This document shows, piece by piece, positions 1 to 64,000 of a DNA stretch of 64,000 nt. A program made the translations under genes and the position numbers. The stretch comes from a virus (lineage: Duplodnaviria > Heunggongvirae > Uroviricota > Caudoviricetes). Each line of letters begins with the position of its first letter. Within the stretch, counting starts at the first letter, position 1. Under the pieces are notes generated by a model that ran no database searches, was not told the DNA's origin, and saw only the letters and a list, made by a program, of their open reading frames with translations. The stretch lies in IMG/VR virus record IMGVR_UViG_3300029953_000013; one strand, given 5' to 3'.

Positions 1-120
1 CGGTGCCCAAACGCGATGCTTGAACACCACCTTGGGTGGTGGAATTGCCGCCGCCTTCTCGGACCTTACAAGTGTCCGAAGGTAGTGATCCGGGGGAAGG
101 TAGTCAATTAGTTGTGCCAT
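1..120 (-). CDS. hypothetical protein, 3' portion cut by the window edge
   Basis: ATG at 118-120 lies 2 nt after the TAG of the upstream gene; reading frame stays open to position 1. Confidence 0.35.
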   Translation of the reverse strand, partial: MAQLIDYLPPDHYLRTLVRSEKAAAIPPPKVVFKHRVWAP

Positions 121-123
121 CAG

Positions 124-1275
124 CTATGCGATTTTATTCTTGAACTCACGGAACCGGACCAGAAGTACGCTGTGGGGATTTCGCGCCATCCAGTCTTCAC
201 CAACCTCATTCATGAACTCAGCCATGTCACGAGCCAGCGCCCTTCCTGCGGCTTCGGGAGACTTACCTTTGAGTCCCACCAGAGTTTCCCCCATGATGCG
301 CCCCCAAAGGACAGAGGAATAGGCATTGAAGACCTTGGTGGAGCGTTCCTTGAGCAATTTTGGAAGCTCGGTGAATGCCGCAGAGAACATCTTGATTCCA
401 GGTTCGGTGAATTTCACCAGGGCATTGAAGTCCTTGAGGGCAGCGTCATCGCAAGCTTCCAACATGGCTTTGAAAAGGTTCTGCGTATTCACCACCGTAA
501 TGCTGTGAATCTCCCGGTTGGTCCGTTCGGTGACTACCAGGGAATGCTTGGGGAAATGCTGAAGGTCTTTCTCGATGACCAACTTACCCACAATCCACTG
601 GGCAATGCGTCCTCGCTTTCCGGCGAACTTCTCAAGCTGCTTCGCCGGGTCCAGCGCGGCACTCTTGGACTTGAGCATGGAAACAGCCACGGTTTCCAGC
701 TTGAACGTCTGCCGGGTCATATTCATACGAACCGTGGCATAACACGCCTTGCTGTAGGTGGTTGCATCCACCCAAAGGGGAATCTTCGCCTTGAACCCGA
801 ACAAGATGGCAAGCGCCACAATCCGATGCCGACCATCAAAGATTTGGTAGAACCCTTCAACGTTCTTCTTGGAGGCGGGGAAGTCGCTGATGGTGAATGC
901 CTTCACCGGATTATAGAGCTTGCGATCCACCAGCAAATCTTCCAACACCTTCTGCACCTGGGCTTCATGAATCTCAGCCTGAAGGTTGAGGACGTTCTGT
1001 GCCCCAAAGCAGCCGGTCACTTCATTGAGAACCTTGCCAGCCGGGGTAGACGCATTCATGAAGGCGGCGTCATTATTGAAGACTGCCATTTCCTCAAGCG
1101 GGACAGCCTTGAGATCGTGCAGGAAGTGGGATTCAAAGATTTCTTCCCAGGTGGGCAGGGAGGTAACGCCCAGCTTCTTCATGATGGAGATCAGTAACTT
1201 TCCTTCGCGGGATTCAGGATTCGGGTGAACCGCATACTTGGAGAGGGATTCGATACGAGCGGGGGTGAAGGGCAT
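124..1275 (-). CDS. ParB/sulfiredoxin-fold nuclease-like protein with a DGRHR motif (ParB- or DndB-like)
   Basis: 383 aa ORF; FDGRHRIVALAILFG motif; GGAG RBS 8 nt before the ATG; palindromic operator in its 5' leader. Confidence 0.55.
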   Translation of the reverse strand: MPFTPARIESLSKYAVHPNPESREGKLLISIMKKLGVTSLPTWEEIFESHFLHDLKAVPLEEMAVFNNDAAFMNASTPAGKVLNEVTGCFGAQNVLNLQAEIHEAQVQKVLEDLLVDRKLYNPVKAFTISDFPASKKNVEGFYQIFDGRHRIVALAILFGFKAKIPLWVDATTYSKACYATVRMNMTRQTFKLETVAVSMLKSKSAALDPAKQLEKFAGKRGRIAQWIVGKLVIEKDLQHFPKHSLVVTERTNREIHSITVVNTQNLFKAMLEACDDAALKDFNALVKFTEPGIKMFSAAFTELPKLLKERSTKVFNAYSSVLWGRIMGETLVGLKGKSPEAAGRALARDMAEFMNEVGEDWMARNPHSVLLVRFREFKNKIA

Positions 1276-1295
1276 GTAAACTCCAGTGGGTTAAT

Positions 1296-1312
1296 TGTGT
1301 GACGATCACACA
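1296..1312. promoter_or_regulatory. palindromic operator-like site TGTGTGACGATCACACA
   Basis: perfect inverted repeat about 23 nt upstream of the 124-1275 start; one of five copies of the TGTGACGATCACA core. Confidence 0.5.
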
Positions 1313-1380
1313 TGATAGTTGAAGAGAAGGGGTTCCGCCCTTCAGTAGACTACCAAAGGACGGAACTTTATAGCAGGAAA

Positions 1381-2913
1381 CTACTCGATCTTGTCCACAT
1401 TGAAGGTGATGCCGGGGAAGCTTGCGTGTTTCCCGCCATAGCCTTTGGTGATGATTGTCCGCAGCTTGGACAGGTGCTTCCACGATTCAAACCGCTTCTT
1501 GCACTCTTCGGAATCTTCGGCATCAGTGATGAGAATGACCGCAGAAGGCTTAATCTTCTCCTTCTCAAATTCATCAATGATGGAGTCGATCCGGGTTCCA
1601 CCGGTCCACACAATGGGTGGAATCTCCTGCTCTGTGACGATCACATCTTCTTCGATCTTGCTGGTGAATACAATGCGCCGGATCTTATGACCCTTCACAT
1701 GCTTGAAAGCATCCAGCACGATCCTGTTTGCCGCCTTCAGTTCTTCAGGACTCATCGACCCCGAAGCGTCAATGCAGATCACCAGTTCCCGAAGGATGTC
1801 AGACTTGGAAGGCGTTGCAGAAGGCATCCGCAAAGACATTCCCATACGAGCCATCCACATATCGTTCCTGCCGATGTTGCGGTAGCTGTATTCCTTCTGA
1901 GGGACGGTATCCCGGATCTTGCGCAGCACTTCGCTGAGACTGATCACCGGTTTCTTGGCGGCTTCGTCCATCTCGCGGGACATCGCGGAACCGTTGCGGC
2001 TGTGAAGCTTCTTGCCGTGACGCTCCATGTAGTCCTTCAGAGCGTTTTCGACCAACTCCCCCATGTCTTCGGGAACATCCGACTTAGGCACACCACCACC
2101 GAAATCTTCACCGAACATGTCGGAAACGTCATCGCCGCCGCCTTCTCCTTCACCACCGGAACCCTCGCCTTCGCCATCCCCGTTTCCTTCGCCGGGTTGG
2201 TCGCCAGAGCCTTCCTGTCCTTCGCCCTGACCTTCCCCCTCTCCTTCGCCTTCCCCCTCTTGTGGGGGCTGCTGGGGCTGTTCCTGGGGCTTCTCGCCGC
2301 TCTGTCCACCTTCGCCCTGTCCCTTCCCCTGTCCTTGCTGGGGCGGTTGGTTGGGGTTCTTGCCCGGTCCTTCCGGGTCATCGGGAAGCAGGGCATAGAC
2401 TTCTTCAGCGGCAAGCCCATGGTACTGCTTGTCATAGGTGCCGCTGGCAGCGATTGCCGCCTCCAGTTTGTCTAACTTATCGCCTTTGAAATGGAAGGGC
2501 GGCAGCTTCAGGATGTCCACTACCATCTCATTGTCCACGATATCGCACGCCGTGATCCACTTCTTCTCGATCCTGTGACCGATCCGATCAGGATGCTTGG
2601 AGATGATGTGAATCAGTTCGTGCAGAATGAGGACCGCACGACCGCAAGCTTCCGAAGGGAACCAAGCCTTGCCTTGCTCGATGGTGTTATTCCTGATCTC
2701 TTCCCACTTGCTGGGGCAGAGCGTAATGGATTTGCCATCGGTCCAGGCAGGGTGCGGGGCGTCTTCAACCGCCAGGATAGGCAGCACGCCCAGCCCTTCG
2801 GTAACGAACGGAACATAGTTCCGCAACATGTCGCAGGTTTCAAGCCAGGGCTGCGGAACCTTGATGTACTTCAGCTTTGGGAACGGCTTCTTGCCGCCCT
2901 GTGCTTTAGGCAT
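1381..2913 (-). CDS. VWA-domain protein with an N-terminal HExxH metallopeptidase-like motif and a Gly/Glu/Gln-rich linker (MoxR partner)
   Basis: LILHELIHII (HExxH); VICIDASGSM (DxSxS MIDAS); GEGEGEG low-complexity tract; RBS GGAGGTTCTTATG. Confidence 0.7.
   Translation of the reverse strand: MPKAQGGKKPFPKLKYIKVPQPWLETCDMLRNYVPFVTEGLGVLPILAVEDAPHPAWTDGKSITLCPSKWEEIRNNTIEQGKAWFPSEACGRAVLILHELIHIISKHPDRIGHRIEKKWITACDIVDNEMVVDILKLPPFHFKGDKLDKLEAAIAASGTYDKQYHGLAAEEVYALLPDDPEGPGKNPNQPPQQGQGKGQGEGGQSGEKPQEQPQQPPQEGEGEGEGEGQGEGQEGSGDQPGEGNGDGEGEGSGGEGEGGGDDVSDMFGEDFGGGVPKSDVPEDMGELVENALKDYMERHGKKLHSRNGSAMSREMDEAAKKPVISLSEVLRKIRDTVPQKEYSYRNIGRNDMWMARMGMSLRMPSATPSKSDILRELVICIDASGSMSPEELKAANRIVLDAFKHVKGHKIRRIVFTSKIEEDVIVTEQEIPPIVWTGGTRIDSIIDEFEKEKIKPSAVILITDAEDSEECKKRFESWKHLSKLRTIITKGYGGKHASFPGITFNVDKIE
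1633..1645. promoter_or_regulatory. intragenic copy of the TGTGACGATCACA palindrome
   Basis: exact 13-mer inside the VWA gene. Confidence 0.3.
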
Positions 2914-2928
2914 AAGAACCTCCGTGGG

Positions 2929-4086
2929 TTACAGGTGAGAAGCTTCGTTCTGTTCCTTGAGCGAACCCAGCAGCAGCTTGGTCCATTCCGCCGCACCCAT
3001 GACCTTCGTGCCCACCGCATTCAGGACCGAATGCTGATAGTCACGGTGGATGGATTCCTTCGCGGTTTCCGTGTAGGTCCGCAAAAGTTCACGACCCACG
3101 ATATCTTTCTTCAACTGCTGGAAGAGCCAAGTCGAAGCGTTCACGAATTGATCATGATCCTCGGCGCTGGAAAGCAGGGAGAAGGCGGTCATCATCTGAA
3201 GCGGACCCATGACCTTCCCCGCCTTGATTGCGGCGTTGGGGAAGACCTCGGCATCGCCCATGAGGATCTTGCTGACCTTCGGAAGATACTTGTAAACCGC
3301 GTAGTAATCCCCGAACGCCTTGCCAGCGACAGGACCGATTGCGGCGTAGGCTTCCTCAAAGACGGTCGTGGGAACGCCGCGCTCCATGCGATACAGACCC
3401 TTGGACAGAAGCTCGAAGGCACGAGCGGAAGGGAAGGGGGTGTTCGGCGCGGGAAGCTCCACGCCATACAGCTTCCGGGGCGTGAACTCCTTGACATGCA
3501 GGTAGTTCTCTTTGGTTTCCTGAATGAAGGCGGCGACCACCGGATGGATCTTCTTGATGCCCTCGTTGAAGGCGTAGTTCAGGAAATCGGTATGCTCGTA
3601 ATCCACGAGGAAGAGATCACCACGATTCAGAATGATCCTGGGCAGGTCTTCCGCCAGTTCGGAGCAGCCCGGAGGGTTGCAAGCGTAGATACGAGCCTGA
3701 TTGTAAACGTGGGGATGCCCCGGAATCACACCTTCCACGAGGAAGTTGCTCAAGCCGGTGAACACCGACCGATCCGGGGAATTGGTCAACTCATCGACCA
3801 TCGAAGGCTGCGTGGGATCGAAGTGAGCCAGCGGCAGCATGACAGTGTGCGTGAACTCCTTGTTCGGCGCGGCACAACCGCTCAACTCGCCAAGCGTCAT
3901 CATACCGGCGTTGAAATAGTTGCCGGAAAAACCGCAGTCCCGCACAACCTGCCGGTAAATCGAAGTCTTGCCCACGCCGGGTTCGCCCATCAAACCCAAG
4001 CAACCCATGTCGCCGGGGTGTTCGATGTAATCCTTGAGGATCGGGGCAACCTTGTTGAAGGCGATGATATTGAGATGGCTGGTCAT
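2929..4086 (-). CDS. MoxR-like AAA+ ATPase
   Basis: Walker A GEPGVGKT; ~385 aa; directly upstream of the VWA partner; GGAG RBS. Confidence 0.7.
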   Translation of the reverse strand: MTSHLNIIAFNKVAPILKDYIEHPGDMGCLGLMGEPGVGKTSIYRQVVRDCGFSGNYFNAGMMTLGELSGCAAPNKEFTHTVMLPLAHFDPTQPSMVDELTNSPDRSVFTGLSNFLVEGVIPGHPHVYNQARIYACNPPGCSELAEDLPRIILNRGDLFLVDYEHTDFLNYAFNEGIKKIHPVVAAFIQETKENYLHVKEFTPRKLYGVELPAPNTPFPSARAFELLSKGLYRMERGVPTTVFEEAYAAIGPVAGKAFGDYYAVYKYLPKVSKILMGDAEVFPNAAIKAGKVMGPLQMMTAFSLLSSAEDHDQFVNASTWLFQQLKKDIVGRELLRTYTETAKESIHRDYQHSVLNAVGTKVMGAAEWTKLLLGSLKEQNEASHL

Positions 4087-4175
4087 TTACTACTCCAGAA
4101 TAGTGTGACAAAGCACACGGTTGGTGAAAGAATGATACCGAAGTTTTTGAAACCTTGTCAAGAACTATTTAAGTG

Positions 4176-4793
4176 CTACTGGAAATGGAGCTTACCGGTG
4201 CGACCGATCCAGACATCACAGCCGCCCCAGGCATGAGCCGACTTGGTGAGCCTGTCTCCCTTTGCTCTATACCCACGATCCCAAAAGCCAGCGCCATGAT
4301 GGTTCCTGGTGAGCCAGAAATCATGTCCGCTCTGCTCTTCATCGAGATTCGCAAGGTCTTCCAGGTTGGCTTCAACGAAGTCCTTGCACTCCTTTTCAGC
4401 CGCCTTCTTATCGTCCACGGTGAAGGAGTCTTCATCGAAGGTGCGCCCCTTCGCCTCATCCTCCATAGGACCGGACCACGCAGCGCAGGACAGGTAGCCT
4501 TGGAAGAAAGCGTAGAAGTCGAATTCCTTGGTGAACATAACGCCGGGTTGAACCTTCAGGACGTATTGCTCCACTTCCTGGCGGGTCTTTGCACGGTGAT
4601 AAGTGCGGAAGTGTCCCGCCACGATGCAGTAGACGTTGTTCGGGGTTCCCCAGTAGGCACCGCCCGAATCATAGCCGCCACTGTCCAAGACAACCTTGAA
4701 GATTGTCACCTTCTCCGTGATCGGAAGGGTCATGTTCGTGTCCCTTCCCATTGGTGCGCCGTAGCGGCTGCTTACATCTGGCATCTTAGGCAT
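4176..4793 (-). CDS. hypothetical protein
   Basis: start refined to MPKMPD with RBS GGGAGAGGCTGAT before the ATG. Confidence 0.5.
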   Translation of the reverse strand: MPKMPDVSSRYGAPMGRDTNMTLPITEKVTIFKVVLDSGGYDSGGAYWGTPNNVYCIVAGHFRTYHRAKTRQEVEQYVLKVQPGVMFTKEFDFYAFFQGYLSCAAWSGPMEDEAKGRTFDEDSFTVDDKKAAEKECKDFVEANLEDLANLDEEQSGHDFWLTRNHHGAGFWDRGYRAKGDRLTKSAHAWGGCDVWIGRTGKLHFQ

Positions 4794-4794
4794 A

Positions 4795-5124
4795 TCAGCC
4801 TCTCCCATAATGAAGTTTGATTCCCTTCGCCACTTCCTGGGCAATGAAGATGTATTCGATTCCGCTATGTGTGAGGTAATAGCAGGGTTCGCCCTTATAC
4901 CGCGACTTATCAAAGCTTACATGCCAGTCACGCCCCAGCCCCAGCCCCGAATCGTCGTACTTGGTGCGAGTGCAGTAACCAAGTTCCTGCTCAAGCCCTT
5001 CCATATCGCAATGCTTGCGCATCGTTTTCAAGGTGATGCTCTTGGAAGCAGCCTTCATTTCATTGATGGCGTCACCATCGCCACATGCTACACAGCTTGT
5101 GAGGTATTTGAATGGCTTCCCCAT
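4795..5124 (-). CDS. hypothetical protein
   Basis: 109 aa ORF in the gene train; weak RBS. Confidence 0.4.
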   Translation of the reverse strand: MGKPFKYLTSCVACGDGDAINEMKAASKSITLKTMRKHCDMEGLEQELGYCTRTKYDDSGLGLGRDWHVSFDKSRYKGEPCYYLTHSGIEYIFIAQEVAKGIKLHYGRG

Positions 5125-5126
5125 GC

Positions 5127-5570
5127 TTACAGCATGAAGGAAAGAAGCGCACTGGTGATGGCGGTATAGACTTGGAGAATTTCACCTTCCACATAGAAGT
5201 CCGTCTGCCCGCCCCGCAGGAAGTCCTTGTAGGTTGGTCCCACGTTGGCATCCTCAAGCTGGCGAACCACGTTGGACTTTACGATCATCCTGGTATCGGT
5301 CATCATCGCGCCCCGATCCGGCGCTTCACCGAAATACACCAGCAGCCAGGGTTCGGTGACGCTCTCGTGCTTCTTGAACTGAAGGCAGATGCCGATCTTG
5401 CCCTCAAACCGCATCGGGGAAGACTGGATGACTTCAGGCGGCTGGCACTCTTCGATCTCACTGCCGCACAGGTAAGCCATCACAGCCATGGCTTGCTTGT
5501 TCACGCCGAAGCTGGGATCACCCATGCGGAAGAAGATCAGGAAGTCGCGGATTTCGTTGTCGTTGGACAT
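5127..5570 (-). CDS. hypothetical protein
   Basis: RBS GAGGCTTTATG. Confidence 0.55.
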   Translation of the reverse strand: MSNDNEIRDFLIFFRMGDPSFGVNKQAMAVMAYLCGSEIEECQPPEVIQSSPMRFEGKIGICLQFKKHESVTEPWLLVYFGEAPDRGAMMTDTRMIVKSNVVRQLEDANVGPTYKDFLRGGQTDFYVEGEILQVYTAITSALLSFML

Positions 5571-5603
5571 AAAGCCTCTTTGGTTGGTTGATGGATGTGA
5601 GAA

Positions 5604-6149
5604 TCACAGCCCGTAAGTTCTGAGAACAGACCCATGATGACATGCGGCATTCAGCACATCCACAGGGATTCCTTCGTTGGGTAGCTTACGCACCCAGCGA
5701 GTGCTGTCAGTGTATTCGTAAATACCAGCGGCAAGCTTCTGCCGACCGCACTGCTTCTTGATGGCTTCCATTGGCACCCCATGCCGGTTGCGCTTGAAAC
5801 AGACTTCAGGGGTTTCAACCAAGATGATCACTTCCACCTTGTAGCCCATGGAACGCGCAGCCACCATGTAGAACTTCCTATCACGGCTACGCAGGTTGGT
5901 GTTATCCACCACGATCTCAGGGATGCCCTTCTTCAAGGCATCCATGAAACGCCGCTGGCACTCACCGTGGGCATAGGGAAGCCGCTCTTCACTTCTCACT
6001 TCCTTGTAGCTCACGCCCTGCTGAAAGGCGATCTTCTCGAAGTAGTGATCCGCCGAAACCACGATGGCTTTGGGGAAATGCTTCTCAATAAAGGTTGTCT
6101 TGCCGGAACCCGAAGGTCCAACCATGACATGTACAGTGCCCTTCGTCAT
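5604..6149 (-). CDS. P-loop kinase (AAA_33 / polynucleotide-kinase-like kinase domain)
   Basis: VMVGPSGSGKTT Walker A near the N-terminus; 181 aa; ATGA overlap with the upstream gene. Confidence 0.55.
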   Translation of the reverse strand: MTKGTVHVMVGPSGSGKTTFIEKHFPKAIVVSADHYFEKIAFQQGVSYKEVRSEERLPYAHGECQRRFMDALKKGIPEIVVDNTNLRSRDRKFYMVAARSMGYKVEVIILVETPEVCFKRNRHGVPMEAIKKQCGRQKLAAGIYEYTDSTRWVRKLPNEGIPVDVLNAACHHGSVLRTYGL

Positions 6150-6796
6150 GCCGCTTCCTCTCCATCTCTTGAATAGCGTTTGTCCTGGTTCGCAAGCTCT
6201 TCCTTGCAGTTGTCTTCAGAGTGATGATAATCAATGATATCATAGCCTTCCCTTTCAAGCAAGCTGGAAGTTTCTTTATAATCTTCGTCAACCAGATCAT
6301 GTAACTTCTCCATGATGGTGACAAGGTGCGATTCCACCAGTTCAAGGAACGCCGTTTCAGGATCGGGGCTTTCATCTTCCCAGTCCAACGTGCAGGAATT
6401 GTAGTGGTAGTAATGGTTGTCGGTGTGCCTGATCTTCGCACTCAGGTTATCAAGCCTGGGTTTGATCGCATCCCATTCAAGCTGGGTGAACTGCTCCTTC
6501 TCGATGAACCGGGGAATGATGATGTCCCAATCGAAGCCGCCTTCCCAGCACATGCCATCACCTTGGCAACAGCCCAGGCTCCAGTAAATGGTTGGGCGTT
6601 TGTCATTCCACCCGCGCTCGGTCCTGGTATCGACTACAAAGCCCAGTTCCTTCAACCTTTCGGGGAAGAAGTCTCTAAGGTCGCATTCGATAGCATCCTC
6701 AAACCAAGACCAGCGATCCTTGTCTAAGAACCGCTTGAGAACCCGCTTCCGGGAATGCTTGGGAAGCTGCTGGAATCTGTAAGCTCTGTCTCCCAT
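6146..6796 (-). CDS. hypothetical acidic protein
   Basis: RBS GGGAGGCAATCATG. Confidence 0.55.
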   Translation of the reverse strand: MGDRAYRFQQLPKHSRKRVLKRFLDKDRWSWFEDAIECDLRDFFPERLKELGFVVDTRTERGWNDKRPTIYWSLGCCQGDGMCWEGGFDWDIIIPRFIEKEQFTQLEWDAIKPRLDNLSAKIRHTDNHYYHYNSCTLDWEDESPDPETAFLELVESHLVTIMEKLHDLVDEDYKETSSLLEREGYDIIDYHHSEDNCKEELANQDKRYSRDGEEAA

Positions 6797-6809
6797 GATT
6801 GCCTCCCGG

Positions 6810-7463
6810 TTACTTGACGTTGGGGTTCTCGATGAAGCCAGCCGCCTTCAGGATCGCAATGCCTTGTGCGGTGGTGCCCTTCTCGTAATTGAAGATGTTT
6901 TCCATGGTTTCCACGAAGTCAGGAATCAACTGCTCCAAGGCATCGTCATACTCGCCGCTCAAGCATTTGTGCTGCTCCCAAAAGCTCTTGCGGATGATGA
7001 CGATGGCAGACTCACCATCCAAATCCGTTTCGCTGAAGTAGAAGTCAGGCGGAAGGATTTGGTTGGGGGAAGCCAGCATGATTTCAGGCTGTATCTGATT
7101 GGTCCTGAGGATGGCTGGCATGAACGCAACGGGAGGTTGCACCGGCTCGGGATCTTTGAAGACTTCTTCATGCTCGGCAGTCACGCATTCCGTTACCGGG
7201 ATGCCCTCACCAAACATGTTCTCCAGGTTGGCGTCTTCAGGCGGCACGATCAAATACTTCACGCCGGAATCCCGCAGCGCCATGAGCGTGAGCTTGTAAC
7301 GGGCATCCTGGGCATTGATGTTCGCATGGTGCAGAAGGTCTTCAACCGGAGCTACCAACCAAGGATCGGAAAGACCCTGGCTTGCAGCGCGCCGCACCAG
7401 CGGAACGAGATCAGCCGCATAGGCTGTGTTGTCTTTACTGAAGGGGAATTCGATGAGTTCCAT
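6810..7463 (-). CDS. hypothetical protein
   Basis: 217 aa; RBS GGTGAGGTAGATATG. Confidence 0.55.
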   Translation of the reverse strand: MELIEFPFSKDNTAYAADLVPLVRRAASQGLSDPWLVAPVEDLLHHANINAQDARYKLTLMALRDSGVKYLIVPPEDANLENMFGEGIPVTECVTAEHEEVFKDPEPVQPPVAFMPAILRTNQIQPEIMLASPNQILPPDFYFSETDLDGESAIVIIRKSFWEQHKCLSGEYDDALEQLIPDFVETMENIFNYEKGTTAQGIAILKAAGFIENPNVK

Positions 7464-7517
7464 ATCTACCTCACCGGCTGTGTGAAAGTCACAAGCATAA
7501 AAGCTCCTTTGACTGCG

Positions 7518-7838
7518 TTACTTGATGAAGGGCTGGTTCAGCATCTTCTCTTCGTTGATGACCCCTGTGTACTGCTTGTTCTGAGGATACATCATGCGCT
7601 TGATCTCGGTCCTCATTTCTTTGGTGGACCCGGCGATGACTTTTGTTGCCGCCACCTCGTTGTTCTTCGCCCAGGAAGGCAGCAGGGAATCCTTCGCATA
7701 GCTGGTCGATTCACCACCAACCACCTTGTGACCGCGCTCGGCACGGCTGGTGGTTATCTTCGGGCTGGTGATGAGGTTGGAACTACTGGCACCGAAGCTC
7801 GGCACCATGACGATTGCCAGGATGAGGATGATACGCAT
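7518..7838 (-). CDS. small secreted protein (signal peptide)
   Basis: hydrophobic N-terminus MRIILILAIVMVPSFGASS; RBS AGGAGCGCTTTATG. Confidence 0.5.
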   Translation of the reverse strand: MRIILILAIVMVPSFGASSSNLITSPKITTSRAERGHKVVGGESTSYAKDSLLPSWAKNNEVAATKVIAGSTKEMRTEIKRMMYPQNKQYTGVINEEKMLNQPFIK

Positions 7839-7929
7839 AAAGCGCTCCTAGTTATGGGTGTGGAAGGACAAACCTTCGATGAAACCGCGCATGAAGGTTT
7901 CCAACTCACGCTTGGTCGTGTGGTCGCTG

Positions 7930-8127
7930 TTAAATCGAATCGAGAATGAATTTCGCTCCGCAGTCGGTGCAGCGGTAAATCAATGCTTCACCTTCCTGCT
8001 TTACCTTCTCCCGTTTCTCGTCCCACCCGATCTCGTAGCAGGCTGCCTTGTCGCCGTGCTTGGTGGATTCCTTGAGCGACCCGTCCTGTCCGCAGGAAGG
8101 GCAGAATTTCACATTCATGCTTTTCAT
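7930..8127 (-). CDS. small zinc-ribbon protein
   Basis: CPSCG...CTDCG; strong RBS AAGGAGGAAAGCCTACATG. Confidence 0.5.
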   Translation of the reverse strand: MKSMNVKFCPSCGQDGSLKESTKHGDKAACYEIGWDEKREKVKQEGEALIYRCTDCGAKFILDSI

Positions 8128-8518
8128 GTAGGCTTTCCTCCTTGGGAATATAGCCGTAAACACGGCATGGAACCATGACATCCACTCCGTTATGCGCAGT
8201 GGCGTAGTTGTGATGGAAGAACCAGAACCGCCCGTCCTTGATCTCAGGCAGCTTGGTAAGGCACTCCTTGGGGATCGCTGGGTCCAAGCCGCCAGAGTAG
8301 CTTGAGCCGCCATTCTCGTGCAGGTAGAAGCTACCTTCACCGAAGCCCTTCATGGTGGTCTGGATCGCATCGTCCCAGTCATAGGTGAACCGCTCAAGCC
8401 TCCCATCAGGGAACCTCACGAAGTCGCCCACCTTTGGACCTTCGATCTCATCTCGCTCCTGGACCCTCTTGAAGAGAATGTCCCGGTCCCGTTCATCCAG
8501 TTCCAAATGCGGCTGCAT
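7988..8518 (-). CDS. hypothetical protein; its 3' ~140 nt overlaps the zinc-ribbon gene
   Basis: 176 aa ORF; the C-terminal tail is Arg/Gly-rich and low complexity. Confidence 0.45.
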   Translation of the reverse strand: MQPHLELDERDRDILFKRVQERDEIEGPKVGDFVRFPDGRLERFTYDWDDAIQTTMKGFGEGSFYLHENGGSSYSGGLDPAIPKECLTKLPEIKDGRFWFFHHNYATAHNGVDVMVPCRVYGYIPKEESLHEKHECEILPFLRTGRVAQGIHQARRQGSLLRDRVGRETGEGKAGR

Positions 8519-8530
8519 GGCGTTCTCCTT

Positions 8531-8995
8531 CTATGCGTTAGCGAGAGCTTGAATGAAAGTGGTGTTGAAGCGTTCCATCATGCCAAACATCTTATCTCGA
8601 TGCGCCTCGATAATCCGGTGCTTGTCCCTGGCTGGCATCTTCTTGTCGATGAGCCACATTGCAACGTTGTCCAAGGTTGGGTCTACTTCTTCGCGGGTCC
8701 ACGCCGAAACCTTGTGGGTTTTCTTGATCCCGCCGCCGAAGTAGAATTCATGAACAATGCCATCACTCTCATTGATGGTGGACTTCCAAATGATCAAGGT
8801 TTGCTTGCGAAAGGCGACCACGCAATAATCCCGGTTGGCAGAGATGAACCCTTGAGCGCTCATGCCGTAAGACTGGCGCGGGGCACCATGAACCGCCATG
8901 AATTTATTGATGAGATCGGTGAAGCTGAAATGCACGCCGAACCCAAGTTCTGGCTGCTCCAGGACCGTGAAGATAATCTGATTGGCAAGGCACAT
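8531..8995 (-). CDS. hypothetical protein
   Basis: RBS GGAGGGTTTATG. Confidence 0.55.
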   Translation of the reverse strand: MCLANQIIFTVLEQPELGFGVHFSFTDLINKFMAVHGAPRQSYGMSAQGFISANRDYCVVAFRKQTLIIWKSTINESDGIVHEFYFGGGIKKTHKVSAWTREEVDPTLDNVAMWLIDKKMPARDKHRIIEAHRDKMFGMMERFNTTFIQALANA

Positions 8996-9062
8996 AAACC
9001 CTCCTGTTCAAACGAAAAGGGCAGGGCACAACGCCCCGCCCCTTGTGATGTTCACACTTGTT

Positions 9063-9395
9063 TTAGTCGAGGGTGATTTGCTCCAACACCCATTCACTGT
9101 ATCCGAATTCGGTTTCACGAGATGCCACCGCTTTCATCCACTTTTCAAAGGGATGTTCAGGATGTGGGCATTCCTCTGTGTAATCGGCATAGGCGGCTGC
9201 TTCAGCCTTCAGAACATCCGCCCAGTCGCAATCCAAGCCCCGCACATCCTTGAGGGTTTTCAGGGCTTCCTTCACTTCGGGACGAGTATACGGATTCTGT
9301 GTGTCGTAGTTACGTCCTTGCATGAAAACCAGCAGCAGCTTTACCAGCGCTGCATCCAACTTCTCGACTCTGTTATGAAGAATCAGGTCGCTCAT
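9063..9395 (-). CDS. hypothetical protein
   Basis: ATG start with an ATGA overlap to the upstream stop. Confidence 0.5.
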   Translation of the reverse strand: MSDLILHNRVEKLDAALVKLLLVFMQGRNYDTQNPYTRPEVKEALKTLKDVRGLDCDWADVLKAEAAAYADYTEECPHPEHPFEKWMKAVASRETEFGYSEWVLEQITLD

Positions 9396-9802
9396 GAATT
9401 GCTGCTCCACTTGATTTCGCGGCAGTCCTGGACTTCCTTCATGCTCCAGAGATCAGCGGCTTTGATCTTGCCTTCCACGTAATCCCGGAACCAGCCGGTG
9501 TGGCAGTTGAACCCCGCAGGACCGAAGTTACGCGAACCGTCCTTGTTCATGAGAACCCAGGTGAAGTCGGTTTTGTTGTAGTTGTCGGGGAACACCAGCA
9601 AGTCCTTGGTTGCCGCTTCGCCTTCACACCCATGACCTTGGGGCGGATAGGCAATGCCGGTGTCGATTACCTCATCCCGCAGAGCATGAGCCAGGATGAG
9701 AAACAGCAGCTTGTGATGGTCTTCATCCCGACCCACGGAATGCAGCTTTACCGCAAGGTTGTTCAAGCGCTCTTGCGCTTCCTTGTGAATGATAAGTGCC
9801 AT
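9392..9802 (-). CDS. hypothetical protein
   Basis: RBS GGGAAGGAGAACTAGCATG. Confidence 0.55.
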   Translation of the reverse strand: MALIIHKEAQERLNNLAVKLHSVGRDEDHHKLLFLILAHALRDEVIDTGIAYPPQGHGCEGEAATKDLLVFPDNYNKTDFTWVLMNKDGSRNFGPAGFNCHTGWFRDYVEGKIKAADLWSMKEVQDCREIKWSSNS

Positions 9803-9803
9803 G

Positions 9804-10031
9804 CTAGTTCTCCTTCCCTAACCGTTCGTCAATGGCTTGCCGCGCACCCCTCGGTCCCGCCATCTGAGTGACGCAGACGCCATCCTTGACAACATCCCAC
9901 ACACTGCCTGAGATGCGTTCATAGATGAGATAGCCGCGATACTCAACCGGCTTAACTTCGGTCGAATACATCACTGGTCCATACTCCGGTTTGCCGGGTT
10001 TGTGCCAGGGATTCTTATACTCACTGGACAT
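9804..10031 (-). CDS. hypothetical protein
   Basis: RBS GAGGCTTTTATG. Confidence 0.5.
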   Translation of the reverse strand: MSSEYKNPWHKPGKPEYGPVMYSTEVKPVEYRGYLIYERISGSVWDVVKDGVCVTQMAGPRGARQAIDERLGKEN

Positions 10032-10046
10032 AAAAGCCTCACGGAA

Positions 10047-10400
10047 TTACTTCTTAGGTGGAGGAATGATTCGTTCTACCAATCGGTCGATGTTGTTGAA
10101 GCCTACCAAGGCTCTTGTTTCCTTGGATAGCGCGGATTGTTTGCGGCACTCCAGATGAATCAACCGCAGGACTTCCAACGCTTCAATTCCCGCCCCATCA
10201 CTAGAATCAGCAACGGGTGCGGGAATTGCTTTAAGCTGGGTTTCCAACGCTTTGATACGCAAGACTAGCGGGTTCTTATCGCATGTTGCTTCATGCTCGT
10301 TTGCGGCTTTCCATGCCAACCTTCGCTGTTCGCAATCATCGGCAGGAAACTCAATCGTGAAATCACAATGAGAGCAAATGAACTTCCGTTTCTCTTGCAT
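10047..10400 (-). CDS. hypothetical Cys-containing protein
   Basis: start refined to MQEKRKFICSHC with RBS AAGGAGTCAACATG. Confidence 0.5.
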   Translation of the reverse strand: MQEKRKFICSHCDFTIEFPADDCEQRRLAWKAANEHEATCDKNPLVLRIKALETQLKAIPAPVADSSDGAGIEALEVLRLIHLECRKQSALSKETRALVGFNNIDRLVERIIPPPKK

Positions 10401-10532
10401 GTTGACTCCTTTGGGGCGGCTCAAGCATACCGCATATCCCATGGAATGTCTTGGTTGAGTTCCCGTTCCATCCGGTTGAAGGCGTCTTCCTCACGGTCAA
10501 CCTGGACTGGAACGGATTCAGGAACGGGAGTG

Positions 10533-10545
10533 TGTGATTGCCACA
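10533..10545. promoter_or_regulatory. variant palindrome TGTGATTGCCACA
   Basis: two centre mismatches relative to TGTGATCGTCACA; intergenic; flanked by the GAGTGTG/CACACTC arms. Confidence 0.3.
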
Positions 10546-10550
10546 CTCCA

Positions 10551-11099
10551 CTAGCTCTTGCCCCAAGCGCGGTTCATCAGCGCCAAGGCTCGGGTGTAGG
10601 ACAGTTCACCGGACTTCACAGCCGCCACACAGGCGTTGTTGAACTTGTCGGCAGGGCTGGTGGTGTGCGCCTCACCGAATTCCCTGGTGCGAATGAGGCT
10701 CCAGGGCTTGCGCCAGGAAGACGCCCCGCTGCTGGCACTGGTCTTGGTTTCCTTGAAGCAGCCCCCGCCGAAGACCTGATCGACGTTCGCCGGGGTGCCG
10801 TAGACCACCAGCATTCCTTCGGACAGGGAAAGCGTCTTCAGCAGTTCCTTGTCACCGCCCAGCCTGATCTTGCAGTCTTCCCACAGGTTGGTCATGTCCT
10901 TGGTGATGTCACCGTGCTTGGCACGAATGGCTTCACCCGCCTTCCTCGCCATCTGAAGCCGCATGGTGAGCTTTTCGTACTCGCCTTCCGGCAGCGGCAC
11001 GAGGTTGTCCAGCTTGAGTTCGCGCTTCGGTTTGCGCTCCCTCGGTGCGGGTTTGTAAGCCGCCGCTCTGTTCGCTGCGATGGACTTTGCTTCGGGCAT
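10551..11099 (-). CDS. hypothetical protein
   Basis: 182 aa ORF in the minus-strand gene train. Confidence 0.55.
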   Translation of the reverse strand: MPEAKSIAANRAAAYKPAPRERKPKRELKLDNLVPLPEGEYEKLTMRLQMARKAGEAIRAKHGDITKDMTNLWEDCKIRLGGDKELLKTLSLSEGMLVVYGTPANVDQVFGGGCFKETKTSASSGASSWRKPWSLIRTREFGEAHTTSPADKFNNACVAAVKSGELSYTRALALMNRAWGKS

Positions 11100-11231
11100 A
11101 TTATCCTCTTGTCGGCATAGCCGATTATGCTCTGTTAAAGGGCAGAGCGGAACCCCTGGATGAAAAGAAATCCTTATAGCCGGTCGTGTGATTTCTCACA
11201 AGATCGGCTATCTGGATTACTTCGCCCCTTT

Positions 11232-11807
11232 CTAGGCTACGTTGGAAAGCTTCTTGGCAGTCTTCAGACGGGCAATCGCCTTGTTGTGCATGGCGAAGGA
11301 ACCTTCCAGGGCTTCCAGGTCGTATTTCGCCTTGCGACTCTTGAGCGAACCGGCTTCCACCAGCTTGCGCAGGTTGTCCATCTTCTTCTTGTGTTCATCG
11401 CTGGGAGCCTCGTAGTCGGCAGCGAACCGGCGACTCACCCAGCCGTATTTGTTGAAGATCCCGGACAGGATGGCGATCTCCTTTTCGGGATCGGCGTCGA
11501 TGAAGACCGCCATGCTCTTCGTGCCGGGGAAATACTCCATGATCAGGCACGAATCGCTCAGTTCCGTCAGGAACGTCTTGAGGTAGAAGTGACCGTCCGC
11601 TTCCAGGTCCATCGGCTGCATGTTCCCGTTCTCCTTGACAATGCGATCCAGCGGCTCTTTCAGCTTCGCCAGGGTCACACCTTCGCGGGGATCGGTGATC
11701 GCCTTGGCGGCATTGATCAGCTTCCCGCTCAAGGACTTGAAAACGTCCACAGCCACGGTGAGCTTCGCGGCTTCGATCACGGTGAGGTTGTTGATGGTGT
11801 AGCGCAT
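11232..11807 (-). CDS. hypothetical protein
   Basis: start refined to MRYTINN. Confidence 0.45.
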   Translation of the reverse strand: MRYTINNLTVIEAAKLTVAVDVFKSLSGKLINAAKAITDPREGVTLAKLKEPLDRIVKENGNMQPMDLEADGHFYLKTFLTELSDSCLIMEYFPGTKSMAVFIDADPEKEIAILSGIFNKYGWVSRRFAADYEAPSDEHKKKMDNLRKLVEAGSLKSRKAKYDLEALEGSFAMHNKAIARLKTAKKLSNVA

Positions 11808-11871
11808 GGGGCACCTATTGAATATGGCGGTAGTCATACCGCAGTGTGTTTTTGTTCCTACCAACGATGGA

Positions 11872-12081
11872 TTACAAACCGCAACGCGCCCCATCAAAGG
11901 AACGCACATTGCGCCGATTGTTGCGCCGACTCCCACCACGCACCGGAACTTCGATCTCCATCAACAGCCCGGCGTATGCGTCAAGCTCTGAGATATCCAG
12001 AGCAACCAGCCCTTCGGAAACCTCATCCGCAGGAGTGCGGTCAAGGAGAGTGCATTTGGTGATTCGTGATTGCATGGTCAT
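11872..12081 (-). CDS. hypothetical protein
   Basis: RBS GAGGGGGAAATATCATG. Confidence 0.45.
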   Translation of the reverse strand: MTMQSRITKCTLLDRTPADEVSEGLVALDISELDAYAGLLMEIEVPVRGGSRRNNRRNVRSFDGARCGL

Positions 12082-12093
12082 GATATTTCCCCC

Positions 12094-12288
12094 TCAACCG
12101 CAGCAGCCGACAGCGCAGCAGGTAACATCCGCATGATAGATGGCATCGTATTCGGTCTGGACTTCCGCCCACGGCGCACCTTGGCGCACCAGAGCATCCG
12201 CAACGCCCTTGGCGGCAACGTGCCCCGCGCTGGTGTCCTGGAACTTGCGGGGGAAGACTCCCACAGCAGAAATGATGGACAGCATCAC
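12094..12288 (-). CDS. small Cys-rich protein
   Basis: RBS AAGGAGATCAAGTGATG. Confidence 0.45.
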   Translation of the reverse strand: MMLSIISAVGVFPRKFQDTSAGHVAAKGVADALVRQGAPWAEVQTEYDAIYHADVTCCAVGCCG

Positions 12289-12581
12289 TTGATCTCCTTG
12301 AACTTGAAGCGGATGGAAACGTAGACGTAAACCTCTTCGTTGTCCCTGGTGCTAGTGCGCAGCTTGGCGTTGATGCCCCTCGGGCGCTTCGGAAGGATCG
12401 AAACGTCATAGATGGAGGACAGTAACTCAACCGCATCATCATACGCCAGCTTGGCATCGGAACTGGCACCAGTGGTGCAATCCTGCCATTCGGTGAAGCT
12501 AACGCCGCACCCCTGGAAATACTGGCTGTGATGCTTGCCGTGGTTGATGATCTCGAATTCAGTCACCTTCTTTTTGGGCAT
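12285..12581 (-). CDS. hypothetical protein
   Basis: RBS GGAGGCTTTATGCCC (Met-Pro start). Confidence 0.5.
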   Translation of the reverse strand: MPKKKVTEFEIINHGKHHSQYFQGCGVSFTEWQDCTTGASSDAKLAYDDAVELLSSIYDVSILPKRPRGINAKLRTSTRDNEEVYVYVSIRFKFKEIK

Positions 12582-12591
12582 AAAGCCTCCG

Positions 12592-12786
12592 TTATGCTGA
12601 AAGTTTCTCAGTGTGAGTAGACACAACCTGCAAACGCCGCAGGGTCATTTTCCGGGGCAAATCCAGCACCCACAGAACACAGCACGCCAGCAGGTAAAGC
12701 GCCCCAATGCAGAGTGTCGGTATGGAACCGTAGAAACATCCCGCAAGGATAAGCATGATGGAAACACAGCACGCCACGCATTTCAT
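12592..12786 (-). CDS. small membrane protein
   Basis: two predicted TM segments; RBS AAGGAGTAACCATG. Confidence 0.45.
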   Translation of the reverse strand: MKCVACCVSIMLILAGCFYGSIPTLCIGALYLLACCVLWVLDLPRKMTLRRLQVVSTHTEKLSA

Positions 12787-12788
12787 GG

Positions 12789-12995
12789 TTACTCCTTAAC
12801 CTTGACAGCGCCGGGATGCGGCTGGTTGTGAAGCTGGCGAACCCAAAACAGCATCGACTCCATATACCAATCCTTTTCAGGAAGACCGATGGATGCCACG
12901 AAGCTTGCCTTGTAGCCTTCCTCATGCTTCGCAAAGTAAGCATCGCGCCGGATGTTGAGCATGTAATCACGGTAAAGCGCCCACAGAAAGTCCAT
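12789..12995 (-). CDS. hypothetical protein
   Basis: RBS TAGGAGCCAGCATG immediately after the upstream stop. Confidence 0.45.
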   Translation of the reverse strand: MDFLWALYRDYMLNIRRDAYFAKHEEGYKASFVASIGLPEKDWYMESMLFWVRQLHNQPHPGAVKVKE

Positions 12996-13007
12996 GCTGG
13001 CTCCTAG

Positions 13008-13259
13008 CTAGGTGTAGTTGAGTTGAAGCAGCGGCATACCCATGGCATCCCGCAACCGATTCCTGACTTCCACGGATTCCGGCTTACTCATGTTCTTGGG
13101 GCGATGCAGAACATAGTCCCAATCCTTCGTCTTGCCCTGAATGGCACGCTGGCGATCAGCAACAGACCGCTAGCCGATATAGATTTCCATCTCATCTTCC
13201 AGGATGTGAGTCACCCCGAAGATCACAACCGGTGCGGGACGTTCAATCCCTTTTGGCAT
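13008..13259 (-). pseudogene. 83-codon gene with an in-frame TAG at codon 30 (pseudogene, sequencing error or amber read-through)
   Basis: canonical GGAGGCTTTATGCCA start; MPKGIERPAPVVIFGVTHILEDEMEIYIG-TAG-RSVADRQRAIQGK...LQLNYT; the frame stays open exactly to the next gene's RBS. Confidence 0.35.
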
Positions 13260-13402
13260 AAAGCCTCCTTGTGCTGAATTCAACACTGGTGATCTACCAC
13301 CAGCGCTCAATTCGGAACAAAGGTTGGGAGCCTAAATAAGCGCTCCCATGATACACGTTGCCTGGACGCACTATACTGCCTACACGGTGCTTGTGCATTA
13401 TC

Positions 13403-13432
13403 GCGGAGTTATCCAGCCTCCCGCTCTTTTTT
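13403..13432 (+). terminator. rho-independent terminator-like hairpin with a T-tract (plus strand)
   Basis: GCGGAGttatccagcCTCCCGC followed by TCTTTTTTCG. Confidence 0.4.
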
Positions 13433-13520
13433 CGTCAGTGGTTTGCGCCCACTGTTGCCAGATACAAGTGTTCGACCGCTGGCACACGGTCTGGATGGTA
13501 GCTACCAAAGCGCCGCGATA

Positions 13521-13537
13521 TGTGACGATCACACACA
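13521..13537. promoter_or_regulatory. palindromic operator-like site TGTGACGATCACACACA
   Basis: intergenic; same core as the copies at 1298, 14245 and 17965. Confidence 0.45.
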
Positions 13538-13562
13538 GCGGCTCTTTAGCGTAGCTATCAGG

Positions 13563-13802
13563 CTAGAAGTCACCCACCACGATCTCAGCGCGGGTTTCAC
13601 GCTGCATCTTCATGTGGTCGATGTTGGCAACGGTGATATGCCACTTATCCTTCACGTTCTGGCGAATCTCCTTCATCTTCCGGTCGATGCGCCGTTGACG
13701 TTCCTTGGGGTTGTGAATCGGGGCGCACAGGGTTGCGAGATCGACCGGCGACAGCATCGGTGAAGACCAGTTGGCAAAGAAGTTGGAAAGCGGGTTGGAC
13801 AT
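13563..13802 (-). CDS. hypothetical protein
   Basis: start refined to MSNPLSNFF. Confidence 0.45.
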   Translation of the reverse strand: MSNPLSNFFANWSSPMLSPVDLATLCAPIHNPKERQRRIDRKMKEIRQNVKDKWHITVANIDHMKMQRETRAEIVVGDF

Positions 13803-13839
13803 GAAAAACCTCATGATAATGCCCAAAGGGCAGGGTTAA

Positions 13840-14118
13840 CTAATCGACCAGCAAACGATCAACATCTTCAGCGGTGAGCGTGTCAAACAAGCCCCAACGA
13901 TCCATGGTTGCCAATGCAGCGGCAGCACGATCAATCAGCGCCTTGTGGTTATGCTCGACAAGCGCCAACGCTTCAGCTTTCCGAAGCATTGCAGCTACTT
14001 CAGCTTCACGCCGGTAATAGAGCATGATCGGTGTGGGAAGCAGGGCAGGGGCAGGATTCAGAACAAGCGGCGGCAGCACCACTTTTTCCCGCGCCGGGAG
14101 TGAAGGCAAGGTGAACAT
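13840..14118 (-). CDS. hypothetical protein
   Basis: TGAGATG stop/start overlap with the upstream peptide gene. Confidence 0.45.
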   Translation of the reverse strand: MFTLPSLPAREKVVLPPLVLNPAPALLPTPIMLYYRREAEVAAMLRKAEALALVEHNHKALIDRAAAALATMDRWGLFDTLTAEDVDRLLVD

Positions 14119-14119
14119 C

Positions 14120-14209
14120 TCAGAACCCTTCCACCAGCACCAGCCTGACCACACGAAGGGCAGACAGCCCCATAACCAGATACAGGAAACCATTCAGCCA
14201 CGGATTCAT
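14120..14209 (-). CDS. 29-aa hydrophobic peptide
   Basis: RBS AAAGGAGAGTGCCATG; MNPWLNGFLYLVMGLSALRVVRLVLVEGF. Confidence 0.35.
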   Translation of the reverse strand: MNPWLNGFLYLVMGLSALRVVRLVLVEGF

Positions 14210-14244
14210 GGCACTCTCCTTTTGATGGCATAAAGCCATGTTGA

Positions 14245-14257
14245 TGTGACGATCACA
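14245..14257. promoter_or_regulatory. palindromic operator-like site TGTGACGATCACA
   Basis: about 35 nt upstream of the 14209 start, at the edge of the 1 kb gene-free region. Confidence 0.45.
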
Positions 14258-15133
14258 GACTGCGCTTAGGTAAACCATGGGCAGAAATACAGCGGCATGG
14301 TTTACCAAAGGACAATCAAACGCCCCAGGGATTTACAGCCCCAGGGCGTTCAATCGCAAATGATACTTCGTAAATAGCCCATAGGGTTTATCGGTGATCC
14401 TTACACCCCATATTTTGGAAGGCATCTTGCATAGTGACGGAGTGCTAGTCCATCAGGAAATGACCACGCACCACATGAGAATCCCTTTCATGATCCCAAG
14501 GCATACGCTCACTTCACCTTCTATGCTTTTCCGTTCCATGGTCCCTAAGTTAAATCCGGCTCTCCCGGCTTCGATCCAGGTCCAGTTAGGTGGTATTGCG
14601 ACTATAGCTCACGCCATATCGTTTTTTGGCAAGGCAACGTATCTTACTAAGCCCATCATTTACCGCGACCACCAGCACATAAAGCTTCACCTACCGCCGA
14701 ATGGACGCGCCAACCTACCAGACCATGAACGTGAGATGACATCCCACTAAATCCATGGTGCTACCGCTAGGCGTCACGCAGCACATGAAAAATCGTGCCC
14801 CATGATGGCAGTCTCCAACAAACCAGACTACCGCATTAGATAAACCTAACGGTATGCATTGAGAACTCCCAAGCTATAGACGCATAGCGGATATGTAACC
14901 ATGAGGCTAACGTGGACCACCAGCACCCAAGGAATGAACCCGGATGAAGGTAAAGCACGCCCCAGCGTATGCTAGGCATACCATATGCGGATATTAACTA
15001 AGTGATCGTTTCCCGGCATCCCATGAGATAGCCGAACATATGACCCCGACTTAGCAGGTAAGGCAAAGCCCCAGCACCATATGGCGCAACATACGCTAAA
15101 CAAGGAAACCTTTTGTTACCCTTGGTTCCTTGA

Positions 15134-15170
15134 TTAACTAGCAAATCCTTATTTGCATCATGCTAGTTAA
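15134..15170. repeat. perfect 10-bp inverted repeat TTAACTAGCA...TGCTAGTTAA
   Basis: read directly from the sequence, downstream of the 15229-15888 gene. Confidence 0.5.
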
Positions 15171-15175
15171 TGAAG

Positions 15176-15219
15176 GAACCCGGAACCCTGACAAGGTTAA
15201 GTATCAGGGTTCCGGGTTC
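15176..15219. repeat. perfect 16-bp inverted repeat GAACCCGGAACCCTGA...TCAGGGTTCCGGGTTC
   Basis: arms separated by 12 nt; contains the CCGGAACC iteron; no U-tract on either side. Confidence 0.55.
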
Positions 15220-15228
15220 AAGCTATCG

Positions 15229-15888
15229 TTACTTTCCGGTTTTCTTGACGCCCGCTAGGGTGTAATTCAGCTTGTAACCAAGCTTTTTCAAGGTTTCCTT
15301 GGCTTTTTCAACCTCGCCTAAGAGATTGTTATAAGCAAGGGTAACGTCCACGGGCAATTGAAGCTTTTCAGCCACGATTCCAGCCGCTTCCTTCTTGCTT
15401 TCATCCTTGCGCCATTCGGAAACGTAAGCTTGTGCCGTGCGCTTGGAAACCTTGTTTTCTTCTCTGTCAAGGAACGCCACAAGCTTGTTACCTGCAATGG
15501 CGCTTTCTTTCATGGCTTCAATACCTTTGGTTTCCGTGGCTTCAATGATGATACTGGAAACCTTGACGCCATACCTTGCGATAATGGCGGAAAGATTACC
15601 CGTCATGTTAATTCCCTGCCCTTTGCAGGAATCAAGGAACCCATAAACGGTAGGCTTCAAAGCGGAAACCTTATCATTGAAAGCTTTTGAGGCTAGTTCA
15701 ATGGCTTGGAAACCCTCATTGATGACGTTGAAACCCTGGAAAGCTTTGAAACCCGGAACCGTGGGAACCGTAGGAAGCATTGCCGGAACCGGGTTAATTT
15801 CAACCTTGTTTTCAGCCGCTTTTCCCTTGGTTTCCTTGACTTCCTTGGAACCGGAAAGGGTAACGATAGCGTTATTAGAGTTAGGCAT
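15229..15888 (-). CDS. lysine-rich hypothetical protein flanked by GGAACC iterons
   Basis: RBS GGGGGGCTTTATGCCT; 219 aa. Confidence 0.5.
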   Translation of the reverse strand: MPNSNNAIVTLSGSKEVKETKGKAAENKVEINPVPAMLPTVPTVPGFKAFQGFNVINEGFQAIELASKAFNDKVSALKPTVYGFLDSCKGQGINMTGNLSAIIARYGVKVSSIIIEATETKGIEAMKESAIAGNKLVAFLDREENKVSKRTAQAYVSEWRKDESKKEAAGIVAEKLQLPVDVTLAYNNLLGEVEKAKETLKKLGYKLNYTLAGVKKTGK

Positions 15889-16646
15889 AAAGCCCCCCAT
15901 TGGGAAAGAGTGAATTGAGAATGGTTCTCAAGAGAACCGGTTTAGGTTAACCTCGATCAACCTTGATTAGAGAATAGCCTATCCTTGGAACCCGTCAAGC
16001 GGAAATGTGAAAGAAATTTAGATTCTTTGAAACCCTGACAATTGCCAAGATTCAGGAACCGAAACCCGGAACCGTGGAAAGAGAAAATAGAACCGTGCAC
16101 GCATAGCATGGAACATGCCAGAATCGTTAATATGAACGAATGAGAATGTATCTCTTGAACATGTAGAAAACCGGCATCTTTTGACGTAATTCGAGAAAAC
16201 CGGAAATAGTCCAGGTTAAGCGAAAGGGTTCCTTGTCATGGTTCCGTATCATCGGAACCGTTCAACCTTTCCTAGACCCTGCTAGACCCCATAGAATCGA
16301 TTTGATTTAGTTGAGATTCGTTGAGACTGTGCCGGTTTAATACAAATTACCTTGGTTTTTATACAATTTCCCTTGAAAAAGCTTACATTTGACGAAAAAA
16401 GATGAAATGTAGCGAAATTGCGATAATCACAATTGACAAGACAAAAAATGTATTGTCGGAAATGAAGCATAATAAACTTATAAAAGAAAAAGCATTGTTA
16501 AACTAAAAAGCATTGGTTACAATGCGAGTAAATGAGATGAAGTCTCAAGATTGAGATTGGAGAAAAAGAAATGTTGACAGGAAGGAAATAGTATTGTAGC
16601 GGCTGGGAATGAGAGTGTGTCGCAAAAAGAGGGTAGGATAGCAGAA

Positions 16647-16865
16647 ATGACCATGCACCTGTCAATAGGCAAGATATGCCTAGCCGTTCATTTCATCGGA
16701 AGTGAACTAACCAGGGCAGGGGTTTTCCTGAGACTCATTCTCAAACCCAGGACCATAGGGGTGGTCCAAATCCTCACGGTATCCCAAAATCCCATTCCAC
16801 CTACCTTCCACGAATTTTTTGAGCAACTTTTTATCCGTAGAATCGACTTTGCACTTCCTCGATAG
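16647..16865 (+). CDS. possible small hydrophobic protein on the plus strand
   Basis: ATG preceded by GAGGGTAGG; followed by the bidirectional terminator at 16899. Confidence 0.25.
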   Translation: MTMHLSIGKICLAVHFIGSELTRAGVFLRLILKPRTIGVVQILTVSQNPIPPTFHEFFEQLFIRRIDFALPR

Positions 16866-16898
16866 GCACCTACCCCTTAGCGCGTGAATCCTATACAG

Positions 16899-16921
16899 AA
16901 AAAGCCCACAACGGGCTTTTG
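16899..16921. terminator. bidirectional rho-independent terminator
   Basis: AAAAAGCCCacaacGGGCTTTTT. Confidence 0.55.
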
Positions 16922-17101
16922 TATTATTTCCATGTACTGACTATGTTCCAAGGGATCTCACTGTATTGCTTATAGCGCCAGTACACCCGTCTGTACTCCC
17001 GCATAGGGCAGGATGTATTCCCGCACCCCTTAGCAGATACAAGAACGCCCCCAGTTAAGAGGGCGGGTGGGGGAAGTGTATTGGGTCATGGACCCATACA
17101 G

Positions 17102-17899
17102 TTAAGAAATCACTCCTGTTCTCCGGGGGCTATGAGAGAACAGCTTGGACCCAGGACGGGCTTTCTTGCGCTTCTTCGGGGCGCAGGACGGGCAGTGGTC
17201 GCTTTGGGCGGTAATCAGACCGGTGGACTTGATCCAGTGCTTCTCATCCCCACAGACGCAGGTTACGATCCACATCTTACCGGCACCAGAGCCTTGCTTT
17301 GCTTCCCTAGCCTTTGCAGCCCTGATGATGATCCAGTGCCCTATACGCTTGCCTGAGAGGTCTTTAGCGGCTTCCTGCTGGCGCTTGAGCTTCATCTTTG
17401 CAGCCTTGATCTGATCTCTTAGCGTCTGCTTCTTCTCTTTCTCTCGTTTGGCTATCATGATGGCATCTTCTTTACCACAACCACAGTCTGTCTCGCCGCC
17501 TCGGTGCATCTCCCTTGACTGAAGGGTCCGTAGGGTAGTGGTTGACTCTTTCTCGCAACGCTCACAGAAGACCTTGACCTTTTGTGTGCCGAAGCTCCAT
17601 ACAAGCTCTTGTTGGATTACCACGGCTCCAAATCGTTTACCTACCAGGGAAGGCTTCTCATCGGGTAAGGGCGGTTTGACTATTATAAGATCCCTTGGGT
17701 CGATAAGCTTCAATGTTGGATCACAAACAGGACATGCCGTGATGGATTCATTATTCGCTTGCCGCCTTGATAAATTCATTGTGTTGCCACACGAACAAAC
17801 AGCCGCATACTTGCCGGTGATAGGTGACATACCTGCAATGCTTAATCGCCCCCTTATCAGGGGAAAGGTATTCACCGGGGCGGGGGTTTGCGTAGTCAT
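17102..17899 (-). CDS. Cys-rich protein with multiple CxxC zinc fingers
   Basis: at least 6 CxxC pairs; 265 aa. Confidence 0.5.
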   Translation of the reverse strand: MTTQTPAPVNTFPLIRGRLSIAGMSPITGKYAAVCSCGNTMNLSRRQANNESITACPVCDPTLKLIDPRDLIIVKPPLPDEKPSLVGKRFGAVVIQQELVWSFGTQKVKVFCERCEKESTTTLRTLQSREMHRGGETDCGCGKEDAIMIAKREKEKKQTLRDQIKAAKMKLKRQQEAAKDLSGKRIGHWIIIRAAKAREAKQGSGAGKMWIVTCVCGDEKHWIKSTGLITAQSDHCPSCAPKKRKKARPGSKLFSHSPRRTGVIS

Positions 17900-17964
17900 G
17901 CCTTAGCATATACACAAATAGCCCCCACTGTCAAGTAGGAGCTATCTGTTTATTCTGGTTGTTA

Positions 17965-17977
17965 TGTGATCGTCACA
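17965..17977. promoter_or_regulatory. palindromic operator-like site TGTGATCGTCACA
   Basis: about 65 nt upstream of the 17899 start. Confidence 0.45.
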
Positions 17978-18313
17978 TTACTTTGCAGTCCGGTTGGTCG
18001 CACGCCGAATGAATTCATCGTGAACCGCATCGACCTTGGCAGTCTGGTATTTGCACCACTTATTGATGGCACCAGCTACCTCACAGCGGTGAAGAATATG
18101 GGTTCGCAGGGTGAGCGTGCGGTGATTCTCATCGTATACGCGAAGGGAATGATTCCAGAAGGAACTTGCATCCAGGATGCAAATCGTCCTGCTGAACAGC
18201 CCTTCGGGCGTGTACTCCAGGCTGTCACACCGGGACTCCCAGCGATCCGGCTCTTCCTTGAGCAGCTTGACGATGTGCTGCACGAGGATTTTGATTTCCG
18301 CGGAAGAACTCAT
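17978..18313 (-). CDS. hypothetical protein
   Basis: 111 aa ORF. Confidence 0.5.
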   Translation of the reverse strand: MSSSAEIKILVQHIVKLLKEEPDRWESRCDSLEYTPEGLFSRTICILDASSFWNHSLRVYDENHRTLTLRTHILHRCEVAGAINKWCKYQTAKVDAVHDEFIRRATNRTAK

Positions 18314-18519
18314 TTGTCGGCTTCCTCTTCGGCAAGGACTTCTTCCAGGACGCTCATGAACTGATCAGCAGAGCGCTCACCTACCACTTCCGGCTCCATG
18401 CCATCAATGGTTGCCCCGTCCTCATAGGCATCCGGGTTCTCGCGTATACCCTTGACCCACTTGGTGAAAGCCTTGGTGACTTGGGCTTTGGTGACGCTGA
18501 AAAGGATGGTGTCGCTCAC
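18310..18519 (-). CDS. hypothetical acidic protein, GTG start coupled to the upstream stop
   Basis: GGAGCGGTCGTGA: GTG overlaps the upstream TGA. Confidence 0.35.
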   Translation of the reverse strand: MSDTILFSVTKAQVTKAFTKWVKGIRENPDAYEDGATIDGMEPEVVGERSADQFMSVLEEVLAEEEADK

Positions 18520-18836
18520 GACCGCTCCAGCATGAAAAGCAGGTTGTTGGCTTGCATCTTGCCTACCTGCTGGACCGACAGGCAAATCTCTTCCTCGCGG
18601 GGAATGCAGATGGAAGGCTTCAGGCGCTTGGTGCGCTCGATCTTGGTGAAAGCCCTGGCAAGCTCTTCCTCAGTGAAGCTGTAGACCCTCACAGGCGGCG
18701 GAAGGGGCTTCCGGCTTACCGAAGGGATGACAGGGCACATGCCGACATCAATGGCGAGGCGGATGAGGGCTTCAGCGAGGTCCGCAGGGCGACCGGTGTT
18801 CACGATGGTGTCCTTCTTGGGGAATCCTTCGCACAT
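18516..18836 (-). CDS. hypothetical protein
   Basis: start refined to MCEGFPKK, 2 nt after the upstream TAG. Confidence 0.45.
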   Translation of the reverse strand: MCEGFPKKDTIVNTGRPADLAEALIRLAIDVGMCPVIPSVSRKPLPPPVRVYSFTEEELARAFTKIERTKRLKPSICIPREEEICLSVQQVGKMQANNLLFMLERS

Positions 18837-18837
18837 G

Positions 18838-19599
18838 CTACTTGCCTTCCAGGATGACTTCGGGAGCGGTGGCTTCCTTCTCATAGGTGCAGTCCTCGCA
18901 CAGATCAGCTTCGCATCCGGCGCAGGGATCAAGCTCTTCCATGCCATCAATGTGAATGGCTTCGCCGTTGGTGGCGTCTTCCTGGGCATACCGCGCCCAA
19001 GCATACTGCCGCGCATTGTCGATCATGATGTGACGCACCACGAGCATGATCTTGCAAACCTGCTCCTTGGTGTAGTCGCCGCCCTCGGTAAGCTGCTGGA
19101 CCAGGGAAACCACGAAGTGGTCATTCAGGGTCACACGCCGCAGGATGAACGTGTCTTCCGGGGTGCCGGGCATCGGGGGCAGGATCAGGTCTGCGGGCTT
19201 GGACAGAACCTCGATGATGTTGCCCTCATCGTCCTTGACTCCCGCATCGTGGGCTTCCTGTGACTTCTCCCACTTGACGGTTTCCCAGGAATGCTCGTTC
19301 TTCAGGATGGTGGTGTACTTCTCCCACTGCTGCTGAAGGTTGGCGACGATGAACTGCTTCTCGCCCTCATCGACCTTTCCGAACTCGATCTCACTGAAGA
19401 CGATCATCGGCTGATCAGCCCCGGTGCATTCGGCGGTGGTGGCATTCAGGGGCAGGATCACGGAATCCCGCATACCGTCCGCGAAGGAAGCGTCCAGGCG
19501 CACCTTGTTTGCCGCGATGAAACCGGCAAGCATGTCGTTGTCGGCTTCCTCAACCAGCGTGTCCTTGGGAACGAACTCAGCGATAGAAATCATAGCCAT
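18838..19599 (-). CDS. hypothetical acidic protein with a Cys-rich C-terminus
   Basis: 253 aa; ...CAGCEADLCEDCTYEKE. Confidence 0.55.
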   Translation of the reverse strand: MAMISIAEFVPKDTLVEEADNDMLAGFIAANKVRLDASFADGMRDSVILPLNATTAECTGADQPMIVFSEIEFGKVDEGEKQFIVANLQQQWEKYTTILKNEHSWETVKWEKSQEAHDAGVKDDEGNIIEVLSKPADLILPPMPGTPEDTFILRRVTLNDHFVVSLVQQLTEGGDYTKEQVCKIMLVVRHIMIDNARQYAWARYAQEDATNGEAIHIDGMEELDPCAGCEADLCEDCTYEKEATAPEVILEGK

Positions 19600-19656
19600 T
19601 GGATGGCTCCTTTGAATTGGGGCGCTGTCAAGCGCCGGGGGTTTGTTAATACTTTC

Positions 19657-19670
19657 TTTGTTACCAACAA
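19657..19670 (-). promoter_or_regulatory. GTTGGTAACAAA promoter-like motif
   Basis: upstream of the 19599 start; leftmost copy of the GGTGGTAA-family motif. Confidence 0.4.
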
Positions 19671-19674
19671 CCGG

Positions 19675-20085
19675 TTACGGCTGCTGTTTCCGCTGCATGT
19701 AGTCCTGGTAAATCCGGTCATGCTTGTGTTCCAGCTTCATTCCCTCAGATTCGAGAGTTTCGGGGAAGGGAACAAGGCAGTTGACAAGATCCTCATCTTC
19801 CAGCTTTCCGGCTTCTTCGCGGGTCATGTCAATGGAGTAGACATGCCAGAAGGTGAGCGGGTTAACTTCCATGTGAATGAACTCGCGCTTGATGCGCTTG
19901 AAGTCAACTTCAACCTCAAGACAATCAGCCAATTCATGATGGAGCATCAGGACCGGAACATCGTGTTCCTCAATCTCCCACATGGGGAAGTTGATGTCTT
20001 GGTTGTTGCGCAGCATTGCCATCTTCCCATCCACGTTGATGAGAAGCACCAGGATCATACGCAGGGCGGGTTCCTTGGTCTTCAT
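19675..20085 (-). CDS. hypothetical protein
   Basis: start refined to MKTKEPAL. Confidence 0.45.
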   Translation of the reverse strand: MKTKEPALRMILVLLINVDGKMAMLRNNQDINFPMWEIEEHDVPVLMLHHELADCLEVEVDFKRIKREFIHMEVNPLTFWHVYSIDMTREEAGKLEDEDLVNCLVPFPETLESEGMKLEHKHDRIYQDYMQRKQQP

Positions 20086-20092
20086 GTCCTGC

Positions 20093-20308
20093 CTACTTCT
20101 TCTTCTTGGGGGCGGGAGGGATGATCTCAATATAGGCAATATCCGCCATGGGGTAGCTACGGATCAGATCGTTGTGCCAAAACGACATGACAGAGCCGTT
20201 GTCACCAAAGGGATTGGAGGTAACGTCCTTCCCAAGAAAGGATTCACCGTTCTTGAGAAAAACATTAACGGTAATAAGGGCTTCGTTGCCTTCGGGGTCG
20301 CGGACCAT
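20093..20308 (-). CDS. hypothetical protein
   Basis: 71 aa, ends in KKKK. Confidence 0.45.
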   Translation of the reverse strand: MVRDPEGNEALITVNVFLKNGESFLGKDVTSNPFGDNGSVMSFWHNDLIRSYPMADIAYIEIIPPAPKKKK

Positions 20309-20320
20309 TGCAGGTTCCTT

Positions 20321-20749
20321 TCAGTTGAAGTTTGAGAAGTGGAAATGCGTATCGATTTCCAGTAGATGAAGAATTAGTTGCGCTCTTACATAGACTTCAA
20401 TCCAGGTCTTACCTAACACTCGAAAGGAAACGGGACCGAATGGTGACTTGTCCGCAGGAACCTCTTTTGTATCTACCAACAGTCCAAGGCGCTTGTCGTT
20501 TGGATCGCTCCATCGTCTTGTCTTGCTGGTGAGGATCTTTCCATCACGAAGCTGGGCGTCTAGGATTGCCACAAGGGTAGGGTGTTCCCGTTGCCCAGGT
20601 GCTACTTCAAGCTCAAGCGGGTCTTGGATCTCCAGGCGTTCCACGATGTTATATCGGGCGTCACACCAGGACTTATATACTTCATCCCAAGGCATTGATT
20701 CCACACTTGAGATAAGGAGCCGCATGATTTCATTATTTTGCTTCGACAT
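20321..20749 (-). CDS. hypothetical protein
   Basis: 142 aa. Confidence 0.5.
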   Translation of the reverse strand: MSKQNNEIMRLLISSVESMPWDEVYKSWCDARYNIVERLEIQDPLELEVAPGQREHPTLVAILDAQLRDGKILTSKTRRWSDPNDKRLGLLVDTKEVPADKSPFGPVSFRVLGKTWIEVYVRAQLILHLLEIDTHFHFSNFN

Positions 20750-21398
20750 TATCCTTACCTACCACCGCAAACTCAGCAATGATGAGAAGCATTCGCGCCA
20801 TCAAATCTTGTGGCTTTTGGTCCCTGACAATGAAGCGATACATTGACTTTTCTGCGTTACCGGCGTAGGGCGAATACTTCATTTGCCGTTCCGGTCCTCG
20901 CGCCTCCAGCGTGATAATGCTTTGGGCTTCCTCACACCGGAACTTCCACTGGTTGAACGAGGGATGCTTGCACCAGTGCTGCTCTGATGGGAGCCAATCG
21001 GTAGCAGGGTAGGGGAGCGCCTTGAAGCGTTCTTCCCAAATTCCCCGGAGGTTACGGCAATGGACATCCGCAATGTATTTCGCCCAAAGCACGAAGGTGC
21101 CGGGGATGCTGCCTTCGCCCTGGATCAGCCTCTCGGGAATGTCGGGGTAGTGCCTTTCCCAAACGCTCACTTCTTGGGCTTCCGCCATTTGGCTAAAATC
21201 AGGACTGAGATTATTGTTGTAAAGGTGAGATTCAAGCTGCTTCATCTTCTCCGCATAGCGCAACTGCTCAAGCTGCTGCCGAAGAGTCTCTGAAGCGCAG
21301 CTACGGGCTTGGGATGCACGCAGGATTCGGTTCTCAAGCATGGCGATTGAAGCATCAACGCCGCTGAAATCGTTGAGTGAATATGGATTGCAGGACAT
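20733..21398 (-). CDS. hypothetical protein
   Basis: 221 aa. Confidence 0.55.
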   Translation of the reverse strand: MSCNPYSLNDFSGVDASIAMLENRILRASQARSCASETLRQQLEQLRYAEKMKQLESHLYNNNLSPDFSQMAEAQEVSVWERHYPDIPERLIQGEGSIPGTFVLWAKYIADVHCRNLRGIWEERFKALPYPATDWLPSEQHWCKHPSFNQWKFRCEEAQSIITLEARGPERQMKYSPYAGNAEKSMYRFIVRDQKPQDLMARMLLIIAEFAVVGKDNVEAK

Positions 21399-21401
21399 GG
21401 C

Positions 21402-21767
21402 TCACCGCTCAAGCGAAGCGGGTTGTTTGTGGGTGTGGAGGATATGTGCGATCAGGTATGCCTTCATCCATCCCCGTTCAAGATTGTGATCACTCACACT
21501 TGCCAGAAGATCAGGCTTGGTCGTGCCACGATAGATGATGAAAGGGTCACAGCGCTTACTCTTGCGCTTGTTCTGCGGACTCAACAGGATCTTGATGTCA
21601 CCGAAGACCGGCGTGCCCCATCCTGGCTTGTTCCGCACGGTGTTGCCGATGGCATGTCCCAGGTTGCTTTCCCGCTGCTTGGGGAATGTTTCCCGCCACA
21701 ATAGCTGCACTTCAGGTTCCTCAAGGTTATTGATGTGTTTGATGAGCATTTCCCGCATTGAGTCCAT
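21402..21767 (-). CDS. hypothetical protein
   Basis: 121 aa. Confidence 0.5.
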   Translation of the reverse strand: MDSMREMLIKHINNLEEPEVQLLWRETFPKQRESNLGHAIGNTVRNKPGWGTPVFGDIKILLSPQNKRKSKRCDPFIIYRGTTKPDLLASVSDHNLERGWMKAYLIAHILHTHKQPASLER

Positions 21768-21776
21768 GTGTTTCCC

Positions 21777-22211
21777 CTAGTTCTGTTTGGTGCCCATTTG
21801 GGCGATCTTGATGAGTAGCAGGGCACGAGTCCAAACCTTCCGATACGTGGTTGCACGCAGCGTGAACGACATGAAGCCGGGGATGTAGAAGTTGCACACA
21901 AACCGGGGCGAACTGCCTTTGGTCTGTTTCACACTTAGGTTGAATTCATTGCCGATTCCGGCATCCCGTCCTTGCCGCCAGTTCTTGCGAATGGCAGTCC
22001 AAGCCGTTGCCCACTCCTTGGGAGTCATAAGCTCTTTCAGCTTCTCGTGGCAGGAGCCATCAGGAATGTCAACCAAGTGATGGATAAGCATTTCAGCTTC
22101 AGAACTCAAGCTCGATTTCGATTTCGGTCCTTGCGCCTTTATAGGTTGTCCAACCCAATCGTTGTAAGTGACCCTCTTCCCGTCATTGGTTGTATAAGTC
22201 CTGAGTGCCAT
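21777..22211 (-). CDS. hypothetical protein
   Basis: RBS AAGGAGATTGTCCATG; GGTGGTAACAAAC motif about 20 nt upstream. Confidence 0.5.
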   Translation of the reverse strand: MALRTYTTNDGKRVTYNDWVGQPIKAQGPKSKSSLSSEAEMLIHHLVDIPDGSCHEKLKELMTPKEWATAWTAIRKNWRQGRDAGIGNEFNLSVKQTKGSSPRFVCNFYIPGFMSFTLRATTYRKVWTRALLLIKIAQMGTKQN

Positions 22212-22230
22212 GGACAATCTCCTTGATTGT

Positions 22231-22242
22231 TTGTTACCACCC
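22231..22242 (-). promoter_or_regulatory. GGGTGGTAACAA promoter-like motif
   Basis: member of the conserved upstream motif family. Confidence 0.4.
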
Positions 22243-22646
22243 TAAAGAGCGGCGAACGCATCCCGGTAGGCAAGCTCCAGGAGAGCCTTCATGAGCGTTG
22301 GTGCTACGCCGATCCCCTTACGAGCTATGTCAAGCTTCGTGAAGTAAATCTTGTCCTTCTTGTTCCCAAGGTCCACCTGAAGCCCTTGGTAGTAGAGATC
22401 ACGAAATTCAGCGAAGCGAACCTTTGTGGTCCTCGGGCTAAGGGTGACTTCGATCAACCCTTCCTTCTTCGATTTCGTGACATCCAATTCAACCTTGATG
22501 GCTGCGTCAAGAGTGAAATTCAGAAGATAATCGGTGTGCGATCCGTTGCTGTAGGGCAGGGGGTCTATGTTGAAAATCGTGGCGAAGACTTCATCAAGTT
22601 GGTCATTGGACATGGCATCTAAGTTACGGAGCAAAAGCCTATGCAT
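22242..22646 (-). CDS. putative GNAT-family acetyltransferase
   Basis: IARKGIGVAPTLMKALLELA resembles GNAT motif A; GAGG RBS. Confidence 0.4.
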   Translation of the reverse strand: MHRLLLRNLDAMSNDQLDEVFATIFNIDPLPYSNGSHTDYLLNFTLDAAIKVELDVTKSKKEGLIEVTLSPRTTKVRFAEFRDLYYQGLQVDLGNKKDKIYFTKLDIARKGIGVAPTLMKALLELAYRDAFAAL

Positions 22647-22667
22647 GATCAACCTCACATGCGGCTA

Positions 22668-22676
22668 TTTACCACC
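22668..22676 (-). promoter_or_regulatory. GGTGGTAAA promoter-like motif
   Basis: about 20 nt upstream of the 22646 start. Confidence 0.35.
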
Positions 22677-22677
22677 T

Positions 22678-22905
22678 TTAGATTCGCTTTCCGCATGTTG
22701 GGCAATTACTGCCCTGTTCCAAGTGCGAGTAGTTGTGGCGCGGGCTTGACGCCATCCGAAGCCGGATTTTCTCTTCCGTAACCATAAGATCGCACTCCAT
22801 CTCGGCGCGAAGATTTCTCACGGAAGGTCTTTCCCCTCTAGCCTTGATGCGCTGGTTGCGATCCCTGGCTGCGGCTGCTTGTTTTTCAAGCTCTTCCAGA
22901 GTCAT
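22678..22905 (-). CDS. small protein with a C-terminal CPTCG motif
   Basis: ATGA start/stop overlap with the upstream gene. Confidence 0.4.
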   Translation of the reverse strand: MTLEELEKQAAAARDRNQRIKARGERPSVRNLRAEMECDLMVTEEKIRLRMASSPRHNYSHLEQGSNCPTCGKRI

Positions 22906-23096
22906 AGCGGCAATGATCCAACGAAAAGTACGATGGATAACACGCCAGACACAAAAGAAGTTATGAAGATGGGGAATTCTGCCCAGCCGTGGGAACTTCC
23001 TACTCCGGTGCCTAGATACCACGCGCCACACCAGATTGTTAGAAGGCACGCCGCCATACTGATTCCAGCTAACCCGCGAACTTGGTTGCGATTCAT
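22902..23096 (-). CDS. small membrane protein
   Basis: two hydrophobic helices; ATGA coupling. Confidence 0.45.
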   Translation of the reverse strand: MNRNQVRGLAGISMAACLLTIWCGAWYLGTGVGSSHGWAEFPIFITSFVSGVLSIVLFVGSLPL

Positions 23097-23470
23097 GACT
23101 TCAGTTCCGCATTAACAAGCGTCATGAGCAAGAGGTAGCGTCCACGCGACTCTTCAGCGGTTGCGCCAACGATTCCCTTGGTGGGAAATTTGCCCTTGTT
23201 CCCGTTGTTGCTCAAGTCGGGTGTGCAGAGGAAGCGCGAAGCCCCAGCCACACCGTGCTCATTGAAGAAGTTTACTCCGGTGATTTCATAAATCTGGCTG
23301 CGGGTCAGCTTCTCCCAATGGGTGTTCTTGAAGCGCTTATTCCATTCGTCCTTGAACTGCCGGTGGGTCCAGTTAGAAACCATCTCATGCAGAAGAAGAA
23401 CCTCGGGTTGAATCTTCTCGCTACTGCGGCTGATGAAGATCGGGCTGTATTTGAGATTTGTGTTGCTCAT
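23093..23470 (-). CDS. hypothetical protein
   Basis: ATGA coupling. Confidence 0.45.
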   Translation of the reverse strand: MSNTNLKYSPIFISRSSEKIQPEVLLLHEMVSNWTHRQFKDEWNKRFKNTHWEKLTRSQIYEITGVNFFNEHGVAGASRFLCTPDLSNNGNKGKFPTKGIVGATAEESRGRYLLLMTLVNAELKS

Positions 23471-24030
23471 TGAACACTCCGTCGTAAATTGGGGCAACCC
23501 TCGCGCCCAAGGCGTTCCCATACTTCAAGGACAATGCGGCTGGCGGCATCATCGTAATGTAGGGGCATGTAGAGCAACCGGTAATCGTCCAGCACTCGCT
23601 TGATGGCTGTGTCGATCACAACCGCTTCGTCTTCGGTCTGGTTGCGCCCCTTGGGGTTGTAGACCTTGCTGCGATGGAGCAGGAAGTTCATGTTGTCGAA
23701 CTGCTCATGAGCTTTCATCACAACATCCGGCAGGTTCATCAGCTTGTTTTCCCCGGCGAGATCGTTGTAGACCACAGACAGGACAAGCGGCGAGTCTGTG
23801 ATTACCACATCGACTTCACCCTTCAGCCGGTAGAGCTTCCAGTGCTGCTTCCCGAAGATGTAACACTGATCGGCAAAAATCTTGTGGTTGCCTTCCCACA
23901 CCTTATCTTTGGCGAACTCGGTTGCCAGTTCACAGTTAACGCCAAGGCGCTTGAGCTCGGCAAACACTTCCGCCGCTGTCGTGCTTTTGCCCGATCCAGG
24001 TCCACCGAAAATGTTTACATAGAGGGTCAT
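23467..24030 (-). CDS. AAA_28-type P-loop kinase (NadR-like ribosylnicotinamide kinase domain?)
   Basis: FGGPGSGKSTTAAEVFAELKRLG...ATEFAKDKVWEG resembles the NadR RNK domain; RBS AGGTGGCTTGATG. Confidence 0.5.
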   Translation of the reverse strand: MTLYVNIFGGPGSGKSTTAAEVFAELKRLGVNCELATEFAKDKVWEGNHKIFADQCYIFGKQHWKLYRLKGEVDVVITDSPLVLSVVYNDLAGENKLMNLPDVVMKAHEQFDNMNFLLHRSKVYNPKGRNQTEDEAVVIDTAIKRVLDDYRLLYMPLHYDDAASRIVLEVWERLGREGCPNLRRSVQ

Positions 24031-24233
24031 CAAGCCACCTGCACTTTCCTGACCCAGCATTCAAGATCCCGCACTCCTGCGCGAATCCAGAGCCACCACC
24101 AGAGCCAGTAGATCCCCCAAAGATCCCAGCGCCGGGGCTCCCAGTCCGGGAATGCCTTTCGCACCCTCCGAAGGGTGATGTAGCCCATGAGGGCGAACAG
24201 AAGCGCGAACACTTCGCTTATAAAGAATTCCAT
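24030..24233 (-). CDS. small Trp-rich membrane protein
   Basis: RBS GGAGGCACCTATG. Confidence 0.4.
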   Translation of the reverse strand: MEFFISEVFALLFALMGYITLRRVRKAFPDWEPRRWDLWGIYWLWWWLWIRAGVRDLECWVRKVQVA

Positions 24234-24318
24234 AGGTGCCTCCAAAGGCGGTTTCATTGGTTCATACCAGCAACGGATTACTGCGCGTAGAAGGCTCTAC
24301 AAGCCCCGGCAATTTGAA

Positions 24319-24354
24319 GGGCAGGGAAGGGCGGCTTAGACCCTTCCACTGCCC
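24319..24354 (-). terminator. GC-rich hairpin downstream of the 24386 gene
   Basis: GGGCAGGGAAGGG...CCCTTCCaCTGCCC. Confidence 0.35.
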
Positions 24355-24385
24355 CTGGACCCCTCCCCGGCTCGGGAATCGGTAG

Positions 24386-24634
24386 TTATTTCGCCTCTGC
24401 TTCCTTGATCAAGGCAGGAGCATTTTCATTCATGTAGTGGGCGATCTTCGCGTATCCCTCAGAATCGGCTTCCCGATGGAATCCCCGGAACTTCACCCGC
24501 TGGGGAGTGGCTTCGATAAGCTGTCCACCTTCGTCATAGGTGAAGACGATTGCCCAGCCGAAGGTATGCAAGAGCATGTTGATCCACCAAAGGAAACCGG
24601 CGGCACGAAATTCTTCCCAGGCAGTTTTATTCAT
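24386..24634 (-). CDS. hypothetical protein
   Basis: RBS AAGGAGCAACAATG. Confidence 0.45.
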   Translation of the reverse strand: MNKTAWEEFRAAGFLWWINMLLHTFGWAIVFTYDEGGQLIEATPQRVKFRGFHREADSEGYAKIAHYMNENAPALIKEAEAK

Positions 24635-25059
24635 TGTTGCTCCTTGTGGTATAACCCGCATGTATGATTGAGAGTATTGACAATGTATATGGGCAAGCCT
24701 TTCGCATGTGCCTTCTCACACATAGACTTGGTGCCAGGGCTTGTCCCGTCCCAAAGAAGGATCACTGCCTCTGCGTAGTTTGCCATTTCCTGGTTGCGGT
24801 AGTGCCCAGCATTAGCATTGAAAGGCTTTCCCATCCAGCTTGTTTTGATCACAGCCCTTGGCTGCTTCAAATCCCACCACTTTGCAGGGAACCGCTTGAT
24901 GGGCACCTTGTTTTGATAAGCCCACCGTTCACCGCTCTTATCAGCCCCGGCAGCTTCACCAGAGATCACTTCGGTGATTTCCCAACCGCAGTGCGCCACA
25001 GCGTATTCGAGCAGCTTGTAGTTTGTGAAGGTGCGGCTACCGGCGATGATGGTCTTCAT
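24631..25059 (-). CDS. SLOG-fold protein (DUF2493-like)
   Basis: N-terminus MKTIIAGSRTFTNY is typical of the family. Confidence 0.45.
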   Translation of the reverse strand: MKTIIAGSRTFTNYKLLEYAVAHCGWEITEVISGEAAGADKSGERWAYQNKVPIKRFPAKWWDLKQPRAVIKTSWMGKPFNANAGHYRNQEMANYAEAVILLWDGTSPGTKSMCEKAHAKGLPIYIVNTLNHTCGLYHKEQQ

Positions 25060-25240
25060 TCCGGCTTCCCATCATTCCAATTGTGGATCGGTAGTTTCTT
25101 GTCCCTGAAGAAATCGTGGTAAGGCTTTGCGAAGCAAAGGCAGCATGGAATGGAATGCTCATGCACTGCCTCGTACCGGCACTTGTGGCACTTGCTGGGT
25201 CCAATCGGGTTCTCTTTGGGCTTGAAGGAAATCTTCAGGT

Positions 25241-25429
25241 CTACCACGTTGAACCGCCGTGGTGGTGAGGGTCCACGATTACTGCCACGACTAAAGCCAG
25301 CCCACAAAGGACGGGGAAGATCATGAATGGGGTCAGGACCAGGGCGGGTGCGAAGTGCAGTGCGCAGAAGGTAATGAGTCCCACGAGCAGAAGGCACCAA
25401 AGCCGTTTGTCTGTGTAGATGGATTGCAT
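25241..25429 (-). CDS. small membrane protein
   Basis: RBS GGAGATTCTATG; hydrophobic. Confidence 0.4.
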   Translation of the reverse strand: MQSIYTDKRLWCLLLVGLITFCALHFAPALVLTPFMIFPVLCGLALVVAVIVDPHHHGGSTW

Positions 25430-25437
25430 AGAATCTC

Positions 25438-25689
25438 CTAGTAGCGATGCGCTAGAGCGAAGGAAATGTATTGGACAGGATCACTATCAATGTAGGTCCA
25501 CTTACCAGTTACCAACTTTGCATCCTTGGTGAGCCGCCCACACGCAGAGCAAACGCCTTTGATTGGAATGCTTGCCTGTAACCGCCAGTTACGGATGAAC
25601 TCGCCACAGGGGCATTCCCAGGCAACGGTGAAGTCGGTAGTTTTGACTTCAGGCGCTTTCTTCGTAAACCAGCCCATAGCATTCTCCAA
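25438..25689 (-). CDS. hypothetical protein with CPCG...CSACG
   Basis: 83 aa. Confidence 0.45.
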   Translation of the reverse strand: MENAMGWFTKKAPEVKTTDFTVAWECPCGEFIRNWRLQASIPIKGVCSACGRLTKDAKLVTGKWTYIDSDPVQYISFALAHRY

Positions 25690-25846
25690 GGTTACATAAT
25701 CGTCATTATCGAAAGCTAGAAATGATTAGGCTTACAGCCAGTATACCATTATCCAGCTTGTGTGATACCGCTCACAAAGGAAATCCTTGGGATACGGAGT
25801 GATAAGGCTTAAACTGTAAGGTGAACGGTTTCTTGAAAGGAACCCT

Positions 25847-26056
25847 ATGGATCGTCAGGCACTCTCAGTGCGAGAGCTTGAAGTCCTACGATGGCTGGGC
25901 GAGGGAAAGAAGTCTTACGATATTGGCATCATTCTTGACATCTCGCACCGAACCGTAGACTTCCATGTAAAAAACATAACCAAGAAGTTGAATGTAGTCA
26001 CTCGTGCGCAAGCTGTAGCAACTGCACTCAAGGCTGGTCTAATTATGCATACATGA
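25847..26056 (+). CDS. LuxR/GerE-type HTH DNA-binding protein (stand-alone)
   Basis: LSVRELEVLRWLGEGKKSYDIGIILDISHRTVDFHVKNITKKL is the LuxR C-terminal HTH; plus strand among minus-strand genes. Confidence 0.65.
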   Translation: MDRQALSVRELEVLRWLGEGKKSYDIGIILDISHRTVDFHVKNITKKLNVVTRAQAVATALKAGLIMHT

Positions 26057-26087
26057 TATGCACTCCCCGTAAAGGGAGCGCTATGAA

Positions 26088-26345
26088 CTACAGCAGCCTA
26101 TATCGGTAAAGCCCGGTGCCAAGATATTCCTTCTCAATCTTGTGGCTTCCGAAGCGAGGTTTCCGCAAGTGCCGAAGCTGGGCACTCACGCTTGCTTCGG
26201 GGGCATCGCACAGGTCCGCGAGGGTATACCAGTTTCCGTCTTTGATCTTGTCATAGATGCGGTCAAGCTGGGATGTCAGGCGCGTAGTATCCCGCACCGG
26301 AACGTAATTGGAGCCATTGAAGTTTGCGTGCATTGGCGCTGGCAT
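26088..26345 (-). CDS. hypothetical protein
   Basis: 85 aa. Confidence 0.45.
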   Translation of the reverse strand: MPAPMHANFNGSNYVPVRDTTRLTSQLDRIYDKIKDGNWYTLADLCDAPEASVSAQLRHLRKPRFGSHKIEKEYLGTGLYRYRLL

Positions 26346-26353
26346 GGTATCTC

Positions 26354-26911
26354 CTACTTCCCGGTCATCTTCCAGGCGAAGTCCAAGAGTCTGTCGAGCT
26401 TCACGTAAAGCTCATCCAGCCCTCGGTTGTTGTTGATCACGAATTGGAACTTCTGCCCTGATGCTGCGTACTCATCAAGGGCGGTTTCGGAATCATTGTT
26501 CATGAATTCAGGATCAGCACCACGAGCAAGCCGAACTTCCGGCTCTGCCTCGATCCGAACCAGGATGAACTTGTTCCGTTCAAGCATGTTGAATTCGTTG
26601 GGGAAGCGCATGTCCGTTACGATCTTGAAGCAGTCGGTCAGCACTTCCGCCTTGATCTCACGCTCGGTGGCATTAACCCACACCAGGGGATCAAGCTTCC
26701 TGGCATACTGCCCGATCATGATCTCAAGCTCCCGGTCCTTTACGACTTCAAAGCCGCACTCTTCCTGGAAGTGCCCACGAATACCTTTCAGGGTGTCCGC
26801 GAACGCCATGCGCTCAACATAGAAGCCGTCTTCACCCAGCTTCTTGATGATGTAGTCGGCAGCGGTGTCCTTCCCTGCCCTCATTTTGCCGCTAAAGGCG
26901 ATTTGAATCAT
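26354..26911 (-). CDS. deoxynucleoside monophosphate kinase (T4 gp1-like)
   Basis: MIQIAFSGKMRAGKDTAADYI matches the gp1 P-loop region; RBS GAAGGAGAATCCCAAATG. Confidence 0.6.
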   Translation of the reverse strand: MIQIAFSGKMRAGKDTAADYIIKKLGEDGFYVERMAFADTLKGIRGHFQEECGFEVVKDRELEIMIGQYARKLDPLVWVNATEREIKAEVLTDCFKIVTDMRFPNEFNMLERNKFILVRIEAEPEVRLARGADPEFMNNDSETALDEYAASGQKFQFVINNNRGLDELYVKLDRLLDFAWKMTGK

Positions 26912-26935
26912 TTGGGATTCTCCTTCTCTCATTGG

Positions 26936-26947
26936 TTAATACCACCC
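26936..26947 (-). promoter_or_regulatory. GGGTGGTATTAA promoter-like motif
   Basis: upstream of the dNMP kinase gene. Confidence 0.35.
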
Positions 26948-26956
26948 TGCCCTGCC

Positions 26957-27592
26957 CTAGACCGTCTTGAACGGGAGCAGGAGCGCCTTGACTTCATCCA
27001 TTGACACTGGCGTGTAGTTCCACACATCCATGCCCACATTGAGCATGTTGCCCTGCTGCTTCCATTCCTGGTGAACATGCCCATGAGCCAGAGGCATGTT
27101 GAAGAAAACTTCGCGGTTGGGGCGCAATCCTGGATAGCGTGCATCCGGCGTGATGGCATCACTGTAGGGAAAATGGTTGAGCAAAATACGCCAAGGCTTC
27201 CCTTCCCTGTCACCGGTTGTGACAATCACAGACAAGCCGTGAACCTCTTTGATTCCAGCGTCCAAGTAAACCTGCTTGAAGGTGTCAGCCTTGCGCTTGT
27301 CCCGAATCCCCGGATGGCAAAGATCATGGTTGCCAGGAACAAGATGAAGTTCCCCGTTCAATTCCTTGCAAATCCCAAGGCGCTTGGTCATGATCTCCAA
27401 TTCTTTTTTGAAATTGGGAGTATCGATTGCAAGATCACCAAGAATCCAAACCCTGTCATGCGGCTGCACAACAAAATTCCAACGCTCGATGATGCCCTCT
27501 TGCATCTCTTCCTTGGTCTTCCAAGGGCGGCTTGCCCACTGGATGATGGATGCATGATGATTGTGCAGGTCCGCAGTCAGGAAATCACTCAT
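26957..27592 (-). CDS. calcineurin-like metallophosphoesterase
   Basis: GDLAID and GNHD motifs. Confidence 0.65.
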   Translation of the reverse strand: MSDFLTADLHNHHASIIQWASRPWKTKEEMQEGIIERWNFVVQPHDRVWILGDLAIDTPNFKKELEIMTKRLGICKELNGELHLVPGNHDLCHPGIRDKRKADTFKQVYLDAGIKEVHGLSVIVTTGDREGKPWRILLNHFPYSDAITPDARYPGLRPNREVFFNMPLAHGHVHQEWKQQGNMLNVGMDVWNYTPVSMDEVKALLLPFKTV

Positions 27593-28106
27593 GGGGTGAA
27601 CTCACGATCTCCCAACCGTCCTTGGTGTAGTCATCCGGCTCGGCATCGGGGTCAAAGGGCAACCCAGCAGCCTTGGAGAGCAGGTAGCTCACACAAGTGG
27701 AGCAGATGAAGCGAGTTTCATTGTTGTGGGAGATGAATGGGCGGAATTTGTAGTCCGCACCCAGTAGCCGACCCATCAGATGGTTGATCAGGGCGTCCAC
27801 GATCTTTTCGTATGCGTAGGAGCTTCCCTTGATCTCCAGCGCAGACAGAAGAAGCTCCTGCTCATCCACATGGATGTCAGTGTTCTCCGCAACAACGAAG
27901 GTTCTTCCCGCCGTAGACACAGAGAGGTTCACCACGCGCAGCTTGAAGGACGTATCGATCTCCACAACCAGTGGATTCTCACCTTTCTGCATCACCAGGG
28001 CACAGTGGATGTACTTGTTCCCCTGAATAAGCCTGATTGCCGAATCCACCGGCTGAAAGCCTTTTGGACTTTCAAAAAGAAGGACATCACCTGGGAAATA
28101 AATCAT
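27585..28106 (-). CDS. putative permuted papain-fold (NlpC/P60- or YiiX-like) peptidase
   Basis: HCALV ... ICSTCVSYLL Cys/His arrangement. Confidence 0.4.
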   Translation of the reverse strand: MIYFPGDVLLFESPKGFQPVDSAIRLIQGNKYIHCALVMQKGENPLVVEIDTSFKLRVVNLSVSTAGRTFVVAENTDIHVDEQELLLSALEIKGSSYAYEKIVDALINHLMGRLLGADYKFRPFISHNNETRFICSTCVSYLLSKAAGLPFDPDAEPDDYTKDGWEIVSSPHE

Positions 28107-28378
28107 TCTTTCACCGGATTATTGGGGTCATACTCGTAAATCCAGCGCTCTTTGACCCAGGCAAGCAAGGATTCTTTGTTATCGAAGCAAATTAGCAGCA
28201 TCAGGTGGGTGTTATCCCAATGAACCGCTGTCACGCCTTCCTTCTTCACTTCAACCTGGAACTCAAGGCTTTTCATGGATTCGAGCCATGTTTGGATGCT
28301 GTGCTGGTTCGTGGCTACCTCAAATTGGTTGAATTGGAGTAGCAGGGTGGGATCTTGCTTATGAACCTTGAGATTCAC
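28103..28378 (-). CDS. hypothetical protein
   Basis: 91 aa. Confidence 0.45.
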   Translation of the reverse strand: MNLKVHKQDPTLLLQFNQFEVATNQHSIQTWLESMKSLEFQVEVKKEGVTAVHWDNTHLMLLICFDNKESLLAWVKERWIYEYDPNNPVKE

Positions 28379-29508
28379 ACAGCCTCCTTGGTTTTGAATA
28401 TGATTTCGGATGTTTTATCAATCAGGTCCAACGCATTGCGACTATTCTTTGCTACCAACCCTGCAAGAATGTAATTCGCACGGATGGCTCCCTTTTTCCG
28501 CATATCGAAGAGGATGCCTGAGAAGGGAAACTTGGTTGCTTGAAGTGCAAACTCCTTCTGGCTTTCTAGGTGGTTGATTCGATTCCAAACGACCGCAACG
28601 TACTCGCAAAGAAAGTGAACATCATCCTTGAGATAGCCGATTGAAACCTGGATATGCTTGGGGAGAAGATGAAACGCATCGTCAAGGTGTCCGCTGAAAA
28701 TCAACTCAAGCTGATTAAGGCGGGAAGCCCCTACCCTGTCGCGGCATTTGTTCGCAAGGCAATACGCTTCAGACTTTATCTTCAGCCGATGCCCCATCCA
28801 GTCCCGCACAACGAAGCCTTCCGCCTCGGACGGGTTGAGTCGATTAGCCGCCGCAATCAACTCATCCGGTGATGCGAATGGACCAACGGTGCTAACCTTT
28901 GGAAATCCCTGTGTCAAGTCCAGATTCACTTCTTCCAGGGTTTCAACGTTGCGTATGTTGATGAGGGTAAGGCTGCGCTCGGCATACGCCACGACTACTT
29001 GGTTCTCGGGGCTTGTCAGTTCAAAGTGGTAGGTGAAGCCAGGGTCCATCTTGGATGTGAATGTCCCAAACGTTTGCTGGTTGTCCCACATGGCTTTGAT
29101 AACCAAGTCACGGAAGGTCATTCCTGTGGCGTCAACGGGTCCAGAAGCATCGGGAACCCCACGAGTGGCAATCTGCCAGCCCAAGGAATCGTGATGCCAA
29201 AAGCTGATCAAACTTCCATCCAGTTTGGGGAAGGCTTTGAAGCTGCGCCAATCAAATTCCTGCCCTACCGACTGCCCAAGATTGAAGAAGCGCCGGAAAG
29301 GCAAGCACTTCAGCTTCCAGGTATTCAGTTCCAGAATCAGTCCACGACAATCCTGCACGATCTCTGAATTCTCAGGAGATTCAATTTGATCGTAATTGAG
29401 GCACACCACACCAAGCCGCTCATCGTGTTTCACTTTGATGGCATAGTCGAAGTAGAGGGTATCCAGCGTATTGCCGGGTTCGTTTAAATAGCGCTGCACA
29501 GCAAGCAT
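28375..29508 (-). CDS. ATP-dependent RNA ligase (T4 Rnl-like)
   Basis: FPKLDGS (KxDG motif I); 377 aa. Confidence 0.6.
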   Translation of the reverse strand: MLAVQRYLNEPGNTLDTLYFDYAIKVKHDERLGVVCLNYDQIESPENSEIVQDCRGLILELNTWKLKCLPFRRFFNLGQSVGQEFDWRSFKAFPKLDGSLISFWHHDSLGWQIATRGVPDASGPVDATGMTFRDLVIKAMWDNQQTFGTFTSKMDPGFTYHFELTSPENQVVVAYAERSLTLINIRNVETLEEVNLDLTQGFPKVSTVGPFASPDELIAAANRLNPSEAEGFVVRDWMGHRLKIKSEAYCLANKCRDRVGASRLNQLELIFSGHLDDAFHLLPKHIQVSIGYLKDDVHFLCEYVAVVWNRINHLESQKEFALQATKFPFSGILFDMRKKGAIRANYILAGLVAKNSRNALDLIDKTSEIIFKTKEAV

Positions 29509-29523
29509 GTTTTCTCCAATTTA

Positions 29524-29536
29524 GGTTGTTACCATC
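29524..29536 (-). promoter_or_regulatory. GATGGTAACAACC promoter-like motif
   Basis: about 17 nt upstream of the RNA ligase ATG. Confidence 0.35.
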
Positions 29537-30126
29537 TATACTTCTTGTGTTTTCTCTTGGTTGCGCATGTCTTCTAATTTCTTCTCGGCTGCCCATAAGG
29601 CATCGCCCCTGTAAGCTTTGATCCCAAGTTTCTTGGCTTCAGCATTAAATACTTTCCTTGCCGCCCTACAAACGGCTGCATCTGCTTTTATTTCTGCGGC
29701 AAGTTTCCTTGCAGCGACCTTAGCAGCCTTTTCAGCAGTTCTCTTTTTTGCAGCAAGTTCAGCAGCTATAACCCTTCTAGCGCTACGTTGCTTAAACAGC
29801 CGATCAGCGCTCCCAGTACTTAGCTTCCGAAGTATTTTCGGAGCATATACTTTTAGTAAAAGTTCCTGTGTATGGGGCAACACATCGATAACTGTTGCAT
29901 GTTTTGATAAATTGATATCCTTACGGCAAAGCACTAAATTAGACGCGCAATGTTCACCGCCACGAGACTTTGGAAGGTAATGGTCTACATGGGCGTCATC
30001 TGGTGAAATAGGAGTCCCTGTGTAAAAGCATCTACCACCGAATGCTTCGTAAATAGCTTCCCTATGTTTCTTAGACAGAGGATAAGGGAGCTGATCGTAG
30101 GCTGAATACTTGTTATTCTTTTTCAT
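29536..30126 (-). CDS. HNH homing endonuclease
   Basis: HVDHYLPKSRGGEHCASNLVLCRKDINLSKH. Confidence 0.65.
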   Translation of the reverse strand: MKKNNKYSAYDQLPYPLSKKHREAIYEAFGGRCFYTGTPISPDDAHVDHYLPKSRGGEHCASNLVLCRKDINLSKHATVIDVLPHTQELLLKVYAPKILRKLSTGSADRLFKQRSARRVIAAELAAKKRTAEKAAKVAARKLAAEIKADAAVCRAARKVFNAEAKKLGIKAYRGDALWAAEKKLEDMRNQEKTQEV

Positions 30127-30132
30127 ATTATT

Positions 30133-30142
30133 TGTTACCAAC
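30133..30142 (-). promoter_or_regulatory. GTTGGTAACA promoter-like motif
   Basis: immediately upstream of the HNH gene. Confidence 0.35.
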
Positions 30143-30310
30143 AAAGGAAGCCCCCAGGCGTGAACCTGAGGGCTTGTGGGAGGGCGAGGGCAGAGTTGCA
30201 CTGCCTTGCAGATGGGTTATCACGGTAGATCCTTGCCGCTTCCCCCAACCACTGAGTGTGCCTAGAACACGACTGCTCCCCCTACGGCGGAACCGCTCAC
30301 CCTTTGGTTA

Positions 30311-31159
30311 CTACTTCTTGGAAGGAAGCTGCATGAGCATCTGGTTGCCAGCGGGAACGATGATCATATTCCCGGAGTGAGCCAGTTCCTTGAAGGCTTC
30401 GATCCGCCGCGCTTCGAGAATGGCGGGGGTCAGTTCGGCGGTGCTGATGCGGTTGAAGTCAGCATCACCCTGCGCGATGATCCGCTTCTGATCGGCTTCC
30501 TGCTTGGACTTGGCGATCTGGTAGACCATGGCATCCGAATCCTGCTGGGCACGCATCTTCTTGTCGATGGACTCCTTCACGGAATCGGGCAGCTTGACAG
30601 CACGGAGAAGCACGTTCTGCGCAGTCACACCGTAGGGCGCAAGCTCCTTGGCAAGCTGAATCTGAGCAGCGTTCACGAAGGCAGTCTTCTTGGTGGAAAA
30701 CAGGTCAGTGGCGGTGTAGTTCGCGCCGTTGTCACGGAGGGCAGCGCGAATGTGAGGACGCACAACGTCTTCGTTGATGTCGCCGCCGATGTTCTGGACG
30801 ATCCAGGGAGCCTTGCCAGCCGCGATGTTGTACTGGACGCTGATGTCCAGCTTGACGGTCATGCCATCACTGGTGAGGACTTCCACGCTGTCATCACCCT
30901 GCTTCTGCCCCTCACTGGACACGGAAGACATGGTGTAGGTCAGGGTCCGGGTGTCCAGGGTAGGAACATCCGCGAAGGGGTTGAGGAAGTGCGCACCGGG
31001 TGCCAGGGTGTAGCCTTCGACCTTGCCGAAGAGCTTGGGCACGCCGACCTTGCCGGTATCGATGCCCTTGTAGGAAGTGATGAGCAGCAGCCCACCAACG
31101 ATGATGGCGGCAACGGTGCCGACGAGAGCGAGAGCAGCAGAACCACGCTGGTTATTCAT
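30311..31159 (-). CDS. SPFH/band 7 (prohibitin/HflK-like) membrane protein
   Basis: N-terminal TM helix followed by an SPFH core and a coiled coil; RBS AAGGAGTTTCACATG. Confidence 0.65.
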   Translation of the reverse strand: MNNQRGSAALALVGTVAAIIVGGLLLITSYKGIDTGKVGVPKLFGKVEGYTLAPGAHFLNPFADVPTLDTRTLTYTMSSVSSEGQKQGDDSVEVLTSDGMTVKLDISVQYNIAAGKAPWIVQNIGGDINEDVVRPHIRAALRDNGANYTATDLFSTKKTAFVNAAQIQLAKELAPYGVTAQNVLLRAVKLPDSVKESIDKKMRAQQDSDAMVYQIAKSKQEADQKRIIAQGDADFNRISTAELTPAILEARRIEAFKELAHSGNMIIVPAGNQMLMQLPSKK

Positions 31160-31212
31160 GTGAAACTCCTTGGATATTCGCTGATCGCAGCGAATTGGGT
31201 TGAAAAACACGG

Positions 31213-31647
31213 TTATTCGTCTTCTTTTTGGGTAATAATGTCGATCTTGACCTTGCTAACACCCTTCATGTCGATCTGCTGTGCGGCTGAATGGCTTAAA
31301 TCAAGGACTCTTCCATGAACAAAAGGTCCGCGATCCATGACTCTTACCACCACTGAAAGCCCGTTTTTTATGTTCGTAACGAGCAATAAGGTGCCGAAAG
31401 GGAGTGTTTTACTAGCTGCATAGAGGCAATTTCGGGTCAAAACGTATCCCGAAGCCATCTTTTTGCCCAAGAAACCGTCCTTTTTCGTGCCGTAAAAGCT
31501 TGCCTTACCGATTTTGAATGGTGTGATGATGCTGAAATCGGGTAAATCGCTTGCATCTTGACTGTGAACCATGCTTGGCGCGGTGAGCGCAATCAGCAGG
31601 AGAGCAATCTTCGATGCATTCTTTAAAAACTTCACAAACCGATTCAT
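31213..31647 (-). CDS. RlpA-like double-psi beta-barrel lytic transglycosylase with a signal peptide
   Basis: GKASFYG...GKKMASG...VVVRVMDRGPF; RBS AAAGGAGTTGCCATG. Confidence 0.6.
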   Translation of the reverse strand: MNRFVKFLKNASKIALLLIALTAPSMVHSQDASDLPDFSIITPFKIGKASFYGTKKDGFLGKKMASGYVLTRNCLYAASKTLPFGTLLLVTNIKNGLSVVVRVMDRGPFVHGRVLDLSHSAAQQIDMKGVSKVKIDIITQKEDE

Positions 31648-31668
31648 GGCAACTCCTTTCTATTAGGG

Positions 31669-31681
31669 AATTACCACCGCC
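31669..31681 (-). promoter_or_regulatory. GGCGGTGGTAATT promoter-like motif
   Basis: about 20 nt upstream of the RlpA-like gene. Confidence 0.4.
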
Positions 31682-31691
31682 CGGTTGGCGA

Positions 31692-31997
31692 TCATTCTCC
31701 TTCGGATTTCTTGGCAATCGTCAACTGCTTCTTTACTTCTTTTTTGATACCAGCAATGGCTTTTTCGAGCAGAGCCAGCTTGTGCAGCGTATTCAGGTGG
31801 TCATCCACGGAATAAATTGCGCCACAATCAATAGAGAGCGAAATAGTGCGGGTGCAGTCGGCAATGTCGAGCGTGCAGTAACCATCATTATCAACGGAAG
31901 CGAGGACGAAGGCGTGACTGTGATGCCCAGGCGTGTTGAGGAAGTCCCTCATGTAGAACCTGTAGCCATCAGGCATGACGTTAACTGTTTCACTCAT
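31692..31997 (-). CDS. hypothetical protein
   Basis: 101 aa. Confidence 0.45.
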   Translation of the reverse strand: MSETVNVMPDGYRFYMRDFLNTPGHHSHAFVLASVDNDGYCTLDIADCTRTISLSIDCGAIYSVDDHLNTLHKLALLEKAIAGIKKEVKKQLTIAKKSEGE

Positions 31998-32176
31998 CAG
32001 GAAAACCTTATGACATTCTCCACGACCATCCCGAAGATGAGCATGAAGAAAAATTCAAAGAACGCATAGCCGATGCACCAAGCGGATGCCGCCCACAAAG
32101 TAAACATCGTCAGTACTACAAACAGAGCCGATAGAACGATGACAAGAAGAACCTTTTGTTCACTGGATAGGCACAT
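31997..32176 (-). CDS. small membrane protein (holin-like?)
   Basis: two TM segments; start uncertain. Confidence 0.3.
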   Translation of the reverse strand: MCLSSEQKVLLVIVLSALFVVLTMFTLWAASAWCIGYAFFEFFFMLIFGMVVENVIRFS

Positions 32177-32342
32177 TTGTTCTTTCAAAACGCTTGGGGT
32201 CAGTGACCTTAGGAACATTCACATTGGGCGAGAACCATGATGGGGTTGCTCGTTCAAACCCTACCCCGATATAGCAGCACATGCGATGGTCTGAACACAT
32301 GTTGCCAATCATTTCCATGTTGCACTTGGGGCAGTAACGCAT
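32160..32342 (-). CDS. small zinc-ribbon protein
   Basis: CPKCN...CSDHRMCC; RBS AAGAGGATTTCATG. Confidence 0.45.
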   Translation of the reverse strand: MRYCPKCNMEMIGNMCSDHRMCCYIGVGFERATPSWFSPNVNVPKVTDPKRFERTNVPIQ

Positions 32343-32351
32343 GAAATCCTC

Positions 32352-32708
32352 TTATTGAATGGTGAACTTTGACGCCACCAGCGCTTCCCAAACCTTCTTG
32401 GGTTCGCTGTCTTCTCCATCGTTGTAATGGAAGTGCTGGAACATCCGTAATGCCTCCCAGGACGTTTCCTCTGGTGCCCACTGATCTTCCAGCCCGTAGC
32501 AGCTACAGTGCGAACCGTGGACCTCAAACAGCAGCCCATTAAGCATGAAGACCACAAAGGCAGAACCGGAATAGTCCTCATAATTGTAGTAGGCGAAAAG
32601 AACGTCATCCCAACTTACGGGGGTGAACTTGTAGATGCAGGGATTGGTGTCCCAAGACTTCAGCATCTCTTCAAGAGAAGTCCAGCTTGAGAAATTGTGC
32701 AGAGCCAT
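32352..32708 (-). CDS. hypothetical protein
   Basis: start refined to MALHNF with RBS AGGAGAGGTTATG; the longer ORF would overlap a tRNA. Confidence 0.45.
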   Translation of the reverse strand: MALHNFSSWTSLEEMLKSWDTNPCIYKFTPVSWDDVLFAYYNYEDYSGSAFVVFMLNGLLFEVHGSHCSCYGLEDQWAPEETSWEALRMFQHFHYNDGEDSEPKKVWEALVASKFTIQ

Positions 32709-32728
32709 AACCTCTCCTAGTGAATAAA

Positions 32729-32818
32729 TGGACCAAAGAACTGGATTTGAACCAGCGGCGCGCCTTTCGACATACGGGGGTTGCAATCCCGCCCCTTCGA
32801 CCACTCGGGCATCTTTGG
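32729..32818 (-). tRNA. 90-nt type II-like tRNA with a Ser/Tyr-like D-arm; anticodon ambiguous (GCA or UGC)
   Basis: acceptor CCAAAGA/TCTTTGG, D-arm CCC-GAGTGGTCGAA-GGG, T-arm GCTGG-TTCAAAT-CCAGT, TCCA end, anticodon loop region TTGCAAC, long variable arm. Confidence 0.45.
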
Positions 32819-32824
32819 AATGAA

Positions 32825-32901
32825 TGGAGCCGGTTCTGAGGATCGAACTCAGGACTTTGCCCTTACAAGGGGCGCCCTCTAGCCAACTGAGGTAAACCGG
32901 C
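32825..32901 (-). tRNA. tRNA-Thr (TGT)
   Basis: cloverleaf folded by hand: acceptor GCCGGTT/AACCGGC, anticodon loop CTTGTAA, T-arm CTGAG-TTCGATC-CTCAG, CCA encoded. Confidence 0.8.
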
Positions 32902-32908
32902 GGGGTGT

Positions 32909-33340
32909 TTAGAAGTCTTTCAGGCGACTCAAGCCGTTGCGCTCAAGAAGCCGCTGGATGGTGCCCCAACCCACGTAGGGGAAGCTTTCCTTGATGCCAT
33001 CGATAGACGCCCGGTGTTCCCGGCGCAGTTTCAGGATGGCTTCCTTGGTTTCCTCAGGGATCTCCCCGAACAAGCGCTTGGGAGGAAAGCCGATGCGGTG
33101 TGCGATGTGTCCCACGGTTTCTAAACCGCAACCAACAACATCGCTGATTTCACGATTGGAGAAACCGTTCACCCACATGTTAGCCACGATGTGGCGGCGG
33201 GACCGGTTGTGAGTATTCCCACTCTTGACCACGATGTGCCGAACCTGCTGGCGGGTGCATCCGGTTGCCAGTGCGATGAACGTAGCGTTACGTCCCAGCT
33301 TGGCGAGTGCGATGATCTGATCTTTCGTTTCCTGTTCCAT
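32909..33340 (-). CDS. putative DNA-binding protein with several HTH-like segments (transposase- or sigma-region-4-like)
   Basis: GRNATFIALATGCTRQQVRHI; GFSNREISDVVGCGLETVGHIAHR; RBS GGAGGTTCCAATG. Confidence 0.45.
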   Translation of the reverse strand: MEQETKDQIIALAKLGRNATFIALATGCTRQQVRHIVVKSGNTHNRSRRHIVANMWVNGFSNREISDVVGCGLETVGHIAHRIGFPPKRLFGEIPEETKEAILKLRREHRASIDGIKESFPYVGWGTIQRLLERNGLSRLKDF

Positions 33341-33355
33341 TGGAACCTCCATAAT

Positions 33356-33368
33356 GTTTGTTACCAAC
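33356..33368 (-). promoter_or_regulatory. GTTGGTAACAAAC promoter-like motif
   Basis: 4-16 nt upstream of the candidate starts. Confidence 0.35.
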
Positions 33369-33448
33369 ACTGAATTGCGCAAGATGACGTTAAAGGCTCG
33401 TTAGGGAACTTCCCGTAGGGACTGCCGCTGTTCTCCCTGCGCATGATA

Positions 33449-33532
33449 TGGTTTCCTGGGTGGGAGTCGAACCCACACGCCTTGCGGCGGCGGATTTTGA
33501 GTCCGCTGCGTCTGCCATTCCGCCACCAGGAA
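33449..33532 (-). tRNA. tRNA-Leu (CAA), type II
   Basis: acceptor TTCCTGG/CCAGGAA, anticodon loop CTCAAAA, variable arm CGCCGCAAGGCGT, T-arm GTGGG-TTCGACT-CCCAC, CCA encoded. Confidence 0.8.
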
Positions 33533-33545
33533 ATACTAGCTAGTC

Positions 33546-33695
33546 TTTCTTGTCATCCTTGGCACGAAGCGTGAAGGTTTCACGATCAATGCTGATGATG
33601 TTCTCAACGGGAACCCCGTCAAGCAGTTCGGTGAATTGGGCATCCGCCGTTTCGTCGGGCACTTCGATGATGATGGTGATTGCTTTCATTACTGC
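33546..33695 (-). CDS. 49-aa acidic peptide
   Basis: RBS CCAAGGAGCAGTAATG. Confidence 0.35.
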
Positions 33696-34102
33696 TCCTT
33701 GGTTGATTGAAGATAGTTGAGGTAATTGCTGTCTCTCAGGAATGCCGCCATTTCGGTGTCTTCACCCTTCATGTGGACAGAAAGCCAATCGAGAACGACT
33801 TGAAGAAGATCCACTGTCAGGTTGTCGCTTGTACGCAGAGCAACGAGGCGCTTCATGATTTCAAAGTGAATAGCCCGGTGCCGTTCATAACCGGGATACT
33901 CGGCTTCACGCATGTATTTCTCTTCGGTTTCAAAGTGCTTCTTGCCGAAGTTGATGAATAGGTCCAGGAGAAGGCTTGAAGCGACCTTGTTTTGTAGCTT
34001 TTCGGCTTCAAGAAGATTGTCCAGATGCCCAAGCCACTCCAAATGCTGGTGATCAATGATGCTTATGTGGGTGAACCATTCGGGTTGCCATGTGATGGTC
34101 AT
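33689..34102 (-). CDS. hemerythrin-like metal-binding protein
   Basis: H..HxxxE ... H...E pattern (HFETEEKYM, YERHRAIHFEIMKRL); RBS GAGGAACAAATG. Confidence 0.5.
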   Translation of the reverse strand: MTITWQPEWFTHISIIDHQHLEWLGHLDNLLEAEKLQNKVASSLLLDLFINFGKKHFETEEKYMREAEYPGYERHRAIHFEIMKRLVALRTSDNLTVDLLQVVLDWLSVHMKGEDTEMAAFLRDSNYLNYLQSTKEQ

Positions 34103-34118
34103 TTGTTCCTCTAAGAGA

Positions 34119-34205
34119 TGGTGTGGGTAACAGGACTCGAACCTGCACGGGCTTTCGCCCACAGCGACCTCAACGCTGCGCGTCTACCAATTCCGCCATA
34201 CCCAC
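34119..34205 (-). tRNA. tRNA-Leu (GAG), type II
   Basis: acceptor GTGGGTA/TACCCAC, anticodon loop TTGAGGT, variable arm TGGGCGAAAGCCCGT, CCA encoded. Confidence 0.8.
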
Positions 34206-34366
34206 TATGGTTTAAAGCAAATCCTTCGGTGCTGCCACGAAATTATCGTGGAAGGTTCGATATAAACACGAAATGCAGGGAACTTCATTGGCGGGCTTTC
34301 TTCCGTGCCAACATGACTCCTTTTTGCTGCACTTAGCTTTTGCTTTATCGTCGCTCACGTTCACTC

Positions 34367-34567
34367 CTATTCCGGCACCAATACGGTAAGCACCTTCGGT
34401 TCACCGATGATTCTCAGCGGCGTATTAGAACCCATTCGCCGGTAAGAGCGAACCTCTTCTACAGCTTCCTCTTTTGCCTTTTTGATCACTTCGCCTAGCG
34501 TGTGATTGTTTCCCCAACGCTCAACGTCAACTTCGACCGTCAATTGGACTCGGGCAACTGCATTCAT
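34367..34567 (-). CDS. small hypothetical protein
   Basis: RBS TAGGAGCATCCATG; the longer ORF would overlap tRNA-Pro. Confidence 0.4.
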   Translation of the reverse strand: MNAVARVQLTVEVDVERWGNNHTLGEVIKKAKEEAVEEVRSYRRMGSNTPLRIIGEPKVLTVLVPE

Positions 34568-34584
34568 GGATGCTCCTAGAAAAT

Positions 34585-34661
34585 TGGTCAGCGTGAGAGG
34601 AATTGAACCTCCGACCCTTCCGCCCCAAACGGGATGCGCTACCAGACTGCGCCACACGCTG
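34585..34661 (-). tRNA. tRNA-Pro (TGG)
   Basis: acceptor CAGCGTG/CACGCTG, anticodon loop TTTGGGG, T-arm GGAGG-TTCAATT-CCTCT, CCA encoded; one C.A mismatch in the anticodon stem. Confidence 0.7.
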
Positions 34662-34669
34662 TTATTTGT

Positions 34670-35107
34670 TCATACCACCAGAGAATGTTTGATTTCGCCC
34701 CGGAGATGCATAAGAAGCATTCCAAGCACGTTGGTCCCTACCCCGTCTACCTTGCCCCAGTAACGATCACCCCAATTGTTACCTTCAACCAGATAGGCAT
34801 TCTCGGTTGCTAAGAGCCATGCACGAAGGTCAAGGTTCTGATTAAACTTCGCCACTAGAACTCGGTACATGATGTCATCCTTGATCTGCTCCCAGTCCTC
34901 CCGCAAGCTCACAGACCTACCCATGCGCTTAGACTCGCTTGCATCAAGGTCCACGAAGAGAACGGCATCGTGAGGGTTCTTACATTTTTGGCTCTGGAAA
35001 GCAGCCTCGGCATTCTTGAATGTGTGCCCAAATACTGTGATGGGGCACGAGAAGAAATTACTCAGGAAGCGGTATTTCCCTGTGAATTCAAGGATTTCTG
35101 TGGTCAT
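34670..35107 (-). CDS. NADAR (YbiA-like) domain protein
   Basis: GKYRFLSNFFSCP...NAEAAFQSQK; RBS GGAGGAAACAATG. Confidence 0.6.
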   Translation of the reverse strand: MTTEILEFTGKYRFLSNFFSCPITVFGHTFKNAEAAFQSQKCKNPHDAVLFVDLDASESKRMGRSVSLREDWEQIKDDIMYRVLVAKFNQNLDLRAWLLATENAYLVEGNNWGDRYWGKVDGVGTNVLGMLLMHLRGEIKHSLVV

Positions 35108-35119
35108 TGTTTCCTCCAA

Positions 35120-35194
35120 TGATAGAGGGGGTGGGTTTTGCAGCCCACATCTACGTTCCATTCGGGAACTGCTCTCCTATTGAGCTACCCCTTC
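35120..35194 (-). tRNA. degenerate tRNA-like element (pseudo-tRNA?)
   Basis: GCTC-AATAGGA-GAGC D-arm and GTTCC/GGAAC stem are present, but the T-loop and acceptor pairing are non-canonical. Confidence 0.2.
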
Positions 35195-35199
35195 TTGTG

Positions 35200-36678
35200 C
35201 TACAGGTTCGACAGCAACCGCTCCCGAATCTCACTCAGCTTCTCTTCCCGAAGCAGCTTGCCATCCTGGAACACCGGCTGAAGGAGATCAGCGGCAATGT
35301 AGTCGGTCGAAGTGAAGCCATCAAAGACCTTCAGTTCCGCGCCGATCTTTAGGACCGCTACCCTGCCCTTCTGACTCTTCTTGACGCCGTTGTCAGTCAC
35401 CGGGTTCTTGTAGATGGCGATCTCTTCCCCGTTGATGGTCACAGCCGTGGACTTCAGGGCGAAGCCGAAGGTATCCCTGGTCGTGTACTGGTAGGTGAAG
35501 GAACCGATGCCGTAGACCATGTTGGTGCTGGCGAAGCCCTTATTCATGAGCCGCACGCTGATCTCACCGCACCGGTCATAGGTGATCGCATCGCCGTAGA
35601 TGCAGCCAATGTGCGAGTCCAGCACCTTGAAGCCCTTCTCGTTCACCGTGCCGCCGAAGATGTCCCACAGAAGCTCGATGACGCCCTTCTTGGCGCGGGG
35701 ATCGGTCGCATCGTCATCACCGCAGATGATCTTGACCGGATCGCCGGAATCGGGGCGGATGACGATCTTGCCATCACGAGCAAGAATCTCAGGCTTGAGG
35801 CTGGGAATGATGACGGAGAGGGTATTCCAAAGATCCCAGGTGTCGGAAACGATGGACAGGAAGCCGGAAGGGTAGACTTCGGTAATCAAGCGCCGGTAGG
35901 TTTCGTACTCGTTCTCAGCACCACCAGCACACATGACGGAATGCTCCGTTGCGGGAATGCTGGTGCCCACCATCTCCCTGGTAACGTCCGCGCCATAGTA
36001 GCGCTCCAGGTAGCAGATGCCGGGAATGGTGTCAGTGCCGAAGAAGGACAGAAGGTGCCCTGCATCGCTCTTGGCGGCGGATTCCAGGCTTGTCATGCCG
36101 CGCATACTGAAGTCGTGTCCCTGGAAAGGAACGAACCCAAGATCCCCACCGGTCAGCTTCGCGTAGGCATTCAGCAGCTTACGGTAGTTCCAGGCAGTCG
36201 TTGCGCTGGTGCTGGGAAGCCACAGTTCGCAGGACATGAGGGTTTCCAGGTAGTTGGTCAGCCAGAAGAACCGGGGATCGGTATTCTCGATGGTGAGCAT
36301 GGGCACACGCACCGGCACGATGGTTCCCTCAGGAACGGCTTTGATCAGGATGGGCAGGAACCCAAGCTCCCAAAGATCGGTGATGTGCGAAGTGTCGGGA
36401 TTCGTCACACCCAGCGTGTGAGTAATCACACGGCTATACTCAGCCAGGACTTCCATCAACGGGCGGCTGAAGAAATTCTCATTGAAGTAATCCATCAAGT
36501 ATTCCTTGATGAAGCCCTGGAAGCCAAATGCAACCACGCTCTGGATGTGCCGGATGCGACTGGTGCGTGGGGTCCAGGTGGAGTAGACAACCTCGGTTCC
36601 GACAGGGTATTGCTGCCGATGAGAACATTTATAAAAATCACACAGGAGTGTGGCTGGATAGGTGGTATGATTGACCAT
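35200..36678 (-). CDS. nadV: nicotinamide phosphoribosyltransferase (NadV/NAMPT family)
   Basis: 492 aa, the typical size of phage NadV; call rests on length, gene context and overall family resemblance, no single diagnostic motif verified; RBS GGAGATATTATG. Confidence 0.7.
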   Translation of the reverse strand: MVNHTTYPATLLCDFYKCSHRQQYPVGTEVVYSTWTPRTSRIRHIQSVVAFGFQGFIKEYLMDYFNENFFSRPLMEVLAEYSRVITHTLGVTNPDTSHITDLWELGFLPILIKAVPEGTIVPVRVPMLTIENTDPRFFWLTNYLETLMSCELWLPSTSATTAWNYRKLLNAYAKLTGGDLGFVPFQGHDFSMRGMTSLESAAKSDAGHLLSFFGTDTIPGICYLERYYGADVTREMVGTSIPATEHSVMCAGGAENEYETYRRLITEVYPSGFLSIVSDTWDLWNTLSVIIPSLKPEILARDGKIVIRPDSGDPVKIICGDDDATDPRAKKGVIELLWDIFGGTVNEKGFKVLDSHIGCIYGDAITYDRCGEISVRLMNKGFASTNMVYGIGSFTYQYTTRDTFGFALKSTAVTINGEEIAIYKNPVTDNGVKKSQKGRVAVLKIGAELKVFDGFTSTDYIAADLLQPVFQDGKLLREEKLSEIRERLLSNL

Positions 36679-36702
36679 AATATCTCCAAGGAGAAGGGTT
36701 GA

Positions 36703-37521
36703 ATGAATATCGGTAAGATTGAATACTTACCATCGGTTCCTGGTGTGTATCTAATCCGAAACACACGTAATGGAAAGGTGTATGTCGGTCAGAGCCAGAT
36801 AGGTTTATACCAACGCTGCTATGGACACTTGGCGAAGCTCCAGGGAGGCGGCGACAATCGCCATCTTCAAGCCGATTGGGACAAGTGCGAAGCTGATTTT
36901 GTCTTTGAAGTCCTTGTGACCTGTGAGCCAGAAGAATGTTCTATGTATGAAACTCACTGCATTGCTCAATATCACTCTTACCACCGGAAGTTTGGCTACA
37001 ACATCGACATAAGAACAAGCGGCGCAGGTAGTAAAAGCCAAGAAACTATCGACAAGATTCAGTCAGATGCTTCAAAGGCTGCGCGTAGTAAGGCAATGAC
37101 AGGTCGTGTGCGTATCACGGATGGAGTGGAAAACCGATCCATTACGCCAGGGCAAGCTGTGCCGGACGGCTGGTGGGAAGGGCTTACCATTCGTAACAAG
37201 CGCAAAACCAATCCAGCAAACAAGGGTTTAACTACGGGTTACGACCCTTTGACGGGTGAAACTATGCAGATCGCTATTGATGATCCTCGTTACCTGAATG
37301 GAGAAATCAAGCACATTGCAAATAAGCGGTGGGAAGGTGTTATAACCAAACGGCAAGAAACAGAGAACAATCGCCTTGGACCTAAAATGGAAACATTGAA
37401 GGGATGCGTTTGGATCAACAACGGTGTAGTCAACAAACGCATCCCTTCCGGTCCAATCCCTAATGGATGGAATGCCGGTAGGCTTCCTAGAAAGCCAAAC
37501 CGAAAAAAGGAAGCCGCCTAA
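36703..37521 (+). CDS. GIY-YIG homing endonuclease (free-standing)
   Basis: GVYLIRNTRNGKVYVGQS...YQRCYGHL; RBS AAGGAGAAGGGTTGAATG; sits between nadV and prs on the opposite strand. Confidence 0.7.
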   Translation: MNIGKIEYLPSVPGVYLIRNTRNGKVYVGQSQIGLYQRCYGHLAKLQGGGDNRHLQADWDKCEADFVFEVLVTCEPEECSMYETHCIAQYHSYHRKFGYNIDIRTSGAGSKSQETIDKIQSDASKAARSKAMTGRVRITDGVENRSITPGQAVPDGWWEGLTIRNKRKTNPANKGLTTGYDPLTGETMQIAIDDPRYLNGEIKHIANKRWEGVITKRQETENNRLGPKMETLKGCVWINNGVVNKRIPSGPIPNGWNAGRLPRKPNRKKEAA

Positions 37522-38405
37522 CCTTCCTGAATAAGAGGAAGGATGTGGACCCGGTTGCTAATTTCGGAAGGTAACTTGTCAACATAAGCCTGGGTAAGAA
37601 TGCTGTTGGTTGTGACAAGGTGATCGATCTTGTTGTATCGGAAGTCTTCCGGCACGCTTGCCCAGTTCGGGTTATCCGGCGTCATGGGAACGCCGAAGAG
37701 CTTGCCATCGAAGATCGACCGCTCACAGTGCGACACGACAAGCACGATTTGCTTGGGATCGAACTTCCTAAGCTCTTCCGAAGCCGCCACGAAAGTTCCA
37801 CCGTAGGAACAAAGATCGTCCACGATCACCACGGTTTTCCCGCGAATGCATTCAGCATTGGAGATGTCGTAACCGGTGATCTTCCCGGTTTCAAAGTCCC
37901 GCTTCTTGAACCCGGCGATCTGAGGGTAGGGCTTGTACATCTCCATGCTTCCGTAGCGCTTCTGTGCCCCGGCATCGGGGAACATGACCACTACCTCTTC
38001 GCCCTCTTCCAGCCCACCAAAGGGCGCTTCGTTGAAGCTGCGGAATGGGTAGTAGGAGCTTGCGTTCTCGCCCAGGTAGGCAAGGGTCAACTCGCTGTGA
38101 GGATCACACACGTAGATGTGCTCAAAGCCCAAGTCCTTGATGAACTCAGCCACGAAACGGAGGGAGCATTGGGAGCCGCCCCTGGAATCCCTGTCCATGC
38201 GCCCGTAGGGCATGTAGAGGATGCGAAGGCTCACATGCTTGTTATGAAGGTGCCGCTTCACCATCATCAGGTGGAAAAGATCCTCATCGCTTTCCCACTT
38301 CAGCACCAACCCATCGGGGTAGAACGGAACGTGGCTCATGTTCAATTCCCCGTTGGGGAACATCGTGCGCGGGATGGGATTGCCGGTTGCATCATAGAGC
38401 ATCAT
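37518..38405 (-). CDS. prs: ribose-phosphate pyrophosphokinase (PRPP synthetase)
   Basis: PYGRMDRD (RQDR-like) and VVIVDDLCSYGGTF PRPP-binding loop. Confidence 0.65.
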   Translation of the reverse strand: MMLYDATGNPIPRTMFPNGELNMSHVPFYPDGLVLKWESDEDLFHLMMVKRHLHNKHVSLRILYMPYGRMDRDSRGGSQCSLRFVAEFIKDLGFEHIYVCDPHSELTLAYLGENASSYYPFRSFNEAPFGGLEEGEEVVVMFPDAGAQKRYGSMEMYKPYPQIAGFKKRDFETGKITGYDISNAECIRGKTVVIVDDLCSYGGTFVAASEELRKFDPKQIVLVVSHCERSIFDGKLFGVPMTPDNPNWASVPEDFRYNKIDHLVTTNSILTQAYVDKLPSEISNRVHILPLIQEG

Positions 38406-38425
38406 TGACTCCTTGTTGTTTAATA

Positions 38426-38438
38426 GGTTGTTACCACC
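38426..38438 (-). promoter_or_regulatory. GGTGGTAACAACC promoter-like motif
   Basis: about 23 nt upstream of the prs ATG. Confidence 0.4.
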
Positions 38439-38440
38439 AG

Positions 38441-38710
38441 CTAGACGATGACGGTCTGCCCACGAACCCCGTCAATAATGGCTGTCACCGATGAAGTGCG
38501 AATGGGTGCATCCGGGAAGTCCGCGAAGAAGATCCAGCACCGCTCATCAACCTTCGGTCCAATGATGTCAGTGTAGGGAATCCACACACCATCCTTGGTG
38601 AAGGGAAAGAGCGGGAAATTGGCACCGCTGATCCGACGAACAAGCTTGGCTTCCGGGTCCACTTCAAAGATGCTGTTGCGGGTTGAAAACTGTTTCGTGG
38701 GCTGTGTCAT
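38441..38710 (-). CDS. hypothetical protein
   Basis: 89 aa. Confidence 0.45.
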   Translation of the reverse strand: MTQPTKQFSTRNSIFEVDPEAKLVRRISGANFPLFPFTKDGVWIPYTDIIGPKVDERCWIFFADFPDAPIRTSSVTAIIDGVRGQTVIV

Positions 38711-38913
38711 TTAGAAATCCCCCAGGTGCCGCGCAGAGCGGTCAGGTTGCTATCCCAAAAGTGCAGCATCAGACGGGACAGCCCACCATGGGAAATGTCC
38801 ATGAGCGAAGCCAGTTCGGCATGGGAGAAACCGGCACGGATACCGTACTCCAGTTCTGCCCTGCGCCCGAAGTGCTGGGAAAGCGTGTTCTTCTGTTTGT
38901 AGATTTTAGCCAT
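38707..38913 (-). CDS. hypothetical protein (possible HTH)
   Basis: 68 aa. Confidence 0.4.
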   Translation of the reverse strand: MAKIYKQKNTLSQHFGRRAELEYGIRAGFSHAELASLMDISHGGLSRLMLHFWDSNLTALRGTWGISK

Positions 38914-38915
38914 GG

Positions 38916-39329
38916 CTAATCCTCGAAAATGTTGTGGATGTTGTGTTGCTTGAGCCGTTTCAGGACCAATTCCCGATTGGCTTTTTCATAGGCAGCGCGA
39001 ACGGTATCAAGGTAGAGATGCTTGAATGACTGGCGAACGTCCTTATCCGCAAGGTTGGCTTCACGCTTCTCAAGCTGATCCCACTCCCTGGTGTTCCGCT
39101 CTGGTAACGGTCCAGGAGAGTTAATGGTCATGAATTTGTGATAGGCAGCGACATAGACCAAGTTCCACTTCTTGGACCCATATAACTCCCTTGAAACCCA
39201 CTCGTAATCAAGGTATTGGCATAGGTCATACATCTGCTCCATCATGAGCAGGATTTGTGTCTCAGAAATGCCCTTAGGAGAAGCGCTTTCGTCTCCCCCG
39301 TTCTTTCTGCTGAATACTGATGGCTGCAT
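38916..39329 (-). CDS. hypothetical protein
   Basis: 137 aa. Confidence 0.45.
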   Translation of the reverse strand: MQPSVFSRKNGGDESASPKGISETQILLMMEQMYDLCQYLDYEWVSRELYGSKKWNLVYVAAYHKFMTINSPGPLPERNTREWDQLEKREANLADKDVRQSFKHLYLDTVRAAYEKANRELVLKRLKQHNIHNIFED

Positions 39330-39344
39330 GGTTGCTCCAAAGAA

Positions 39345-39419
39345 TGGCTGGGGAGGTAGGATTCGGACCCACGAATGACGGGATCAAAACCCGTTGCCTT
39401 ACCACTTGGCTACTCCCCA
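39345..39419 (-). tRNA. tRNA-Gln (TTG)
   Basis: U1-A72 acceptor TGGGGAG/CTCCCCA, anticodon loop TTTTGAT, T-arm GTGGG-TCCGAAT-CCTAC, CCA encoded. Confidence 0.75.
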
Positions 39420-39796
39420 CTGTATGGATCGATCTTGATCTCAAGATCGGGTAGCTCTTGTATATCTATACCAACCAAGGCTTTTGTAATTACTTCTTCA
39501 AGCATCTTCCCTCGCGCCTTTGCATAAAGATCCTGATGCATGTTGACCAAGGCGTTGAATACGTGCTTGTTTGAATAGTCTGGCTTGTCGTATATGTGCT
39601 TTGGATACGACGAATTGAAATCGTGAATGACCGTGACTAAATGGTAATTCCTGGTTTCAAAATCAAGTTCCAGGTGCCTTCGGTCGTATCCTTTGATCTT
39701 TGTTTCATACTTCAGGGTGCCGGTGTTGTATAAAAGATAATCCAGGATCTTGTCAATTTGTCCGGTCAGAAGCAGCACTTCCACATCATTAGCCAT
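39410..39796 (-). CDS. hypothetical protein; last 3 codons overlap the tRNA-Gln 5' end
   Basis: 128 aa ORF ending DPYSGE-TAG inside the tRNA acceptor stem. Confidence 0.4.
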   Translation of the reverse strand: MANDVEVLLLTGQIDKILDYLLYNTGTLKYETKIKGYDRRHLELDFETRNYHLVTVIHDFNSSYPKHIYDKPDYSNKHVFNALVNMHQDLYAKARGKMLEEVITKALVGIDIQELPDLEIKIDPYSGE

Positions 39797-39807
39797 TGGC
39801 TACCTCA

Positions 39808-39841
39808 ATAAAAAAGCCGGGGCACCACCACGGACCCCGGC
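39808..39841 (-). terminator. rho-independent terminator
   Basis: GCCGGGGtccgtggtggtgCCCCGGC followed by TTTTTTATT on the minus strand. Confidence 0.55.
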
Positions 39842-39858
39842 TCCCCCAACATCACGCG

Positions 39859-40059
39859 CTAAGAACACAGCGCAGCAATGCACCCCACCACTACAAAGAA
39901 GACCGCGAAACAAGCCCATGCCGCGAAGCCGAACCAGAGAGGGCACGTAACCCACCACCAGGACCAAGCAATAACATTGGTCAACTTGAGGACCAGAAAA
40001 ATCAGGAAGAGAATCGTCATGACACTCATACCGCCGTTTGCTCCTTGTTGATGGTTCAT
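39859..40059 (-). CDS. small membrane protein
   Basis: RBS GGAGGGTGGTATG; two TM helices. Confidence 0.45.
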   Translation of the reverse strand: MNHQQGANGGMSVMTILFLIFLVLKLTNVIAWSWWWVTCPLWFGFAAWACFAVFFVVVGCIAALCS

Positions 40060-40079
40060 ACCACCCTCCATGCATGATA

Positions 40080-40680
40080 GAACCCGCCCTGCCGTGCGCT
40101 TTGCTACGCTGGTGGCACCCAATCTAAAGGTTGAGGCGGGAGCCTTAAACCCTGTTCTGCGCTGACATGCCTTTGCTTAATTCCGGTGGCACCAGACCCA
40201 CACGCTTTTGCAGGGATATTTGCTTCAGCATTCCACTGAAGCTGCCGGGTTTGTCAACTGCGCTCCGTTGATCGAGCTATTAAGGGGATTGCCCCACCCT
40301 TGCGGGAATTTAGGTAGCCACCGGACGATACACCACAAGTCTTAACCAGACCGGGATACGGGCTTGTGGTGCCAGATGCAGGCTTTGAACGGGTCGCTCC
40401 GTACGTTGTCAAGCCGATTGACTCTCAGCGCTGGCTACTACGGCTTGACCAAGCGCCTCTGTTTATCTGCATAACCAAAGATAAAGCAACCTACCAAAGT
40501 AAGTAAGGCACAGAATGTTTACAATCTCCCGCCCCGAAAGGTGGATGTTGAACCGTGCGGTCCCTGGTTCTGAGGGCGTTTCTGTGACCATCACAGGTTG
40601 GACATGCTGATGCACCACAACCTCTTTGGTAGTCTTGTGCGTGATGATTCTTCGCTTGCTTTGATTGCGCGGCATGTGCG
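40080..40680. other. ~600-nt structured non-coding spacer (candidate ncRNA)
   Basis: no ORF; multiple long-range complementary segments (CCGGTGGC/GCCACCGG, CCACAAG/CTTGTGG); lies between a terminator and the next gene. Confidence 0.25.
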
Positions 40681-40688
40681 CCCCCTCG

Positions 40689-40949
40689 TTAATGAACGGT
40701 AACGATTGATTCCTCAGTTGAAACCTGGACTCCTGGCGGAAGAGTTACCAATGTTTCGCTGAAGTAGTTCCAGAACTGGGTAGTGCCATCTGGCATGATC
40801 CAAGGCTTTGTGCAGCAGCCCCAGGAGTCAATCGAATGCATCTGCCCGTTAGAAGTCGTAAACGCTGTAATTATGCAGCGAGATTCTTTCCTTCCGGGAC
40901 TGCACCCCAACGTCAGGGCAAGGATGATGGCGAGTAGAACTTGTTTCAT
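40689..40949 (-). CDS. small lipoprotein
   Basis: LAIILALTLGCSPG lipobox; GAGG RBS. Confidence 0.5.
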   Translation of the reverse strand: MKQVLLAIILALTLGCSPGRKESRCIITAFTTSNGQMHSIDSWGCCTKPWIMPDGTTQFWNYFSETLVTLPPGVQVSTEESIVTVH

Positions 40950-41180
40950 TGAAACCTCGAAAAATGATCGGCGGGGCGTGATGGCTTTTCACCACCGACA
41001 TACAGGATTCCCGTCAGAATTACCTGATGCTCCTATTTTCGCTTTGCTTGAGCCGTTTTAGCGCTACCGACTCTCCCTCTACGTTTTTCTGAGCTAACGC
41101 CCCATGGATTTGGTAAACCCACAGTCTCCAGGTCAGGTAATCACTCCTTCTGGCAATACTGTGGGGTATTTGGTGGAGCT

Positions 41181-41256
41181 AACAGGGATCGAACCTGCGA
41201 CCTAGTGCTTGCAAAGCACCCGCTCTCCCATCTGAGCTATAGCCCCTGATATTGCC
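41181..41256 (-). tRNA. tRNA-Ala (TGC)
   Basis: acceptor GGGGCTA/TAGCTCC, anticodon loop TTTGCAA, T-arm GCAGG-TTCGATC-CCTGT, CCA encoded. Confidence 0.8.
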
Positions 41257-41372
41257 GCTTAGTCGAATCGCGGTTCACCCCTAATGGACCGGTATCTGTT
41301 TGCTCCTTGCGGAGTTTCTGTGCCGTGGGGTTTGCAGGTCCGGTTATCCTGCCCTCTTCTACTTCATACCAC

Positions 41373-41642
41373 CTAGATTTCCGGGATCGGAAACTCAAAG
41401 AACTCCAGGCAGTCAACGAAGAAGCCGTAGAAGTCGTTCACGAGAGAATGGGGAATGTCCTTCCCGAATTCCTTCTCATCGAACAGCCGAACCATTGCCA
41501 GCTTCAGCCCTTCCCTTTCGCTGAAGGTGTCTTCAGACGAGCACAGGGACCAACCCAGCCTCAGTGCCCCGTCCTCGTGCCTGAATGCCACCAGGACGCC
41601 CTTGCGCTTGCCGTTGCGACCGTTCACATACCGCTTGATCAT
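41373..41642 (-). CDS. hypothetical protein
   Basis: 89 aa. Confidence 0.4.
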   Translation of the reverse strand: MIKRYVNGRNGKRKGVLVAFRHEDGALRLGWSLCSSEDTFSEREGLKLAMVRLFDEKEFGKDIPHSLVNDFYGFFVDCLEFFEFPIPEI

Positions 41643-41814
41643 GACTTCTCCTATGGAAATTTTCTGCTGTGATTATTCACATGATAGGTGTCTACACTCC
41701 GTTGGATTCCCAACGTCCTCCGACCGCAGTAGAGAGGAACTTCCAGCTTCTCAGGCTGGCGTGCGTTAAACCCCGGCAAGGGTTGGGTCATGACTACGGG
41801 ATTGCCGCCCCGAT

Positions 41815-41905
41815 TGGCGATGGGTGAGGGGATCGAACCCCCGGAACCTTTCGGTTCACTTGTTTTCAGGACAAGCGCAATCGACCGCTCTGCCAACCCA
41901 CCATC
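41815..41905 (-). tRNA. tRNA-Ser (TGA)-like, 91 nt, type II with an irregular acceptor/D junction
   Basis: anticodon arm CTTGT-CCTGAAA-ACAAG, variable hairpin GAACCgaaaGGTTC, T-arm GGGGG-TTCGATC-CCCTC, GCCA end; the 5' acceptor has two mismatches and extra nt. Confidence 0.5.
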
Positions 41906-42507
41906 TACTCTTTTACTGTATTACCACCCCCGCGCCAGTCTCCGAATAACCCTAGCTCTCTGGCTTCCCTCATTCCTTTGGCTACAACTAACCACGCTAA
42001 GTAAGGCATGTTCTTTCTTGTCAGATTGCATCTGATACACGCTGGAACAACATTGCTAGTTATATGAGGAAGGCTATTATCCACTCGATCAAGCGTTAGT
42101 TTGCCTGAAGTTTCCCCACAGTAACAACACCCCTTACCAAGTAACTCCATGATCCAGTCAGTGGTTAAATCATTGGTCCAACCGCGCTTTGCATCCCCAC
42201 CATTGGAATCTTGTTTGATAACCAGGGCAATATCATAGGGGTTTTTGGAACTTCGCAGTTGCTTGGCGTATTCTGACCCTTTAACTCTTCGGGCTTGTAG
42301 CTTCTTCGGATCGGTTTCTTTCCTTCTTGGGTAAGTTGCCTTCCTGATAGAATCACAAATGACACAGGTTTTACGGAAAAAGACTAAACCCTTTGACTTT
42401 CTATACGATGGTATCACTTCTGGGAACGCCTTAGCACATGTGTCACACACAAAGCCTTCCTTCGTTCTTTTTGTGGACATGCGCATATACCAACTCAGCG
42501 TGTCCAT
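41905..42507 (-). CDS. HNH homing endonuclease (HNH_3-like)
   Basis: LDRVDNSLPHITSNVVPACIRCNLTRKN plus N-terminal zinc-ribbon cysteines. Confidence 0.55.
   Translation of the reverse strand: MDTLSWYMRMSTKRTKEGFVCDTCAKAFPEVIPSYRKSKGLVFFRKTCVICDSIRKATYPRRKETDPKKLQARRVKGSEYAKQLRSSKNPYDIALVIKQDSNGGDAKRGWTNDLTTDWIMELLGKGCCYCGETSGKLTLDRVDNSLPHITSNVVPACIRCNLTRKNMPYLAWLVVAKGMREARELGLFGDWRGGGNTVKE
41930..41938 (-). promoter_or_regulatory. GGTGGTAAT promoter-like motif about 25 nt upstream of the tRNA-Ser-like 5' end
   Basis: the motif sits before an RNA gene, which argues for a transcriptional role. Confidence 0.4.
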
Positions 42508-42978
42508 AGAACATTGTTAGCCCCCCTATAGGGTTGGTATGATATTGCCCTGCGTTCCGCGAGAACCAGGGCTGGTGTCAGCTTTAACCTAATGACACGT
42601 TGAACTATCCCGACAATGCTACAGTTACGATGTGGGACGGTAAGGGAGGGTCTTATGTGCTGTATCACACAGGCTTCCTCTAGCCTTCGCTGCCGCGATT
42701 TGGAGCAGGGAAGTGTGGTGTTTGATGCCCTAGTCCGCAACAAACCTTCATCCACACCTTAATCCCTGCATGATAGTTCTACGTTTGTGCATACACGCCA
42801 CGTAGAAAGGTGTCGGGTGCGGTCTAAGCGCATTCAGACCTGTATCCAGAGCAGCGCTACCCCAGGTCATGTACCCTACTTCACGCTTTAATTGGACCAT
42901 CATGGGGCACGCTACATCGGCTATCCCTGTGGAGCTTGGACGCTCAATCCACACCGTCACGTTTAATGATGATCCTTA

Positions 42979-43047
42979 GGCGCATCTTGCCGGATTTGAA
43001 CCGACCATGACTATTGCGCGACAGCCATGACAACCAACATAAGATGC
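42979..43047 (-). tRNA. short degenerate tRNA-like element
   Basis: acceptor GCATCTT/AAGATGC and T-arm GTCGG-TTCAAAT-CCGGC are good, but the D and anticodon region is too short and non-canonical. Confidence 0.2.
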
Positions 43048-43212
43048 ATTCATGCGTTGATTCTGATGATGGACGCATCCCCATCAAGAGGTTTCTTTGT
43101 CTATGGAGCAACCTACTCAACAACCGCCAGCTTTTAACAATTAAGAGGGCGCTGGTCCCTACCCTTTTCTCGGTTTTTGCAAGGTTCCGAAAAAGGATGA
43201 ACAACTAACCTT

Positions 43213-43292
43213 TGGCGAGTCTGGCTGGATTTGAACCAGCGGCATCTTCCTTAACAGGGAAGCGCTCTAGGACCGGACTGAGCTACAGACCC
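43213..43292 (-). tRNA. tRNA-Asn (GTT)
   Basis: acceptor GGGTCTG/CAGACTC, anticodon loop CTGTTAA, T-arm GCTGG-TTCAAAT-CCAGC, CCA encoded; 12-nt D-loop. Confidence 0.7.
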
Positions 43293-43297
43293 AAGGG

Positions 43298-43379
43298 AGA
43301 CAGGGGACGGATTTGAACCGCCGTATTACCGGATGCGCTATCCGGTGGCTTTGAATTGACCAGACTTAGCTACCCTGCC
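43298..43379 (-). tRNA. atypical tRNA-like element (expanded D region; anticodon arm CCGGA-TAGCGCA-TCCGG)
   Basis: acceptor GGCAGGG/CCCTGTC and T-arm GGCGG-TTCAAAT-CCGTC; position 33 is not U. Confidence 0.25.
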
Positions 43380-43551
43380 GTGGTGATGGCTTGAGGAACC
43401 ATCGTGAGATTGATTTTGACTGTTGTTTTCAGGAACAGCCCCAGGTTGTCGCCCAGGTTGACCAATACATCCAGCACTTATTTCAGTTCGGTATGCTACA
43501 CGAACCCAGGTTTCACACGCTGTGCGCAGAACGCTTGGAAACGTCTTGATT

Positions 43552-43870
43552 TGGTGGATCTGGCGAGAGTCGAACTCGCGTCCAAGAAGGTGAACCCACA
43601 AGAGTTTTATCAGCATCTTAGCCTCTGAATCGGGAGGCACCGCATGTCAAGGTGCTTGGTTTTCCTAGTTTACTCGCCAGCTAGGAGGCGCATCATTTAG
43701 GCAGCTACAGCAAAAGCTCCTGCGCGGCGGTAACGACGGAAAGCAACAACATTGGACTTCTTGTTGGTGTTGGCAGTTTTGTTTTAGTTGATTTGATGAC
43801 CCAGCCCTTCAACTACCTGGGGATGCCTCTTTGCGAATCAGCACGAACCTGTCGAAACCTTTACAGACCC
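43552..43870 (-). ncRNA. ssrA: tmRNA (ssrA)
   Basis: 5' GGGTCTGTAAAGGTTTCGAC... pairs with the 3' ...GGACGCGAGTTCGACTCTCGCCAGATCCACCA (close to the E. coli tmRNA 3' end); internal tag ORF ends ...GCT GTA GCT GCC TAA (AVAA-stop); candidate resume codon GCC after an in-frame UAA. Confidence 0.7.
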
Positions 43871-44200
43871 ATGATAGGTAGGGTAGTTTAACGTCTTGCC
43901 CCAGGACGTAGGGGTGCCGGTTAAAGCGCCCTCCACCACTCCACAATTATCAGCATGGAGACTGTTTCTTGCGCCCTCTCTTTGATTCCTACCACCGATG
44001 GTTGCTAGTCTCAGCTACTAGCGCGTCACCATTCCTAATGAAGCCGGTGATTCTTGCCCTCCCGTAACTTTAATGGCGCGGGACGTAACCGCCCTTTCGG
44101 GCTACCATGCTCTTTGGCTCTCAGTGCCCTTTAACGGAATTGAACCGCCTCTCGTCTTTACCAAAACTCAGCAACCGAACAGGAATTGAACCTGTATTTT

Positions 44201-44276
44201 TGGTAGGGGAAACCGGGATCGAACCGATGACCTTCACCGTGTAAAGGTGTTGCTCTACCAACTGAGCTATTCCCCT
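44201..44276 (-). tRNA. tRNA-Val (TAC)
   Basis: acceptor AGGGGAA/TTCCCCT, anticodon loop TTTACAC, T-arm ATCGG-TTCGATC-CCGGT, CCA encoded. Confidence 0.75.
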
Positions 44277-44759
44277 GATGACAGGAAGTGTCTGCTCCGA
44301 TTCGCCCCATGAGTGCTTGCTTGATAAGCAGAACCCGCACTCCAGCTTTTTGCGTAGACCGGCATCTTCCTGGCGTTGCAATCGTTCAGTTGCGCGTGTA
44401 CGCTCTCGGGACTGTTCGCTCCGACCCCGTTGCTGTCGTGTGACAGCTTCACGCCGGGGAATTCACCCTGAGTTTCAATCCAAGTCTTCGGGTTCCATCC
44501 TTGGAAGGGTGCGATTGAATGGGAAGACCCATAACCGCTGACAGGCTAGGGACGGACTTGATCCCCGAATACCCTTTGTTACCGTTTACCGTATCCGGGA
44601 CGGTGCTGGACGGGCTGCTTCCAGCTTTAGAGTCCATACCGGGGGAGGCTTTCGCCCACGAGTCCGGTATCCCCTGTCTTGGGCGGGTAAGCTTCCCAAC
44701 TTACCTCGCATCGAGGTTTTACCCTGGATAGGTGCTTTTTACCACCTTCGCGCCCGGTC
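44277..44759. other. ~480-nt structured non-coding spacer (candidate ncRNA)
   Basis: no credible ORF; GC-rich with many complementary segments; a GGTGGTAAAAAG motif at its 5' end on the minus strand. Confidence 0.2.
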
Positions 44760-45074
44760 TTAGTCTTTGGGGATTGCAAGCCGCTGAAGACCTTCCTGTG
44801 ACATCCAGGACGGTAGGTAGGTTTCTACCACCAGCGCTTCACACTCATCAAAGAGATCACTGTAAATCTTCTTCAGGAACCTTGCCAGCCGATCATCCTT
44901 CCAGCTTGGCGTAGCGTGCCCACCACTACTCAGGTTGATCCACCACTTGTTTTCCACCAAGCTATAACAAAGCTGCCCATTCGCTACCAACAGATGCAGA
45001 TTCGGTTTGCCTATGAAGTTCATGAGCTTGGGAATCTCAAGCAGATAAAGCAAAGCAGCTTCGTATTGCATCAT
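44760..45074 (-). CDS. hypothetical protein
   Basis: 104 aa; weak RBS. Confidence 0.35.
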   Translation of the reverse strand: MMQYEAALLYLLEIPKLMNFIGKPNLHLLVANGQLCYSLVENKWWINLSSGGHATPSWKDDRLARFLKKIYSDLFDECEALVVETYLPSWMSQEGLQRLAIPKD

Positions 45075-45258
45075 TGGCTCAAAGAAAAACCAATGTGGTT
45101 AGATTGAAATAGGATGATCAAGCCCCGTCCTCGCCATCACCCAGGGGTCACAAATTATGAGCATAGACCCCGCCCCGCCGATCACTTGTGAAACGTCACA
45201 CTAAGCCAGAGGACCATGTAGTCCCAACACGCCTTGTAGTAACCTAAGCTGAATTCCA

Positions 45259-45507
45259 TCACATCTCACGAGGATGGTAGATAGTGACGCGACCCTGCTT
45301 GATCAGACCAGTCCCAATATGAGTCGGGATGTCGATCTTGAAGCCCTGCTGATGATTGAGGCTCAAGGCACGCCGCACGTATTTCATTGCGTAGGTGTCT
45401 GCCTCATCCGCATTCGGGGCGGCGATATAGAGATCAACATTGACTTTTACCTTGAAGCGCTTGCATTCGTGATGCACTGCTACTTCCGTGGTTGTTGATG
45501 GAATCAT
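45259..45507 (-). CDS. hypothetical protein
   Basis: 82 aa; AAAGGG RBS. Confidence 0.4.
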   Translation of the reverse strand: MIPSTTTEVAVHHECKRFKVKVNVDLYIAAPNADEADTYAMKYVRRALSLNHQQGFKIDIPTHIGTGLIKQGRVTIYHPREM

Positions 45508-45687
45508 TTGAAACCCTTTCTAAACGGCTACCGACAAAATGGAAGGTATGATAGTGGACTTCCCGCACGTATTTTAGGGAAATGTGCTTGCTGCATTCTA
45601 CGACAGAGCCATCACTAGGAGGTTGTAGCAGCATCGCACGATTCTTGCACTCTGGCGCTTCCCTTATGCCAGTCCATCAGAGCACCA

Positions 45688-45717
45688 AAGCGGGAGGGGT
45701 TCGGAAGCCGCTTTTTA
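45688..45717. terminator. bidirectional terminator-like hairpin
   Basis: AAGCGGgaggggttcggaagCCGCTTTTT. Confidence 0.4.
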
Positions 45718-45723
45718 AGTTAT

Positions 45724-46224
45724 TCATGATTCAGTGGGGATGTTTTGCAAATCCCATTCTGCATGAACTTCACGATGACAGTTAGCACAAAGGAGATCAC
45801 ATTTTTCTAACTCTATTGCGATCTTGAACCAAGCTCTACCGAAGGCAGAGGAAATCGCAAATTCTTTTTCACTCGGAATTCGATGGTGAAACTCCAACGC
45901 CGATATGCACTTCTTGTAGCCGCATATCATACATTTACCACCCTTGTGCTGAATGCACTTTGCTTTGAGCCGGAACCTTTTTGTAGTAAGGCTGCAATTA
46001 GCACAGTATTTGCGAAGTCTTTCAAACGGCGACATTACCTTTCCGCAACGTTCGCAATTAGTCCATTCATGTTTCCGATAATCTTGTTTTGAAAAGTTCA
46101 CCGTGTTATGTGTGCCAAACGGAGTGCAAGCTAAACAGTATTTTCGCTTTTGTAGATTCCGCTTTTTACCGCCGATTACGACTGAACCGCTGAACTCTTT
46201 ACCACACTTTCCACAGGTTTTCAT
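45724..46224 (-). CDS. HNH homing endonuclease with N-terminal zinc ribbons
   Basis: CANCHREVH plus multiple CxxC. Confidence 0.6.
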   Translation of the reverse strand: MKTCGKCGKEFSGSVVIGGKKRNLQKRKYCLACTPFGTHNTVNFSKQDYRKHEWTNCERCGKVMSPFERLRKYCANCSLTTKRFRLKAKCIQHKGGKCMICGYKKCISALEFHHRIPSEKEFAISSAFGRAWFKIAIELEKCDLLCANCHREVHAEWDLQNIPTES

Positions 46225-46263
46225 TACCGCACTGGAAGCATTACCACAAGGCAGTAATTTATT

Positions 46264-46367
46264 AGGCAGGGGTAGGACTCGAACCTACGACCCTTTACGG
46301 CATAATTGGTGCGTAGCACGGAATCAGCCTACTGCAAGTAATGCTCTACCAACTGAGCTACCCTGCC
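46264..46367 (-). tRNA. atypical 104-nt tRNA-like gene (possible insertion or intron in the anticodon region)
   Basis: canonical acceptor GGCAGGG/CCCTGCC, D-arm GCTC-AGTTGGTA-GAGC and T-arm GTAGG-TTCGAGT-CCTAC, but 53 nt between the D and T arms; no CCA. Confidence 0.35.
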
Positions 46368-46384
46368 TTTCCCTTTTCAAGGAA

Positions 46385-46654
46385 CTACTTGCACACCAGA
46401 GCGGCGAGGTTTGCCGCAACCTGCACTGCCTTTTCGGCGTGCGCCAGGGAAGCGTCCTTGGCTTTGATCTTGGTGGCGATCTCTTCTTCATGCGCCTTGA
46501 TCTTGGCAGCGATTTCTTCTTCGCTGGTCTGAATCTTCGCCTTCTCCTTGGCGGCAATAGCCTCCAGCCGGTCGATGGCGTCATGGAACTCGATGAGGAT
46601 GTTCTTTACCGAATCCCGGTAGAACAATTTCTTGAAAAGCTTGACCAGAAACAT
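46385..46654 (-). CDS. small coiled-coil protein
   Basis: RBS TGGAGGCAACATG; Lys/Glu/Ala-rich heptads. Confidence 0.45.
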   Translation of the reverse strand: MFLVKLFKKLFYRDSVKNILIEFHDAIDRLEAIAAKEKAKIQTSEEEIAAKIKAHEEEIATKIKAKDASLAHAEKAVQVAANLAALVCK

Positions 46655-46695
46655 GTTGCCTCCATTGTGGGTTGTTTGTTGCGATTGAAAAAGGT

Positions 46696-46771
46696 TGGTT
46701 ACGGAAACTGGATTTGAACCAATATTCGCTGCGTCAGAGGCAGGTGTCCTACCGGGTTGGACGATTCCGCA
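46696..46771 (-). tRNA. tRNA-Gln (CTG)
   Basis: U1-A72 acceptor TGCGGAA/TTCCGTA, anticodon loop CTCTGAC, T-arm ATTGG-TTCAAAT-CCAGT, CCA encoded; one C.C mismatch at the top of the anticodon stem. Confidence 0.65.
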
Positions 46772-46791
46772 TCGGTTGCTCTATGATGTTT

Positions 46792-46800
46792 CTTACCACC
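46792..46800 (-). promoter_or_regulatory. GGTGGTAAG promoter-like motif about 20 nt upstream of the tRNA-Gln(CTG) 5' end
   Basis: the motif precedes an RNA gene. Confidence 0.4.
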
Positions 46801-46915
46801 ACATGATATTGGCTGGCACTGGGTTTGCTGCTTTAGCTGTCTCTTTACCCAGTGCCAACCTTCCCCGGTTGCCCTTATGAGGGCACAGCGTTTTGCTGCA
46901 TCGTTTCTTCGGGGG

Positions 46916-47290
46916 TTATTTGATCAAAATCAGACCGATGTATTGCCCACGCTTCTTGAAGCCGAAGGTTCCTTTGATGGCACCGTTCACCATGTGGGGA
47001 ATCATCGCAATGAAGTCGTCCTGGAACACGTTGTAGGTTGCACCAGTAACGTAGTTCCGCATGGTTACGTGGGCACCTCGGTTGTGGGATTGCATGGATA
47101 CGAATTCGAGAACTTCGGTGAACTCTGCGGCATCAACCATCGTGATTGTGTCGTAAATCGGTTCGTTCCAATTCGCAGTCCCATCAGGGCTCTTCTTGTA
47201 TCCCGCGAAGTATTTGCTGCTGTTGCCTCGATCTCTTCGCGGCACGCTTCCGTCACTCAGTGTCGGTATTTGAAGCACTGTCTTAGCCAT
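46916..47290 (-). CDS. hypothetical protein
   Basis: start refined to MAKTVLQ. Confidence 0.45.
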   Translation of the reverse strand: MAKTVLQIPTLSDGSVPRRDRGNSSKYFAGYKKSPDGTANWNEPIYDTITMVDAAEFTEVLEFVSMQSHNRGAHVTMRNYVTGATYNVFQDDFIAMIPHMVNGAIKGTFGFKKRGQYIGLILIK

Positions 47291-47582
47291 TCTTACCACT
47301 GATCTTTGTTTCATTCGTGATGGGGTCCAGCAGCTTGCGGAACGCTTCAGGAACACATTTGGGATCAAGAACAATGATGCGCGAAGGGTAAGTCAAGGTT
47401 CCCTTTCGAGAAAGAAGCTTGGGTCCGCGCCAGTAATCATCGATCCCGATTACCGTCATTTTGGTGCCGTTGATTGCCAACACCTTTCCGATCCTGAGTC
47501 CTGCGCTGTCGCCCTGCGTGATGGCATAAGCGATCAAGCTACCTACGTTGATGTCCTGCTCGGTTTTGTCCTTCAGAGCCAT
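47283..47582 (-). CDS. hypothetical protein
   Basis: 99 aa; GGGTGGTAGATAATG context. Confidence 0.45.
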   Translation of the reverse strand: MALKDKTEQDINVGSLIAYAITQGDSAGLRIGKVLAINGTKMTVIGIDDYWRGPKLLSRKGTLTYPSRIIVLDPKCVPEAFRKLLDPITNETKISGKNG

Positions 47583-47585
47583 TAT

Positions 47586-47921
47586 CTACCACCCTTCCGG
47601 CATTTCGATGTTCTCAGGGACTATGCAGAACATCGGGGCAATGTCTTGATCGGTGTAGCCAGCCAGCCCACAACCCACCCTCGTAAGCTCAAACTGAAGC
47701 TCGGGATGGCTCTCTGCGAACTTGATGAACTGGTTTACGTGAACCTGAATCTCTTCAAGGCTCAAGGAAACCCAGGGGGTGGCTTTGGTCGGCAGAGCGT
47801 AGGAAGAGCCTTGTAGACCCTCTCCCTGCCCATAAAGCGCCCCTCTCTCATCCATGGCGAACTTGGCAGCACCCCGTCTGTGGATGCCTAACCGGTTTGA
47901 GCCGAAAACAAAAATCTTCAT
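47586..47921 (-). CDS. hypothetical protein with N-terminal MKIFVFGSNRLGIHRRGAA (possible SLOG/macro-like nucleotide-binding fold)
   Basis: RBS GGAGGGAAGGATG. Confidence 0.45.
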   Translation of the reverse strand: MKIFVFGSNRLGIHRRGAAKFAMDERGALYGQGEGLQGSSYALPTKATPWVSLSLEEIQVHVNQFIKFAESHPELQFELTRVGCGLAGYTDQDIAPMFCIVPENIEMPEGW

Positions 47922-47995
47922 CCTTCCCTCCATTGGATAGGTCTTGCATGATAAGTAAGTTTTCAAGGATCTTGGTTGTCGCCTTAACGACTCTT

Positions 47996-48010
47996 GTTTC
48001 TACCACCAAC
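47996..48010 (-). promoter_or_regulatory. GTTGGTGGTAGAAAC promoter-like motif immediately after a terminator
   Basis: the motif directly follows the 48011-48033 terminator and precedes the 47921 gene. Confidence 0.45.
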
Positions 48011-48033
48011 AAAAAACCCGCAGCATGTGCGGG
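48011..48033 (-). terminator. rho-independent terminator after the tail fibre gene
   Basis: CCCGCAcatgcTGCGGG followed by TTTTTT on the minus strand. Confidence 0.6.
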
Positions 48034-48057
48034 TCTTCTGCTGTTGTTGGCTTTGGG

Positions 48058-50085
48058 TTACAGGTAGTTGATCAGAACCCGAACATCACCGGCAGCGCAC
48101 ACAGTGGCGTCAAGATCGGTCGCCGCAGCAGTGATTGCGATTCCGATACCGGTTGAGAAGTAGGAACCAAAAAGACCGAACTCGATTTCCTTTGATCCTG
48201 AAGCGGGAATTGTGATGGTGCTGTATGGGGTGCTGGTGCCGACAGTAGGAGCAACCGCCAAGTTATACAGACGCACGTAACGAGCGCTGGTGGCGTAGTT
48301 GTTCAAGCTGAGGGAGAAAATCTTACCAGGAGTAGCCTTTACCGCAGCCGCGTTGGTTGTCGCCGCCGCCAATACTGAGTACTGTGACAGGGAAGCCACG
48401 TTGGGGCTGATTGTGGCATTCAGAGCAGGATCGGTAGCCAGGGGAGCCGTGGAAGCAGCCTTGACAGCCGCCATGCTCACACCATCAGTGATGCGGTTGT
48501 AGAAGCCAGACGCAATGGCAGGACCGGCAGTGATTGCCGCCACGGTGCCAACGGTGGTGACTGTGCCGCTGGCGATTGTCGCCGTGGTCTGAAGGTTGGC
48601 AGCGGTAGGCTGGTTGACGGTTGCAAGCCTGGGATCAAGGTCAGAGGTTGAGAGCCGGGTGAAAGCCTGGATCGTGCCGCCAGCGAATACCGTTGTGATG
48701 TTGCACTTGAGGTAACGGTACGCGGTCTTACCAGAGAAGAACCGGTAAGTTGACGCCGCGATGCTGATTGCAGCCTGGATGGGTGCGCCAGTGCCCACGG
48801 CATCATCGAACACGGTCAGAGTGACCCAGTTCACGTTGTCGTTACTGCCCTGGAAAGTGACCGCACCGGAAGAGATACCAGCAGAGCCATTCACCTGACA
48901 ATAAAACGAACGGAAAGATGTTGGGTATCCGCCAACTGTGTCAATGCCGGTCGTGCCACCAGCAGCCAACATGATGTTGTTGCCAGCCGCCGACTGGGTA
49001 GCTGCACCAGTAATGCTCAAATCGTTCTGGTCTGAAGCCATGGTGACAGGCAGAGCAGCAGCCGAAGCAGCCACACCAAGAGCGATATTCGCACCGCCCA
49101 CAGCGCTCATGTTGGTCATCAAGCGCCCGGTCGCATCGGTGAGGATGTTGCGTACGTTGGTTCCGTCTGAGCCGCCCATAGGAACGGGGTTTGCAGCAAT
49201 CGGGCTACCAGCCGCAATGGCACCCTGCGCGATCACACTTGGAGCAGGATCGACAGCAAACGCATGAGGATTGATCTGGAAGCTTGCGGTTCCTGAAGTC
49301 CATGCGCTGGCAACAATCTTGAAGTGGGTTGCACCCCCGCAGAGGAAGTCCCATGCCCGTCCAGTGTTTGCCGGAAGCACACCTGACACGAACTCGCTGA
49401 TCCCAGTATCGGTGCGTGAACCAGCCACACCATACCAAGTCGCCCCACCATCTGGCGAAGCAAGGAAGCTCACGTTCACACCAGCATAGGTTCCCTGCAC
49501 TGAAGCCGTGAGCGCACCAGTGTTCGGCACAGCGAAAGGACCGATTACTGAAGCGGCGGTTGTGACGTTGCCAGCGGTTCCAGCAGCCTTGTAACCCTGG
49601 ATGGTTACAACGGCATTTGTGATGTTCACATTGGGCGTGCCGCTTACCGCGACAGTCCATACACCAGCCTGATTCACAGCCCCGATGGTATTTGCGCCGG
49701 TAGGAAGTGCGGGAAGCGCAGCCAGAGAGACAGGCTGAGTAGCTTGCCAGAAGGTGCCTGAAACCGGCTGAGTGGCTTGGTAGAATGAACCTGAAACCGG
49801 AATGGTTCCATTCACGTTTACAGCGCCAATCGTGTTCGCCCCAGTGGGGAGTGCAGGAAGCGCCGACAATGATACGGGCTGTGTTGCTTGCCAGAAAGTC
49901 CCGGTGACAGGCTGTGAACCGGGGAAGAAGGTTCCGCTTACGGGAACAGTTCCAACGATACCTACGTTACCGATGGTATTGGAACCAGCAGGAAGCGCAC
50001 CTGTGAGGGTTGCCGTTCCACTACCGCCCGAACCACCGCTTGAGCTACCGATACCAAGCGCAGCAGTATTTACTTTTGATGGCAT
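48058..50085 (-). CDS. tail fibre protein (Gly/Ala/Thr/Ser-rich with internal tandem repeats)
   Basis: 675 aa; repeated VSG-F-QPV-GTFWQATQPVSL-ALPALPTGANTIGAVN units; RBS AAGGGTGTTGAGTAATATG. Confidence 0.6.
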   Translation of the reverse strand: MPSKVNTAALGIGSSSGGSGGSGTATLTGALPAGSNTIGNVGIVGTVPVSGTFFPGSQPVTGTFWQATQPVSLSALPALPTGANTIGAVNVNGTIPVSGSFYQATQPVSGTFWQATQPVSLAALPALPTGANTIGAVNQAGVWTVAVSGTPNVNITNAVVTIQGYKAAGTAGNVTTAASVIGPFAVPNTGALTASVQGTYAGVNVSFLASPDGGATWYGVAGSRTDTGISEFVSGVLPANTGRAWDFLCGGATHFKIVASAWTSGTASFQINPHAFAVDPAPSVIAQGAIAAGSPIAANPVPMGGSDGTNVRNILTDATGRLMTNMSAVGGANIALGVAASAAALPVTMASDQNDLSITGAATQSAAGNNIMLAAGGTTGIDTVGGYPTSFRSFYCQVNGSAGISSGAVTFQGSNDNVNWVTLTVFDDAVGTGAPIQAAISIAASTYRFFSGKTAYRYLKCNITTVFAGGTIQAFTRLSTSDLDPRLATVNQPTAANLQTTATIASGTVTTVGTVAAITAGPAIASGFYNRITDGVSMAAVKAASTAPLATDPALNATISPNVASLSQYSVLAAATTNAAAVKATPGKIFSLSLNNYATSARYVRLYNLAVAPTVGTSTPYSTITIPASGSKEIEFGLFGSYFSTGIGIAITAAATDLDATVCAAGDVRVLINYL
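49690..49960. repeat. tandem ~126-nt direct repeat inside the tail fibre gene (approximate coordinates)
   Basis: two near-identical 42-aa units seen in the protein and in the DNA. Confidence 0.45.
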
Positions 50086-50086
50086 A

Positions 50087-50407
50087 TTACTCAACACCCT
50101 TAACATGAGCATTGAGGATCGGTGATCCTGTCAATGCGCTTGTAACCATGTAGAAGGAAGTCAAGGAATCCTTCGAGATTGTCAGAAAATCCGTGGGAAG
50201 CGCTACGGTATCCATGGCGAACGTTGCAAGCCAGACGAAGGTATGCCCGTCATCTGCACCGTACAAGTCAACCTGGGCTGTGCCTGATCCGGCGATTGCC
50301 ACCGTAAAAGACTTAACCCCATCGTTGCATACTTCTGTTGGACCGGTAACGGCAGCGCTAACGTTTGTCAGCAACTTCTGGATTCCGCCGTTGAAATCAA
50401 TAGGCAT
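50087..50407 (-). CDS. hypothetical protein (tail-associated?)
   Basis: GGTGGTAATACCCCCAAACAAGGGGGTACTCATG upstream. Confidence 0.45.
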   Translation of the reverse strand: MPIDFNGGIQKLLTNVSAAVTGPTEVCNDGVKSFTVAIAGSGTAQVDLYGADDGHTFVWLATFAMDTVALPTDFLTISKDSLTSFYMVTSALTGSPILNAHVKGVE

Positions 50408-50439
50408 GAGTACCCCCTTGTTTGGGGGTATTACCACCA

Positions 50440-50448
50440 ATCGATTTT
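50440..50448 (-). promoter_or_regulatory. GGTGGTAAT promoter-like motif; a second copy (GGTGGTAG) lies at 50491-50498
   Basis: two tandem copies about 50 nt apart. Confidence 0.4.
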
Positions 50449-50502
50449 GAATTCACGAAAAAAGGAACCACCGATGTGATTCCCTTATATCTACCACCAG
50501 TG

Positions 50503-50700
50503 CTATTCTGGCGGCTTTGCTACCCAGTGTGGGCAGATTCGGCAAGCATCAGTGCATGTAAATAAAAAATATCCTGGGTTGATCAGCTTTGGATTGGTGC
50601 AGCGAAGCTTATGAGTTTGAGCTTGGAGGATGTGTGCCCAATGAACGCAAGTAGTCAGATACTTGCATCCATACACATCCTCCAAAGTTTTTACTTTCAT
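50503..50700 (-). CDS. small Cys/His-rich protein
   Basis: ATGA coupling to the upstream stop. Confidence 0.4.
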   Translation of the reverse strand: MKVKTLEDVYGCKYLTTCVHWAHILQAQTHKLRCTNPKLINPGYFLFTCTDACRICPHWVAKPPE

Positions 50701-51200
50701 TTTAGCAATTCCGCCAAATCGAGGGTGATCACGTTGGGAACTTCCATGAGCCGCTTGTTGGTGCTTTCGGCTACACAAGCCAGCACTACAGCCTTGGGGA
50801 ACCCATTGAGAGGATGAGTCATGGTGCCGCTACCGGAGATCACGACAAACTTTGCCGTTTCCCATGCTGCACTTCCATTCAGCTTGTCGTATGCAGCCCA
50901 CATGTCGTGGACCATCATGACGTAAAGGCTATCCTGGTGCGTGGTAGCGTAGTTGAAGGTTGCACACTTCCAGCCATGATTGCGAAGCCAGGAAAGCACC
51001 GGCTTTGGGTCGGTATCCTGCGGCGGTCGCGTGTAGAAATGTTTCTCTACAATTACCGCCTTATCAGGACCGCCAAACTTGGCAAGAATGTTGTCTTCCA
51101 GCCTACCAAAGTCCTGGTTAAGTCCTGCACTACGTGCGCTGAAGAAGAGATAGTTCCCATCAACGAATAGGGAAATACTGTTTTGTATATCTTGGGACAT
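50697..51200 (-). CDS. putative NYN/LabA-like (PIN-fold) protein
   Basis: N-terminal LFVDGNYLFF. Confidence 0.4.
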   Translation of the reverse strand: MSQDIQNSISLFVDGNYLFFSARSAGLNQDFGRLEDNILAKFGGPDKAVIVEKHFYTRPPQDTDPKPVLSWLRNHGWKCATFNYATTHQDSLYVMMVHDMWAAYDKLNGSAAWETAKFVVISGSGTMTHPLNGFPKAVVLACVAESTNKRLMEVPNVITLDLAELLK

Positions 51201-51529
51201 TACAAATTCTCGTGCGGGGGTGGTCCAAATGCTGGAGAAGGATTGACGGAAGGCTCACCGGCTGGCTCGGGGATTACCTTGGGTGCCACAACGGCAGCAG
51301 GAACCTCGGATGCCTGGACCTCTGAGGAAGTCTCAGTGTCGGGGATGCCCAGCTTTTCATTCAGCCACTTCAACGCACCTTCGGGGGTGCCATTGTAAAC
51401 GACTTCGCTATGCTGGATGCTACGGTCCATGATGGTCAAAAGGATCTTGCCATCGGGATAGTAGCCGTAAGTACCCTCGGCGGTATCAGCGTTGAGAGCA
51501 ACGATTGCAGTATTGATCGGAAGGCTCAT
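51200..51529 (-). CDS. hypothetical protein with a Pro-rich C-terminus
   Basis: RBS TAAGGAGAACTGAATG. Confidence 0.45.
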   Translation of the reverse strand: MSLPINTAIVALNADTAEGTYGYYPDGKILLTIMDRSIQHSEVVYNGTPEGALKWLNEKLGIPDTETSSEVQASEVPAAVVAPKVIPEPAGEPSVNPSPAFGPPPHENL

Positions 51530-51551
51530 TCAGTTCTCCTTAGATTCAGGA

Positions 51552-51560
51552 ATTACCACC
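51552..51560 (-). promoter_or_regulatory. GGTGGTAAT promoter-like motif
   Basis: about 25 nt upstream of the 51529 start. Confidence 0.4.
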
Positions 51561-51622
51561 AATACAAGAAAAGGGAGCCTAAGCCCCCTTCCCTCTCATT
51601 CATGTTTCACGAATTGTGAAAG

Positions 51623-53518
51623 TCACACCAGTTCGCAACCACCGGCAGTGCAAGCCAGTTCATGTGAACCGGTCGTGGTGTCTGACTTCTCGTATTCCGC
51701 CAGGATGCCCCACTTGATGTTCGGCATCTTGTTCACGAATTCGTTGTAGGTGGCTTCATCACATTCCTGATAGGGTGCCTGTTTGTAAACAGCATCCGAC
51801 TCAAAGTGAGGCAGGAACGATACGCCGCCGATCTGGTTGAAGTGCTTGAATACCCAAGCGCCAACCTCCATCCACTCGGCTTCGCGCACGTAAACTGTGA
51901 TGCTCACGTTATGTTCACACCAAGCCTGTTTGTAGACCATGTAAAGTTCCAACTGCTCAATCGCAGTGCGGTCATTACGCAACACAGCGCCCTTTGGAGC
52001 CTTCTGAGGGAAGCTGAAAACGTAGGTGGACTCAGGCTTGTAGGCATCAGGCTCACAAGGAACACCCTGGTAGTACATCATCTGGCTCAAGGGGTCTTTT
52101 ACATCGCCGCGCACGGTGCGGATGTAGTATTCAGAATACCGTGGGTGGATGCCGCTGGCAGAGTCCACAAGCTGTGACACTGTGCCTGAGGGCTTCACGG
52201 TCGTGATTGCCACACTCTGATTGATCCCAAACTTACCGGACCATTCAGCATTGGTATCAATGGCAATCCGCTTCATGTCATCCAGGAACTTACGAAGGAC
52301 AACCTCACCCAGCGAACCATTGGTGAGAGCGTTATCCATGATTCCCGTCATGGAAACGCCAAGCAAACGCTCTTCCTCTGAATTCTTCTTCCAATCCTTG
52401 CGAAGATAGCGGAAGTTTGTCAAGGTTGACTGCATTGTGCCCAAGATCACAGCCAGCCGCACCTTCTCTGCAATGGTTTCCGGCGTGTCGTTCTCGCGGA
52501 TCACCACTTCAGTCAGATTGCAGAAGGACTTGCTGCGCAGGAGAATTTCAGCGCAAGGGTTGGTCCCGAAGTCGAAATTAGGATCGCGCCGACCGGACTT
52601 CACAGCCTGTTTCTTCGCGGCTTCACGGTTGAAGATCCCACGTTCGCCAGATTTGGAGTCATACAGCGACAACCACTCACGCATGAAGACGCCAATTTCC
52701 GGCTTCTCTGTATAGACAGCCGAATTGTTGGCAAGCCGACGATGGGGTTCTGTCACCCACCACTGACCCGACTTGGCGTTGCGCATACGCTCATCAGACA
52801 GGTTGCTCAAGCTGATACAGGCGGAACGGCGAACACCACCCACCACAACGATGTCAGCAATCTTGCAAGCAATGTCGTGACATTCCAGGCTGGTGAGTTT
52901 GCGCCCAGCAGCCTTGTTGAACACCTGGACGGTAAACTTGAACAGGTCTACAAGGGGCGCAGGACCGCTTGCACGCCCTCCAAAGGTTTTGAGCTTGGCA
53001 CCGGACGGGCGAACCTTTGAAACGTCCCAGGAGGGCACCTGACCGCTGTAGAGAAGGCTGATAAGCTCACGGAAGGCAGACGCCCATCCGATCTTGCTAT
53101 CTGCTACGCCGATCACGGTATCTGAAGTGTGGAAATCTTCAGCCACAGTGGGGAGCATATTGACGCTCTGGCGTTCGACACTGAAGCCTACGCCGGTTCC
53201 GCACATGAGGATGTACATGATCTCATCGAAAGCGCGGGGATGATCGATGGCAACATAGCTGCAATTGAACCCAGCTACATTATCCCTTTCAAGTGCGGGT
53301 CCGGCTGTCATGAACGCACGCATTGAGGGCATGATACGCATTGAATGCACGGCATCGCGCAATTCACGCAGAGTAAGATCGTCTACAAATCCTTTCTTCT
53401 GGAAGAAGGCGAAGTATCGATCCACGGTTTCATCCCAGGTTTCCCTGCGATTTAGATCATCCCTCCATCGAGCATATCTGCTCATGTGGATGAACTGCTG
53501 GTATTGTGTGAGACTCAC
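51623..53518 (-). CDS. ribonucleotide reductase, probably class II (B12-dependent, single chain)
   Basis: 631 aa; NPCAEILL active-site motif; no separate small-subunit gene in the window. Confidence 0.6.
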   Translation of the reverse strand: MSLTQYQQFIHMSRYARWRDDLNRRETWDETVDRYFAFFQKKGFVDDLTLRELRDAVHSMRIMPSMRAFMTAGPALERDNVAGFNCSYVAIDHPRAFDEIMYILMCGTGVGFSVERQSVNMLPTVAEDFHTSDTVIGVADSKIGWASAFRELISLLYSGQVPSWDVSKVRPSGAKLKTFGGRASGPAPLVDLFKFTVQVFNKAAGRKLTSLECHDIACKIADIVVVGGVRRSACISLSNLSDERMRNAKSGQWWVTEPHRRLANNSAVYTEKPEIGVFMREWLSLYDSKSGERGIFNREAAKKQAVKSGRRDPNFDFGTNPCAEILLRSKSFCNLTEVVIRENDTPETIAEKVRLAVILGTMQSTLTNFRYLRKDWKKNSEEERLLGVSMTGIMDNALTNGSLGEVVLRKFLDDMKRIAIDTNAEWSGKFGINQSVAITTVKPSGTVSQLVDSASGIHPRYSEYYIRTVRGDVKDPLSQMMYYQGVPCEPDAYKPESTYVFSFPQKAPKGAVLRNDRTAIEQLELYMVYKQAWCEHNVSITVYVREAEWMEVGAWVFKHFNQIGGVSFLPHFESDAVYKQAPYQECDEATYNEFVNKMPNIKWGILAEYEKSDTTTGSHELACTAGGCELV

Positions 53519-53560
53519 AGTATTGCTCCTATAAAACGAAAAGGACGAGCGAGAGGGTGA

Positions 53561-53569
53561 ATTACCACC
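53561..53569 (-). promoter_or_regulatory. GGTGGTAAT promoter-like motif about 45 nt upstream of the RNR gene
   Basis: member of the conserved motif family. Confidence 0.35.
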
Positions 53570-53603
53570 GCTGCACGCCCGTCCTTGGAACCCATCCGCA
53601 GAC

Positions 53604-54326
53604 CTATTCCTTGCCCTTAGCCTTCAAGGGTTTGTTCAAAGCCTGAAGTTCAAAACCCTGAACCGGGTTCAAAGAGATGATGTCAACATGGTCTACAAGC
53701 TTCAGCTTCAGGGCATCTTCCGGCATCAGCCAGAGATCCCGCGCCCCGGAGTCCTTGATAAGCTTCTTCAGCTTGGCGGTAGTGGTCTTGCAGTTCTTGG
53801 CGATCTCATCCAGCAGCATTTCATTGAGCTTCACATCATGCTCAACCTGCGCGGCGATCTCATCAATCCCACTGTAGCCGATACCACCGGACAAGCCGTG
53901 GATCATCGCCGTGGACTTGGGAGACATGAAGCGTGCCTGAGAAGTACCGGCAGACAGCAACAGCGCACCAGCAGAGAATGCATGAGAAGCGTTGTACGTA
54001 ATCCAGTCCATTCCACTTGACCGGATCGTATTCAGCATCTCGAACGCTGCGTAAACTTCCCCGCCAACCGAATTGATTTCCAGCAGAGCCACTTCTGACT
54101 GCCGCTGGTACTTCAACTTGTCAACAGCAGCACGAAAGTTCTGTGCAGTGCGTTCGGTGATCTCGCCACGAATGGTAATGACGGGAGCGTAGTTACTAAG
54201 CATGGATGGACCCTGACCGAGCGCTTCCATCAACTCAAATTCTTCTTCACCAGCGGTGGATGGAATTGTCTTCTTTGAAAGTTTACCGAGGACGTTATTC
54301 AGCACCCGATACTGATTGCCATTCAT
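53604..54326 (-). CDS. clpP: ClpP-family serine protease
   Basis: SHAFSAGALLLSAG (catalytic Ser context) and MIHGLSGG (His); RBS CAAAGGAGTATTAATG. Confidence 0.65.
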   Translation of the reverse strand: MNGNQYRVLNNVLGKLSKKTIPSTAGEEEFELMEALGQGPSMLSNYAPVITIRGEITERTAQNFRAAVDKLKYQRQSEVALLEINSVGGEVYAAFEMLNTIRSSGMDWITYNASHAFSAGALLLSAGTSQARFMSPKSTAMIHGLSGGIGYSGIDEIAAQVEHDVKLNEMLLDEIAKNCKTTTAKLKKLIKDSGARDLWLMPEDALKLKLVDHVDIISLNPVQGFELQALNKPLKAKGKE

Positions 54327-54592
54327 TAATACTCCTTTGGAGACTCAATACCACCATCAAGAATGGTTTGAGTGTCGTTGAATTGCTCGATGACCCTTCG
54401 TGAGTCCTTTACTCCGTTTACTACCAACTCACCCATCACCCGAAGATTCTCCATTTTCTTGATGGTGAGGGTCGCGTACTCGTGATCGTACTTGAAGCCC
54501 AGCACCCTAGATGAATTCGAGGAACCATCAAGCATCCACATCAAAGCCTGGGTGATCGGATTGTATTCGGGTTTTCCTACGGTTTTCGCCAT
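54326..54592 (-). CDS. hypothetical protein
   Basis: 88 aa. Confidence 0.45.
   Translation of the reverse strand: MAKTVGKPEYNPITQALMWMLDGSSNSSRVLGFKYDHEYATLTIKKMENLRVMGELVVNGVKDSRRVIEQFNDTQTILDGGIESPKEY
54347..54358 (-). promoter_or_regulatory. GATGGTGGTATT promoter-like motif
   Basis: about 25 nt upstream of the clpP ATG. Confidence 0.4.
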
Positions 54593-54820
54593 TTCGGCTC
54601 CTGTCGCGTTAATGTACTTAAATTCTTATTGCAGTTATTTAAGTACTTAATTAAGAATTATAATCTATGTACTGTTGTTGTTATAAATATATTGTACTTG
54701 AAAGGTAGGTGTACATGTACTAGCCAAACCCCCTCTTCCCCCTATACCACCACTCCGCACAACACCCATTTTGTGAAAAAGTTTCGATTGGTGGTATTGA
54801 CAAGTGAAAGGCATTAATGT
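54593..54820. promoter_or_regulatory. divergent AT-rich control region between the minus-strand arm and the plus-strand head module
   Basis: palindromes AATTCTTA...TAAGAATT and GTACATGTAC; one GGTGGTATTGACA motif on the plus strand at 54789-54800. Confidence 0.45.
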
Positions 54821-55102
54821 ATGGCACTTAACAGCGGCAGCACACGTAACAAACTCCATGTTTCAGCTTCGATGCGGGGTACTCAGAACCGTGTCAACTC
54901 AAGTTTCGCTGAAGACCTTGCCAAAGATTTCCCGGATGATCCCGAAATGCAAGCCTGGATTGAAGCGAACAAAAAGGGCTTGAACAGCCCTAATGCGGAT
55001 GGCTCCATTCCGTTTGGAGCAGACCGGCTGGATGACTATGAGCGAAACAAAGCCCGTGCAGCAGAACCTACCACCGATCACTGTAGGGACCGCAAGGGAT
55101 GA
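54821..55102 (+). CDS. hypothetical protein (possibly the N-terminal part of the small terminase)
   Basis: 93 aa; preceded by the plus-strand GGTGGTATTGACA motif. Confidence 0.4.
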   Translation: MALNSGSTRNKLHVSASMRGTQNRVNSSFAEDLAKDFPDDPEMQAWIEANKKGLNSPNADGSIPFGADRLDDYERNKARAAEPTTDHCRDRKG

Positions 55103-55628
55103 ACTGAAGACGCTTGGCGAAGCGTATGGGTCCAAGGACATAAAGTTCGATGACCCGAAAGCTGCAAAGCGGCAACGCATGTCAAAAGCCTTCCTTGATG
55201 GCAGAGCCAAGCAGCACGAGGAAAAGCGAATGACGCGCAACCCACCAAAGACAGCCAAAGAGCGCACGCAGGTTGATCGTGCGGATATTTTCATGGAAGC
55301 AGAAGTCAATGCCGATCCCGTACAGACAGTGCGTGCGCGGTTGACAAAGATGTGGATCATGGAATGCAAGGTGAATGACGATCTGTATTTGGCAGAGGTT
55401 ATTGACAACTCTGCTCTATCAGCGTCCAACAAGCGCCTCTTGGAGCTTTCCCAGGGGTTGAAGGCTCTCCCGAGCCAGACAACCGGCGAGAACAAGGGCA
55501 CCCAGCGGAGCACCGCAGAACTCATTGAGGATGCTATTAAGGTCGAGCGGAAAGAATCCGTTGAAGCTCTTGAGCTTGGTAAGAGCATGATTGACAAGGC
55601 TGATACTGCTTTCGGTGAAGGTTCTTGA
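55038..55628 (+). CDS. putative terminase small subunit (Lys/Arg-rich)
   Basis: sits immediately upstream of the large terminase; overlaps the previous ORF in another frame. Confidence 0.35.
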   Translation: MSETKPVQQNLPPITVGTARDELKTLGEAYGSKDIKFDDPKAAKRQRMSKAFLDGRAKQHEEKRMTRNPPKTAKERTQVDRADIFMEAEVNADPVQTVRARLTKMWIMECKVNDDLYLAEVIDNSALSASNKRLLELSQGLKALPSQTTGENKGTQRSTAELIEDAIKVERKESVEALELGKSMIDKADTAFGEGS

Positions 55629-57193
55629 TGGCTGCCCTTCCCGCTAACAGTGCGCTTAGACTAAAGGAAGACCCTTTTCTAGCGCTTGATGTTCTGATGC
55701 AGGGAATCAGTCTTCCTCCGCATCAGCAATACCAGTTGCGCGAAATGTGGCGTGCAACATATATCTATAGCTCTTCGGGACGTTCTACTGGCAAAACAGT
55801 ATTTACAGCCATCTTTCTTCTTCTGTGGTGTGCTACTCATCCAGGGACCAAGGCTCTTTGCTTGGGGTTGAAGTTCACTACACCCAAACTCCTATTAGAA
55901 GCAGCAGAAGGCTTCCTGAAGAAATTTCCAGAAATCGCCAAATGCATCCAACTAACCGCATCAAATGACTTCATCCTCCATGGTTCCGACCGCTGGACCA
56001 TGAAGTTCAAAAATGGATCGGTTATCACAGCCCTGCCCTCTGACATCAACAAAAAGGGTGCGCGTGTTCGTGGTTTCCGTTGCTCAATTCTTGTCATTGA
56101 CGAAATTGCCGCTATTCCAAGCGAGATTGTGCGGCAGGTATTCATGCCCTGTTGTTCAATCACCGATGATGAGGGATACCGGAAGGTAATCAAGCTCACT
56201 ACCGGTGGCTTCCGTCCGTCCGCTGCTTGGGATGATTGCCGTGAACATTACCGGCAAGTTAGGGCTGGCAATACTGATTACGCCTTCTTCAACTTCACCT
56301 ATCTCGATGTTCCGCCCGAATTCAATTTCATTATTGATAGGGAAGCCATCGAAAATATGATTGCCAATTCTTCCCCGGATGAAGTAGCGCGGGAAGTAAA
56401 CGGAGCGTGGAGCGAGGCGGGTGGTAATTATTACTCAGGCGGGATGCTTGAGCGTAATCGGCTTGCCGCCATCAACAACGAAATCTATCCCGAGACTACC
56501 GGCGAACGTGGCGCGGTTTACGTCATTGGGATTGACCCTGCTGCGCGGGGAACCGATCATACCGCAATGGCAGTCCTCAAGCGACTGGCACCCCGTAGAT
56601 GGGCTGTAGTTGAGAGCGTTTCTCTCAATTTCAGAAAAGCCTCCATGGAAGAGAACGCCAAACTCTTGATGGAATACATTGAGCGTTACGACCCTGAATA
56701 CATTGGGCTTGACCGCAATGGTGGTGAGCAGCTTATTCAGGAAATGAAGATTTACTTTAAAGACCGTCCTGATAACTGCCCAATCAACATGGATGCAGAA
56801 TCATGGGAAAGAGGGCGCAGAATTTGTCGCCAGTTCGTCCCAACGGGCACCGGCAAGGATAACAACACCAGACTCAATGCGCGGCTCCTGAGGGCACTGG
56901 ACGGCAACGGCACACCTGAATTGCTGCTCCCTGGAAGCACTCCTGAGGATTCCGATTTCGAGCGGTTGGACTCCATCGACAAATTGCAAGTCCAGCTTTT
57001 GAGCATCCAAGCAACACCAATGGAAGCCCAAGCTGGTTTGTTCAAATTCTCTAGCACTATCAAAAAGGACCGATATTCGGCACTCCTGTACGCCTTTAAC
57101 GCCGCTGAAGAGCTTGTGGAAGGTGAAGAGGACTTTTACGGCAATGCCAACGGGGCAGAGGAAGAACAATCCTGGGTAGCCGGAAGGTTGTAA
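55625..57193 (+). CDS. terL: terminase large subunit
   Basis: Walker A SSGRSTGKT, Walker B ILVIDEIAAIP; 522 aa. Confidence 0.8.
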   Translation: MMAALPANSALRLKEDPFLALDVLMQGISLPPHQQYQLREMWRATYIYSSSGRSTGKTVFTAIFLLLWCATHPGTKALCLGLKFTTPKLLLEAAEGFLKKFPEIAKCIQLTASNDFILHGSDRWTMKFKNGSVITALPSDINKKGARVRGFRCSILVIDEIAAIPSEIVRQVFMPCCSITDDEGYRKVIKLTTGGFRPSAAWDDCREHYRQVRAGNTDYAFFNFTYLDVPPEFNFIIDREAIENMIANSSPDEVAREVNGAWSEAGGNYYSGGMLERNRLAAINNEIYPETTGERGAVYVIGIDPAARGTDHTAMAVLKRLAPRRWAVVESVSLNFRKASMEENAKLLMEYIERYDPEYIGLDRNGGEQLIQEMKIYFKDRPDNCPINMDAESWERGRRICRQFVPTGTGKDNNTRLNARLLRALDGNGTPELLLPGSTPEDSDFERLDSIDKLQVQLLSIQATPMEAQAGLFKFSSTIKKDRYSALLYAFNAAEELVEGEEDFYGNANGAEEEQSWVAGRL

Positions 57194-57227
57194 CTCTCAC
57201 TAAACACAGAATAGGTTAGGGGCATAC

Positions 57228-58904
57228 ATGGGCAATCGTCTACAAAATTGGATTATCGAAAAATTGGACTTGGTTAGCTTCCTCAAGGATGCTAACACGG
57301 CTCGTGAACAGGCAGACATTCCCGCCGTAGGCATACCCAACCAGACCCTCCCCGCGAACCAGGGCGACACAACCGTAGCTGGCGATCTCACTTCCAACGT
57401 TGGACCGGCAGCAAACAAGCTCACATTCGCCCGTAAGGAAATTCCGAAGCCTTCTGATACTGACAACCTCATCCAATACATTAAGCAGTGGCGTGCGCAG
57501 CTTCGCATTCGTCCGGTGCTTACAGAGCTTGGTGAGGCTATCTGTGATGGCTTCCGTCTTCGTGGTACACCTGAAGTAGAGCTTTGGGCGGCAAAGTCCC
57601 GTCTGACAGCCAAGCTTGTCCGTATCGTCCTGGAATTGGCTACGGTGGGCTGGTGTGTCGTGTACGTGAGCGAAGACCCCAAGATGCCCCCTACCCTCAC
57701 CGTTCTCAACAACGTGGGCGTGAAGCGGGATGTCTACGGCAACGAGATCATTTACCTTCAGCTTACCGATGACGTAAAGACCATCATCAAGGCAAACAGC
57801 ACCGCTTACCCTGCCTATTGGAGCCAGCAGCTTGACATGGCTGGTGGTGTGAATATCACACGTATCTATGGACAGCCCGGTCAAGCTCCCAAGCCCGGTG
57901 GCAAGCTTGTCCAGGGTGGAGCGTATTTCATTACCGTAGAAGGTGATGCGGAAGACACACTGCCCGTTCCTCCTTGCTATCCCTTCCTGGGTGAAGCATC
58001 TGATGCAGAGCGCATTTCGGATTCCATGGGTGGATTCGTGGATGCTGTGAAGTATTACATGATCCATGCGAAGGTTGGTAATAAAGAAGGAGCAGACAAA
58101 CGAGATGGGCGCGAGAAGCCACCTAGCAATGCACGCCTCAAGGATGTTTTCAATAGTTTGTCTGTGGGCTTTAGGGCTGGTGCCCTTGTCACACCAAGTG
58201 ACGTAGAAGTTGAATATAACGTCCTGAAGGATGATCCCTTCGCCATTGCGAAGAAGAACCAGAAGGAAACCGCGCAGAATCTTCGTAAAAATATCGGCGT
58301 GCCCGATTACGAAGGCGCAAATTCAGACGGTGCCGTTGCGTTCATGGCGCGGGGTTTCTTGCCCTCCATGCATTTCATTCGGCACGCTTGTCTTGTCGAT
58401 CAGTTCTTGAAGCAGTTGATTGCTGACCTTGCAGCAGCGAACCGGATTCCTGGAATTGGGGATGCGCGGATTCTCTGGTCTGAGGCGGCTGTCCAGGATA
58501 TGGGCACGCTCATCAATCTGGCGAAGCAGAAGCAGTCAACCGGTGCATACAGCCTACAGTCTCTTTGCGAATCGCTTGACCCGGATTTCGATCTTCAGCG
58601 TGAACTTACCCTGAAGAAAGTTGAACTGGAAAACATCGATCTCATCGGCAACATTTACGAGATGGCACAGGGCGTGTGTGACAAAGCGCTCGAAAATGCC
58701 GCTCAGAACCCGCCAACCGCACCAAAGGGGGGAAAGCCAGCAGGAGATGGAACGGGCGCTCCTGAAGCCACTGATACGCCAGCAAACGATGCTCCAGCGG
58801 CTTCCAAGACTCCAAAGAAGGGTGGACCGAAACAGCCGGTAACGCCAGATAACGTGCAACCAAGCAAACCAACTGGAAATACCGGCGGTAGACCATCAAA
58901 GTAA
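57228..58904 (+). CDS. putative portal protein
   Basis: 558 aa directly after terL; assignment by position and size only. Confidence 0.5.
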   Translation: MGNRLQNWIIEKLDLVSFLKDANTAREQADIPAVGIPNQTLPANQGDTTVAGDLTSNVGPAANKLTFARKEIPKPSDTDNLIQYIKQWRAQLRIRPVLTELGEAICDGFRLRGTPEVELWAAKSRLTAKLVRIVLELATVGWCVVYVSEDPKMPPTLTVLNNVGVKRDVYGNEIIYLQLTDDVKTIIKANSTAYPAYWSQQLDMAGGVNITRIYGQPGQAPKPGGKLVQGGAYFITVEGDAEDTLPVPPCYPFLGEASDAERISDSMGGFVDAVKYYMIHAKVGNKEGADKRDGREKPPSNARLKDVFNSLSVGFRAGALVTPSDVEVEYNVLKDDPFAIAKKNQKETAQNLRKNIGVPDYEGANSDGAVAFMARGFLPSMHFIRHACLVDQFLKQLIADLAAANRIPGIGDARILWSEAAVQDMGTLINLAKQKQSTGAYSLQSLCESLDPDFDLQRELTLKKVELENIDLIGNIYEMAQGVCDKALENAAQNPPTAPKGGKPAGDGTGAPEATDTPANDAPAASKTPKKGGPKQPVTPDNVQPSKPTGNTGGRPSK

Positions 58905-58915
58905 AGGAGTCAGAA

Positions 58916-60199
58916 ATGGACGAAGTTCTCCATGAAGTTTCTGAACTGGAAATTGCCGGTACTTACAATTCCAACGTGCTGCTGGATGATATCGTCCGCA
59001 TGAGCGTGAAGGCATTGGGGTTCGCCCCCAATCGCAACAACTTCATGTTCAAGCGCAAGCCGCTGGAAAAGTTGCATCAGACGAAGTTTGGCAAGGTGAT
59101 CCCTGCCTTCAAATCGTTTGAATCAAAGCAGGTAAACCGCAACCACAAGAGCGTTGATAACGGCGCTCGTTCCAATGAGCCTATCGGCTACGTTGAGAAT
59201 GCTTGGCTGCGTGAGGATGGAATTTATTTGGATTTGGTTTTGTGGAAGCGTGCGATCTCTGATAACGAGCTTGCGCAAATTCGGCTCGATCAGACTCACG
59301 TAAGCATGGAAGTCGAATACACGGAGCCGAAGAAGGAAAATGGCGTCCGCACGATGTCGGAAAATTCCACCATAAGCTTTGTGGGTATTGCCGTTCTCTT
59401 TGATGGCATTCAACCCGGCGACCAAAACTCAGGCATTATCAGCGTTGAGAATGCCCTTTATAGGGAGACTTCCGAAGAGCCAATTCTCACTAAACACAAT
59501 ATAGGTATAGAGGATGAAAGTTCCTCGACCTCAACTCCCCAAGGAGAACAAATGGAAAATCTTACACCCGAGCAGTTTGCGGAACTGACTGCGGAACTGG
59601 CAGCAGCCAAGGAGCAGAAGGCTCTTCTGGAAGCTGAGAAGGCTGATCTCCTGGCAAAGCAGGAATTGGCTGCGGTTTCCCAGGCTGATCTTGAAGGTAA
59701 GCTGGCGGAACGTGATGCCAAGCTTGATGAACTGCTTGCGAAGGAGAGCGAATACATCTCCCTCCAGACTCAGGTAGCGGCAATGCGTGACACTGCTTTC
59801 CAGGACAATCTTGGCAAGTGCTTCTCGATGGATACCCTGTCGGATGAGCAGAAGTGTTTCGTGCGTAGCCTCTTCTCTGACTGCTACGGTAACGCCGACA
59901 ACGCACCCTTCATGGCGAAGGCTGCAATGCTTGTCGGGATTTGCAATGCTGCATCTGATGACGTTGTGACAATCACAAAGTCCTCAGCATCAACCGAAGA
60001 CTCTACCGTTGCCGGTGGTGATCTTGGCACTGCTACCTCAAACGAGGCTGCTGTTGTCGCTGATGGCACCGTGGCGACTGTGGCTGAAACCGCAGTGGTC
60101 GAAAACGAGACAGTCACCGCGCCTATCGAGGCACCCTCCATCGCTGCAAGCCAGAGCAACGAAGCGGAGTTCAACTACCGGCACCTTCGTTCACGTTAA
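58916..60199 (+). CDS. putative prohead protease / scaffolding protein
   Basis: central coiled coil (LTAELAAAKEQKALLEAEKADLLAK...); position between portal and capsid genes; RBS AAGGAGTCAGAAATG. Confidence 0.45.
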   Translation: MDEVLHEVSELEIAGTYNSNVLLDDIVRMSVKALGFAPNRNNFMFKRKPLEKLHQTKFGKVIPAFKSFESKQVNRNHKSVDNGARSNEPIGYVENAWLREDGIYLDLVLWKRAISDNELAQIRLDQTHVSMEVEYTEPKKENGVRTMSENSTISFVGIAVLFDGIQPGDQNSGIISVENALYRETSEEPILTKHNIGIEDESSSTSTPQGEQMENLTPEQFAELTAELAAAKEQKALLEAEKADLLAKQELAAVSQADLEGKLAERDAKLDELLAKESEYISLQTQVAAMRDTAFQDNLGKCFSMDTLSDEQKCFVRSLFSDCYGNADNAPFMAKAAMLVGICNAASDDVVTITKSSASTEDSTVAGGDLGTATSNEAAVVADGTVATVAETAVVENETVTAPIEAPSIAASQSNEAEFNYRHLRSR

Positions 60200-60233
60200 C
60201 CCGTAACACCAACCTTCTCAAAGGAGAAAACAA

Positions 60234-60665
60234 ATGGCAGTCGTAATCAACGGCACCTACGCAACCGAAGTTCAGCCGACCACAATCGCCGCTGCACAGC
60301 TTCCCGGTCTGGTCCTTCAGTACAACGCCAGCGGTATTCTGGCACCCGCAACCACTCGCGTGGACGCGCTTCTGATGTCTGAGGTAGTATCTCAGGCTGA
60401 CTACATCAACAGGTACTTCATCTACCAGGATGTTGATTTCGGTCCCTACACTCAGATTGGCGAAGCAAGCACCGTCGCCAAGGGTTTCCGTGGGTACACC
60501 GCTATTGGCATTCTCGTGAACGCCCCTACCCTGATCGCTGCTGGCACGGAGCTTCAGCTTAACAGTGGCGTCCTGGGCGCTTACGTTGCTGGCACCAAGT
60601 TCGGCGCTGCGGTTGACGCAATCGCTGCTGGTTCACAGTACACCGGTCAGGTTCACATTTACTAA
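60234..60665 (+). CDS. putative head decoration / minor head protein
   Basis: 143 aa just before the major capsid gene; RBS AAAGGAGAAAACAAATG. Confidence 0.35.
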   Translation: MAVVINGTYATEVQPTTIAAAQLPGLVLQYNASGILAPATTRVDALLMSEVVSQADYINRYFIYQDVDFGPYTQIGEASTVAKGFRGYTAIGILVNAPTLIAAGTELQLNSGVLGAYVAGTKFGAAVDAIAAGSQYTGQVHIY

Positions 60666-60710
60666 TCCTGACTTAAACAAGTCACCTTCAATCAAACAAG
60701 GAGAACAAAG

Positions 60711-61823
60711 ATGGAAATTTCCCGCAACATCGACCTGACCGGCAAGAGTGCCAAGGATCAGGAAAAGCAGGAGATGTTCAAGAAGTGCATTGATCCTTCG
60801 GAGAATGCACGCCAGATTGCCTCAATTGGCAAGATGCTGGAAGAGGACATTTTCAACGCTTACGAGACTGCAAAGCTCGATAAGGGCGATGTCCTGAATA
60901 CCCCTGAGGGCAAGGAACTGGCGGCTGCTGTCGGTCCCACCGTCATGCTGACCCAGCGTGATACGTTCTTCGTTGAACAGCTTGCCGACCGGTATGCCTG
61001 TAACTTCGGTGAGCCGATCTACTTCCTGCGTAGCACTGACGTACCGATGGGCGTTGTGACAGCTTCCATGACCGATTCCGGTCCCATGTCTGTCAACATG
61101 CTCCAGACCATGAACGGCTACGACATTCCCGTTCCTGTCGCCGGTCAGCGTCTTGTCATGACTTTTGAATACGATGACCCACAGCTTGCAGAATCAATGT
61201 GGTCCTCGCGGTCAAAAGCCATCGATATGGCTAGGTATCGTATTCGGAAATCTCTTCAGGATATGGTTTTGGCTGCTTGGCAGGGCGCTTTCGTGGCTAC
61301 CTTCCCCGCTGGCGTGAACCACACTCTGGCTGGTGGCAACGTGCCCCCGACCGGCAACATCATCAGCAACAAGGTTTCCGATGGTTTCACCGGCAAGCTT
61401 GATATGGTGGCTGTGTCTGGTTTCGGCAACTACATTGACACCTACGGCTTCAGCGGACAGAAGATCATGTTCGTTTCACCCCGGCGCTTTAATGATGTGA
61501 AGACCTGGGTTTCAACCAGCACCATCACTGACGCTGGTATGATCTACGCGAAGCAGATTTTCGCTTCTGGCGCTTCCGTGGATAGCATCCCTCTTTACGA
61601 CACTCTGATCGTGAAGAAGAACGTTGTTCCTGACAACGTTGCATGGTGCCTGTGCGTGGATGACGGTGTTTCCAAGACCCTGGGCGTCTACCAGTGGGGC
61701 AAGATTCAGACCGTGCCCTCAATGGCTCACAAGCCCCTGCGTGCCGCCTTCGACGTATTCGTACCGGGTGTGGCTGGCGTCTGCCATGACATGGTTCGTG
61801 TTGCCGTGGTTCAGTTCTCATAA
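60711..61823 (+). CDS. putative major capsid protein
   Basis: 370 aa, strong RBS CAAGGAGAACAAAGATG, followed by a strong terminator; assigned by position. Confidence 0.55.
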   Translation: MEISRNIDLTGKSAKDQEKQEMFKKCIDPSENARQIASIGKMLEEDIFNAYETAKLDKGDVLNTPEGKELAAAVGPTVMLTQRDTFFVEQLADRYACNFGEPIYFLRSTDVPMGVVTASMTDSGPMSVNMLQTMNGYDIPVPVAGQRLVMTFEYDDPQLAESMWSSRSKAIDMARYRIRKSLQDMVLAAWQGAFVATFPAGVNHTLAGGNVPPTGNIISNKVSDGFTGKLDMVAVSGFGNYIDTYGFSGQKIMFVSPRRFNDVKTWVSTSTITDAGMIYAKQIFASGASVDSIPLYDTLIVKKNVVPDNVAWCLCVDDGVSKTLGVYQWGKIQTVPSMAHKPLRAAFDVFVPGVAGVCHDMVRVAVVQFS

Positions 61824-61833
61824 ACAAAGAGTT

Positions 61834-61859
61834 GGGGAAGGGAATAAACCCCCTTCCCC
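61834..61859 (+). terminator. rho-independent terminator after the capsid gene
   Basis: GGGGAAGGGaataaaCCCCCTTCCCC. Confidence 0.55.
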
Positions 61860-61877
61860 ACTTCTTCGGGAGCCATA

Positions 61878-62339
61878 ATGGCAGGAACACTCTTCTCAGA
61901 CCTCTATGATTTGGTGCGCGTTGCCACAGGTAACGATGATCCAACCATCGGTCCTGAGATTCTTCCTGACACGCGGATTGATGTTCTTCTCACGAGCGCT
62001 GCTCTTACCATCACATCTTACAGCCTCGACTTTCCGCCGCTGGCTGTAGACGTTACAACCGCATCACCAACGATTTTTGTCAGTGGCGATGCGACAGAAT
62101 CAGCGCTCGACCCGCACCTTGTTACCGCTCTGGCGCATATTGTAGCCCACAAGTATTTCGTGGGCATCAACAACCAAAGTGGCATCTCAGTGTCATCAGG
62201 AATCATCAATCTTGCTGCTGAAGGCTTTGTAGGTTCTGGTGCAACAACCATCCAGGCAAATGAAGGCGATCTTTCTTCCGCCATCATCTACATGACCCGT
62301 AAGCGCAACGAAGCTTTGGCGCAGAAGAACCTACGCTAA
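61878..62339 (+). CDS. hypothetical structural protein
   Basis: 153 aa. Confidence 0.45.
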   Translation: MAGTLFSDLYDLVRVATGNDDPTIGPEILPDTRIDVLLTSAALTITSYSLDFPPLAVDVTTASPTIFVSGDATESALDPHLVTALAHIVAHKYFVGINNQSGISVSSGIINLAAEGFVGSGATTIQANEGDLSSAIIYMTRKRNEALAQKNLR

Positions 62340-62369
62340 TCAATCAACCAATAGGAAAGGAACCCTCAA

Positions 62370-63419
62370 ATGGGAAAAATTCTTACCGCTATTACGGGGA
62401 TGCACGAGCATTACCTGACTGCGTGCTTTGCCAACATTCAGATGGCTTGCCTCGCACAGATGCTCGTAACGGCATCCGGCACTGTGACCGCCCAGTCGCT
62501 TTCCAACGTGGCGTCCAGCTTCCCCGTCTACAACGCCAACACTCAGATTTTCCTGTCTGTTGACGGTTTCAGCCACATCCTGGCTCCTGTGACCTTCACA
62601 CTGATGGCTCCACCCGTCACTGCGATTGCCAACGTGCCTGTGACTGCTGGCGGCACTGGCTACACTCAGGGCGCGGCTGTTACTGCCACTGCTGGCACCG
62701 GCTCTGGCTTCGCTGGCTTCGCCAACGTCTCCAACGGCGTCATCACTTCAGTGTCAATCACCAACCCCGGCTCCTACACCGTGGTTCCTACCGGCTTCAC
62801 TTGCGCTGGCGGCACTGGTGCGACCTTCGGCGCTGCTGTCCTGGGCACCGGGTTGTCACTTGGAACTGTCACGGTTCCCACTGGCGCACCAATGGATACA
62901 ATCATCCCATTCGCTCTGGCGGGTTCGATTGCGACTGCGGCTCCTTACGGCTTTACCGTGAACATCACTGGTGCGCAGTCAGGGACCAACTTCTCCATCT
63001 TCGCCCTCGATAATACCGCTTCTCTTTGGTATGATATGGGCATGAACTACGCAGAAGGCTTGGACTTCGCTGATGGTCCGATTGCCTCTCCTGTGGCTCG
63101 TGGCTGGTCAAACACTGACCACAGCAAGCGCATCCCCACAACCAATAACTGGCATGTAAACCAGCTTTATTGCAGCCAGTATGAAGGTATCGCTTCGCTT
63201 CGCGGAAAAACCTTCATGATTCAGGATCAGGTCCATACCGATGGTGGCGCGACCATCAAGGAAATCACCTACGTCCTGAAGGCTACTGTTGAGAATTCCT
63301 CACGGAATATCGGCGGCGGCGGCGGGAACCACAACGCAGACTCAGTGAACTGCACCGGCTACTACATGCGGAAGCTGGTCTATACGCTGGACGCGACTGC
63401 GATTACCGCGACCAACTAA
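62370..63419 (+). CDS. hypothetical structural protein (Gly/Thr-rich)
   Basis: 349 aa; RBS GGAAAGGAACCCTCAAATG. Confidence 0.45.
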   Translation: MGKILTAITGMHEHYLTACFANIQMACLAQMLVTASGTVTAQSLSNVASSFPVYNANTQIFLSVDGFSHILAPVTFTLMAPPVTAIANVPVTAGGTGYTQGAAVTATAGTGSGFAGFANVSNGVITSVSITNPGSYTVVPTGFTCAGGTGATFGAAVLGTGLSLGTVTVPTGAPMDTIIPFALAGSIATAAPYGFTVNITGAQSGTNFSIFALDNTASLWYDMGMNYAEGLDFADGPIASPVARGWSNTDHSKRIPTTNNWHVNQLYCSQYEGIASLRGKTFMIQDQVHTDGGATIKEITYVLKATVENSSRNIGGGGGNHNADSVNCTGYYMRKLVYTLDATAITATN

Positions 63420-63499
63420 AGCGGAATGGCACGACAGAATTAGGGGGAGGCTTCGGTCTTCCCCTTTTTCATTGGTGGTAGTGAATAGTAGGAGATTCT

Positions 63500-64000
63500 A
63501 TGTCGATTTACACTCCAAGCGCGATTGAAGCCAACCAGAAGAACTTGACTTCCTTTCGTGGTGAAGAGGGGCTTATCTCGTTCTATCGTGAAGCGGATTT
63601 TGCCGCACTCACGAATCAGGCTAATGCGCGTTCTCAAATGACGCCCGTTGGGGAATATCTCTACTACACAGGGATTGCCATCAACGATAGCTCGGTAGAG
63701 CTTCCTTCGTTCCAGAGCTTCAATTCGGCAAGCAAGAACATCTTTGCTCCAGGCTACAGCGAATGCACGATGAACATCACGGCGCTGTTCACCCAGGAAT
63801 GCTCTGACTTGAACTGGATCGCTCCTGGGCATCCCCCGTTGCTTGCCTACATCGATTACATCGACTCTGACAATTCCGGCAAGAAATCGACCGGCGACAT
63901 TCTGGATGCCAACGGGAACTATGCTCAAACCATCGTGGTTCGCCAGCTTCGCCGCACCACCCGCAAGATCACCGGCAGTCGTGGCGCAAGCGTAACCTAC
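63500..64000 (+). CDS. hypothetical structural protein, 3' truncated by the window end
   Basis: RBS TAGGAGATTCTATG; open to position 64000. Confidence 0.45.
   Translation, partial: MSIYTPSAIEANQKNLTSFRGEEGLISFYREADFAALTNQANARSQMTPVGEYLYYTGIAINDSSVELPSFQSFNSASKNIFAPGYSECTMNITALFTQECSDLNWIAPGHPPLLAYIDYIDSDNSGKKSTGDILDANGNYAQTIVVRQLRRTTRKITGSRGASVTY

Follow-up and report, generated by a model that had tools for sequence, protein, structure and literature searches.

The palindrome TGTGA-N3/4-TCACA is a real, strongly selected, dyad-symmetric element of the phage DNA analysed here, and it occurs from one end to the other of the 64 kb window (the whole stretch under study). Its copies most likely represent docking sites for one phage DNA-binding protein, and not a small set of early-gene operators.

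Abundance and architecture of the motif

The five exact copies of TGTGACGATCACA on which the preliminary description was based were found again at 1298, 1633, 13521, 14245 and 17965, the last one in the opposite orientation. That description called for a comparison with shuffled sequences, and none of 100 shuffles contained five copies (mean 0.01). With a free spacer, the window harbours 17 copies of TGTGA-N3-TCACA and 5 of TGTGA-N4-TCACA, for an expectation of 0.05-0.07 in each case, and the family thus comprises at least 22 perfect copies. Spacers of 0-2, 5 and 7-12 nt between the same arms yielded no site in the window and N6 a single one; 22 of the 23 perfect sites therefore have N3 or N4 spacing. 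Sites with one mismatch in the arms also exceed expectation (6 vs 2.0 for N3, 11 vs 2.1 for N4), whereas eight control palindromes of similar composition gave no copies. When TGTGA was ranked among all inverted repeats that have 5 bp arms and a 3 nt spacer, it was present in 17 copies and the runner-up in 3; covarying stems are therefore absent. None of the ten arm positions varies, the spacer is free in sequence, and the flanks of the sites show no conservation. N2 forms of the motif are present immediately left of the window.

Genetic environment of the sites

In the left part of the window (1-18 kb), the exact copy at 1298..1310 is located 22 nt upstream of the ATG of a ParB/Noc-like gene (124-1275, minus strand), and its reported extension to a 17 bp palindrome, TGTGTGACGATCACACA at 1296-1312, was re-found. 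The copy at 1633..1645 is intragenic, as claimed earlier, and covers codons D-V-I-V-T of a DUF2201/VWA gene. An N4 site with one arm mismatch lies within the DUF2201 gene at codons KHVKGHK (1686..1699), and a perfect N4 site occupies the same codons in a 119 kb relative. Another N4 site with one arm mismatch, GTGTGctttGTCACAC (4104..4117), is found in the leader of a MoxR-like ATPase gene, at about +8 to +23 relative to a sigma-70-type promoter on the minus strand (TTGACA-18-TATCAT, 4132..4161, 11/12 positions). The N3 site at 5596..5608, orthologous to position 6113 of the related phage L010, contributes the TGA stop codon of an AAA_33 kinase gene through one of its arms, with the next ATG 25 nt downstream. 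The next N3 sites are an intergenic one at 7481..7493, which adjoins a TATGCT hexamer and precedes the ATG at 7463 by 17 nt, and one at 9044..9056, located 6 nt past a stop codon and with a terminator-like hairpin directly 3' of it.

The intergenic N3 variant at 10533..10545, embedded in the longer palindrome GGAGTGTGGCAATCACACACTCC, does exist and has one arm mismatch. It is followed by an intergenic N4 site (11187..11200) and by the exact copy at 13521..13533, which forms the tip of a long hairpin, imperfectly paired and ~60 nt in length (13490-13565; -33.9 kcal/mol, z -4.7). The exact copy at 14245..14257 precedes the ATG at 14193 by 51 nt; the copies at 14245 and 13520 have 21 nt in common with 90% identity. 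The inverted exact copy at 17965..17977 adjoins the stop codon of 17978-18313 and precedes by 31 nt the -35 hexamer of a sigma-70-type promoter (TTGACA-18-TATGCT, 17905..17934, minus strand) ahead of an HNH-like gene (17102-17899).

Further right, N4 sites are intragenic at 21485..21498, within a NAMPT gene at 36417..36430, and intergenic at 45187..45200; an additional one at 41668..41681, its first base overlapped by a TATCAT hexamer, precedes the ATG at 41642 by 25 nt. N3 sites are found within a metallophosphatase gene (27218..27230), in a tRNA-rich, ORF-poor region (40583..40595), in the gene for a 684 aa protein (49618..49630), in a putative portal gene transcribed rightward (57848..57860) and in rightward structural genes (59965..59977 and 62588..62600). 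The one at 38096..38108 is the sole intragenic site placed in the other allowed reading frame. Two N3 sites are linked to the ribonucleotide reductase (RNR) gene: an arm of 51615..51627 provides its TGA stop codon, with a terminator hairpin next downstream and a GGTGGTAA element beyond the hairpin, and 53507..53519 includes its GTG start codon. The former site is orthologous to a one-mismatch N4 site in the related phage L003. The only site with N6 (CRP) spacing, TGTGA-N6-TCACA at 25761..25776, is in a divergent intergenic region, 70 nt upstream of a GerE-type gene.

The absence of copies right of 18 kb, reported previously, holds for the CGA spacer only: with a free spacer, 9 of the 17 N3 sites are right of that point, and site density is 0.5 per kb to the left and 0.28 per kb to the right. 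The family spans the whole window and extends far beyond the left 18 kb, and therefore it does not define the early-gene regulon that had been proposed. Of the 22 sites, 13 lie in non-coding DNA or at gene ends, for a non-coding share of 19% of the window (P = 4.5e-5). Nine sites fall within genes, compared with 0.13 expected when the proteins are kept and synonymous codons are resampled, and these intragenic sites are held by synonymous-codon choice. The operator geometry put forward earlier is partly borne out. Seven sites precede start codons by 17-65 nt, including the copies at 1298, 14245 and 17965, whose placement 22, 51 and 65 nt before called start codons agrees with the original observation. 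However, nine sites are intragenic, and two (9044 and 51615) come after a stop codon and before a terminator hairpin, where repression of initiation cannot explain them.

Conservation in relatives and candidate binding proteins

The window belongs to a novel uncultured phage of ~100-120 kb from bog-lake metagenomes. Its nearest relative also harbours N3 sites. In the 119 kb relative, the 14 bp form TGTGAC-NN-GTCACA is present at six orthologous positions, common to both phages though their DNAs do not align by BLAST, and all six are promoter-proximal or at gene junctions. The site in the MoxR leader of the relative is at +4 to +17 after the sigma-70-type promoter TTGACA-17-TATCGT, and three leaders of the 119 kb relative harbour GTGA-N6-TCAC palindromes. 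One L010 site overlaps the -10 region in the promoter that serves a second ParB-like paralogue, and near-sites occur upstream of the L010 orthologue of the 383 aa ParB/Noc-like protein and at the syntenic position in L009. Sites in portal genes are not orthologous between close relatives, indicating site turnover. More distant relatives are devoid of the motif, and it is absent from the 15 kb available for a relative coding for a 36%-identical ParB-like orthologue.

Among the candidate binders, we favour the 383 aa ParB/Noc-like protein (124..1275, minus strand), whose gene adjoins the longest palindrome. Its N-terminal part has a ParB/Srx fold in which the motifs GxxRxxA and NxxR occur, an HTH-like region comes next, and the AlphaFold model of the protein has a pLDDT of 95.5. 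The top four Foldseek matches correspond to the Noc N-terminal domain and DNA-binding domain (probability 0.90-0.99), and hhalign aligned GxxRxxA, NxxR and the HTH with Spo0J residues 50-187 (E = 5e-4). This protein was missing from the initial list of candidates, whose two members we retain. The 69 aa GerE/LuxR-type HTH protein (25847..26056, plus strand) is a real GerE/LuxR match (Pfam 3e-18) and would be our second choice, and the 157 aa protein (32909..33382, minus strand) described as multi-HTH has two or three HTH matches, all weak. No CRP-family protein was found among the ~70 window ORFs that were scanned.

Proposed mode of action, competing explanations and precedents

We consider it an even call that the TGTGA-N3/4-TCACA elements are genome-wide double-stranded DNA sites for one phage-encoded, two-fold symmetric protein or a pair of paralogues. 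We infer a protein ligand acting on duplex DNA, its repressive effect and its identity. A dimeric DNA-binding protein had been suggested at the outset, and invariant arms with a free spacer are as expected from such a dimer. Each subunit would read one TGTGA(Y) half-site and the spacer would make no contact with the protein, which would leave its sequence free. Non-coding copies near promoters, in mRNA leaders and at gene junctions would be operators or roadblocks for the downstream gene, and the gene of the likely binder may be autoregulated via the palindrome at 1296-1312. The intragenic copies, kept by synonymous-codon selection, might be extra binding or loading sites, in which case the protein would act genome-wide and not solely at initiation.

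Several observations argue against a duplex-bound dimer. A single genome shows selection for N3 as well as N4, with N2 also left of the window and the 14 bp form in the relative, and a rigid dimer would not normally accept such a range of spacer lengths. The half-site centres are 8-9 bp apart, on different sides of the helix; the two sites between stop codon and terminator are not in an operator position; and the 15 kb of the relative with the ParB-like orthologue are motif-free. Both spacer lengths would be accepted as loops if the sites acted as RNA hairpins in phage transcripts (UGUGA-NNN(N)-UCACA, a 5 bp stem closed by a loop of three or four nt). A phage RNA-binding protein or RNase, for instance the NYN-domain protein encoded at 50697-51200, would recognise these hairpins and thereby control the processing, stability or translation of the transcripts. 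Of 6 contexts folded, 5 include the hairpin in the minimum-energy structure. One site falls on a start codon (53507) and two on stop codons (5596 and 51615), and sites also occur in 5' leaders near predicted transcript starts and directly 5' of terminator hairpins. One-mismatch variants in the window hint at RNA as well, with G·U pairing on the sense strand in 7 of 17 (1/6 by chance) and 7 of 8 transitions on the sense-compatible side, but this wobble signal is 0/14 in relatives. The NYN RNase gene, present in the window phage and its relatives, is also found in motif-free ones. The stem is very weak, no site shows a compensatory change, all ten arm positions being fixed, and the variable part is the loop, which RNA-binding proteins usually read. 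On balance, RNA hairpins appear rather unlikely.

Binding by a host CRP/FNR-type factor or other host regulator, coupling the phage programme to host physiology, seems improbable to us. The half-sites match those of the CRP consensus exactly, the perfect N6 site precedes the GerE-type gene, and the three GTGA-N6-TCAC leaders of the 119 kb relative have the same spacing. Nevertheless, the CRP/FNR likeness noted earlier breaks down on spacing, which is N6 for CRP and N3 or N4 in 22 of 23 perfect sites, placing the half-sites on different helix faces for a CRP dimer, and the selection on intragenic sites is at odds with it. Single-stranded DNA hairpins, serving as N4-type virion RNA polymerase promoters or as replication priming or nicking signals, are very improbable. 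The geometry of N4 early promoters, a 5 bp stem and 3 nt loop, is matched, and the exact copies, which are 24-58 nt away from start codons, carry a purine at their centre on the template strand. Yet no giant RNA polymerase was found (the proteins of 1778-2021 aa that relatives encode are collagen-like tail fibres), the sites number at least 22, many of them intragenic and in both gene orientations, the copy at 17965 would fire antisense, and a 5 bp stem is too short for unaided extrusion. We also give little credence to a genome-marking signal without a role in expression, be it for recombination self-recognition, nuclease protection or DNA organisation in packaging. The near-even density (~1 site per 3 kb), the turnover of portal-gene sites and the selection on intragenic sites are in line with it, and the authors of the Cluster O study concluded likewise for their repeats (PMC4351075). 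The strong non-coding bias and the six conserved promoter-proximal or junction positions speak against it.

Proteins acting at many duplex sites, as in our favoured explanation, have precedents. Bacillus subtilis Noc, a ParB-family protein that ranks first among the Foldseek matches to the 383 aa protein, binds ~70 dispersed palindromic 14 bp sites in coding and non-coding DNA; its tethering of DNA to the membrane for division control is a feature of Noc that we do not carry over to the phage. The stoperators of Cluster A mycobacteriophages (L5 gp71), bound by one phage protein that silences transcription, are similarly 13 bp sites found in 20-30 copies per genome, in short intergenic gaps and some genes. 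Stoperators are asymmetric and oriented with transcription, unlike the symmetric sites described here, and belong to temperate phages with an immunity repressor, whereas neither integrase nor repressor was seen in the window phage. In plasmid RK2, the KorB operators (OB), palindromes of 13 bp, are dispersed over a ~60 kb replicon, at promoters, at a distance from them and within genes. KorB resembles the proposed system as a ParB-family global repressor with a site in its own operon, and acts as a CTP-dependent clamp (PMC11790492). It differs in being a plasmid system, with a ParA/IncC or KorA partner not seen in the window phage, whose spacer length varies.

The closest precedent is a set of 17 bp dyad repeats, TGTTCGG-N3-CCGAACA, in Cluster O mycobacteriophages (Corndog), which are predicted to be bound by dimeric proteins (PMC4351075). 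Both systems have invariant inverted arms around 3 variable bp, and the Cluster O repeats are likewise present in tens of copies in a lytic-looking phage genome of ~70 kb, about one third of them intragenic and the others intergenic or near gene starts, with orientation bearing no meaning. The arms differ in sequence and in length (7 bp vs 5-6 bp in the window phage), the Cluster O spacer is mostly TTT/AAA and not free, N4 (and N2) forms accompany N3 in the window phage only, and the phage and host lineages are unrelated. Cluster O phages also encode proteins with ParB-like domains (PMC4351075).

Copy number, anatomy and placement of the palindromes

Five exact copies of the 13-bp palindrome TGTGACGATCACA, whose arms flank a CGA spacer, were retrieved at 1298, 1633, 13521, 14245 and 17965 (the last one reversed), as in the preliminary description, and the variant at 10533 is also real. 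None of 100 dinucleotide shuffles contained five copies (mean 0.01). The first of these copies is part of a perfect 17 bp palindrome (1296-1312). That description had confined the palindrome to the left 18 kb and read it as the operator of early genes. The confinement does not survive when the spacer is left free, since TGTGA-N3-TCACA sites then span the whole window (17 copies vs 0.07 expected) and the left bias is a property of the CGA spacer only. A second form, TGTGA-N4-TCACA, is present in five copies (0.07 expected), the N6 spacer is represented by a single site (25761), and no site was found in the window with spacers of 0-2, 5 or 7-12 nt. Sites with one mismatch in the arms are in excess as well, with 6 N3 sites vs 2.0 expected and 11 N4 sites vs 2.1 expected, bringing the family to 22 perfect sites and about 13 one-mismatch sites above expectation in 64 kb. 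When all 5 bp inverted repeats with a 3 nt spacer were compared, TGTGA came first with 17 copies and the second-ranked repeat had 3; all eight control palindromes of similar composition had 0 copies.

All 10 arm positions are invariant across the 22 sites. The spacer sequence is free, with 12 different N3 spacers and, by our own count, a mild preference for a pyrimidine beside the arm. The flanks of the sites show no conservation, and there are no stems with compensatory changes. The sites are symmetric, and the orientation of their spacers follows no pattern.

Non-coding DNA and gene ends account for 13 of the 22 perfect sites, in a window of which at most 19% is non-coding (P = 4.5e-5). Seven sites precede a start codon by 17-65 nt, one includes the GTG start codon of the class II ribonucleotide reductase (RNR) gene, and at two sites the upstream gene (AAA_33 kinase or RNR) ends on the TGA of the arm. 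Two sites follow a stop codon and precede a terminator hairpin, and one caps an imperfect hairpin of 60 nt.

The nine remaining sites are located within genes of unrelated proteins, eight of them in the same frame, xxT GTG Axx xTC ACA; the other allowed frame demands Cys and His residues, and the third one holds a stop codon. Resampling of synonymous codons with the proteins kept predicted 0.10 N3 and 0.03 N4 sites, vs 7 and 2 observed. Because these expectations are far below the observed counts, the intragenic copies are selected at the nucleic-acid level, and on the same grounds we rejected codon or peptide bias as their source. A mobile 13 bp unit was likewise rejected as their origin, since an insertion of that length would disrupt reading frames.

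Conservation of site positions among related phages

Phages with related terminases (46-69% identity) were found as metagenomic contigs of 118-122 kb, one of them from Trout Bog Lake. The window phage itself was also recovered from three other samples and on a 99.9 kb contig, with few SNPs among its contigs; just left of the window, it harbours two N2 forms of the palindrome. In 13.5 kb of the closest relative (contig L001, terminase 69% identical), there are two N3 sites, which are off the orthologous codons of the portal gene, indicating that sites turn over.

A 119 kb relative (contigs L003 and L010, terminase 63% identical) carries four perfect N4 sites and a further nine with one mismatch (1.2 expected), with the consensus TGTGAC-NN-GTCACA, and zero N3 sites. 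Six site positions are common to this relative and the window phage. Two of them fall on stop codons, those of the AAA_33 and RNR genes, and a third lies in the MoxR leader, immediately past a sigma-70-type promoter. The others are located upstream of a ParB-like gene (see below), at the KHVxxHK codons of the DUF2201 gene, and past the terminator of a second ParB-like gene. An additional site in L010 overlaps the -10 region of the promoter of this second gene. The full motif is absent from more distant relatives (terminases 55-66% identical). These phages contain 8 copies of GTGA-N3-TCAC vs 1.3 expected, a weak signal for an 8 bp motif, and the five copies for which gene calls are available are all intragenic.

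The L010 contig also harbours a second palindrome family, (G)CGTGAC(A)-N-(T)GTCACG(C), i.e., GTGA-N6-TCAC, at 1174-1189, 6132-6149 and 8341-8358. Each of these palindromes is located between a promoter or a first palindrome and a ribosome-binding site, and all three are predicted to form a stable hairpin of 7-8 bp at the mRNA 5' end.

Candidate binders and modes of action

The invariant arms, the free spacer sequence and the lack of covariation suggest a symmetric protein acting on duplex DNA, and judging from these sequence features we give an even chance to the sites being its genome-wide binding sites. Promoter-proximal sites and those conserved at gene junctions would fit operators, and the selected intragenic copies would require a function along the whole genome, for instance as additional sites of binding or loading. 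The main difficulty for this reading is the coexistence of N3 and N4 forms. It could reflect HTH domains that dock independently, as in ParB-family proteins, or alternatively two paralogues with different spacing preferences. Two loop lengths would be readily tolerated if the sites acted as RNA hairpins instead, a reading that also agrees with their location at the ends of transcripts and over start or stop codons. Seven of the 17 one-mismatch variants of the window are G·U-compatible on the sense strand, but this signal is missing in the relatives (0/14), and we consider RNA hairpins unlikely. Intrinsic terminators combine a stem rich in G+C with a downstream U tract, unlike these sites, in which 2 of the 5 stem pairs are G-C and no T run follows; separate terminator hairpins are found beside two of them. 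In N4-type hairpin promoters, a 5-7 bp stem with a 3 nt loop is used by a giant virion RNA polymerase, and the promoters are few and grouped at one genome end. The stem of 5 bp (7 bp at 1296-1312) and the 3 nt loop of 17 sites resemble them. However, 22 or more sites along 64 kb, many of them intragenic, are too numerous for such promoters, and the giant proteins of the relatives are tail fibres, so that this explanation fails. The stoperators of Cluster A mycobacteriophages are asymmetric with a fixed orientation relative to transcription, in contrast with the symmetric sites described here.

The spacing speaks against a host CRP-like factor as the binder. CRP/FNR-type operators are composed of TGTGA and TCACA half-sites 6 bp apart, whereas the family comprises 17 N3 and 5 N4 sites, with N6 found only at 25761. 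No cNMP-binding or HTH_Crp regulator was detected among the roughly 70 window ORFs scanned with Pfam. As potential phage-encoded binders, a LuxR-type and a multi-HTH protein had been put forward. The HTH of the GerE/LuxR protein (25847-26056) is genuine (Pfam 3e-18), and the sole N6 site lies 70 nt upstream of its gene; the 157 aa protein (32909-33382) yielded weak HTH matches.

A third candidate that had been overlooked is a 383 aa protein (124-1275, minus strand). It had no match in Pfam, in a PDB sequence search or in a profile search against the PDB, and its placement comes only from fold and profile-profile comparison. A structure model based on a 52-sequence alignment reached a pLDDT of 95.5 (53 for a 3-sequence model), and its four best Foldseek hits were the N-terminal and DNA-binding domains of Noc (probability 0.90-0.99). 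An hhalign comparison with a manually entered Spo0J sequence gave E = 5e-4 over residues 50-187, with the GxxRxxA and NxxR motifs and the HTH aligned. Residues G148, R149, R151, N185, R188 and E194 are invariant in the 52 homologues. The protein thus appears to conform to the layout of the ParB family, with an N-terminal NTP-binding domain harbouring GxxRxxA and ENxxR motifs, followed by an HTH.

The 17 bp palindrome is 22 nt upstream of the gene of this protein, and an exact copy is found 335 nt further upstream. A pair of genes for a bpMoxR-type ATPase and a DUF2201 metallopeptidase/VWA protein (1381-4086) lies directly upstream, and this three-gene order is kept in several relatives (contigs L009 and L010 and the P0030 phage). 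A 507 aa paralogue, 29% identical, is encoded 6.5 kb further left. Its gene, which adjoins that of an AAA+ ATPase, spans 11726-13249 of L006 (a contig of the window phage), some 5-6.4 kb to the left of position 1 of the window, and 19580-20944 of L010. An N2 palindrome is found within its gene (TGTGATGTCACA) and another 97 nt past it (TGTGAGATCACA), the post-gene site being kept in the 119 kb relative.

These two diverged proteins are candidates for ParB/Noc-like NTP-dependent clamps sharing the TGTGA half-site but possibly differing in preferred spacing, for which the palindromes would be the loading sites, a proposal that we rate as rather improbable. The putative clamps would have about 35 loading sites, from which they would slide over a lytic phage's genome to time or silence transcription, or to organise the DNA, as a KorB-like long-range system in a virus. 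By analogy, the closest mechanistic models are KorB with its OB sites on RK2 (PMC11790492) and Noc with its sites. In such ParB/KorB/Noc systems, the palindromic sites measure 13-16 bp and one of them is near or within the binder's own gene, as seen here for the 383 aa protein. In contrast, the neighbours comprise MoxR-type and AAA+ ATPases plus a VWA protein, and no match of the ParA/MinD type, the partner ATPase of partition systems, was found. The ParB link is also weakened by a phage whose ParB-like orthologue is 36% identical, since its 15 kb of available sequence contains no motif.

Other phages are known to carry dispersed repeats with dyad symmetry, for which no function or binder has been assigned. 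Closest to the present case is the repeat TGTTCGG-N3-CCGAACA of Cluster O mycobacteriophages, with 34 copies, invariant arms and a third of the copies intragenic, for which the authors predicted a dimeric protein binder and a process other than transcription initiation (PMC4351075). The two families are alike in their invariant inverted arms with a short variable spacer and in their tens of copies both between and inside genes; they differ in repeat sequence, and the window has no DNA match to any INPHARED phage. New here are the quantitative demonstration that synonymous-codon selection holds the intragenic copies, the conservation of site positions across phages whose DNA no longer aligns, and a concrete candidate binder of the ParB/Noc family encoded beside the strongest site. 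If true, the ParB/Noc link would extend long-range regulation of the CTP-clamp type from plasmids and chromosomes to lytic phages, and the clamps could explain the dispersed dyad repeats found in Cluster O and other phages. Should it fail, the sites would still be a clean system for seeking a new global regulator of phage origin, given that ChIP or DAP-seq read-outs are unambiguous with about 22 sites and 10 fixed bases.

Gene content and other sequence elements

DNA comparisons with INPHARED in near and distant modes matched no phage, and no relatives emerged from IMG/VR when it was scanned with the 383 aa and DUF2201 proteins and with a terminase alignment. The sole match of a genome scan for the host was an unrelated Balneolaceae, and a literature search on the motif string found nothing relevant. 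Genes run leftward up to about 54.6 kb, followed by rightward structural genes. The window encodes a terminase, the class II RNR, ClpP and an NYN RNase, together with an RNA-repair set (AAA_33 kinase, metallophosphatase and T4 Rnl1-like RNA ligase) and a NAD-salvage cluster (NADAR, NAMPT and PRTase), located at 5604-6149, 26957-27592, 28375-29508 and 34670-38405. Such sets are typical of large lytic phages countering host defences that cleave tRNAs or deplete NAD. HNH and GIY-YIG homing-endonuclease genes are present at 29536-30201 (minus) and 36703-37521 (plus), respectively, the latter on the opposite strand between the NAMPT and phosphoribosyltransferase genes. Rfam identified tRNAs and a tmRNA only: 12 tRNA genes are scattered within an ORF-poor stretch (32729-46771), and the tmRNA (43552-43870, minus; 84.5 bits) specifies the tag ANTNKKSNVVAFRRYRRAGAFAVAA.

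A long imperfect hairpin at 13490-13565 (about 26 pairs, -33.9 kcal/mol, z -4.7) has an exact palindrome at its tip and no T run behind it. Within the arms lies CTTTGGTAG/CTAAAGAG, a sequence that recurs in hairpins beside the 1298 and 14245 copies. We rejected CTTTGGTAG as a partner promoter motif of the exact copies: it belongs to the stems of neighbouring hairpins.

The exact palindromes at 14245 and 17965 bracket a low-G+C stretch (46-49%; 14300-17900) with few convincing ORFs and several hairpins, which may be a mobile or hypervariable insert. It contains an HNH-like gene with a poor codon fit (17102-17899), whose mRNA may be leaderless because its ATG is only 5 nt past a -10 hexamer.

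Across the 64 kb, the search for sigma-70 promoters yielded only three good ones. The element (T/G)GGTGGTA(A/G) is strand-biased in the window, with 29 occurrences on the minus strand (e.g., at 54355, 53569, 51560, 50498, 48007, 38438, 31678 and 22241) and 5 on the plus strand (e.g., at 63473 and 54789). It is probably a promoter element of the phage's own, without a -35 partner. It is typically found 20-50 nt upstream of start codons, and it is kept upstream of the RNR gene and of the following gene in the related contigs L003 and L004.

Follow-up and report, generated by a model that had tools for sequence, protein, structure and literature searches.

A locus of about 2.9 kb in a novel peat-bog phage was found to contain one genuine gene, encoding a 219-aa basic orphan protein, amid approximately 2 kb of non-coding DNA rich in hairpins, repeats, and predicted Fur-box-like sites (Table 1). 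The locus is a well-documented cis-regulatory region of putative function. Tentatively, it can be regarded as primarily a self-contained, insulated transcription unit within a long leftward gene arm, and not primarily as a replication origin. The reading that best fits the sequence, itself a tentative one, is that of a terminator-insulated and probably Fur-controlled unit for the orphan protein, with processing or stabilizer hairpins and a structured non-coding spacer (nc1) of about 0.8 kb.

The initial annotation had proposed a replication origin or, alternatively, a transcription control locus. The sequence features behind this proposal (the hairpins, the GGAACC excess, the AT-rich block, the terminator, and the basic protein) were all real. 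None of the tests of the origin reading (iterons, DnaA box, initiator homology, GC skew, and similarity to plasmids or phages) added support and none was decisive, while a control locus fits better, as the terminator, the promoter-like sites, four palindromes, and the terminal hairpins frame a single well-adapted gene. All coordinates refer to the window, the whole 64,000-nucleotide stretch of phage DNA analyzed.

Table 1. Predicted features of the locus, in order of position.
Feature	Position	Strand	Evidence or remarks
Phage-wide palindrome TGTGATCGTCACA	14245..14257	-	36 nt upstream of the first start codon of the next operon (29-aa ORF, 14209)
Two adjacent hairpins closing nc1	14258..14351	-	Folding
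HP5	14258-14317	-	Among the three longest local inverted repeats
HP4	14318-14351	-	13 bp, including two G-U pairs possible only in minus-strand RNA
Core of non-coding spacer nc1	14355..15100	-	Non-coding; fold of the sense strand stronger than that of shuffles
Three consecutive hairpins	15101..15219	-	Inverted-repeat search, folding; directly after the stop codon
HP3	15101-15124	-	Partial U-run only
HP2	15124-15180	-	20 bp, no U-tract
HP1	15176-15219	-	16 perfect bp, AACCCGGAACC in both arms, no U-tract
Gene for 219-aa basic orphan protein	15229..15888	-	In-frame codon score 0.455 bits/codon
O1, TGAGAATGGTTCTCA	15916..15930		14/15; in the leader of the 219-aa gene, 15-27 nt before its start codon
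Promoter-like TTGACG-16-TATTCT of the 219-aa gene	15971..15998	-	Consensus match
Segment with a paralogue in the gene's 5' coding part (15728-15804)	16027..16137		Alignment score 44; AACCCGGAACC at 16063-16073
O2	16141..16155		12/15; 15/19 to Xanthomonas consensus
AT-rich tract	16211..16680		GC profile; minimum 28% GC, A/T tracts with 9.5-10-bp periodicity
Triple GGTTCC-N7-GGTTCC-N8-GGAACC	16227..16259		Word search; includes 7-6-7 inverted repeat GGTTCCG-TATCAT-CGGAACC
Promoter-like TTGTTA-17-TACAAT	16495..16523	+	Consensus match; rightward to the 16900 terminator
O3	16533..16547		12/15; about +3 to +17 of TTGTTA-17-TACAAT, abutting
O4, TGAGACTCATTCTCA	16729..16743		14/15 to TGAGAATNATTCTCA; 14/19 to Xanthomonas consensus
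Canonical bidirectional intrinsic terminator AAAAGCCC-ACAAC-GGGCTTTT	16900..16920		z -2.5
G+C-rich hairpin, terminator-like	17046..17065	-	Directly 3' of the 265-aa Zn-ribbon/HNH-like gene (17102-17899)

A single gene in non-coding DNA

The coding-poor character reported for 14260-15228 was upheld by the ORF listing, which includes only a plus-strand ORF of 118 aa and three ORFs of 43-48 aa. The coding-poor area was larger than had been claimed, as the codon model also found 15901-17101 to be non-coding in six frames, and the non-coding DNA flanking the 219-aa gene (14210-15228 and 15901-17101), without coding potential under any genetic code, totals approximately 2.1 kb. The model, trained on the 55 called genes of the same phage, scored below zero in every one of the six frames of 14200-15200 and 15900-17100, with real genes scoring +0.2 to +0.55 in frame. 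Plus-strand ORFs of 72 aa and 86/118 aa were judged spurious because of their negative codon scores. A recently decayed pseudogene was ruled out because no frame scored positive, and translation of the 1-kb stretch under an alternative code, also considered in the initial annotation, was excluded because each of the three stop codons is present in every one of the six frames.

The 219-aa gene stands alone between two operons and is framed by predicted signals: the terminator, its own promoter-like site, and the 3' hairpins. An alternative start at 15900 would extend the product to 223 aa. Its codon score exceeded the phage mean of 0.33, its GC content was 47% versus 52%, and its GC3 was 0.52 versus 0.64 +/- 0.08; the unit as a whole ranged from 41 to 47% GC versus 52% in the genome. 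The gene is probably not a recent import, since its codon usage is typical of the phage. Its product is a basic protein, as had been noted, with a pI of 9.4 and 12.8% Lys. No match to it was found in Pfam, PHROGs, NCBIfam, PADLOC, PDB, 5.8 G clustered proteins, or 1.8 G representatives, whether to Rep, O, initiator, TerS, or any other family. The 219-aa, 265-aa, and 253-aa proteins returned only self matches, and all cluster members were identical. An HTH-like stretch (NKVSKRTAQAYVSEWRK) spotted by eye in the 219-aa protein had no profile support, and the structure predictions were unusable (pLDDT of 34 for the whole protein and 45 for its C-terminal half). Additionally, no relatives of the phage were found in INPHARED, IMG/VR, PLSDB, or GTDB; its own contigs are 99.95% identical.

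Hairpins, terminators, and the non-coding spacer

Both inverted repeats reported beside the gene are present. As the gene is read from the minus strand, their lower coordinates place them on its 3' side. The repeat first described at 15134-15143/15161-15170 extends to 20-nt arms (15124-15143/15161-15180, 95%), the other has perfect 16-nt arms (15176-15191/15204-15219), and neither of these two long hairpins (15124-15219) has a U-tract, as originally stated. Together with 14258-14317, they are the three longest and strongest local inverted repeats of the entire window. The hairpins at 15101-15219 fold at -59 kcal/mol (z -8.4), and those at 14258-14351 fold at z -6.4, with -49.4 kcal/mol on the minus strand versus -40.1 on the plus strand. 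G-U pairs in the hairpin folds favor the minus strand, which is the sense strand. A similarity was observed to the RNase III processing hairpins between the early genes of phage T7, in that the stems are long (16-20 bp), intercistronic, on the sense strand, and free of U-tracts. Unlike the T7 sites, they are perfect and have no T7-typical internal loops, and cleavage is putative.

The bidirectional terminator of the initial annotation was recovered as AAAAGCCCACAACGGGCTTTT, flanked by A and T runs on either side. It consists of a G+C-rich stem followed directly by a U-tract, as in an intrinsic terminator, and is predicted to end transcription of the upstream leftward operon as well as of any RNA made rightward. 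Between it and the 219-aa gene lies about 1 kb of non-coding DNA rich in AT and in repeats. The rightward promoter-like site implies a predicted non-coding RNA of about 395 nt, in which neither coding potential nor excess structure (fold z -0.6) was found.

It is fairly unlikely, although compatible with the transcription-unit reading, that the hairpin-capped 14355-15100 segment of about 0.8 kb represents a new minus-strand non-coding RNA gene. Coding signal is absent, the caps at both ends are among the strongest hairpins of the window, and the G-U pairs of the 14318-14351 hairpin are sense-specific; moreover, some 0.9 kb of non-coding DNA with normal GC content is unusual in a tightly packed phage genome. 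The spacer also contains two copies of GCTGGTGG and all three CATATG sites of the window. Its fold reached a z of -4.6 on the sense strand versus -1.9 on the antisense (plus) strand; these values, however, are based on 20 shuffles, 200-nt windows inside the spacer reach only -1 to -4, and local values of about -4 also occur at other intergenic spots. Against an RNA gene, no promoter-like site of its own was observed, no homologue or paralogue of the spacer was found, and a search of 13800-17400 with Rfam 15 yielded nothing at the gathering score and nothing credible at E<=10. Similarly, no tRNA, tmRNA, intron, or other known RNA was found in the locus. The spacer resembles the RNAs GOLLD and ROOL of Rfam in size (about 0.6-0.8 kb), phage context, and lack of coding potential, but it matches neither model nor any other Rfam family.

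Repeats and the AT-rich tract

The GGAACC word occurs 74 times in the window, where 36 +/- 6 matches are expected, and 15 of the 74 fall in 15124-16259; the word is enriched approximately 13-fold. Six copies lie at 15.9-16.3 kb, and the gene itself contains five. Only part of the copies fit the longer motifs CCGGAACC or GGAACCG. The term iteron was too strong, as no tandem, evenly spaced unit of 17-22 bp was observed: the words are 6-11 bp long and dispersed in both orientations, with GGAACC cores 7-26 bp apart, and the repeat families identified by a repeat search are likewise dispersed, 11-20 nt long and spaced by 177-573 bp. The real repeat is the 11-mer AACCCGGAACC, with four exact copies confined to the locus, two of them in the arms of the first 3' hairpin, one upstream of the gene, and one within it (15750-15760), in codons for ...PVPAMLPTVPTVPGF. 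Part of the upstream copies are accounted for by a partial duplication of the 5' end of the gene, whose two segments align with a score of 44 versus 23 +/- 3.2 in shuffles. No paralogues of the non-coding parts of the locus were found elsewhere in 83 kb of the genome. A transposon or MITE with terminal inverted repeats was also rejected, as the 3' flank matched the upstream region equally weakly in direct and inverted orientation (32-34 versus 21 +/- 3 shuffled).

The AT-rich block was confirmed with a GC content of 28-30% at 16.3-16.6 kb, which makes it the GC minimum both of the window and of 83 kb of the genome. Lambda-type and iteron-plasmid origins carry iterons in or next to the initiator gene, an AT-rich unwinding element, and DnaA or IHF sites. 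A comparable origin, on the pattern of lambda ori or P4 ori/crr, is unlikely here; GGAACC and AACCCGGAACC would be its initiator sites, the 219-aa protein its initiator, and the 28%-GC tract its unwinding element. The repeats do lie inside and beside a gene for a basic protein, and an AT-rich element does adjoin them, with weakly helically phased A/T tracts and with short direct repeats of 10-bp spacing at 16272-16327. R-loop origins, such as those of T4, can be primed from promoters that adjoin AT-rich DNA. However, regular spacing and phasing of the repeats are lacking as well as tandem units, the duplication explains part of the repeat set, and the distance of the tract is about 40 bp to the 16227-16259 triple and 0.3-0.7 kb to the gene. 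No DnaA box (TTATCCACA, <=1 mismatch) was found in 14-17 kb, no replication genes within +/-10 kb, no initiator homology of the 219-aa protein in the databases searched, and no similarity of the locus to plasmid or phage DNA. A second AT-rich tract occurs at 54.6-54.8 kb, at the divergent junction of two gene arms. The GC-skew check suggested in the initial annotation gave a plateau with no extremum at the locus and a minimum near 63 kb, in a cumulative profile of 83 kb, where the whole genome measures at least about 140 kb; GC skew is a weak test in phages.

A largely functionless spacer, with an isolated gene left in decayed or duplicated DNA and repeats that are relics of duplication and local word bias, is quite unlikely. 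The partial duplication agrees with it, as do a word family (GGAACC, GGTTTCC, CCTTGG, and AAGCTT) found throughout the gene and the flanking DNA in either orientation and the location of three of the four SNP positions among the contigs in 16103-16432. In contrast, no frame retains a residual coding signal, perfect hairpins of 16-20 bp and four exact 11-mers are not expected to survive neutral decay, and the palindromes described below correspond to operators of a known type and are also present in other phages.

Fur-box-like palindromes and proposed control

Four 15-bp palindromes of the form TGAGA-N5-TCTCA (O1 to O4) occur at the locus and nowhere else in 83 kb. The shorter TGAGA-N5-TCTC has four sites in 15916-16743 and one elsewhere in the 64 kb, with 0.67 matches expected. 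Against the 7-1-7 inverted repeat TGAnAAT-N-ATTnTCA of Fur boxes (TGAnAATnATTnTCA), O1 and O4 are strong, matching at 14 of 15 positions, and O2 and O3 are degenerate (12 of 15); O1 and O4 are also the only matches to TGAGAATNATTCTCA with up to two mismatches in 83 kb. The E. faecalis Fur sites TGAGAATGATTCTCA and TGAGAACGATTCTCA are identical or near-identical to the boxes (PMC6056675). Accepted Xanthomonas sites score 14-17/19 against the consensus AATGAgAATcATTctCATT (PMC1790865), and all four boxes lie inside this range at 14-15/19, although the consensus may not be that of the host. Host assignment was attempted through terL or Prs and none was obtained, and no Fur-family gene was found among the phage ORFs scanned.

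The relation of the boxes to the promoters, which are consensus matches (five found versus 5.0 expected by chance), is only partly classical. O1 lies at about +33 to +49 of its promoter-like site, downstream of the putative start and not over the -10/-35 elements, and it overlaps an alternative hairpin, GGTTCTC/GAGAACC (15922-15939).

The same box was observed in clusters of two to four at 15 unrelated IMG/VR loci of 34-59% GC, often beside terminase genes. For example, clusters lie 130-420 nt upstream of terS in the loci L081, L103, L131, and L150, and those of L208, L099, and L137/L205 have terL or a terminase gene nearby. Scans of IMG/VR with single 15- and 19-nt motifs gave lone, chance-level matches except for the cluster of L081. 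Given this recurrence in unrelated loci, a conserved factor of host type is a better candidate for the ligand than the orphan protein.

Packaging sites (pac/cos) lie upstream of small-terminase genes, as in the P1 pac hexamers, SPP1 pac, and lambda cosB, and P1 pac is defined by short hexamer repeats in and around terS. It is highly unlikely that the present locus is a pac-like site, with repeats and bent AT-rich DNA as the binding platform and the 219-aa protein as a very divergent small terminase: several short repeats, AT-rich bent DNA, and a gene for a basic protein of about 220 aa directly downstream are shared with pac/cos regions and the four terS-associated clusters, and no small terminase was recognized upstream of the terL of this phage, but terL (55625-57193) is 40 kb away on the other strand, the protein has no TerS family match (PHROG, Pfam) and scores at a BLASTP E of 0.8 and an hhalign probability of 0.1% against the box-adjacent TerS proteins, and contig ends of independent assemblies scatter over 6 kb without stacking at one coordinate. 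Because the TerS families beside the boxes differ from each other, the box is not a TerS site as such.

In the proposed Fur-controlled unit, host Fur, or another widely conserved factor of the same specificity, would bind O1 to O4. O1 in the leader and O2 upstream would control transcription of the 219-aa gene from its promoter-like site, and O3 at the start point and O4 inside the transcript would do so for the rightward site, so that the unit could respond to iron status. The likelier target of the 219-aa protein would be the 11-mer AACCCGGAACC (probe form GAACCCGGAACC), because both are unique to the phage and the Fur-like box is common to unrelated phages. The long hairpins without U-tracts may act in the sense RNA as 3' stabilizers or RNase III-type processing signals, and their processing would release a hairpin-capped non-coding RNA or spacer of about 0.8 kb.

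Iron-regulated phage morons under a host metal regulator include stx1 under Fur and the corynephage tox gene under DtxR. The unit resembles these in having one gene with its own promoter-like site and terminators, a GC content below that of its neighbors, and preceding palindromes resembling operators of an iron-regulator type. It differs in its orphan protein, its phage-typical codon usage, its four boxes spread over 830 bp, and its approximately 2 kb of non-coding DNA.

From sequence comparison, it may be speculated, with considerable doubt, that unrelated phages make recurrent use of Fur-box arrays, as a device so far undescribed, to read or titrate the host iron regulator at their main control and packaging-proximal regions; here the array would be joined to a phage-specific pair of 11-mer and orphan protein and to a new hairpin-capped structured RNA of about 0.8 kb. 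A literature search found no paper on a link between iron sensing and phage development. Should the locus instead turn out to be an origin or to serve in packaging, it would provide a reference point for how a lineage without characterized relatives replicates or packages its DNA. If the Fur reading is true, the phage couples part of its program to the iron status of the host. The box clusters seen next to terminase genes in numerous uncultured phages would in that case suggest that iron sensing and the development of phages are connected in a general way that is so far unstudied.

Coding content, repeats and folds of the locus

Under a codon model trained on 55 called genes of the same phage, real genes scored +0.2 to +0.55 bits/codon in frame, and scores were negative in all six frames over 14200-15200 and 15900-17100. 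With negative scores on both sides of the single real gene, about 2.1 kb of the 2.9-kb locus are non-coding, a larger share than the initial annotation had claimed for this coding-poor stretch. Six-frame stop maps excluded stop-codon reassignment in the locus. The plus-strand ORFs placed by gene callers (72 aa and 86/118 aa) were rejected on their negative scores. The real gene scored 0.455 bits/codon against a phage mean of 0.33. Its 219-aa product (pI 9.4, 12.8% lysine) had no homologue of any kind, initiator families included.

GGAACC, initially annotated as an iteron, was indeed enriched, with 74 matches in the window against 36 expected and 15 of the 74 in a 1.1-kb part of the locus. Its copies lie in both orientations at irregular spacing with no common extended flank, and neither this word nor the longer repeat forms a tandem iteron array. 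The actual repeat is the 11-mer AACCCGGAACC, with four exact copies in the locus and none elsewhere: the first 3' hairpin carries one in each arm, a third is in the 219-aa gene, and the fourth is upstream. The latter two belong to a partial duplication (score 44 against 23 +/- 3 in shuffles). Within the gene, the repeat words encode a proline-rich linker, PVPAMLPTVPTVPGF.

The two inverted repeats were present as first described, both 3' of the 219-aa gene, and no other local inverted repeat in 64 kb is as long as these two and the one at 14258-14317. In the sense (minus) RNA, 15095-15232 formed three hairpins in succession (-59 kcal/mol, z -8.4). Two further hairpins at 14255-14355 reached -49.4 kcal/mol on the minus strand versus -40.1 on the other, owing to G-U pairs present on the minus strand only. 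The AT-rich tract (minimum 28% GC) proved to be the lowest-GC stretch of 83 kb, and the anticipated bidirectional terminator corresponds to a predicted canonical two-way terminator hairpin.

All three CATATG sites of the window are confined to 100 bp of the non-coding spacer, at its end nearest the gene, where CATG also reaches its window maximum (13 per kb versus 5.8 +/- 2.6). A second coding-poor stretch, 13000-13560, folds strongly on the minus strand (200-nt windows, z -3.8 to -4.4) and contains a 29-aa ORF (13170-13259) whose Shine-Dalgarno sequence is strong, one Chi octamer and one copy of the palindrome TGTGATCGTCACA.

Features of the locus, the window and IMG/VR loci of other phages (window positions, except for clusters in other loci)
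Feature	Position	Strand	Remark
219-aa gene	15229-15888	minus	
Box O1	15916-15930		leader of 219-aa gene, downstream of promoter-like TTGACG-16-TATTCT (15998-15971)
Box O2	16141-16155		
Box O3	16533-16547		+3 to +17 of rightward promoter-like TTGTTA-17-TACAAT (16495-16523)
Box O4	16729-16743		
Partial duplication	15728-15804, 16027-16137		
Predicted terminator	16900-16920		
CATATG	14982, 15037, 15078		
TGTGATCGTCACA, exact	1298-1310, 1633-1645, 13521-13533, 14245-14257	minus	
TGTGATCGTCACA, exact	17965-17977	plus	
TATGCCATCAAA(GG)	14221, 29434, 50075 (also 46973, 59399)	minus	
265-aa gene	17102-17899	minus	
Genes for hemerythrin-domain (iron-binding) protein, NADAR-domain protein, NAMPT and PRPP synthetase; tmRNA	33689-34162, 34670-35161, 35200-36678, 37518-38405, 43552-43870		tmRNA tag ANTNKKSNVVAFRRYRRAGAFAVAA
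Large terminase gene (terL)	55625-57193		
Contig ends, L002-L007	13167, 14548, 14821, 15042, 16101, 16362, 17343, 19103		independent assemblies
Box cluster, L081	2117-2301		upstream of terS
Box cluster, L103	2141-2184		upstream of terS
Box cluster, L131	8929, 9540		upstream of terS
Box cluster, L150	8076-8168		upstream of terS
Box cluster, L208	5782-5825		near terL or a terminase gene
Box clusters, L099, L137/L205			near terL or a terminase gene
Further cluster loci			L125 (with L137/L205), L093, L101, L106, L126, L164, L182

Fur-box-like palindromes and possible transcriptional control

TGAGA-N5-TCTC had four matches within 15916-16743 and one elsewhere in 64 kb (0.67 expected), and TGAGAATNATTCTCA at up to two mismatches recovered only O1 and O4 in 83 kb. 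By sequence, the palindrome matches the published Fur box. Fur-regulon sites of E. faecalis include TGAGAATGATTCTCA and TGAGAACGATTCTCA (PMC6056675). Against the Xanthomonas Fur consensus AATGAgAATcATTctCATT, for which accepted sites score 14-17/19 (PMC1790865), O1-O4 score 14-15/19, though this consensus may not be that of the phage host. No Fur-family gene was found among the phage ORFs scanned. The predicted rightward transcript would run to the terminator at 16900; it showed neither coding potential nor excess structure.

The terminator, promoter-like sites, Fur-box-like palindromes and 3' hairpins favour the regulatory hub that had been offered as an alternative to an origin. Tentatively, the locus may be an insulated transcription unit gated by Fur-type boxes, and would then be a host-regulator-controlled stand-alone phage gene. 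The upstream operon would terminate at 16.9 kb, the boxes would gate both the leftward promoter of the 219-aa gene and the rightward promoter, and the 11-mer copies at either end of the 219-aa gene may be where its protein acts in autoregulation. Stabilisation or processing of the sense RNA is the role proposed for the long hairpins that lack U-tracts, and would leave a structured spacer or RNA of ~0.8 kb. This spacer (nc1, core 14355-15100) had a fold z of -4.6 sense versus -1.9 antisense. It could also be an independent RNA gene, a reading compatible with the gated unit and conceivable if unlikely. The anatomy, the fold statistics, the motifs' uniqueness and their agreement with published Fur sites are observed, and Fur binding, use of the promoters, RNA processing and autoregulation are inferred.

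The spacer precedes the next operon, itself preceded by the 13-mer TGTGATCGTCACA. This palindrome, a candidate for a phage-wide operator or an RNA hairpin, has five exact copies in the window against ~0 expected, and more at 1-2 mismatches, most of them 20-70 nt ahead of a start codon. Similarly, TATGCCATCAAA(GG) lies directly upstream of several start codons and may be a shared translation-initiation region.

Genome setting and the origin question

The source phage is large and novel; judging by its contigs, it has a genome of no less than ~140 kb, of which the whole-genome statistics cover 83 kb. The window also encodes a class II RNR, NAMPT, Prs, a T4-type RNA ligase, a dNMP kinase, 11 tRNAs and one tmRNA. 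Gene calls on near-identical peat/bog metagenome contigs revealed a single long leftward arm from ~54.6 kb past the window's left end, which includes the locus, and a rightward structural arm beginning at ~54.8 kb.

A replication origin, first proposed from the GGAACC words, AT-rich tract and inverted repeats, now appears improbable. The locus contains no DnaA box, its gene has no initiator homology, no replication genes lie nearby, and no similar plasmid or phage DNA was found for it. Cumulative GC skew, a poor guide in phages and here taken over an incomplete genome, merely flattens at 15-23 kb, with no extremum at the locus and a minimum near 63 kb. These tests weaken the origin reading, as does the location of the second most AT-rich tract (54593-54820; minimum 34% GC), where the two arms diverge. 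This tract, with overlapping palindromes at 54635-54664, is a candidate alternative main control region or origin.

The region had no relatives in any collection searched, and all its known copies are near-identical, differing at four SNP positions over 5.5 kb, of which three fall within 16103-16432. A functionless spacer is a very improbable reading. Contig ends scatter over 13.1-19.1 kb without stacking, so the locus is no physical end of the genome; the scatter suggests local assembly difficulty (e.g., a coverage dip or microdiversity) and not a fixed terminus.

The neighbouring 265-aa protein has a partial match to an HNH-endonuclease PHROG, along with several zinc-ribbon motifs of the CxxC type. 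Its gene may be foreign or mobile, because its codon score (0.008 bits/codon) is the lowest among called genes. The window has 19 copies of the E. coli-type Chi octamer GCTGGTGG against 2.8 expected, 14 of them co-oriented with transcription. Four minus-strand copies are packed into 1.6 kb (13297-14924) at the locus's left boundary, two of them in non-coding DNA.

Box clusters in other phages

A scan of IMG/VR with TGAGANNCATTCTCAA returned at least 120 contigs, and clusters of two to four boxes (consensus tTGAGAATGATTCTCAtt) were found at 15 loci in unrelated phages of 34-59% GC. The clusters often occupy non-coding DNA, and at four loci they lie 130-420 nt upstream of terS. The terminase families beside them differ from one another, and no paper describing Fur boxes next to terminase genes was found. 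L101 and L106 share a phrog_2554 protein close to their clusters. Although clusters adjoin terS in other phages, a packaging site with a divergent TerS is the least probable reading of the present locus, as terL is 40 kb away and the 219-aa protein lacks TerS similarity.

A box common to such different phages is best explained as the site of a conserved host factor, and for this reason the 219-aa orphan protein is unlikely to bind it; the locus-specific 11-mer is a better candidate target. That Fur-box arrays recur among unrelated phages is the most interesting by-product of this analysis.

Follow-up and report, generated by a model that had tools for sequence, protein, structure and literature searches.

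A recurrent GGTGGTA motif as a candidate phage sigma-dependent promoter in an uncultivated peat soil phage

Transcription by a phage sigma factor from a single promoter element is a well established principle, and the phage described here would be a further example of it, so the conceptual advance is modest. In T4, gp55 together with gp33 and the gp45 clamp reads the late promoters (TATAAATA). The T4 element is 8 bp long and of the -10 type, has no -35 element and occurs in many copies near gene starts, where its phage sigma-like reader acts on the host core polymerase; gp55 has a region 2-like part only and needs the replication-coupled clamp. Bacterial sigma-70 extended -10 promoters (TGnTATAAT) are favoured by, for example, Thermus phage P23-45, while group 3 sigmas (sigma-28/FliA/SigD with GCCGATAA; sigma-B/F with GGGTAT) recognise a G-rich long -10 element ending in TAA or TAT. 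In phage phiEco32, the sigma factor gp36 reads the single element tAATGTAtA, and transcription starts 6-8 bp downstream (PMC8948821).

We analysed a 64,000-nucleotide stretch (the window) of an uncultivated phage of about 120 kb from peat soil, in which the motif GGTGGTAA recurs upstream of genes and tRNAs. As in phiEco32, a single element is found and, as proposed here from sequence, it would be read by the host core polymerase with a divergent phage sigma, but the element sequence is unrelated, about 6 promoters are known there against about 25-30 here, and gp36 is without region 4 whereas P0005, the candidate sigma factor of this phage, aligns through region 4.1. Like the T4 late promoters, the motif is a -10-type element without -35 that recurs many times near gene starts, but the T4 element is AT-rich and the motif is G-rich. 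It shares with extended -10 promoters the TG one base upstream of TA and the dispensable -35 element, while its hexamer continues A-Y-W-A and the GG at -17/-16, invariant or nearly so, is no sigma-70 feature. The group 3 elements are also of a G-rich extended -10 type, and the best fold matches listed for P0005 include B. subtilis SigD, SigB and Streptomyces WhiG, but for group 3 sigmas a -35 element (TAAA or GTTTAA) is part of the promoter as well, and none is found here; the sequence match is 5/8.

Abundance and location of the motif

The motif has the form (T)GGTGGTA(A)(Y)(A)(A), with the variant GTTGGTAACAA. The window contains 14 exact copies of GGTGGTAA (13 on the minus strand), while 1.19 are expected and 0 of 100 shuffles reach 14; GTTGGTAA occurs 5 times (1.24 expected). 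For the core GGTGGTA, 34 copies were counted in the window, 21 intergenic sense, 1 intergenic antisense, 10 CDS sense and 2 CDS antisense, i.e. 31 sense and 3 antisense copies, although intergenic DNA makes up 17.7% of the window. The CDS sense copies arise in part via Gly-Gly and Val-Val codons. In an unbiased scan of the sense strand of intergenic DNA, it turned out that GGTGGTA ranks first among the 7-mers (p=6.5e-10), followed by the overlapping words GTGGTAA, GGTAACA and GTAACAA. Matches of GTTGGTA at 44256 and 46347 are tRNA D-loops and were left out of the motif set. In this phage, about 25 GGTGGTAA-type copies lie directly 5' of genes and tRNAs (Table 1). A literature search for GGTGGTAA returned primers only.

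The sequence-only reading had reported a recurrent motif 5' of genes and tRNAs, and the counts, the strand rule and the positions confirm it. Of its 22 coordinates, 19 are sound, including GTTGGTAACAA at 19662, 30136 and 33362 and GATGGTAACAA at 29530-29536, and the copy at 50492 is genuine but is followed by a terminator and no gene. Two others are not promoter-positioned: the site at 47300 (AGTGGTAAG) falls in coding sequence, 2 nt short of the following ATG, and that at 47587 (GGTGGTAG) takes in the upstream stop codon, with the following ATG 4 nt away. Copies at 34673, 54745, 63474, 41367, 43990 and 44826 were missing from the list. The motif had also been called absent from the left 19 kb, which is nearly right, with one copy at 13295-13301.

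Table 1. Motif copies in the window with their strand and surroundings
Copy	Position	Strand	Context
GGTGGTAGATC	13291..13301	-	sole copy in left 19 kb; ~37 nt 5' of SD-preceded ATG, very small ORF
GTTGGTAACAA	19658..19668	-	62 nt 5' of ATG 19599, 253-aa gene
GGTGGTAGGTA	20756..20766	-	within CDS 3' end; 10 nt 5' of ATG 20749
GGTGGTAACAA	22231..22241	-	adjoins upstream stop codon; 23 nt 5' of ATG 22211
GGTGGTAAATA	22666..22676	-	23 nt 5' of ATG 22646
GGTGGTATTAA	26936..26946	-	28 nt 5' of ATG 26911, dNMP kinase-like gene
GATGGTAACAA (variant)	29526..29536	-	21 nt 5' of ATG 29508, RNA ligase gene
GTTGGTAACAA	30132..30142	-	5 nt past terminator hairpin; SD-less ATG 9 nt on, HNH gene
GGTGGTAATTC	31668..31678	-	24 nt 5' of ATG 31647, DPBB lytic transglycosylase-like gene
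GTTGGTAACAA	33358..33368	-	21 nt 5' of ATG 33340, 143-aa multi-HTH protein
GGTGGTATGAA	34669..34679	-	within CDS 3' end; 11 nt 5' of tRNA-Pro 5' end (34661)
GGTGGTAACAA	38428..38438	-	top PWM score; 26 nt 5' of ATG 38405, phosphoribosyltransferase gene
GGTGGTATGAA	40055..40065	-	29 nt 5' of SD-preceded ATG, small membrane protein
GGTGGTAATAC	41918..41928	-	19 nt 5' of tRNA-Ser(tga) 5' end 41902
GGTGGTAAAAA	44736..44746	-	intergenic
GGTGGTAAGAA	46790..46800	-	22 nt 5' of tRNA-Gln(ctg) 5' end 46771
GGTGGTAGAAA	47997..48007	-	5 nt past terminator hairpin and T-run; 79 nt 5' of ATG 47921
GGTGGTAATAC	50428..50438	-	23 nt past terminator; 24 nt 5' of ATG 50407
GGTGGTAGATA	50488..50498	-	terminator hairpin ~10 nt downstream (motif, then terminator)
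GGTGGTAATTC	51550..51560	-	7 nt past terminator; 24 nt 5' of ATG 51529
GGTGGTAATTC	53559..53569	-	44 nt 5' of GTG 53518, ribonucleotide reductase; kept in L008
GGTGGTATTGA	54345..54355	-	22 nt 5' of ATG 54326, ClpP-like protease
Leftward member of back-to-back pair	54741..54751	-	divergent region; TACCACCA block kept in three phages
Rightward member of back-to-back pair	54790..54800	+	24 nt 5' of ATG 54821, first gene of structural arm
GGTGGTAGTGA	63474..63484	+	8 nt past terminator; 19 nt 5' of ATG 63500

We measured the spacing from the end of GGTGGTA (its A) to the start codon or the tRNA 5' end. It turned out that the spacing is 19-29 nt for 12 of 16 SD-preceded starts and 11, 19 and 22 nt for three tRNAs (Pro, Ser, Gln), and the earlier claim of copies before tRNA-Gln(ctg) and tRNA-Ser(tga) thus holds at 22 nt and 19 nt. 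SD-less ATGs lie 9-10 nt past the motif at 30136, 20760 and L009:9384; judged from the sequence, the HNH gene at the first of these is a candidate for a leaderless mRNA, and the second is possibly a leaderless start or a chance match. The orientation and the close 5' position relative to the gene are as expected of a -10 type bacterial promoter element, and a gap of 9-29 nt before the coding or tRNA sequence is too short to accommodate a further downstream promoter element. A Shine-Dalgarno or anti-SD pairing reading was rejected, because the true SDs lie 3' of the motif and tRNAs are also preceded by copies.

Besides, a signal in DNA that does not initiate transcription was weighed, such as an activator site upstream of a core promoter, a Chi-like signal or a short mobile repeat. 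The motif has a strand bias as Chi does (GCTGGTGG in E. coli), TGGTGG is common to both, and at five places the motif forms an inverted pair, TACCACC...GGTGGTA. We consider this reading very improbable: Chi would not be expected to cluster in intergenic DNA at a constant distance from starts, and a separate -10 would not fit into the 9-29 nt that follow the motif. The spacing of the inverted pairs varies between 15 and 62 bp, so the motif is not a dimer site. Conservation extends over 8-11 nt with unrelated flanks, and the motif is therefore not a dispersed mobile repeat (MITE/REP-like), a possibility that the sequence-only reading had named as grounds for giving up the promoter.

The strand of the motif switches with gene orientation at the divergent point near 54.77 kb, where a pair of copies faces outwards with 38 bp between the members. 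A purpose-made terminator check found 7 copies 5-23 nt past intrinsic terminators (window 5, L008 1, L009 1), and the terminator previously noted directly before the copy at about 48010 is indeed present, with its hairpin and T-run 5 nt away. The reverse order, motif and then a hairpin within about 10 nt, was found at 50492 in the window and at L015 9799 and L015 11556, which is odd, since it is unusual for a productive promoter. Several copies lie 0-2 nt past stop codons and could conceivably function in the 3' region of the preceding cistron.

These last arrangements bear on the reading of the motif as an RNA-level signal (GGUGGUAA), namely an endoribonuclease processing site or the site of a phage RNA-binding protein in polycistronic transcripts. 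The copies that adjoin stop codons or precede terminator hairpins would be within the upstream transcript, the distance 5' of SDs and tRNA 5' ends is constant, and the phage encodes an RNA ligase and an NYN-domain nuclease. Yet 7 copies lie just past terminators, where little RNA is expected, and the members of the outward pair are 27-62 bp apart, so there is no space for separate upstream promoters in the divergent region; moreover, the motif comes without any other conserved promoter-like companion element. We regard an RNA signal as improbable.

Promoter geometry and conservation in relatives

The invariant TGGTA core has the extended -10 geometry TGnTA (T-15 G-14 n T-12 A-11), and the short motif-to-start spacing places +1 where TA at -12/-11 predicts it. 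Transcripts of -10 type promoters are expected to begin 6-9 nt past the element, and SD-less ATGs and one tRNA 5' end, at 10-12 nt from the A assigned to -11, agree indirectly with a start of this kind. At -7, 26 of 39 sites have A and 2 of 39 have T, i.e. the conserved T of the TAnnnT hexamer is absent, and because of this the motif is not a canonical sigma-70 extended -10 promoter. Upstream, no position exceeds 0.35 bit of information, so the sites are not bipartite -35/-10 promoters, which have a second conserved element 16-18 bp before the -10; in the -35 zone, no k-mer rises above the shuffle controls and no position is conserved. The 11 nt past the motif have an A+T content of about 67%, against about 48% for the window. 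The motif had been described as unlike sigma70 -10/-35 promoters, which is right for the missing -35 and -7 T, but TGGTA matches the extended -10 geometry exactly.

In relatives with 53-56% portal identity, the motif is the sole block kept in orthologous intergenic regions. The outward pair recurs in L008 and L009, with 62 bp and 27 bp between its members, respectively, and both phages keep the order of terminator, motif and gene seen at 63474. GGTGGTA stands before the DNA polymerase gene at 24 nt in this phage, 21 nt in L018 and 46 nt in L020, while L024 has the variant GGTGGAA at 21 nt.

A divergent sigma-70-family protein in the same genome

The sequence-only reading had proposed a search of the full genome for a phage RNA polymerase or a sigma/anti-sigma factor, and the search found P0005, a protein of 248 aa whose gene lies 6.5-7.3 kb to the left of the window. 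Its gene and the window belong to the same genome (99.99% identity across an 11.3 kb overlap). As a single sequence P0005 had no match, including none in Pfam or PHROG, and single members of its family match Pfam Sigma70_r2, r3 and r4 weakly (E 0.004-0.23). The profile of the 9 members P0005-P0013 matches sigma-70 regions 2.1 to 4.1 over query positions 21-215 (best E=1.4e-7), with SigA, RpoD, SigB and RpoS chains as targets and more than 30 PDB sequences matching in SigA regions. The AF2 model of P0005 is all-helical with pLDDT 76.6; a model from two sequences (pLDDT 46) was too poor for use. When the model was compared with the PDB by Foldseek, all 50 best matches listed were sigma factors, with probability up to 0.99, modest E-values (1.8e-3 and up) and TM scores that are low because the domain arrangement differs. 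Both sigma-70-family homology and a sigma fold are thus found, and from sequence and model P0005 is a very divergent sigma-70-family protein and putative sigma factor. A search of 1.84 billion proteins found 7 representatives of the family.

No GGTGGTA lies upstream of the P0005 gene, and the motif is nearly absent from the block of about 25 kb that holds this gene and presumed early genes. The left region, poor in the motif, has TTGACA-type promoter-like sites between its genes instead (4161-4132 and 17934-17905). Canonical sigma-70 promoters showed no statistical enrichment in a simple consensus scan, and the consensus sigma-70/terminator scanner is too noisy to decide.

A host sigma alone might also read the promoter, either an alternative sigma with a long -10 (sigma-28/FliA, sigma-B/F) or an unusual primary sigma, as TGnTA geometry suits any sigma-70-family holoenzyme. 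The sigma-28 -10 element GCCGATAA has 5/8 positions in common with the motif, and the sigma-B/F -10 GGGTAT resembles TGGTAT. In searches for relatives and the host, no near-DNA match was found among cultured phages, the portal search in IMG/VR had no match, the terminase is 21-25% identical to terminases of Bacillus phages, and the search for P0005-family sigmas in GTDB genomes had no match and gave no host pointer. Against this reading, which we consider unlikely, the phage has its own sigma-family protein, the motif is nearly missing from the sigma/early block with its TTGACA-type sites, and it would be unusual for a host alternative sigma, usually scarce and under stress control, to serve about 30 promoters.

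A further possibility is a promoter for a phage RNA polymerase, single-subunit or YonO-like, encoded in the unsurveyed part of the genome. Known promoters of single-subunit polymerases are 15-23 bp long, and an element of 8-11 bp with TGnTA geometry suits a sigma better. The terminase, the portal and a neighbouring protein are distant kin of SPbeta-like phages (YonF annotation, faint YonD_N match), and SPbeta encodes the YonO polymerase (PMC5467207), but YonO serves one operon (late) promoter and not dozens (PMC5467207), and no such gene was seen here. A survey of about 90 kb (the window, 17 kb to its left and 5 kb to its right) turned up no polymerase; the far right arm beyond it, about 30 kb, could encode another sigma or polymerase. 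All in all, a phage polymerase as the reader has a low probability.

Proposed transcription programme

We favour, with a probability of about 0.6, the reading of the motif as a single-element, extended -10-like middle/late promoter used by the host core polymerase with a phage sigma. The earlier proposal of a phage-specific promoter class agrees with it and is supported by strand, spacing, terminators, the divergent pair, conservation and P0005. Promoter function and transcription start positions are predictions from the sequence, and the co-occurrence of P0005 and the motif suggests P0005 as the presumed reader.

In the proposed mechanism, early genes, including that of P0005, would be transcribed by the host holoenzyme, and the phage sigma would take the place of the host sigma on the host's core enzyme. 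The new holoenzyme would recognise TG at -15/-14 via region 3.0, TA at -12/-11 via region 2, and the flanking GG too, and would not need a -35 contact. Transcription would start about 11 nt past the A of GGTGGTA, and the resulting leaders of 10-17 nt would hold little beyond the SD, with a few mRNAs being leaderless; the tRNA-Pro transcript would begin at the mature 5' end or directly beside it. The genes driven in this way would be those for tRNAs, nucleotide metabolism, DNA polymerase and structural proteins. With copies of the motif before members of all these groups, the class is not restricted to late genes.

A wider joint reading is tentative, at slightly under even odds: an unannotated sigma family that defines a clade of soil/peat phages of about 120 kb may read the G-rich, -35-independent GGTGGTAA, with some mRNAs leaderless and the palindrome TGTGA-N3-TCACA marking early genes. 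If this is true, GGTGGTAA stayed unchanged while the sigma diverged to 25% identity, and a two-signal temporal programme (TGTGA-N3-TCACA for early genes, and GGTGGTAA) can be read from sequence alone.

For an uncultivated phage lineage with mostly unannotated proteins, the motif offers a sequence-readable transcription map, which would mark sigma-dependent genes, operon restarts past terminators and tRNAs with a promoter of their own. Moreover, an orphan protein family gains a candidate target in DNA. Should the link be confirmed, the few such systems known in phages would be joined by a compact orthogonal sigma-promoter pair (8-11 bp long and without -35), with possible use in synthetic biology.

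Two other proteins of the window were considered. The 675-aa orphan ORF (48058-50085) was rejected as a hidden polymerase, being a Gly/Ala/Thr-rich, repeat-rich, fibre-like protein. A 69-aa GerE/LuxR protein (25847-26056, plus strand) has merely a sigma-4-like HTH, and it is not favoured as the reader because the motif is not palindromic. As a point against P0005 as the reader, it keeps a region 4-like segment although the motif sites have no -35 element.

Occurrence and anatomy of the GGTGGTA motif

Intergenic DNA makes up 17.7% of the window, and 21 of the 34 window copies of GGTGGTA lie there on the sense strand, with 3 of 34 being antisense. When all 7-mers were ranked in an unbiased comparison of the intergenic sense strand with the rest, GGTGGTA was the top word (p=6.5e-10) and the next ranks were filled by overlapping words. 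The sequence GGTGGTAA occurs 14 times (13 on the minus strand) against 1.19 expected, a count reached by none of 100 shuffles, and GTTGGTAA occurs five times against 1.24 expected. The recurrent motif that the sequence-only reading had placed upstream of genes is thus borne out. The dinucleotide before minus-strand TGGTA is GG in 29 cases and GT in 15, each other dinucleotide occurring 1-6 times; the conserved core is G(G/T)TGGTA.

Among the 22 positions listed by that reading, 19 are sound and 50492 is a true copy followed by a terminator, while 47300 and 47587 are misplaced, falling within coding sequence or a stop codon at only 2-4 nt from the next ATG. Copies at 34673 (before tRNA-Pro), 54745 (leftward, in the divergent region) and 63474 (plus strand) were absent from the list, and the left 19 kb, held to be free of the motif, contains a single copy at 13295. 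Two GTTGGTA matches were rejected as tRNA D-loops.

The consensus of 39 aligned sites, taken from this phage and two relatives, is (T)GGTGGTA(A)(Y)(A/T)(A). Upstream conservation is absent, no position as far as -45 exceeding 0.35 bit, and no k-mer in the -35 zone rose above shuffle controls even when variable spacing was allowed. The 11 nt 3' of the motif are about 67% A+T, compared with about 48% for the window.

Distances were counted from the A of GGTGGTA. In 12 of 16 cases an SD-preceded start follows at 19-29 nt (23, 23, 28, 24, 21, 26, 29, 24, 24, 22, 24 and 19), and the other four are at 44, 62, 79 and 84 nt. The mature 5' end of tRNA-Pro follows at 11-12 nt, and those of tRNA-Ser and tRNA-Gln(ctg) at 19 and 22 nt, the last two from copies already claimed from the sequence, and SD-less ATGs lie about 9-11 nt after the motif A at 30136 (HNH gene), 20760 and L009:9384 (a relative's contig). 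The gap between the motif and the preceding stop codon varies from 0 to several hundred nt; this wide range, unlike the narrow distances downstream, indicates that the motif is anchored to the downstream feature. Besides, a GC-rich hairpin with a T-run lies 5-23 nt before seven copies, five in the window and one each in L008 and L009, both contigs of relatives; one is the copy at 48001, rightly described as directly following a terminator near 48010. At the divergent point two outward-facing copies stand 38 bp apart (54745 minus, 54790 plus).

Conservation and the promoter reading

Three relatives of the portal protein, 53-59% identical to it, were found, and the contigs of two were examined (L009 and L008, the latter from a 119 kb contig). 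Both carry the motif at matching places before RNR, ClpP-like and neighbouring genes, and 3' of the terminator preceding a structural gene of about 180 aa, and their divergent regions hold a back-to-back pair, 62 and 27 bp apart respectively. In alignments of orthologous intergenic regions only TGGTGGTA is conserved besides terminator stems and the SD, the mirror TACCACCA being also conserved in the divergent region. Elsewhere in the same genome, the motif precedes three structural genes of contig L001 (by 26, 20 and 28 nt) and the DNA polymerase gene (by 24 nt; L022 15897). In more distant phages of the clade GGTGGTA, or GGTGGAA in L024, stands 21-46 nt before the DNA polymerase genes and precedes other genes too.

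TGGTA is invariant and matches an extended -10 element in its geometry (T-15 G-14 n-13 T-12 A-11), so the claim that the motif does not resemble sigma70 -10/-35 spacing holds for the lack of a conserved -35-zone element and needs correcting for this geometry. Position -7 is A instead of T, and the motif is therefore not a canonical sigma-70 promoter. The short distances to genes leave no space for a separate core promoter downstream, and there is little space upstream either, where terminators adjoin the motif and the back-to-back copies stand close together; thus we read the motif as a single-element promoter, and put the probability that it is a promoter at about 0.75. With its A at -11, position +1 would fall 11 nt downstream, near where the SD-less ATGs begin (10-11 nt from that A) and near the tRNA-Pro 5' end (12 nt). 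In the common case a leader of 10-17 nt that holds the SD would remain. The observation of the sequence-only reading is confirmed, and its interpretation as a phage-specific promoter is supported and sharpened by the extended -10 geometry and a candidate sigma factor; "late" is too narrow for a class found before tRNAs, nucleotide-metabolism genes, the polymerase gene and virion genes alike.

Some copies do not fit. In three cases a strong terminator hairpin follows about 10 nt after the motif (motif copies 50488-50498, listed as 50492; L015 9799-9805; L015 11556-11562), the reverse of the usual order; these could give short RNAs, be antitermination targets or have another role. Inverted pairs TACCACC-N15..62-GGTGGTA occur at 54745/54790, L001 20310/20333, L020 18349/18375, L008 7441/7510 and L009 101/135. 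The L001 and L020 pairs fall within arrays of genes that all run one way, with no obvious gene for the antisense copy to serve; they may represent terminator-promoter composites or give rise to antisense RNA.

P0005, a candidate phage sigma factor

The search for a phage RNA polymerase or sigma factor proposed from the sequence yielded a candidate sigma, P0005 (248 aa; L011 17818-18564), whose gene lies 6.5-7.3 kb to the left of window position 1. Pfam and PHROG scans, run on almost every window protein and on the proteins of the left extension L011 (10 kb), turned up no RNA polymerase; about 90 kb of the ~120 kb genome was surveyed. P0005 carries a sigma region 2-like signature. As a single sequence it has no match in Pfam, PHROGs or PDB, and when 1.84 billion representatives were searched exhaustively, no more than seven relatives emerged. 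The family profile (9 sequences) gave more than 30 sigma-70-family PDB matches (best E=1.4e-7), including SigA, RpoD, SigB, RpoS and SigF and spanning regions 2.1 to 4.1. The AlphaFold model from the 9-sequence alignment has pLDDT 76.6, and the best 50 Foldseek matches listed against PDB consist entirely of sigma factors, with B. subtilis SigD and SigB at the top. By profile and predicted structure, P0005 is a divergent sigma-70-family protein; it retains a region 4-like part despite the absent -35 element.

The sigma gene and the window belong to one genome. Its module is conserved (MoxR ATPase, VWA protein, AAA ATPase, ParB-like protein, sigma, integrase-like protein, DNA polymerase A, Rad52 and RecA), and the gene always lies between the ParB-like gene and the integrase-like/DNA polymerase A module. 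Upstream are a terminator and a TGTGAGATCACA palindrome, 36 nt before the gene, and no GGTGGTA on the gene's strand. The motif is nearly missing from the whole block (window 1-19.6 kb to about 4.6 kb further left), whose intergenic gaps contain TTGACA-type promoter-like sites at 4161-4132 (11 of 12 consensus positions) and 17934-17905.

The motif would be recognized by a holoenzyme of host core polymerase and phage sigma, with region 3.0 reading TG and region 2 reading TA and its neighbours. His and Glu of Thermus SigA IPVHMVE contact TG, and the profile alignment places Arg and Asp/Glu of the P0005 family opposite them, which is compatible with TG reading by P0005 and proves nothing. We give P0005 even or slightly better than even odds of being the reader.

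T4 gp55 with TATAAATA is the classical case of a phage sigma with a single element. The closest experimentally studied case to our sequence-based one is phiEco32 sigma gp36, which uses the single element tAATGTAtA with transcription starting 6-8 bp downstream (PMC8948821). The strategy is already known, while literature, Pfam and PHROG searches found no earlier description of this motif or the proposed sigma family, both apparently new as far as these searches show.

The phage and its other repeated signals

To the left of about 54.6 kb, window genes lie on the minus strand and run leftward as far as position 1; those to the right of 54.8 kb run rightward and comprise genes for small proteins, the large terminase and the portal, followed by other structural genes. 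The window also has 13 tRNA genes and one tmRNA. Several peat and bog metagenome assemblies hold the same phage at 99.99% identity, and no close relative was found among cultured phages, in IMG/VR or in reference bacterial genomes. The 104-nt tRNA-like gene possibly contains an intron. The MoxR-VWA/DUF2201 pair, adjoining the sigma module, is kept across the whole phage clade.

Window coordinates of features and repeated signals
Feature	Position	Strand	Remarks
MoxR-type AAA ATPase and VWA/DUF2201 metallopeptidase-like pair	1381-4086	minus	
69-aa GerE/LuxR-type HTH gene	25847-26056	plus	strand opposite to all neighbours
HNH endonuclease gene	29536-30126	minus	SD-less start directly after motif copy 30136
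GIY-YIG homing endonuclease gene	36703-37521	plus	opposite strand within NAMPT/PRTase region
tmRNA, phage-encoded	43552-43870	minus	Rfam 84.5 bits
104-nt tRNA-like gene with insertion	46264-46367	minus	Rfam 51.8 bits; missed by ARAGORN
Motif copies after terminators	30136, 48001, 50432, 51554, 63474		
TGTGA-N3(-6)-TCACA palindrome, 12 of 23 copies	1298, 5596, 7481, 9044, 11187, 13521, 14245, 17965, 25761, 41668, 51615, 53507		
(C)TATCATG copies	47953, 46808, 43876, 42775, 41686, 40079, 33448, 13818, 13353, 1317	minus	

Independently of the motif, a palindrome TGTGA-N3(-6)-TCACA has 23 window copies and recurs in L011/L022 of the same genome and in L024, a distant relative that has GTGTGAATTTCACAC at the same positions. 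Many copies are intergenic, 17-25 nt before ATGs in the motif-poor left block, and some lie within CDSs. Possible roles are those of an operator or a parS-like site. Among the phage's own products are two ParB/Srx-like proteins and a GerE-type HTH, whose gene has a TGTGATACCGCTCACA site upstream (TGTGA-N6-TCACA, CRP-like spacing).

The minus strand carries 15 copies of (C)TATCATG; by our arithmetic a random 7-mer would be expected about 4 times in 64 kb. Of the sense-strand copies, 11 are intergenic. The signal is heterogeneous: some are -10-like TATCAT hexamers adjoining the palindrome or GGTGGTA (46808, 40079), others lie in SD-spacer-ATG contexts, and single copies abut the tmRNA 5' end and a tRNA-Leu 3' end.
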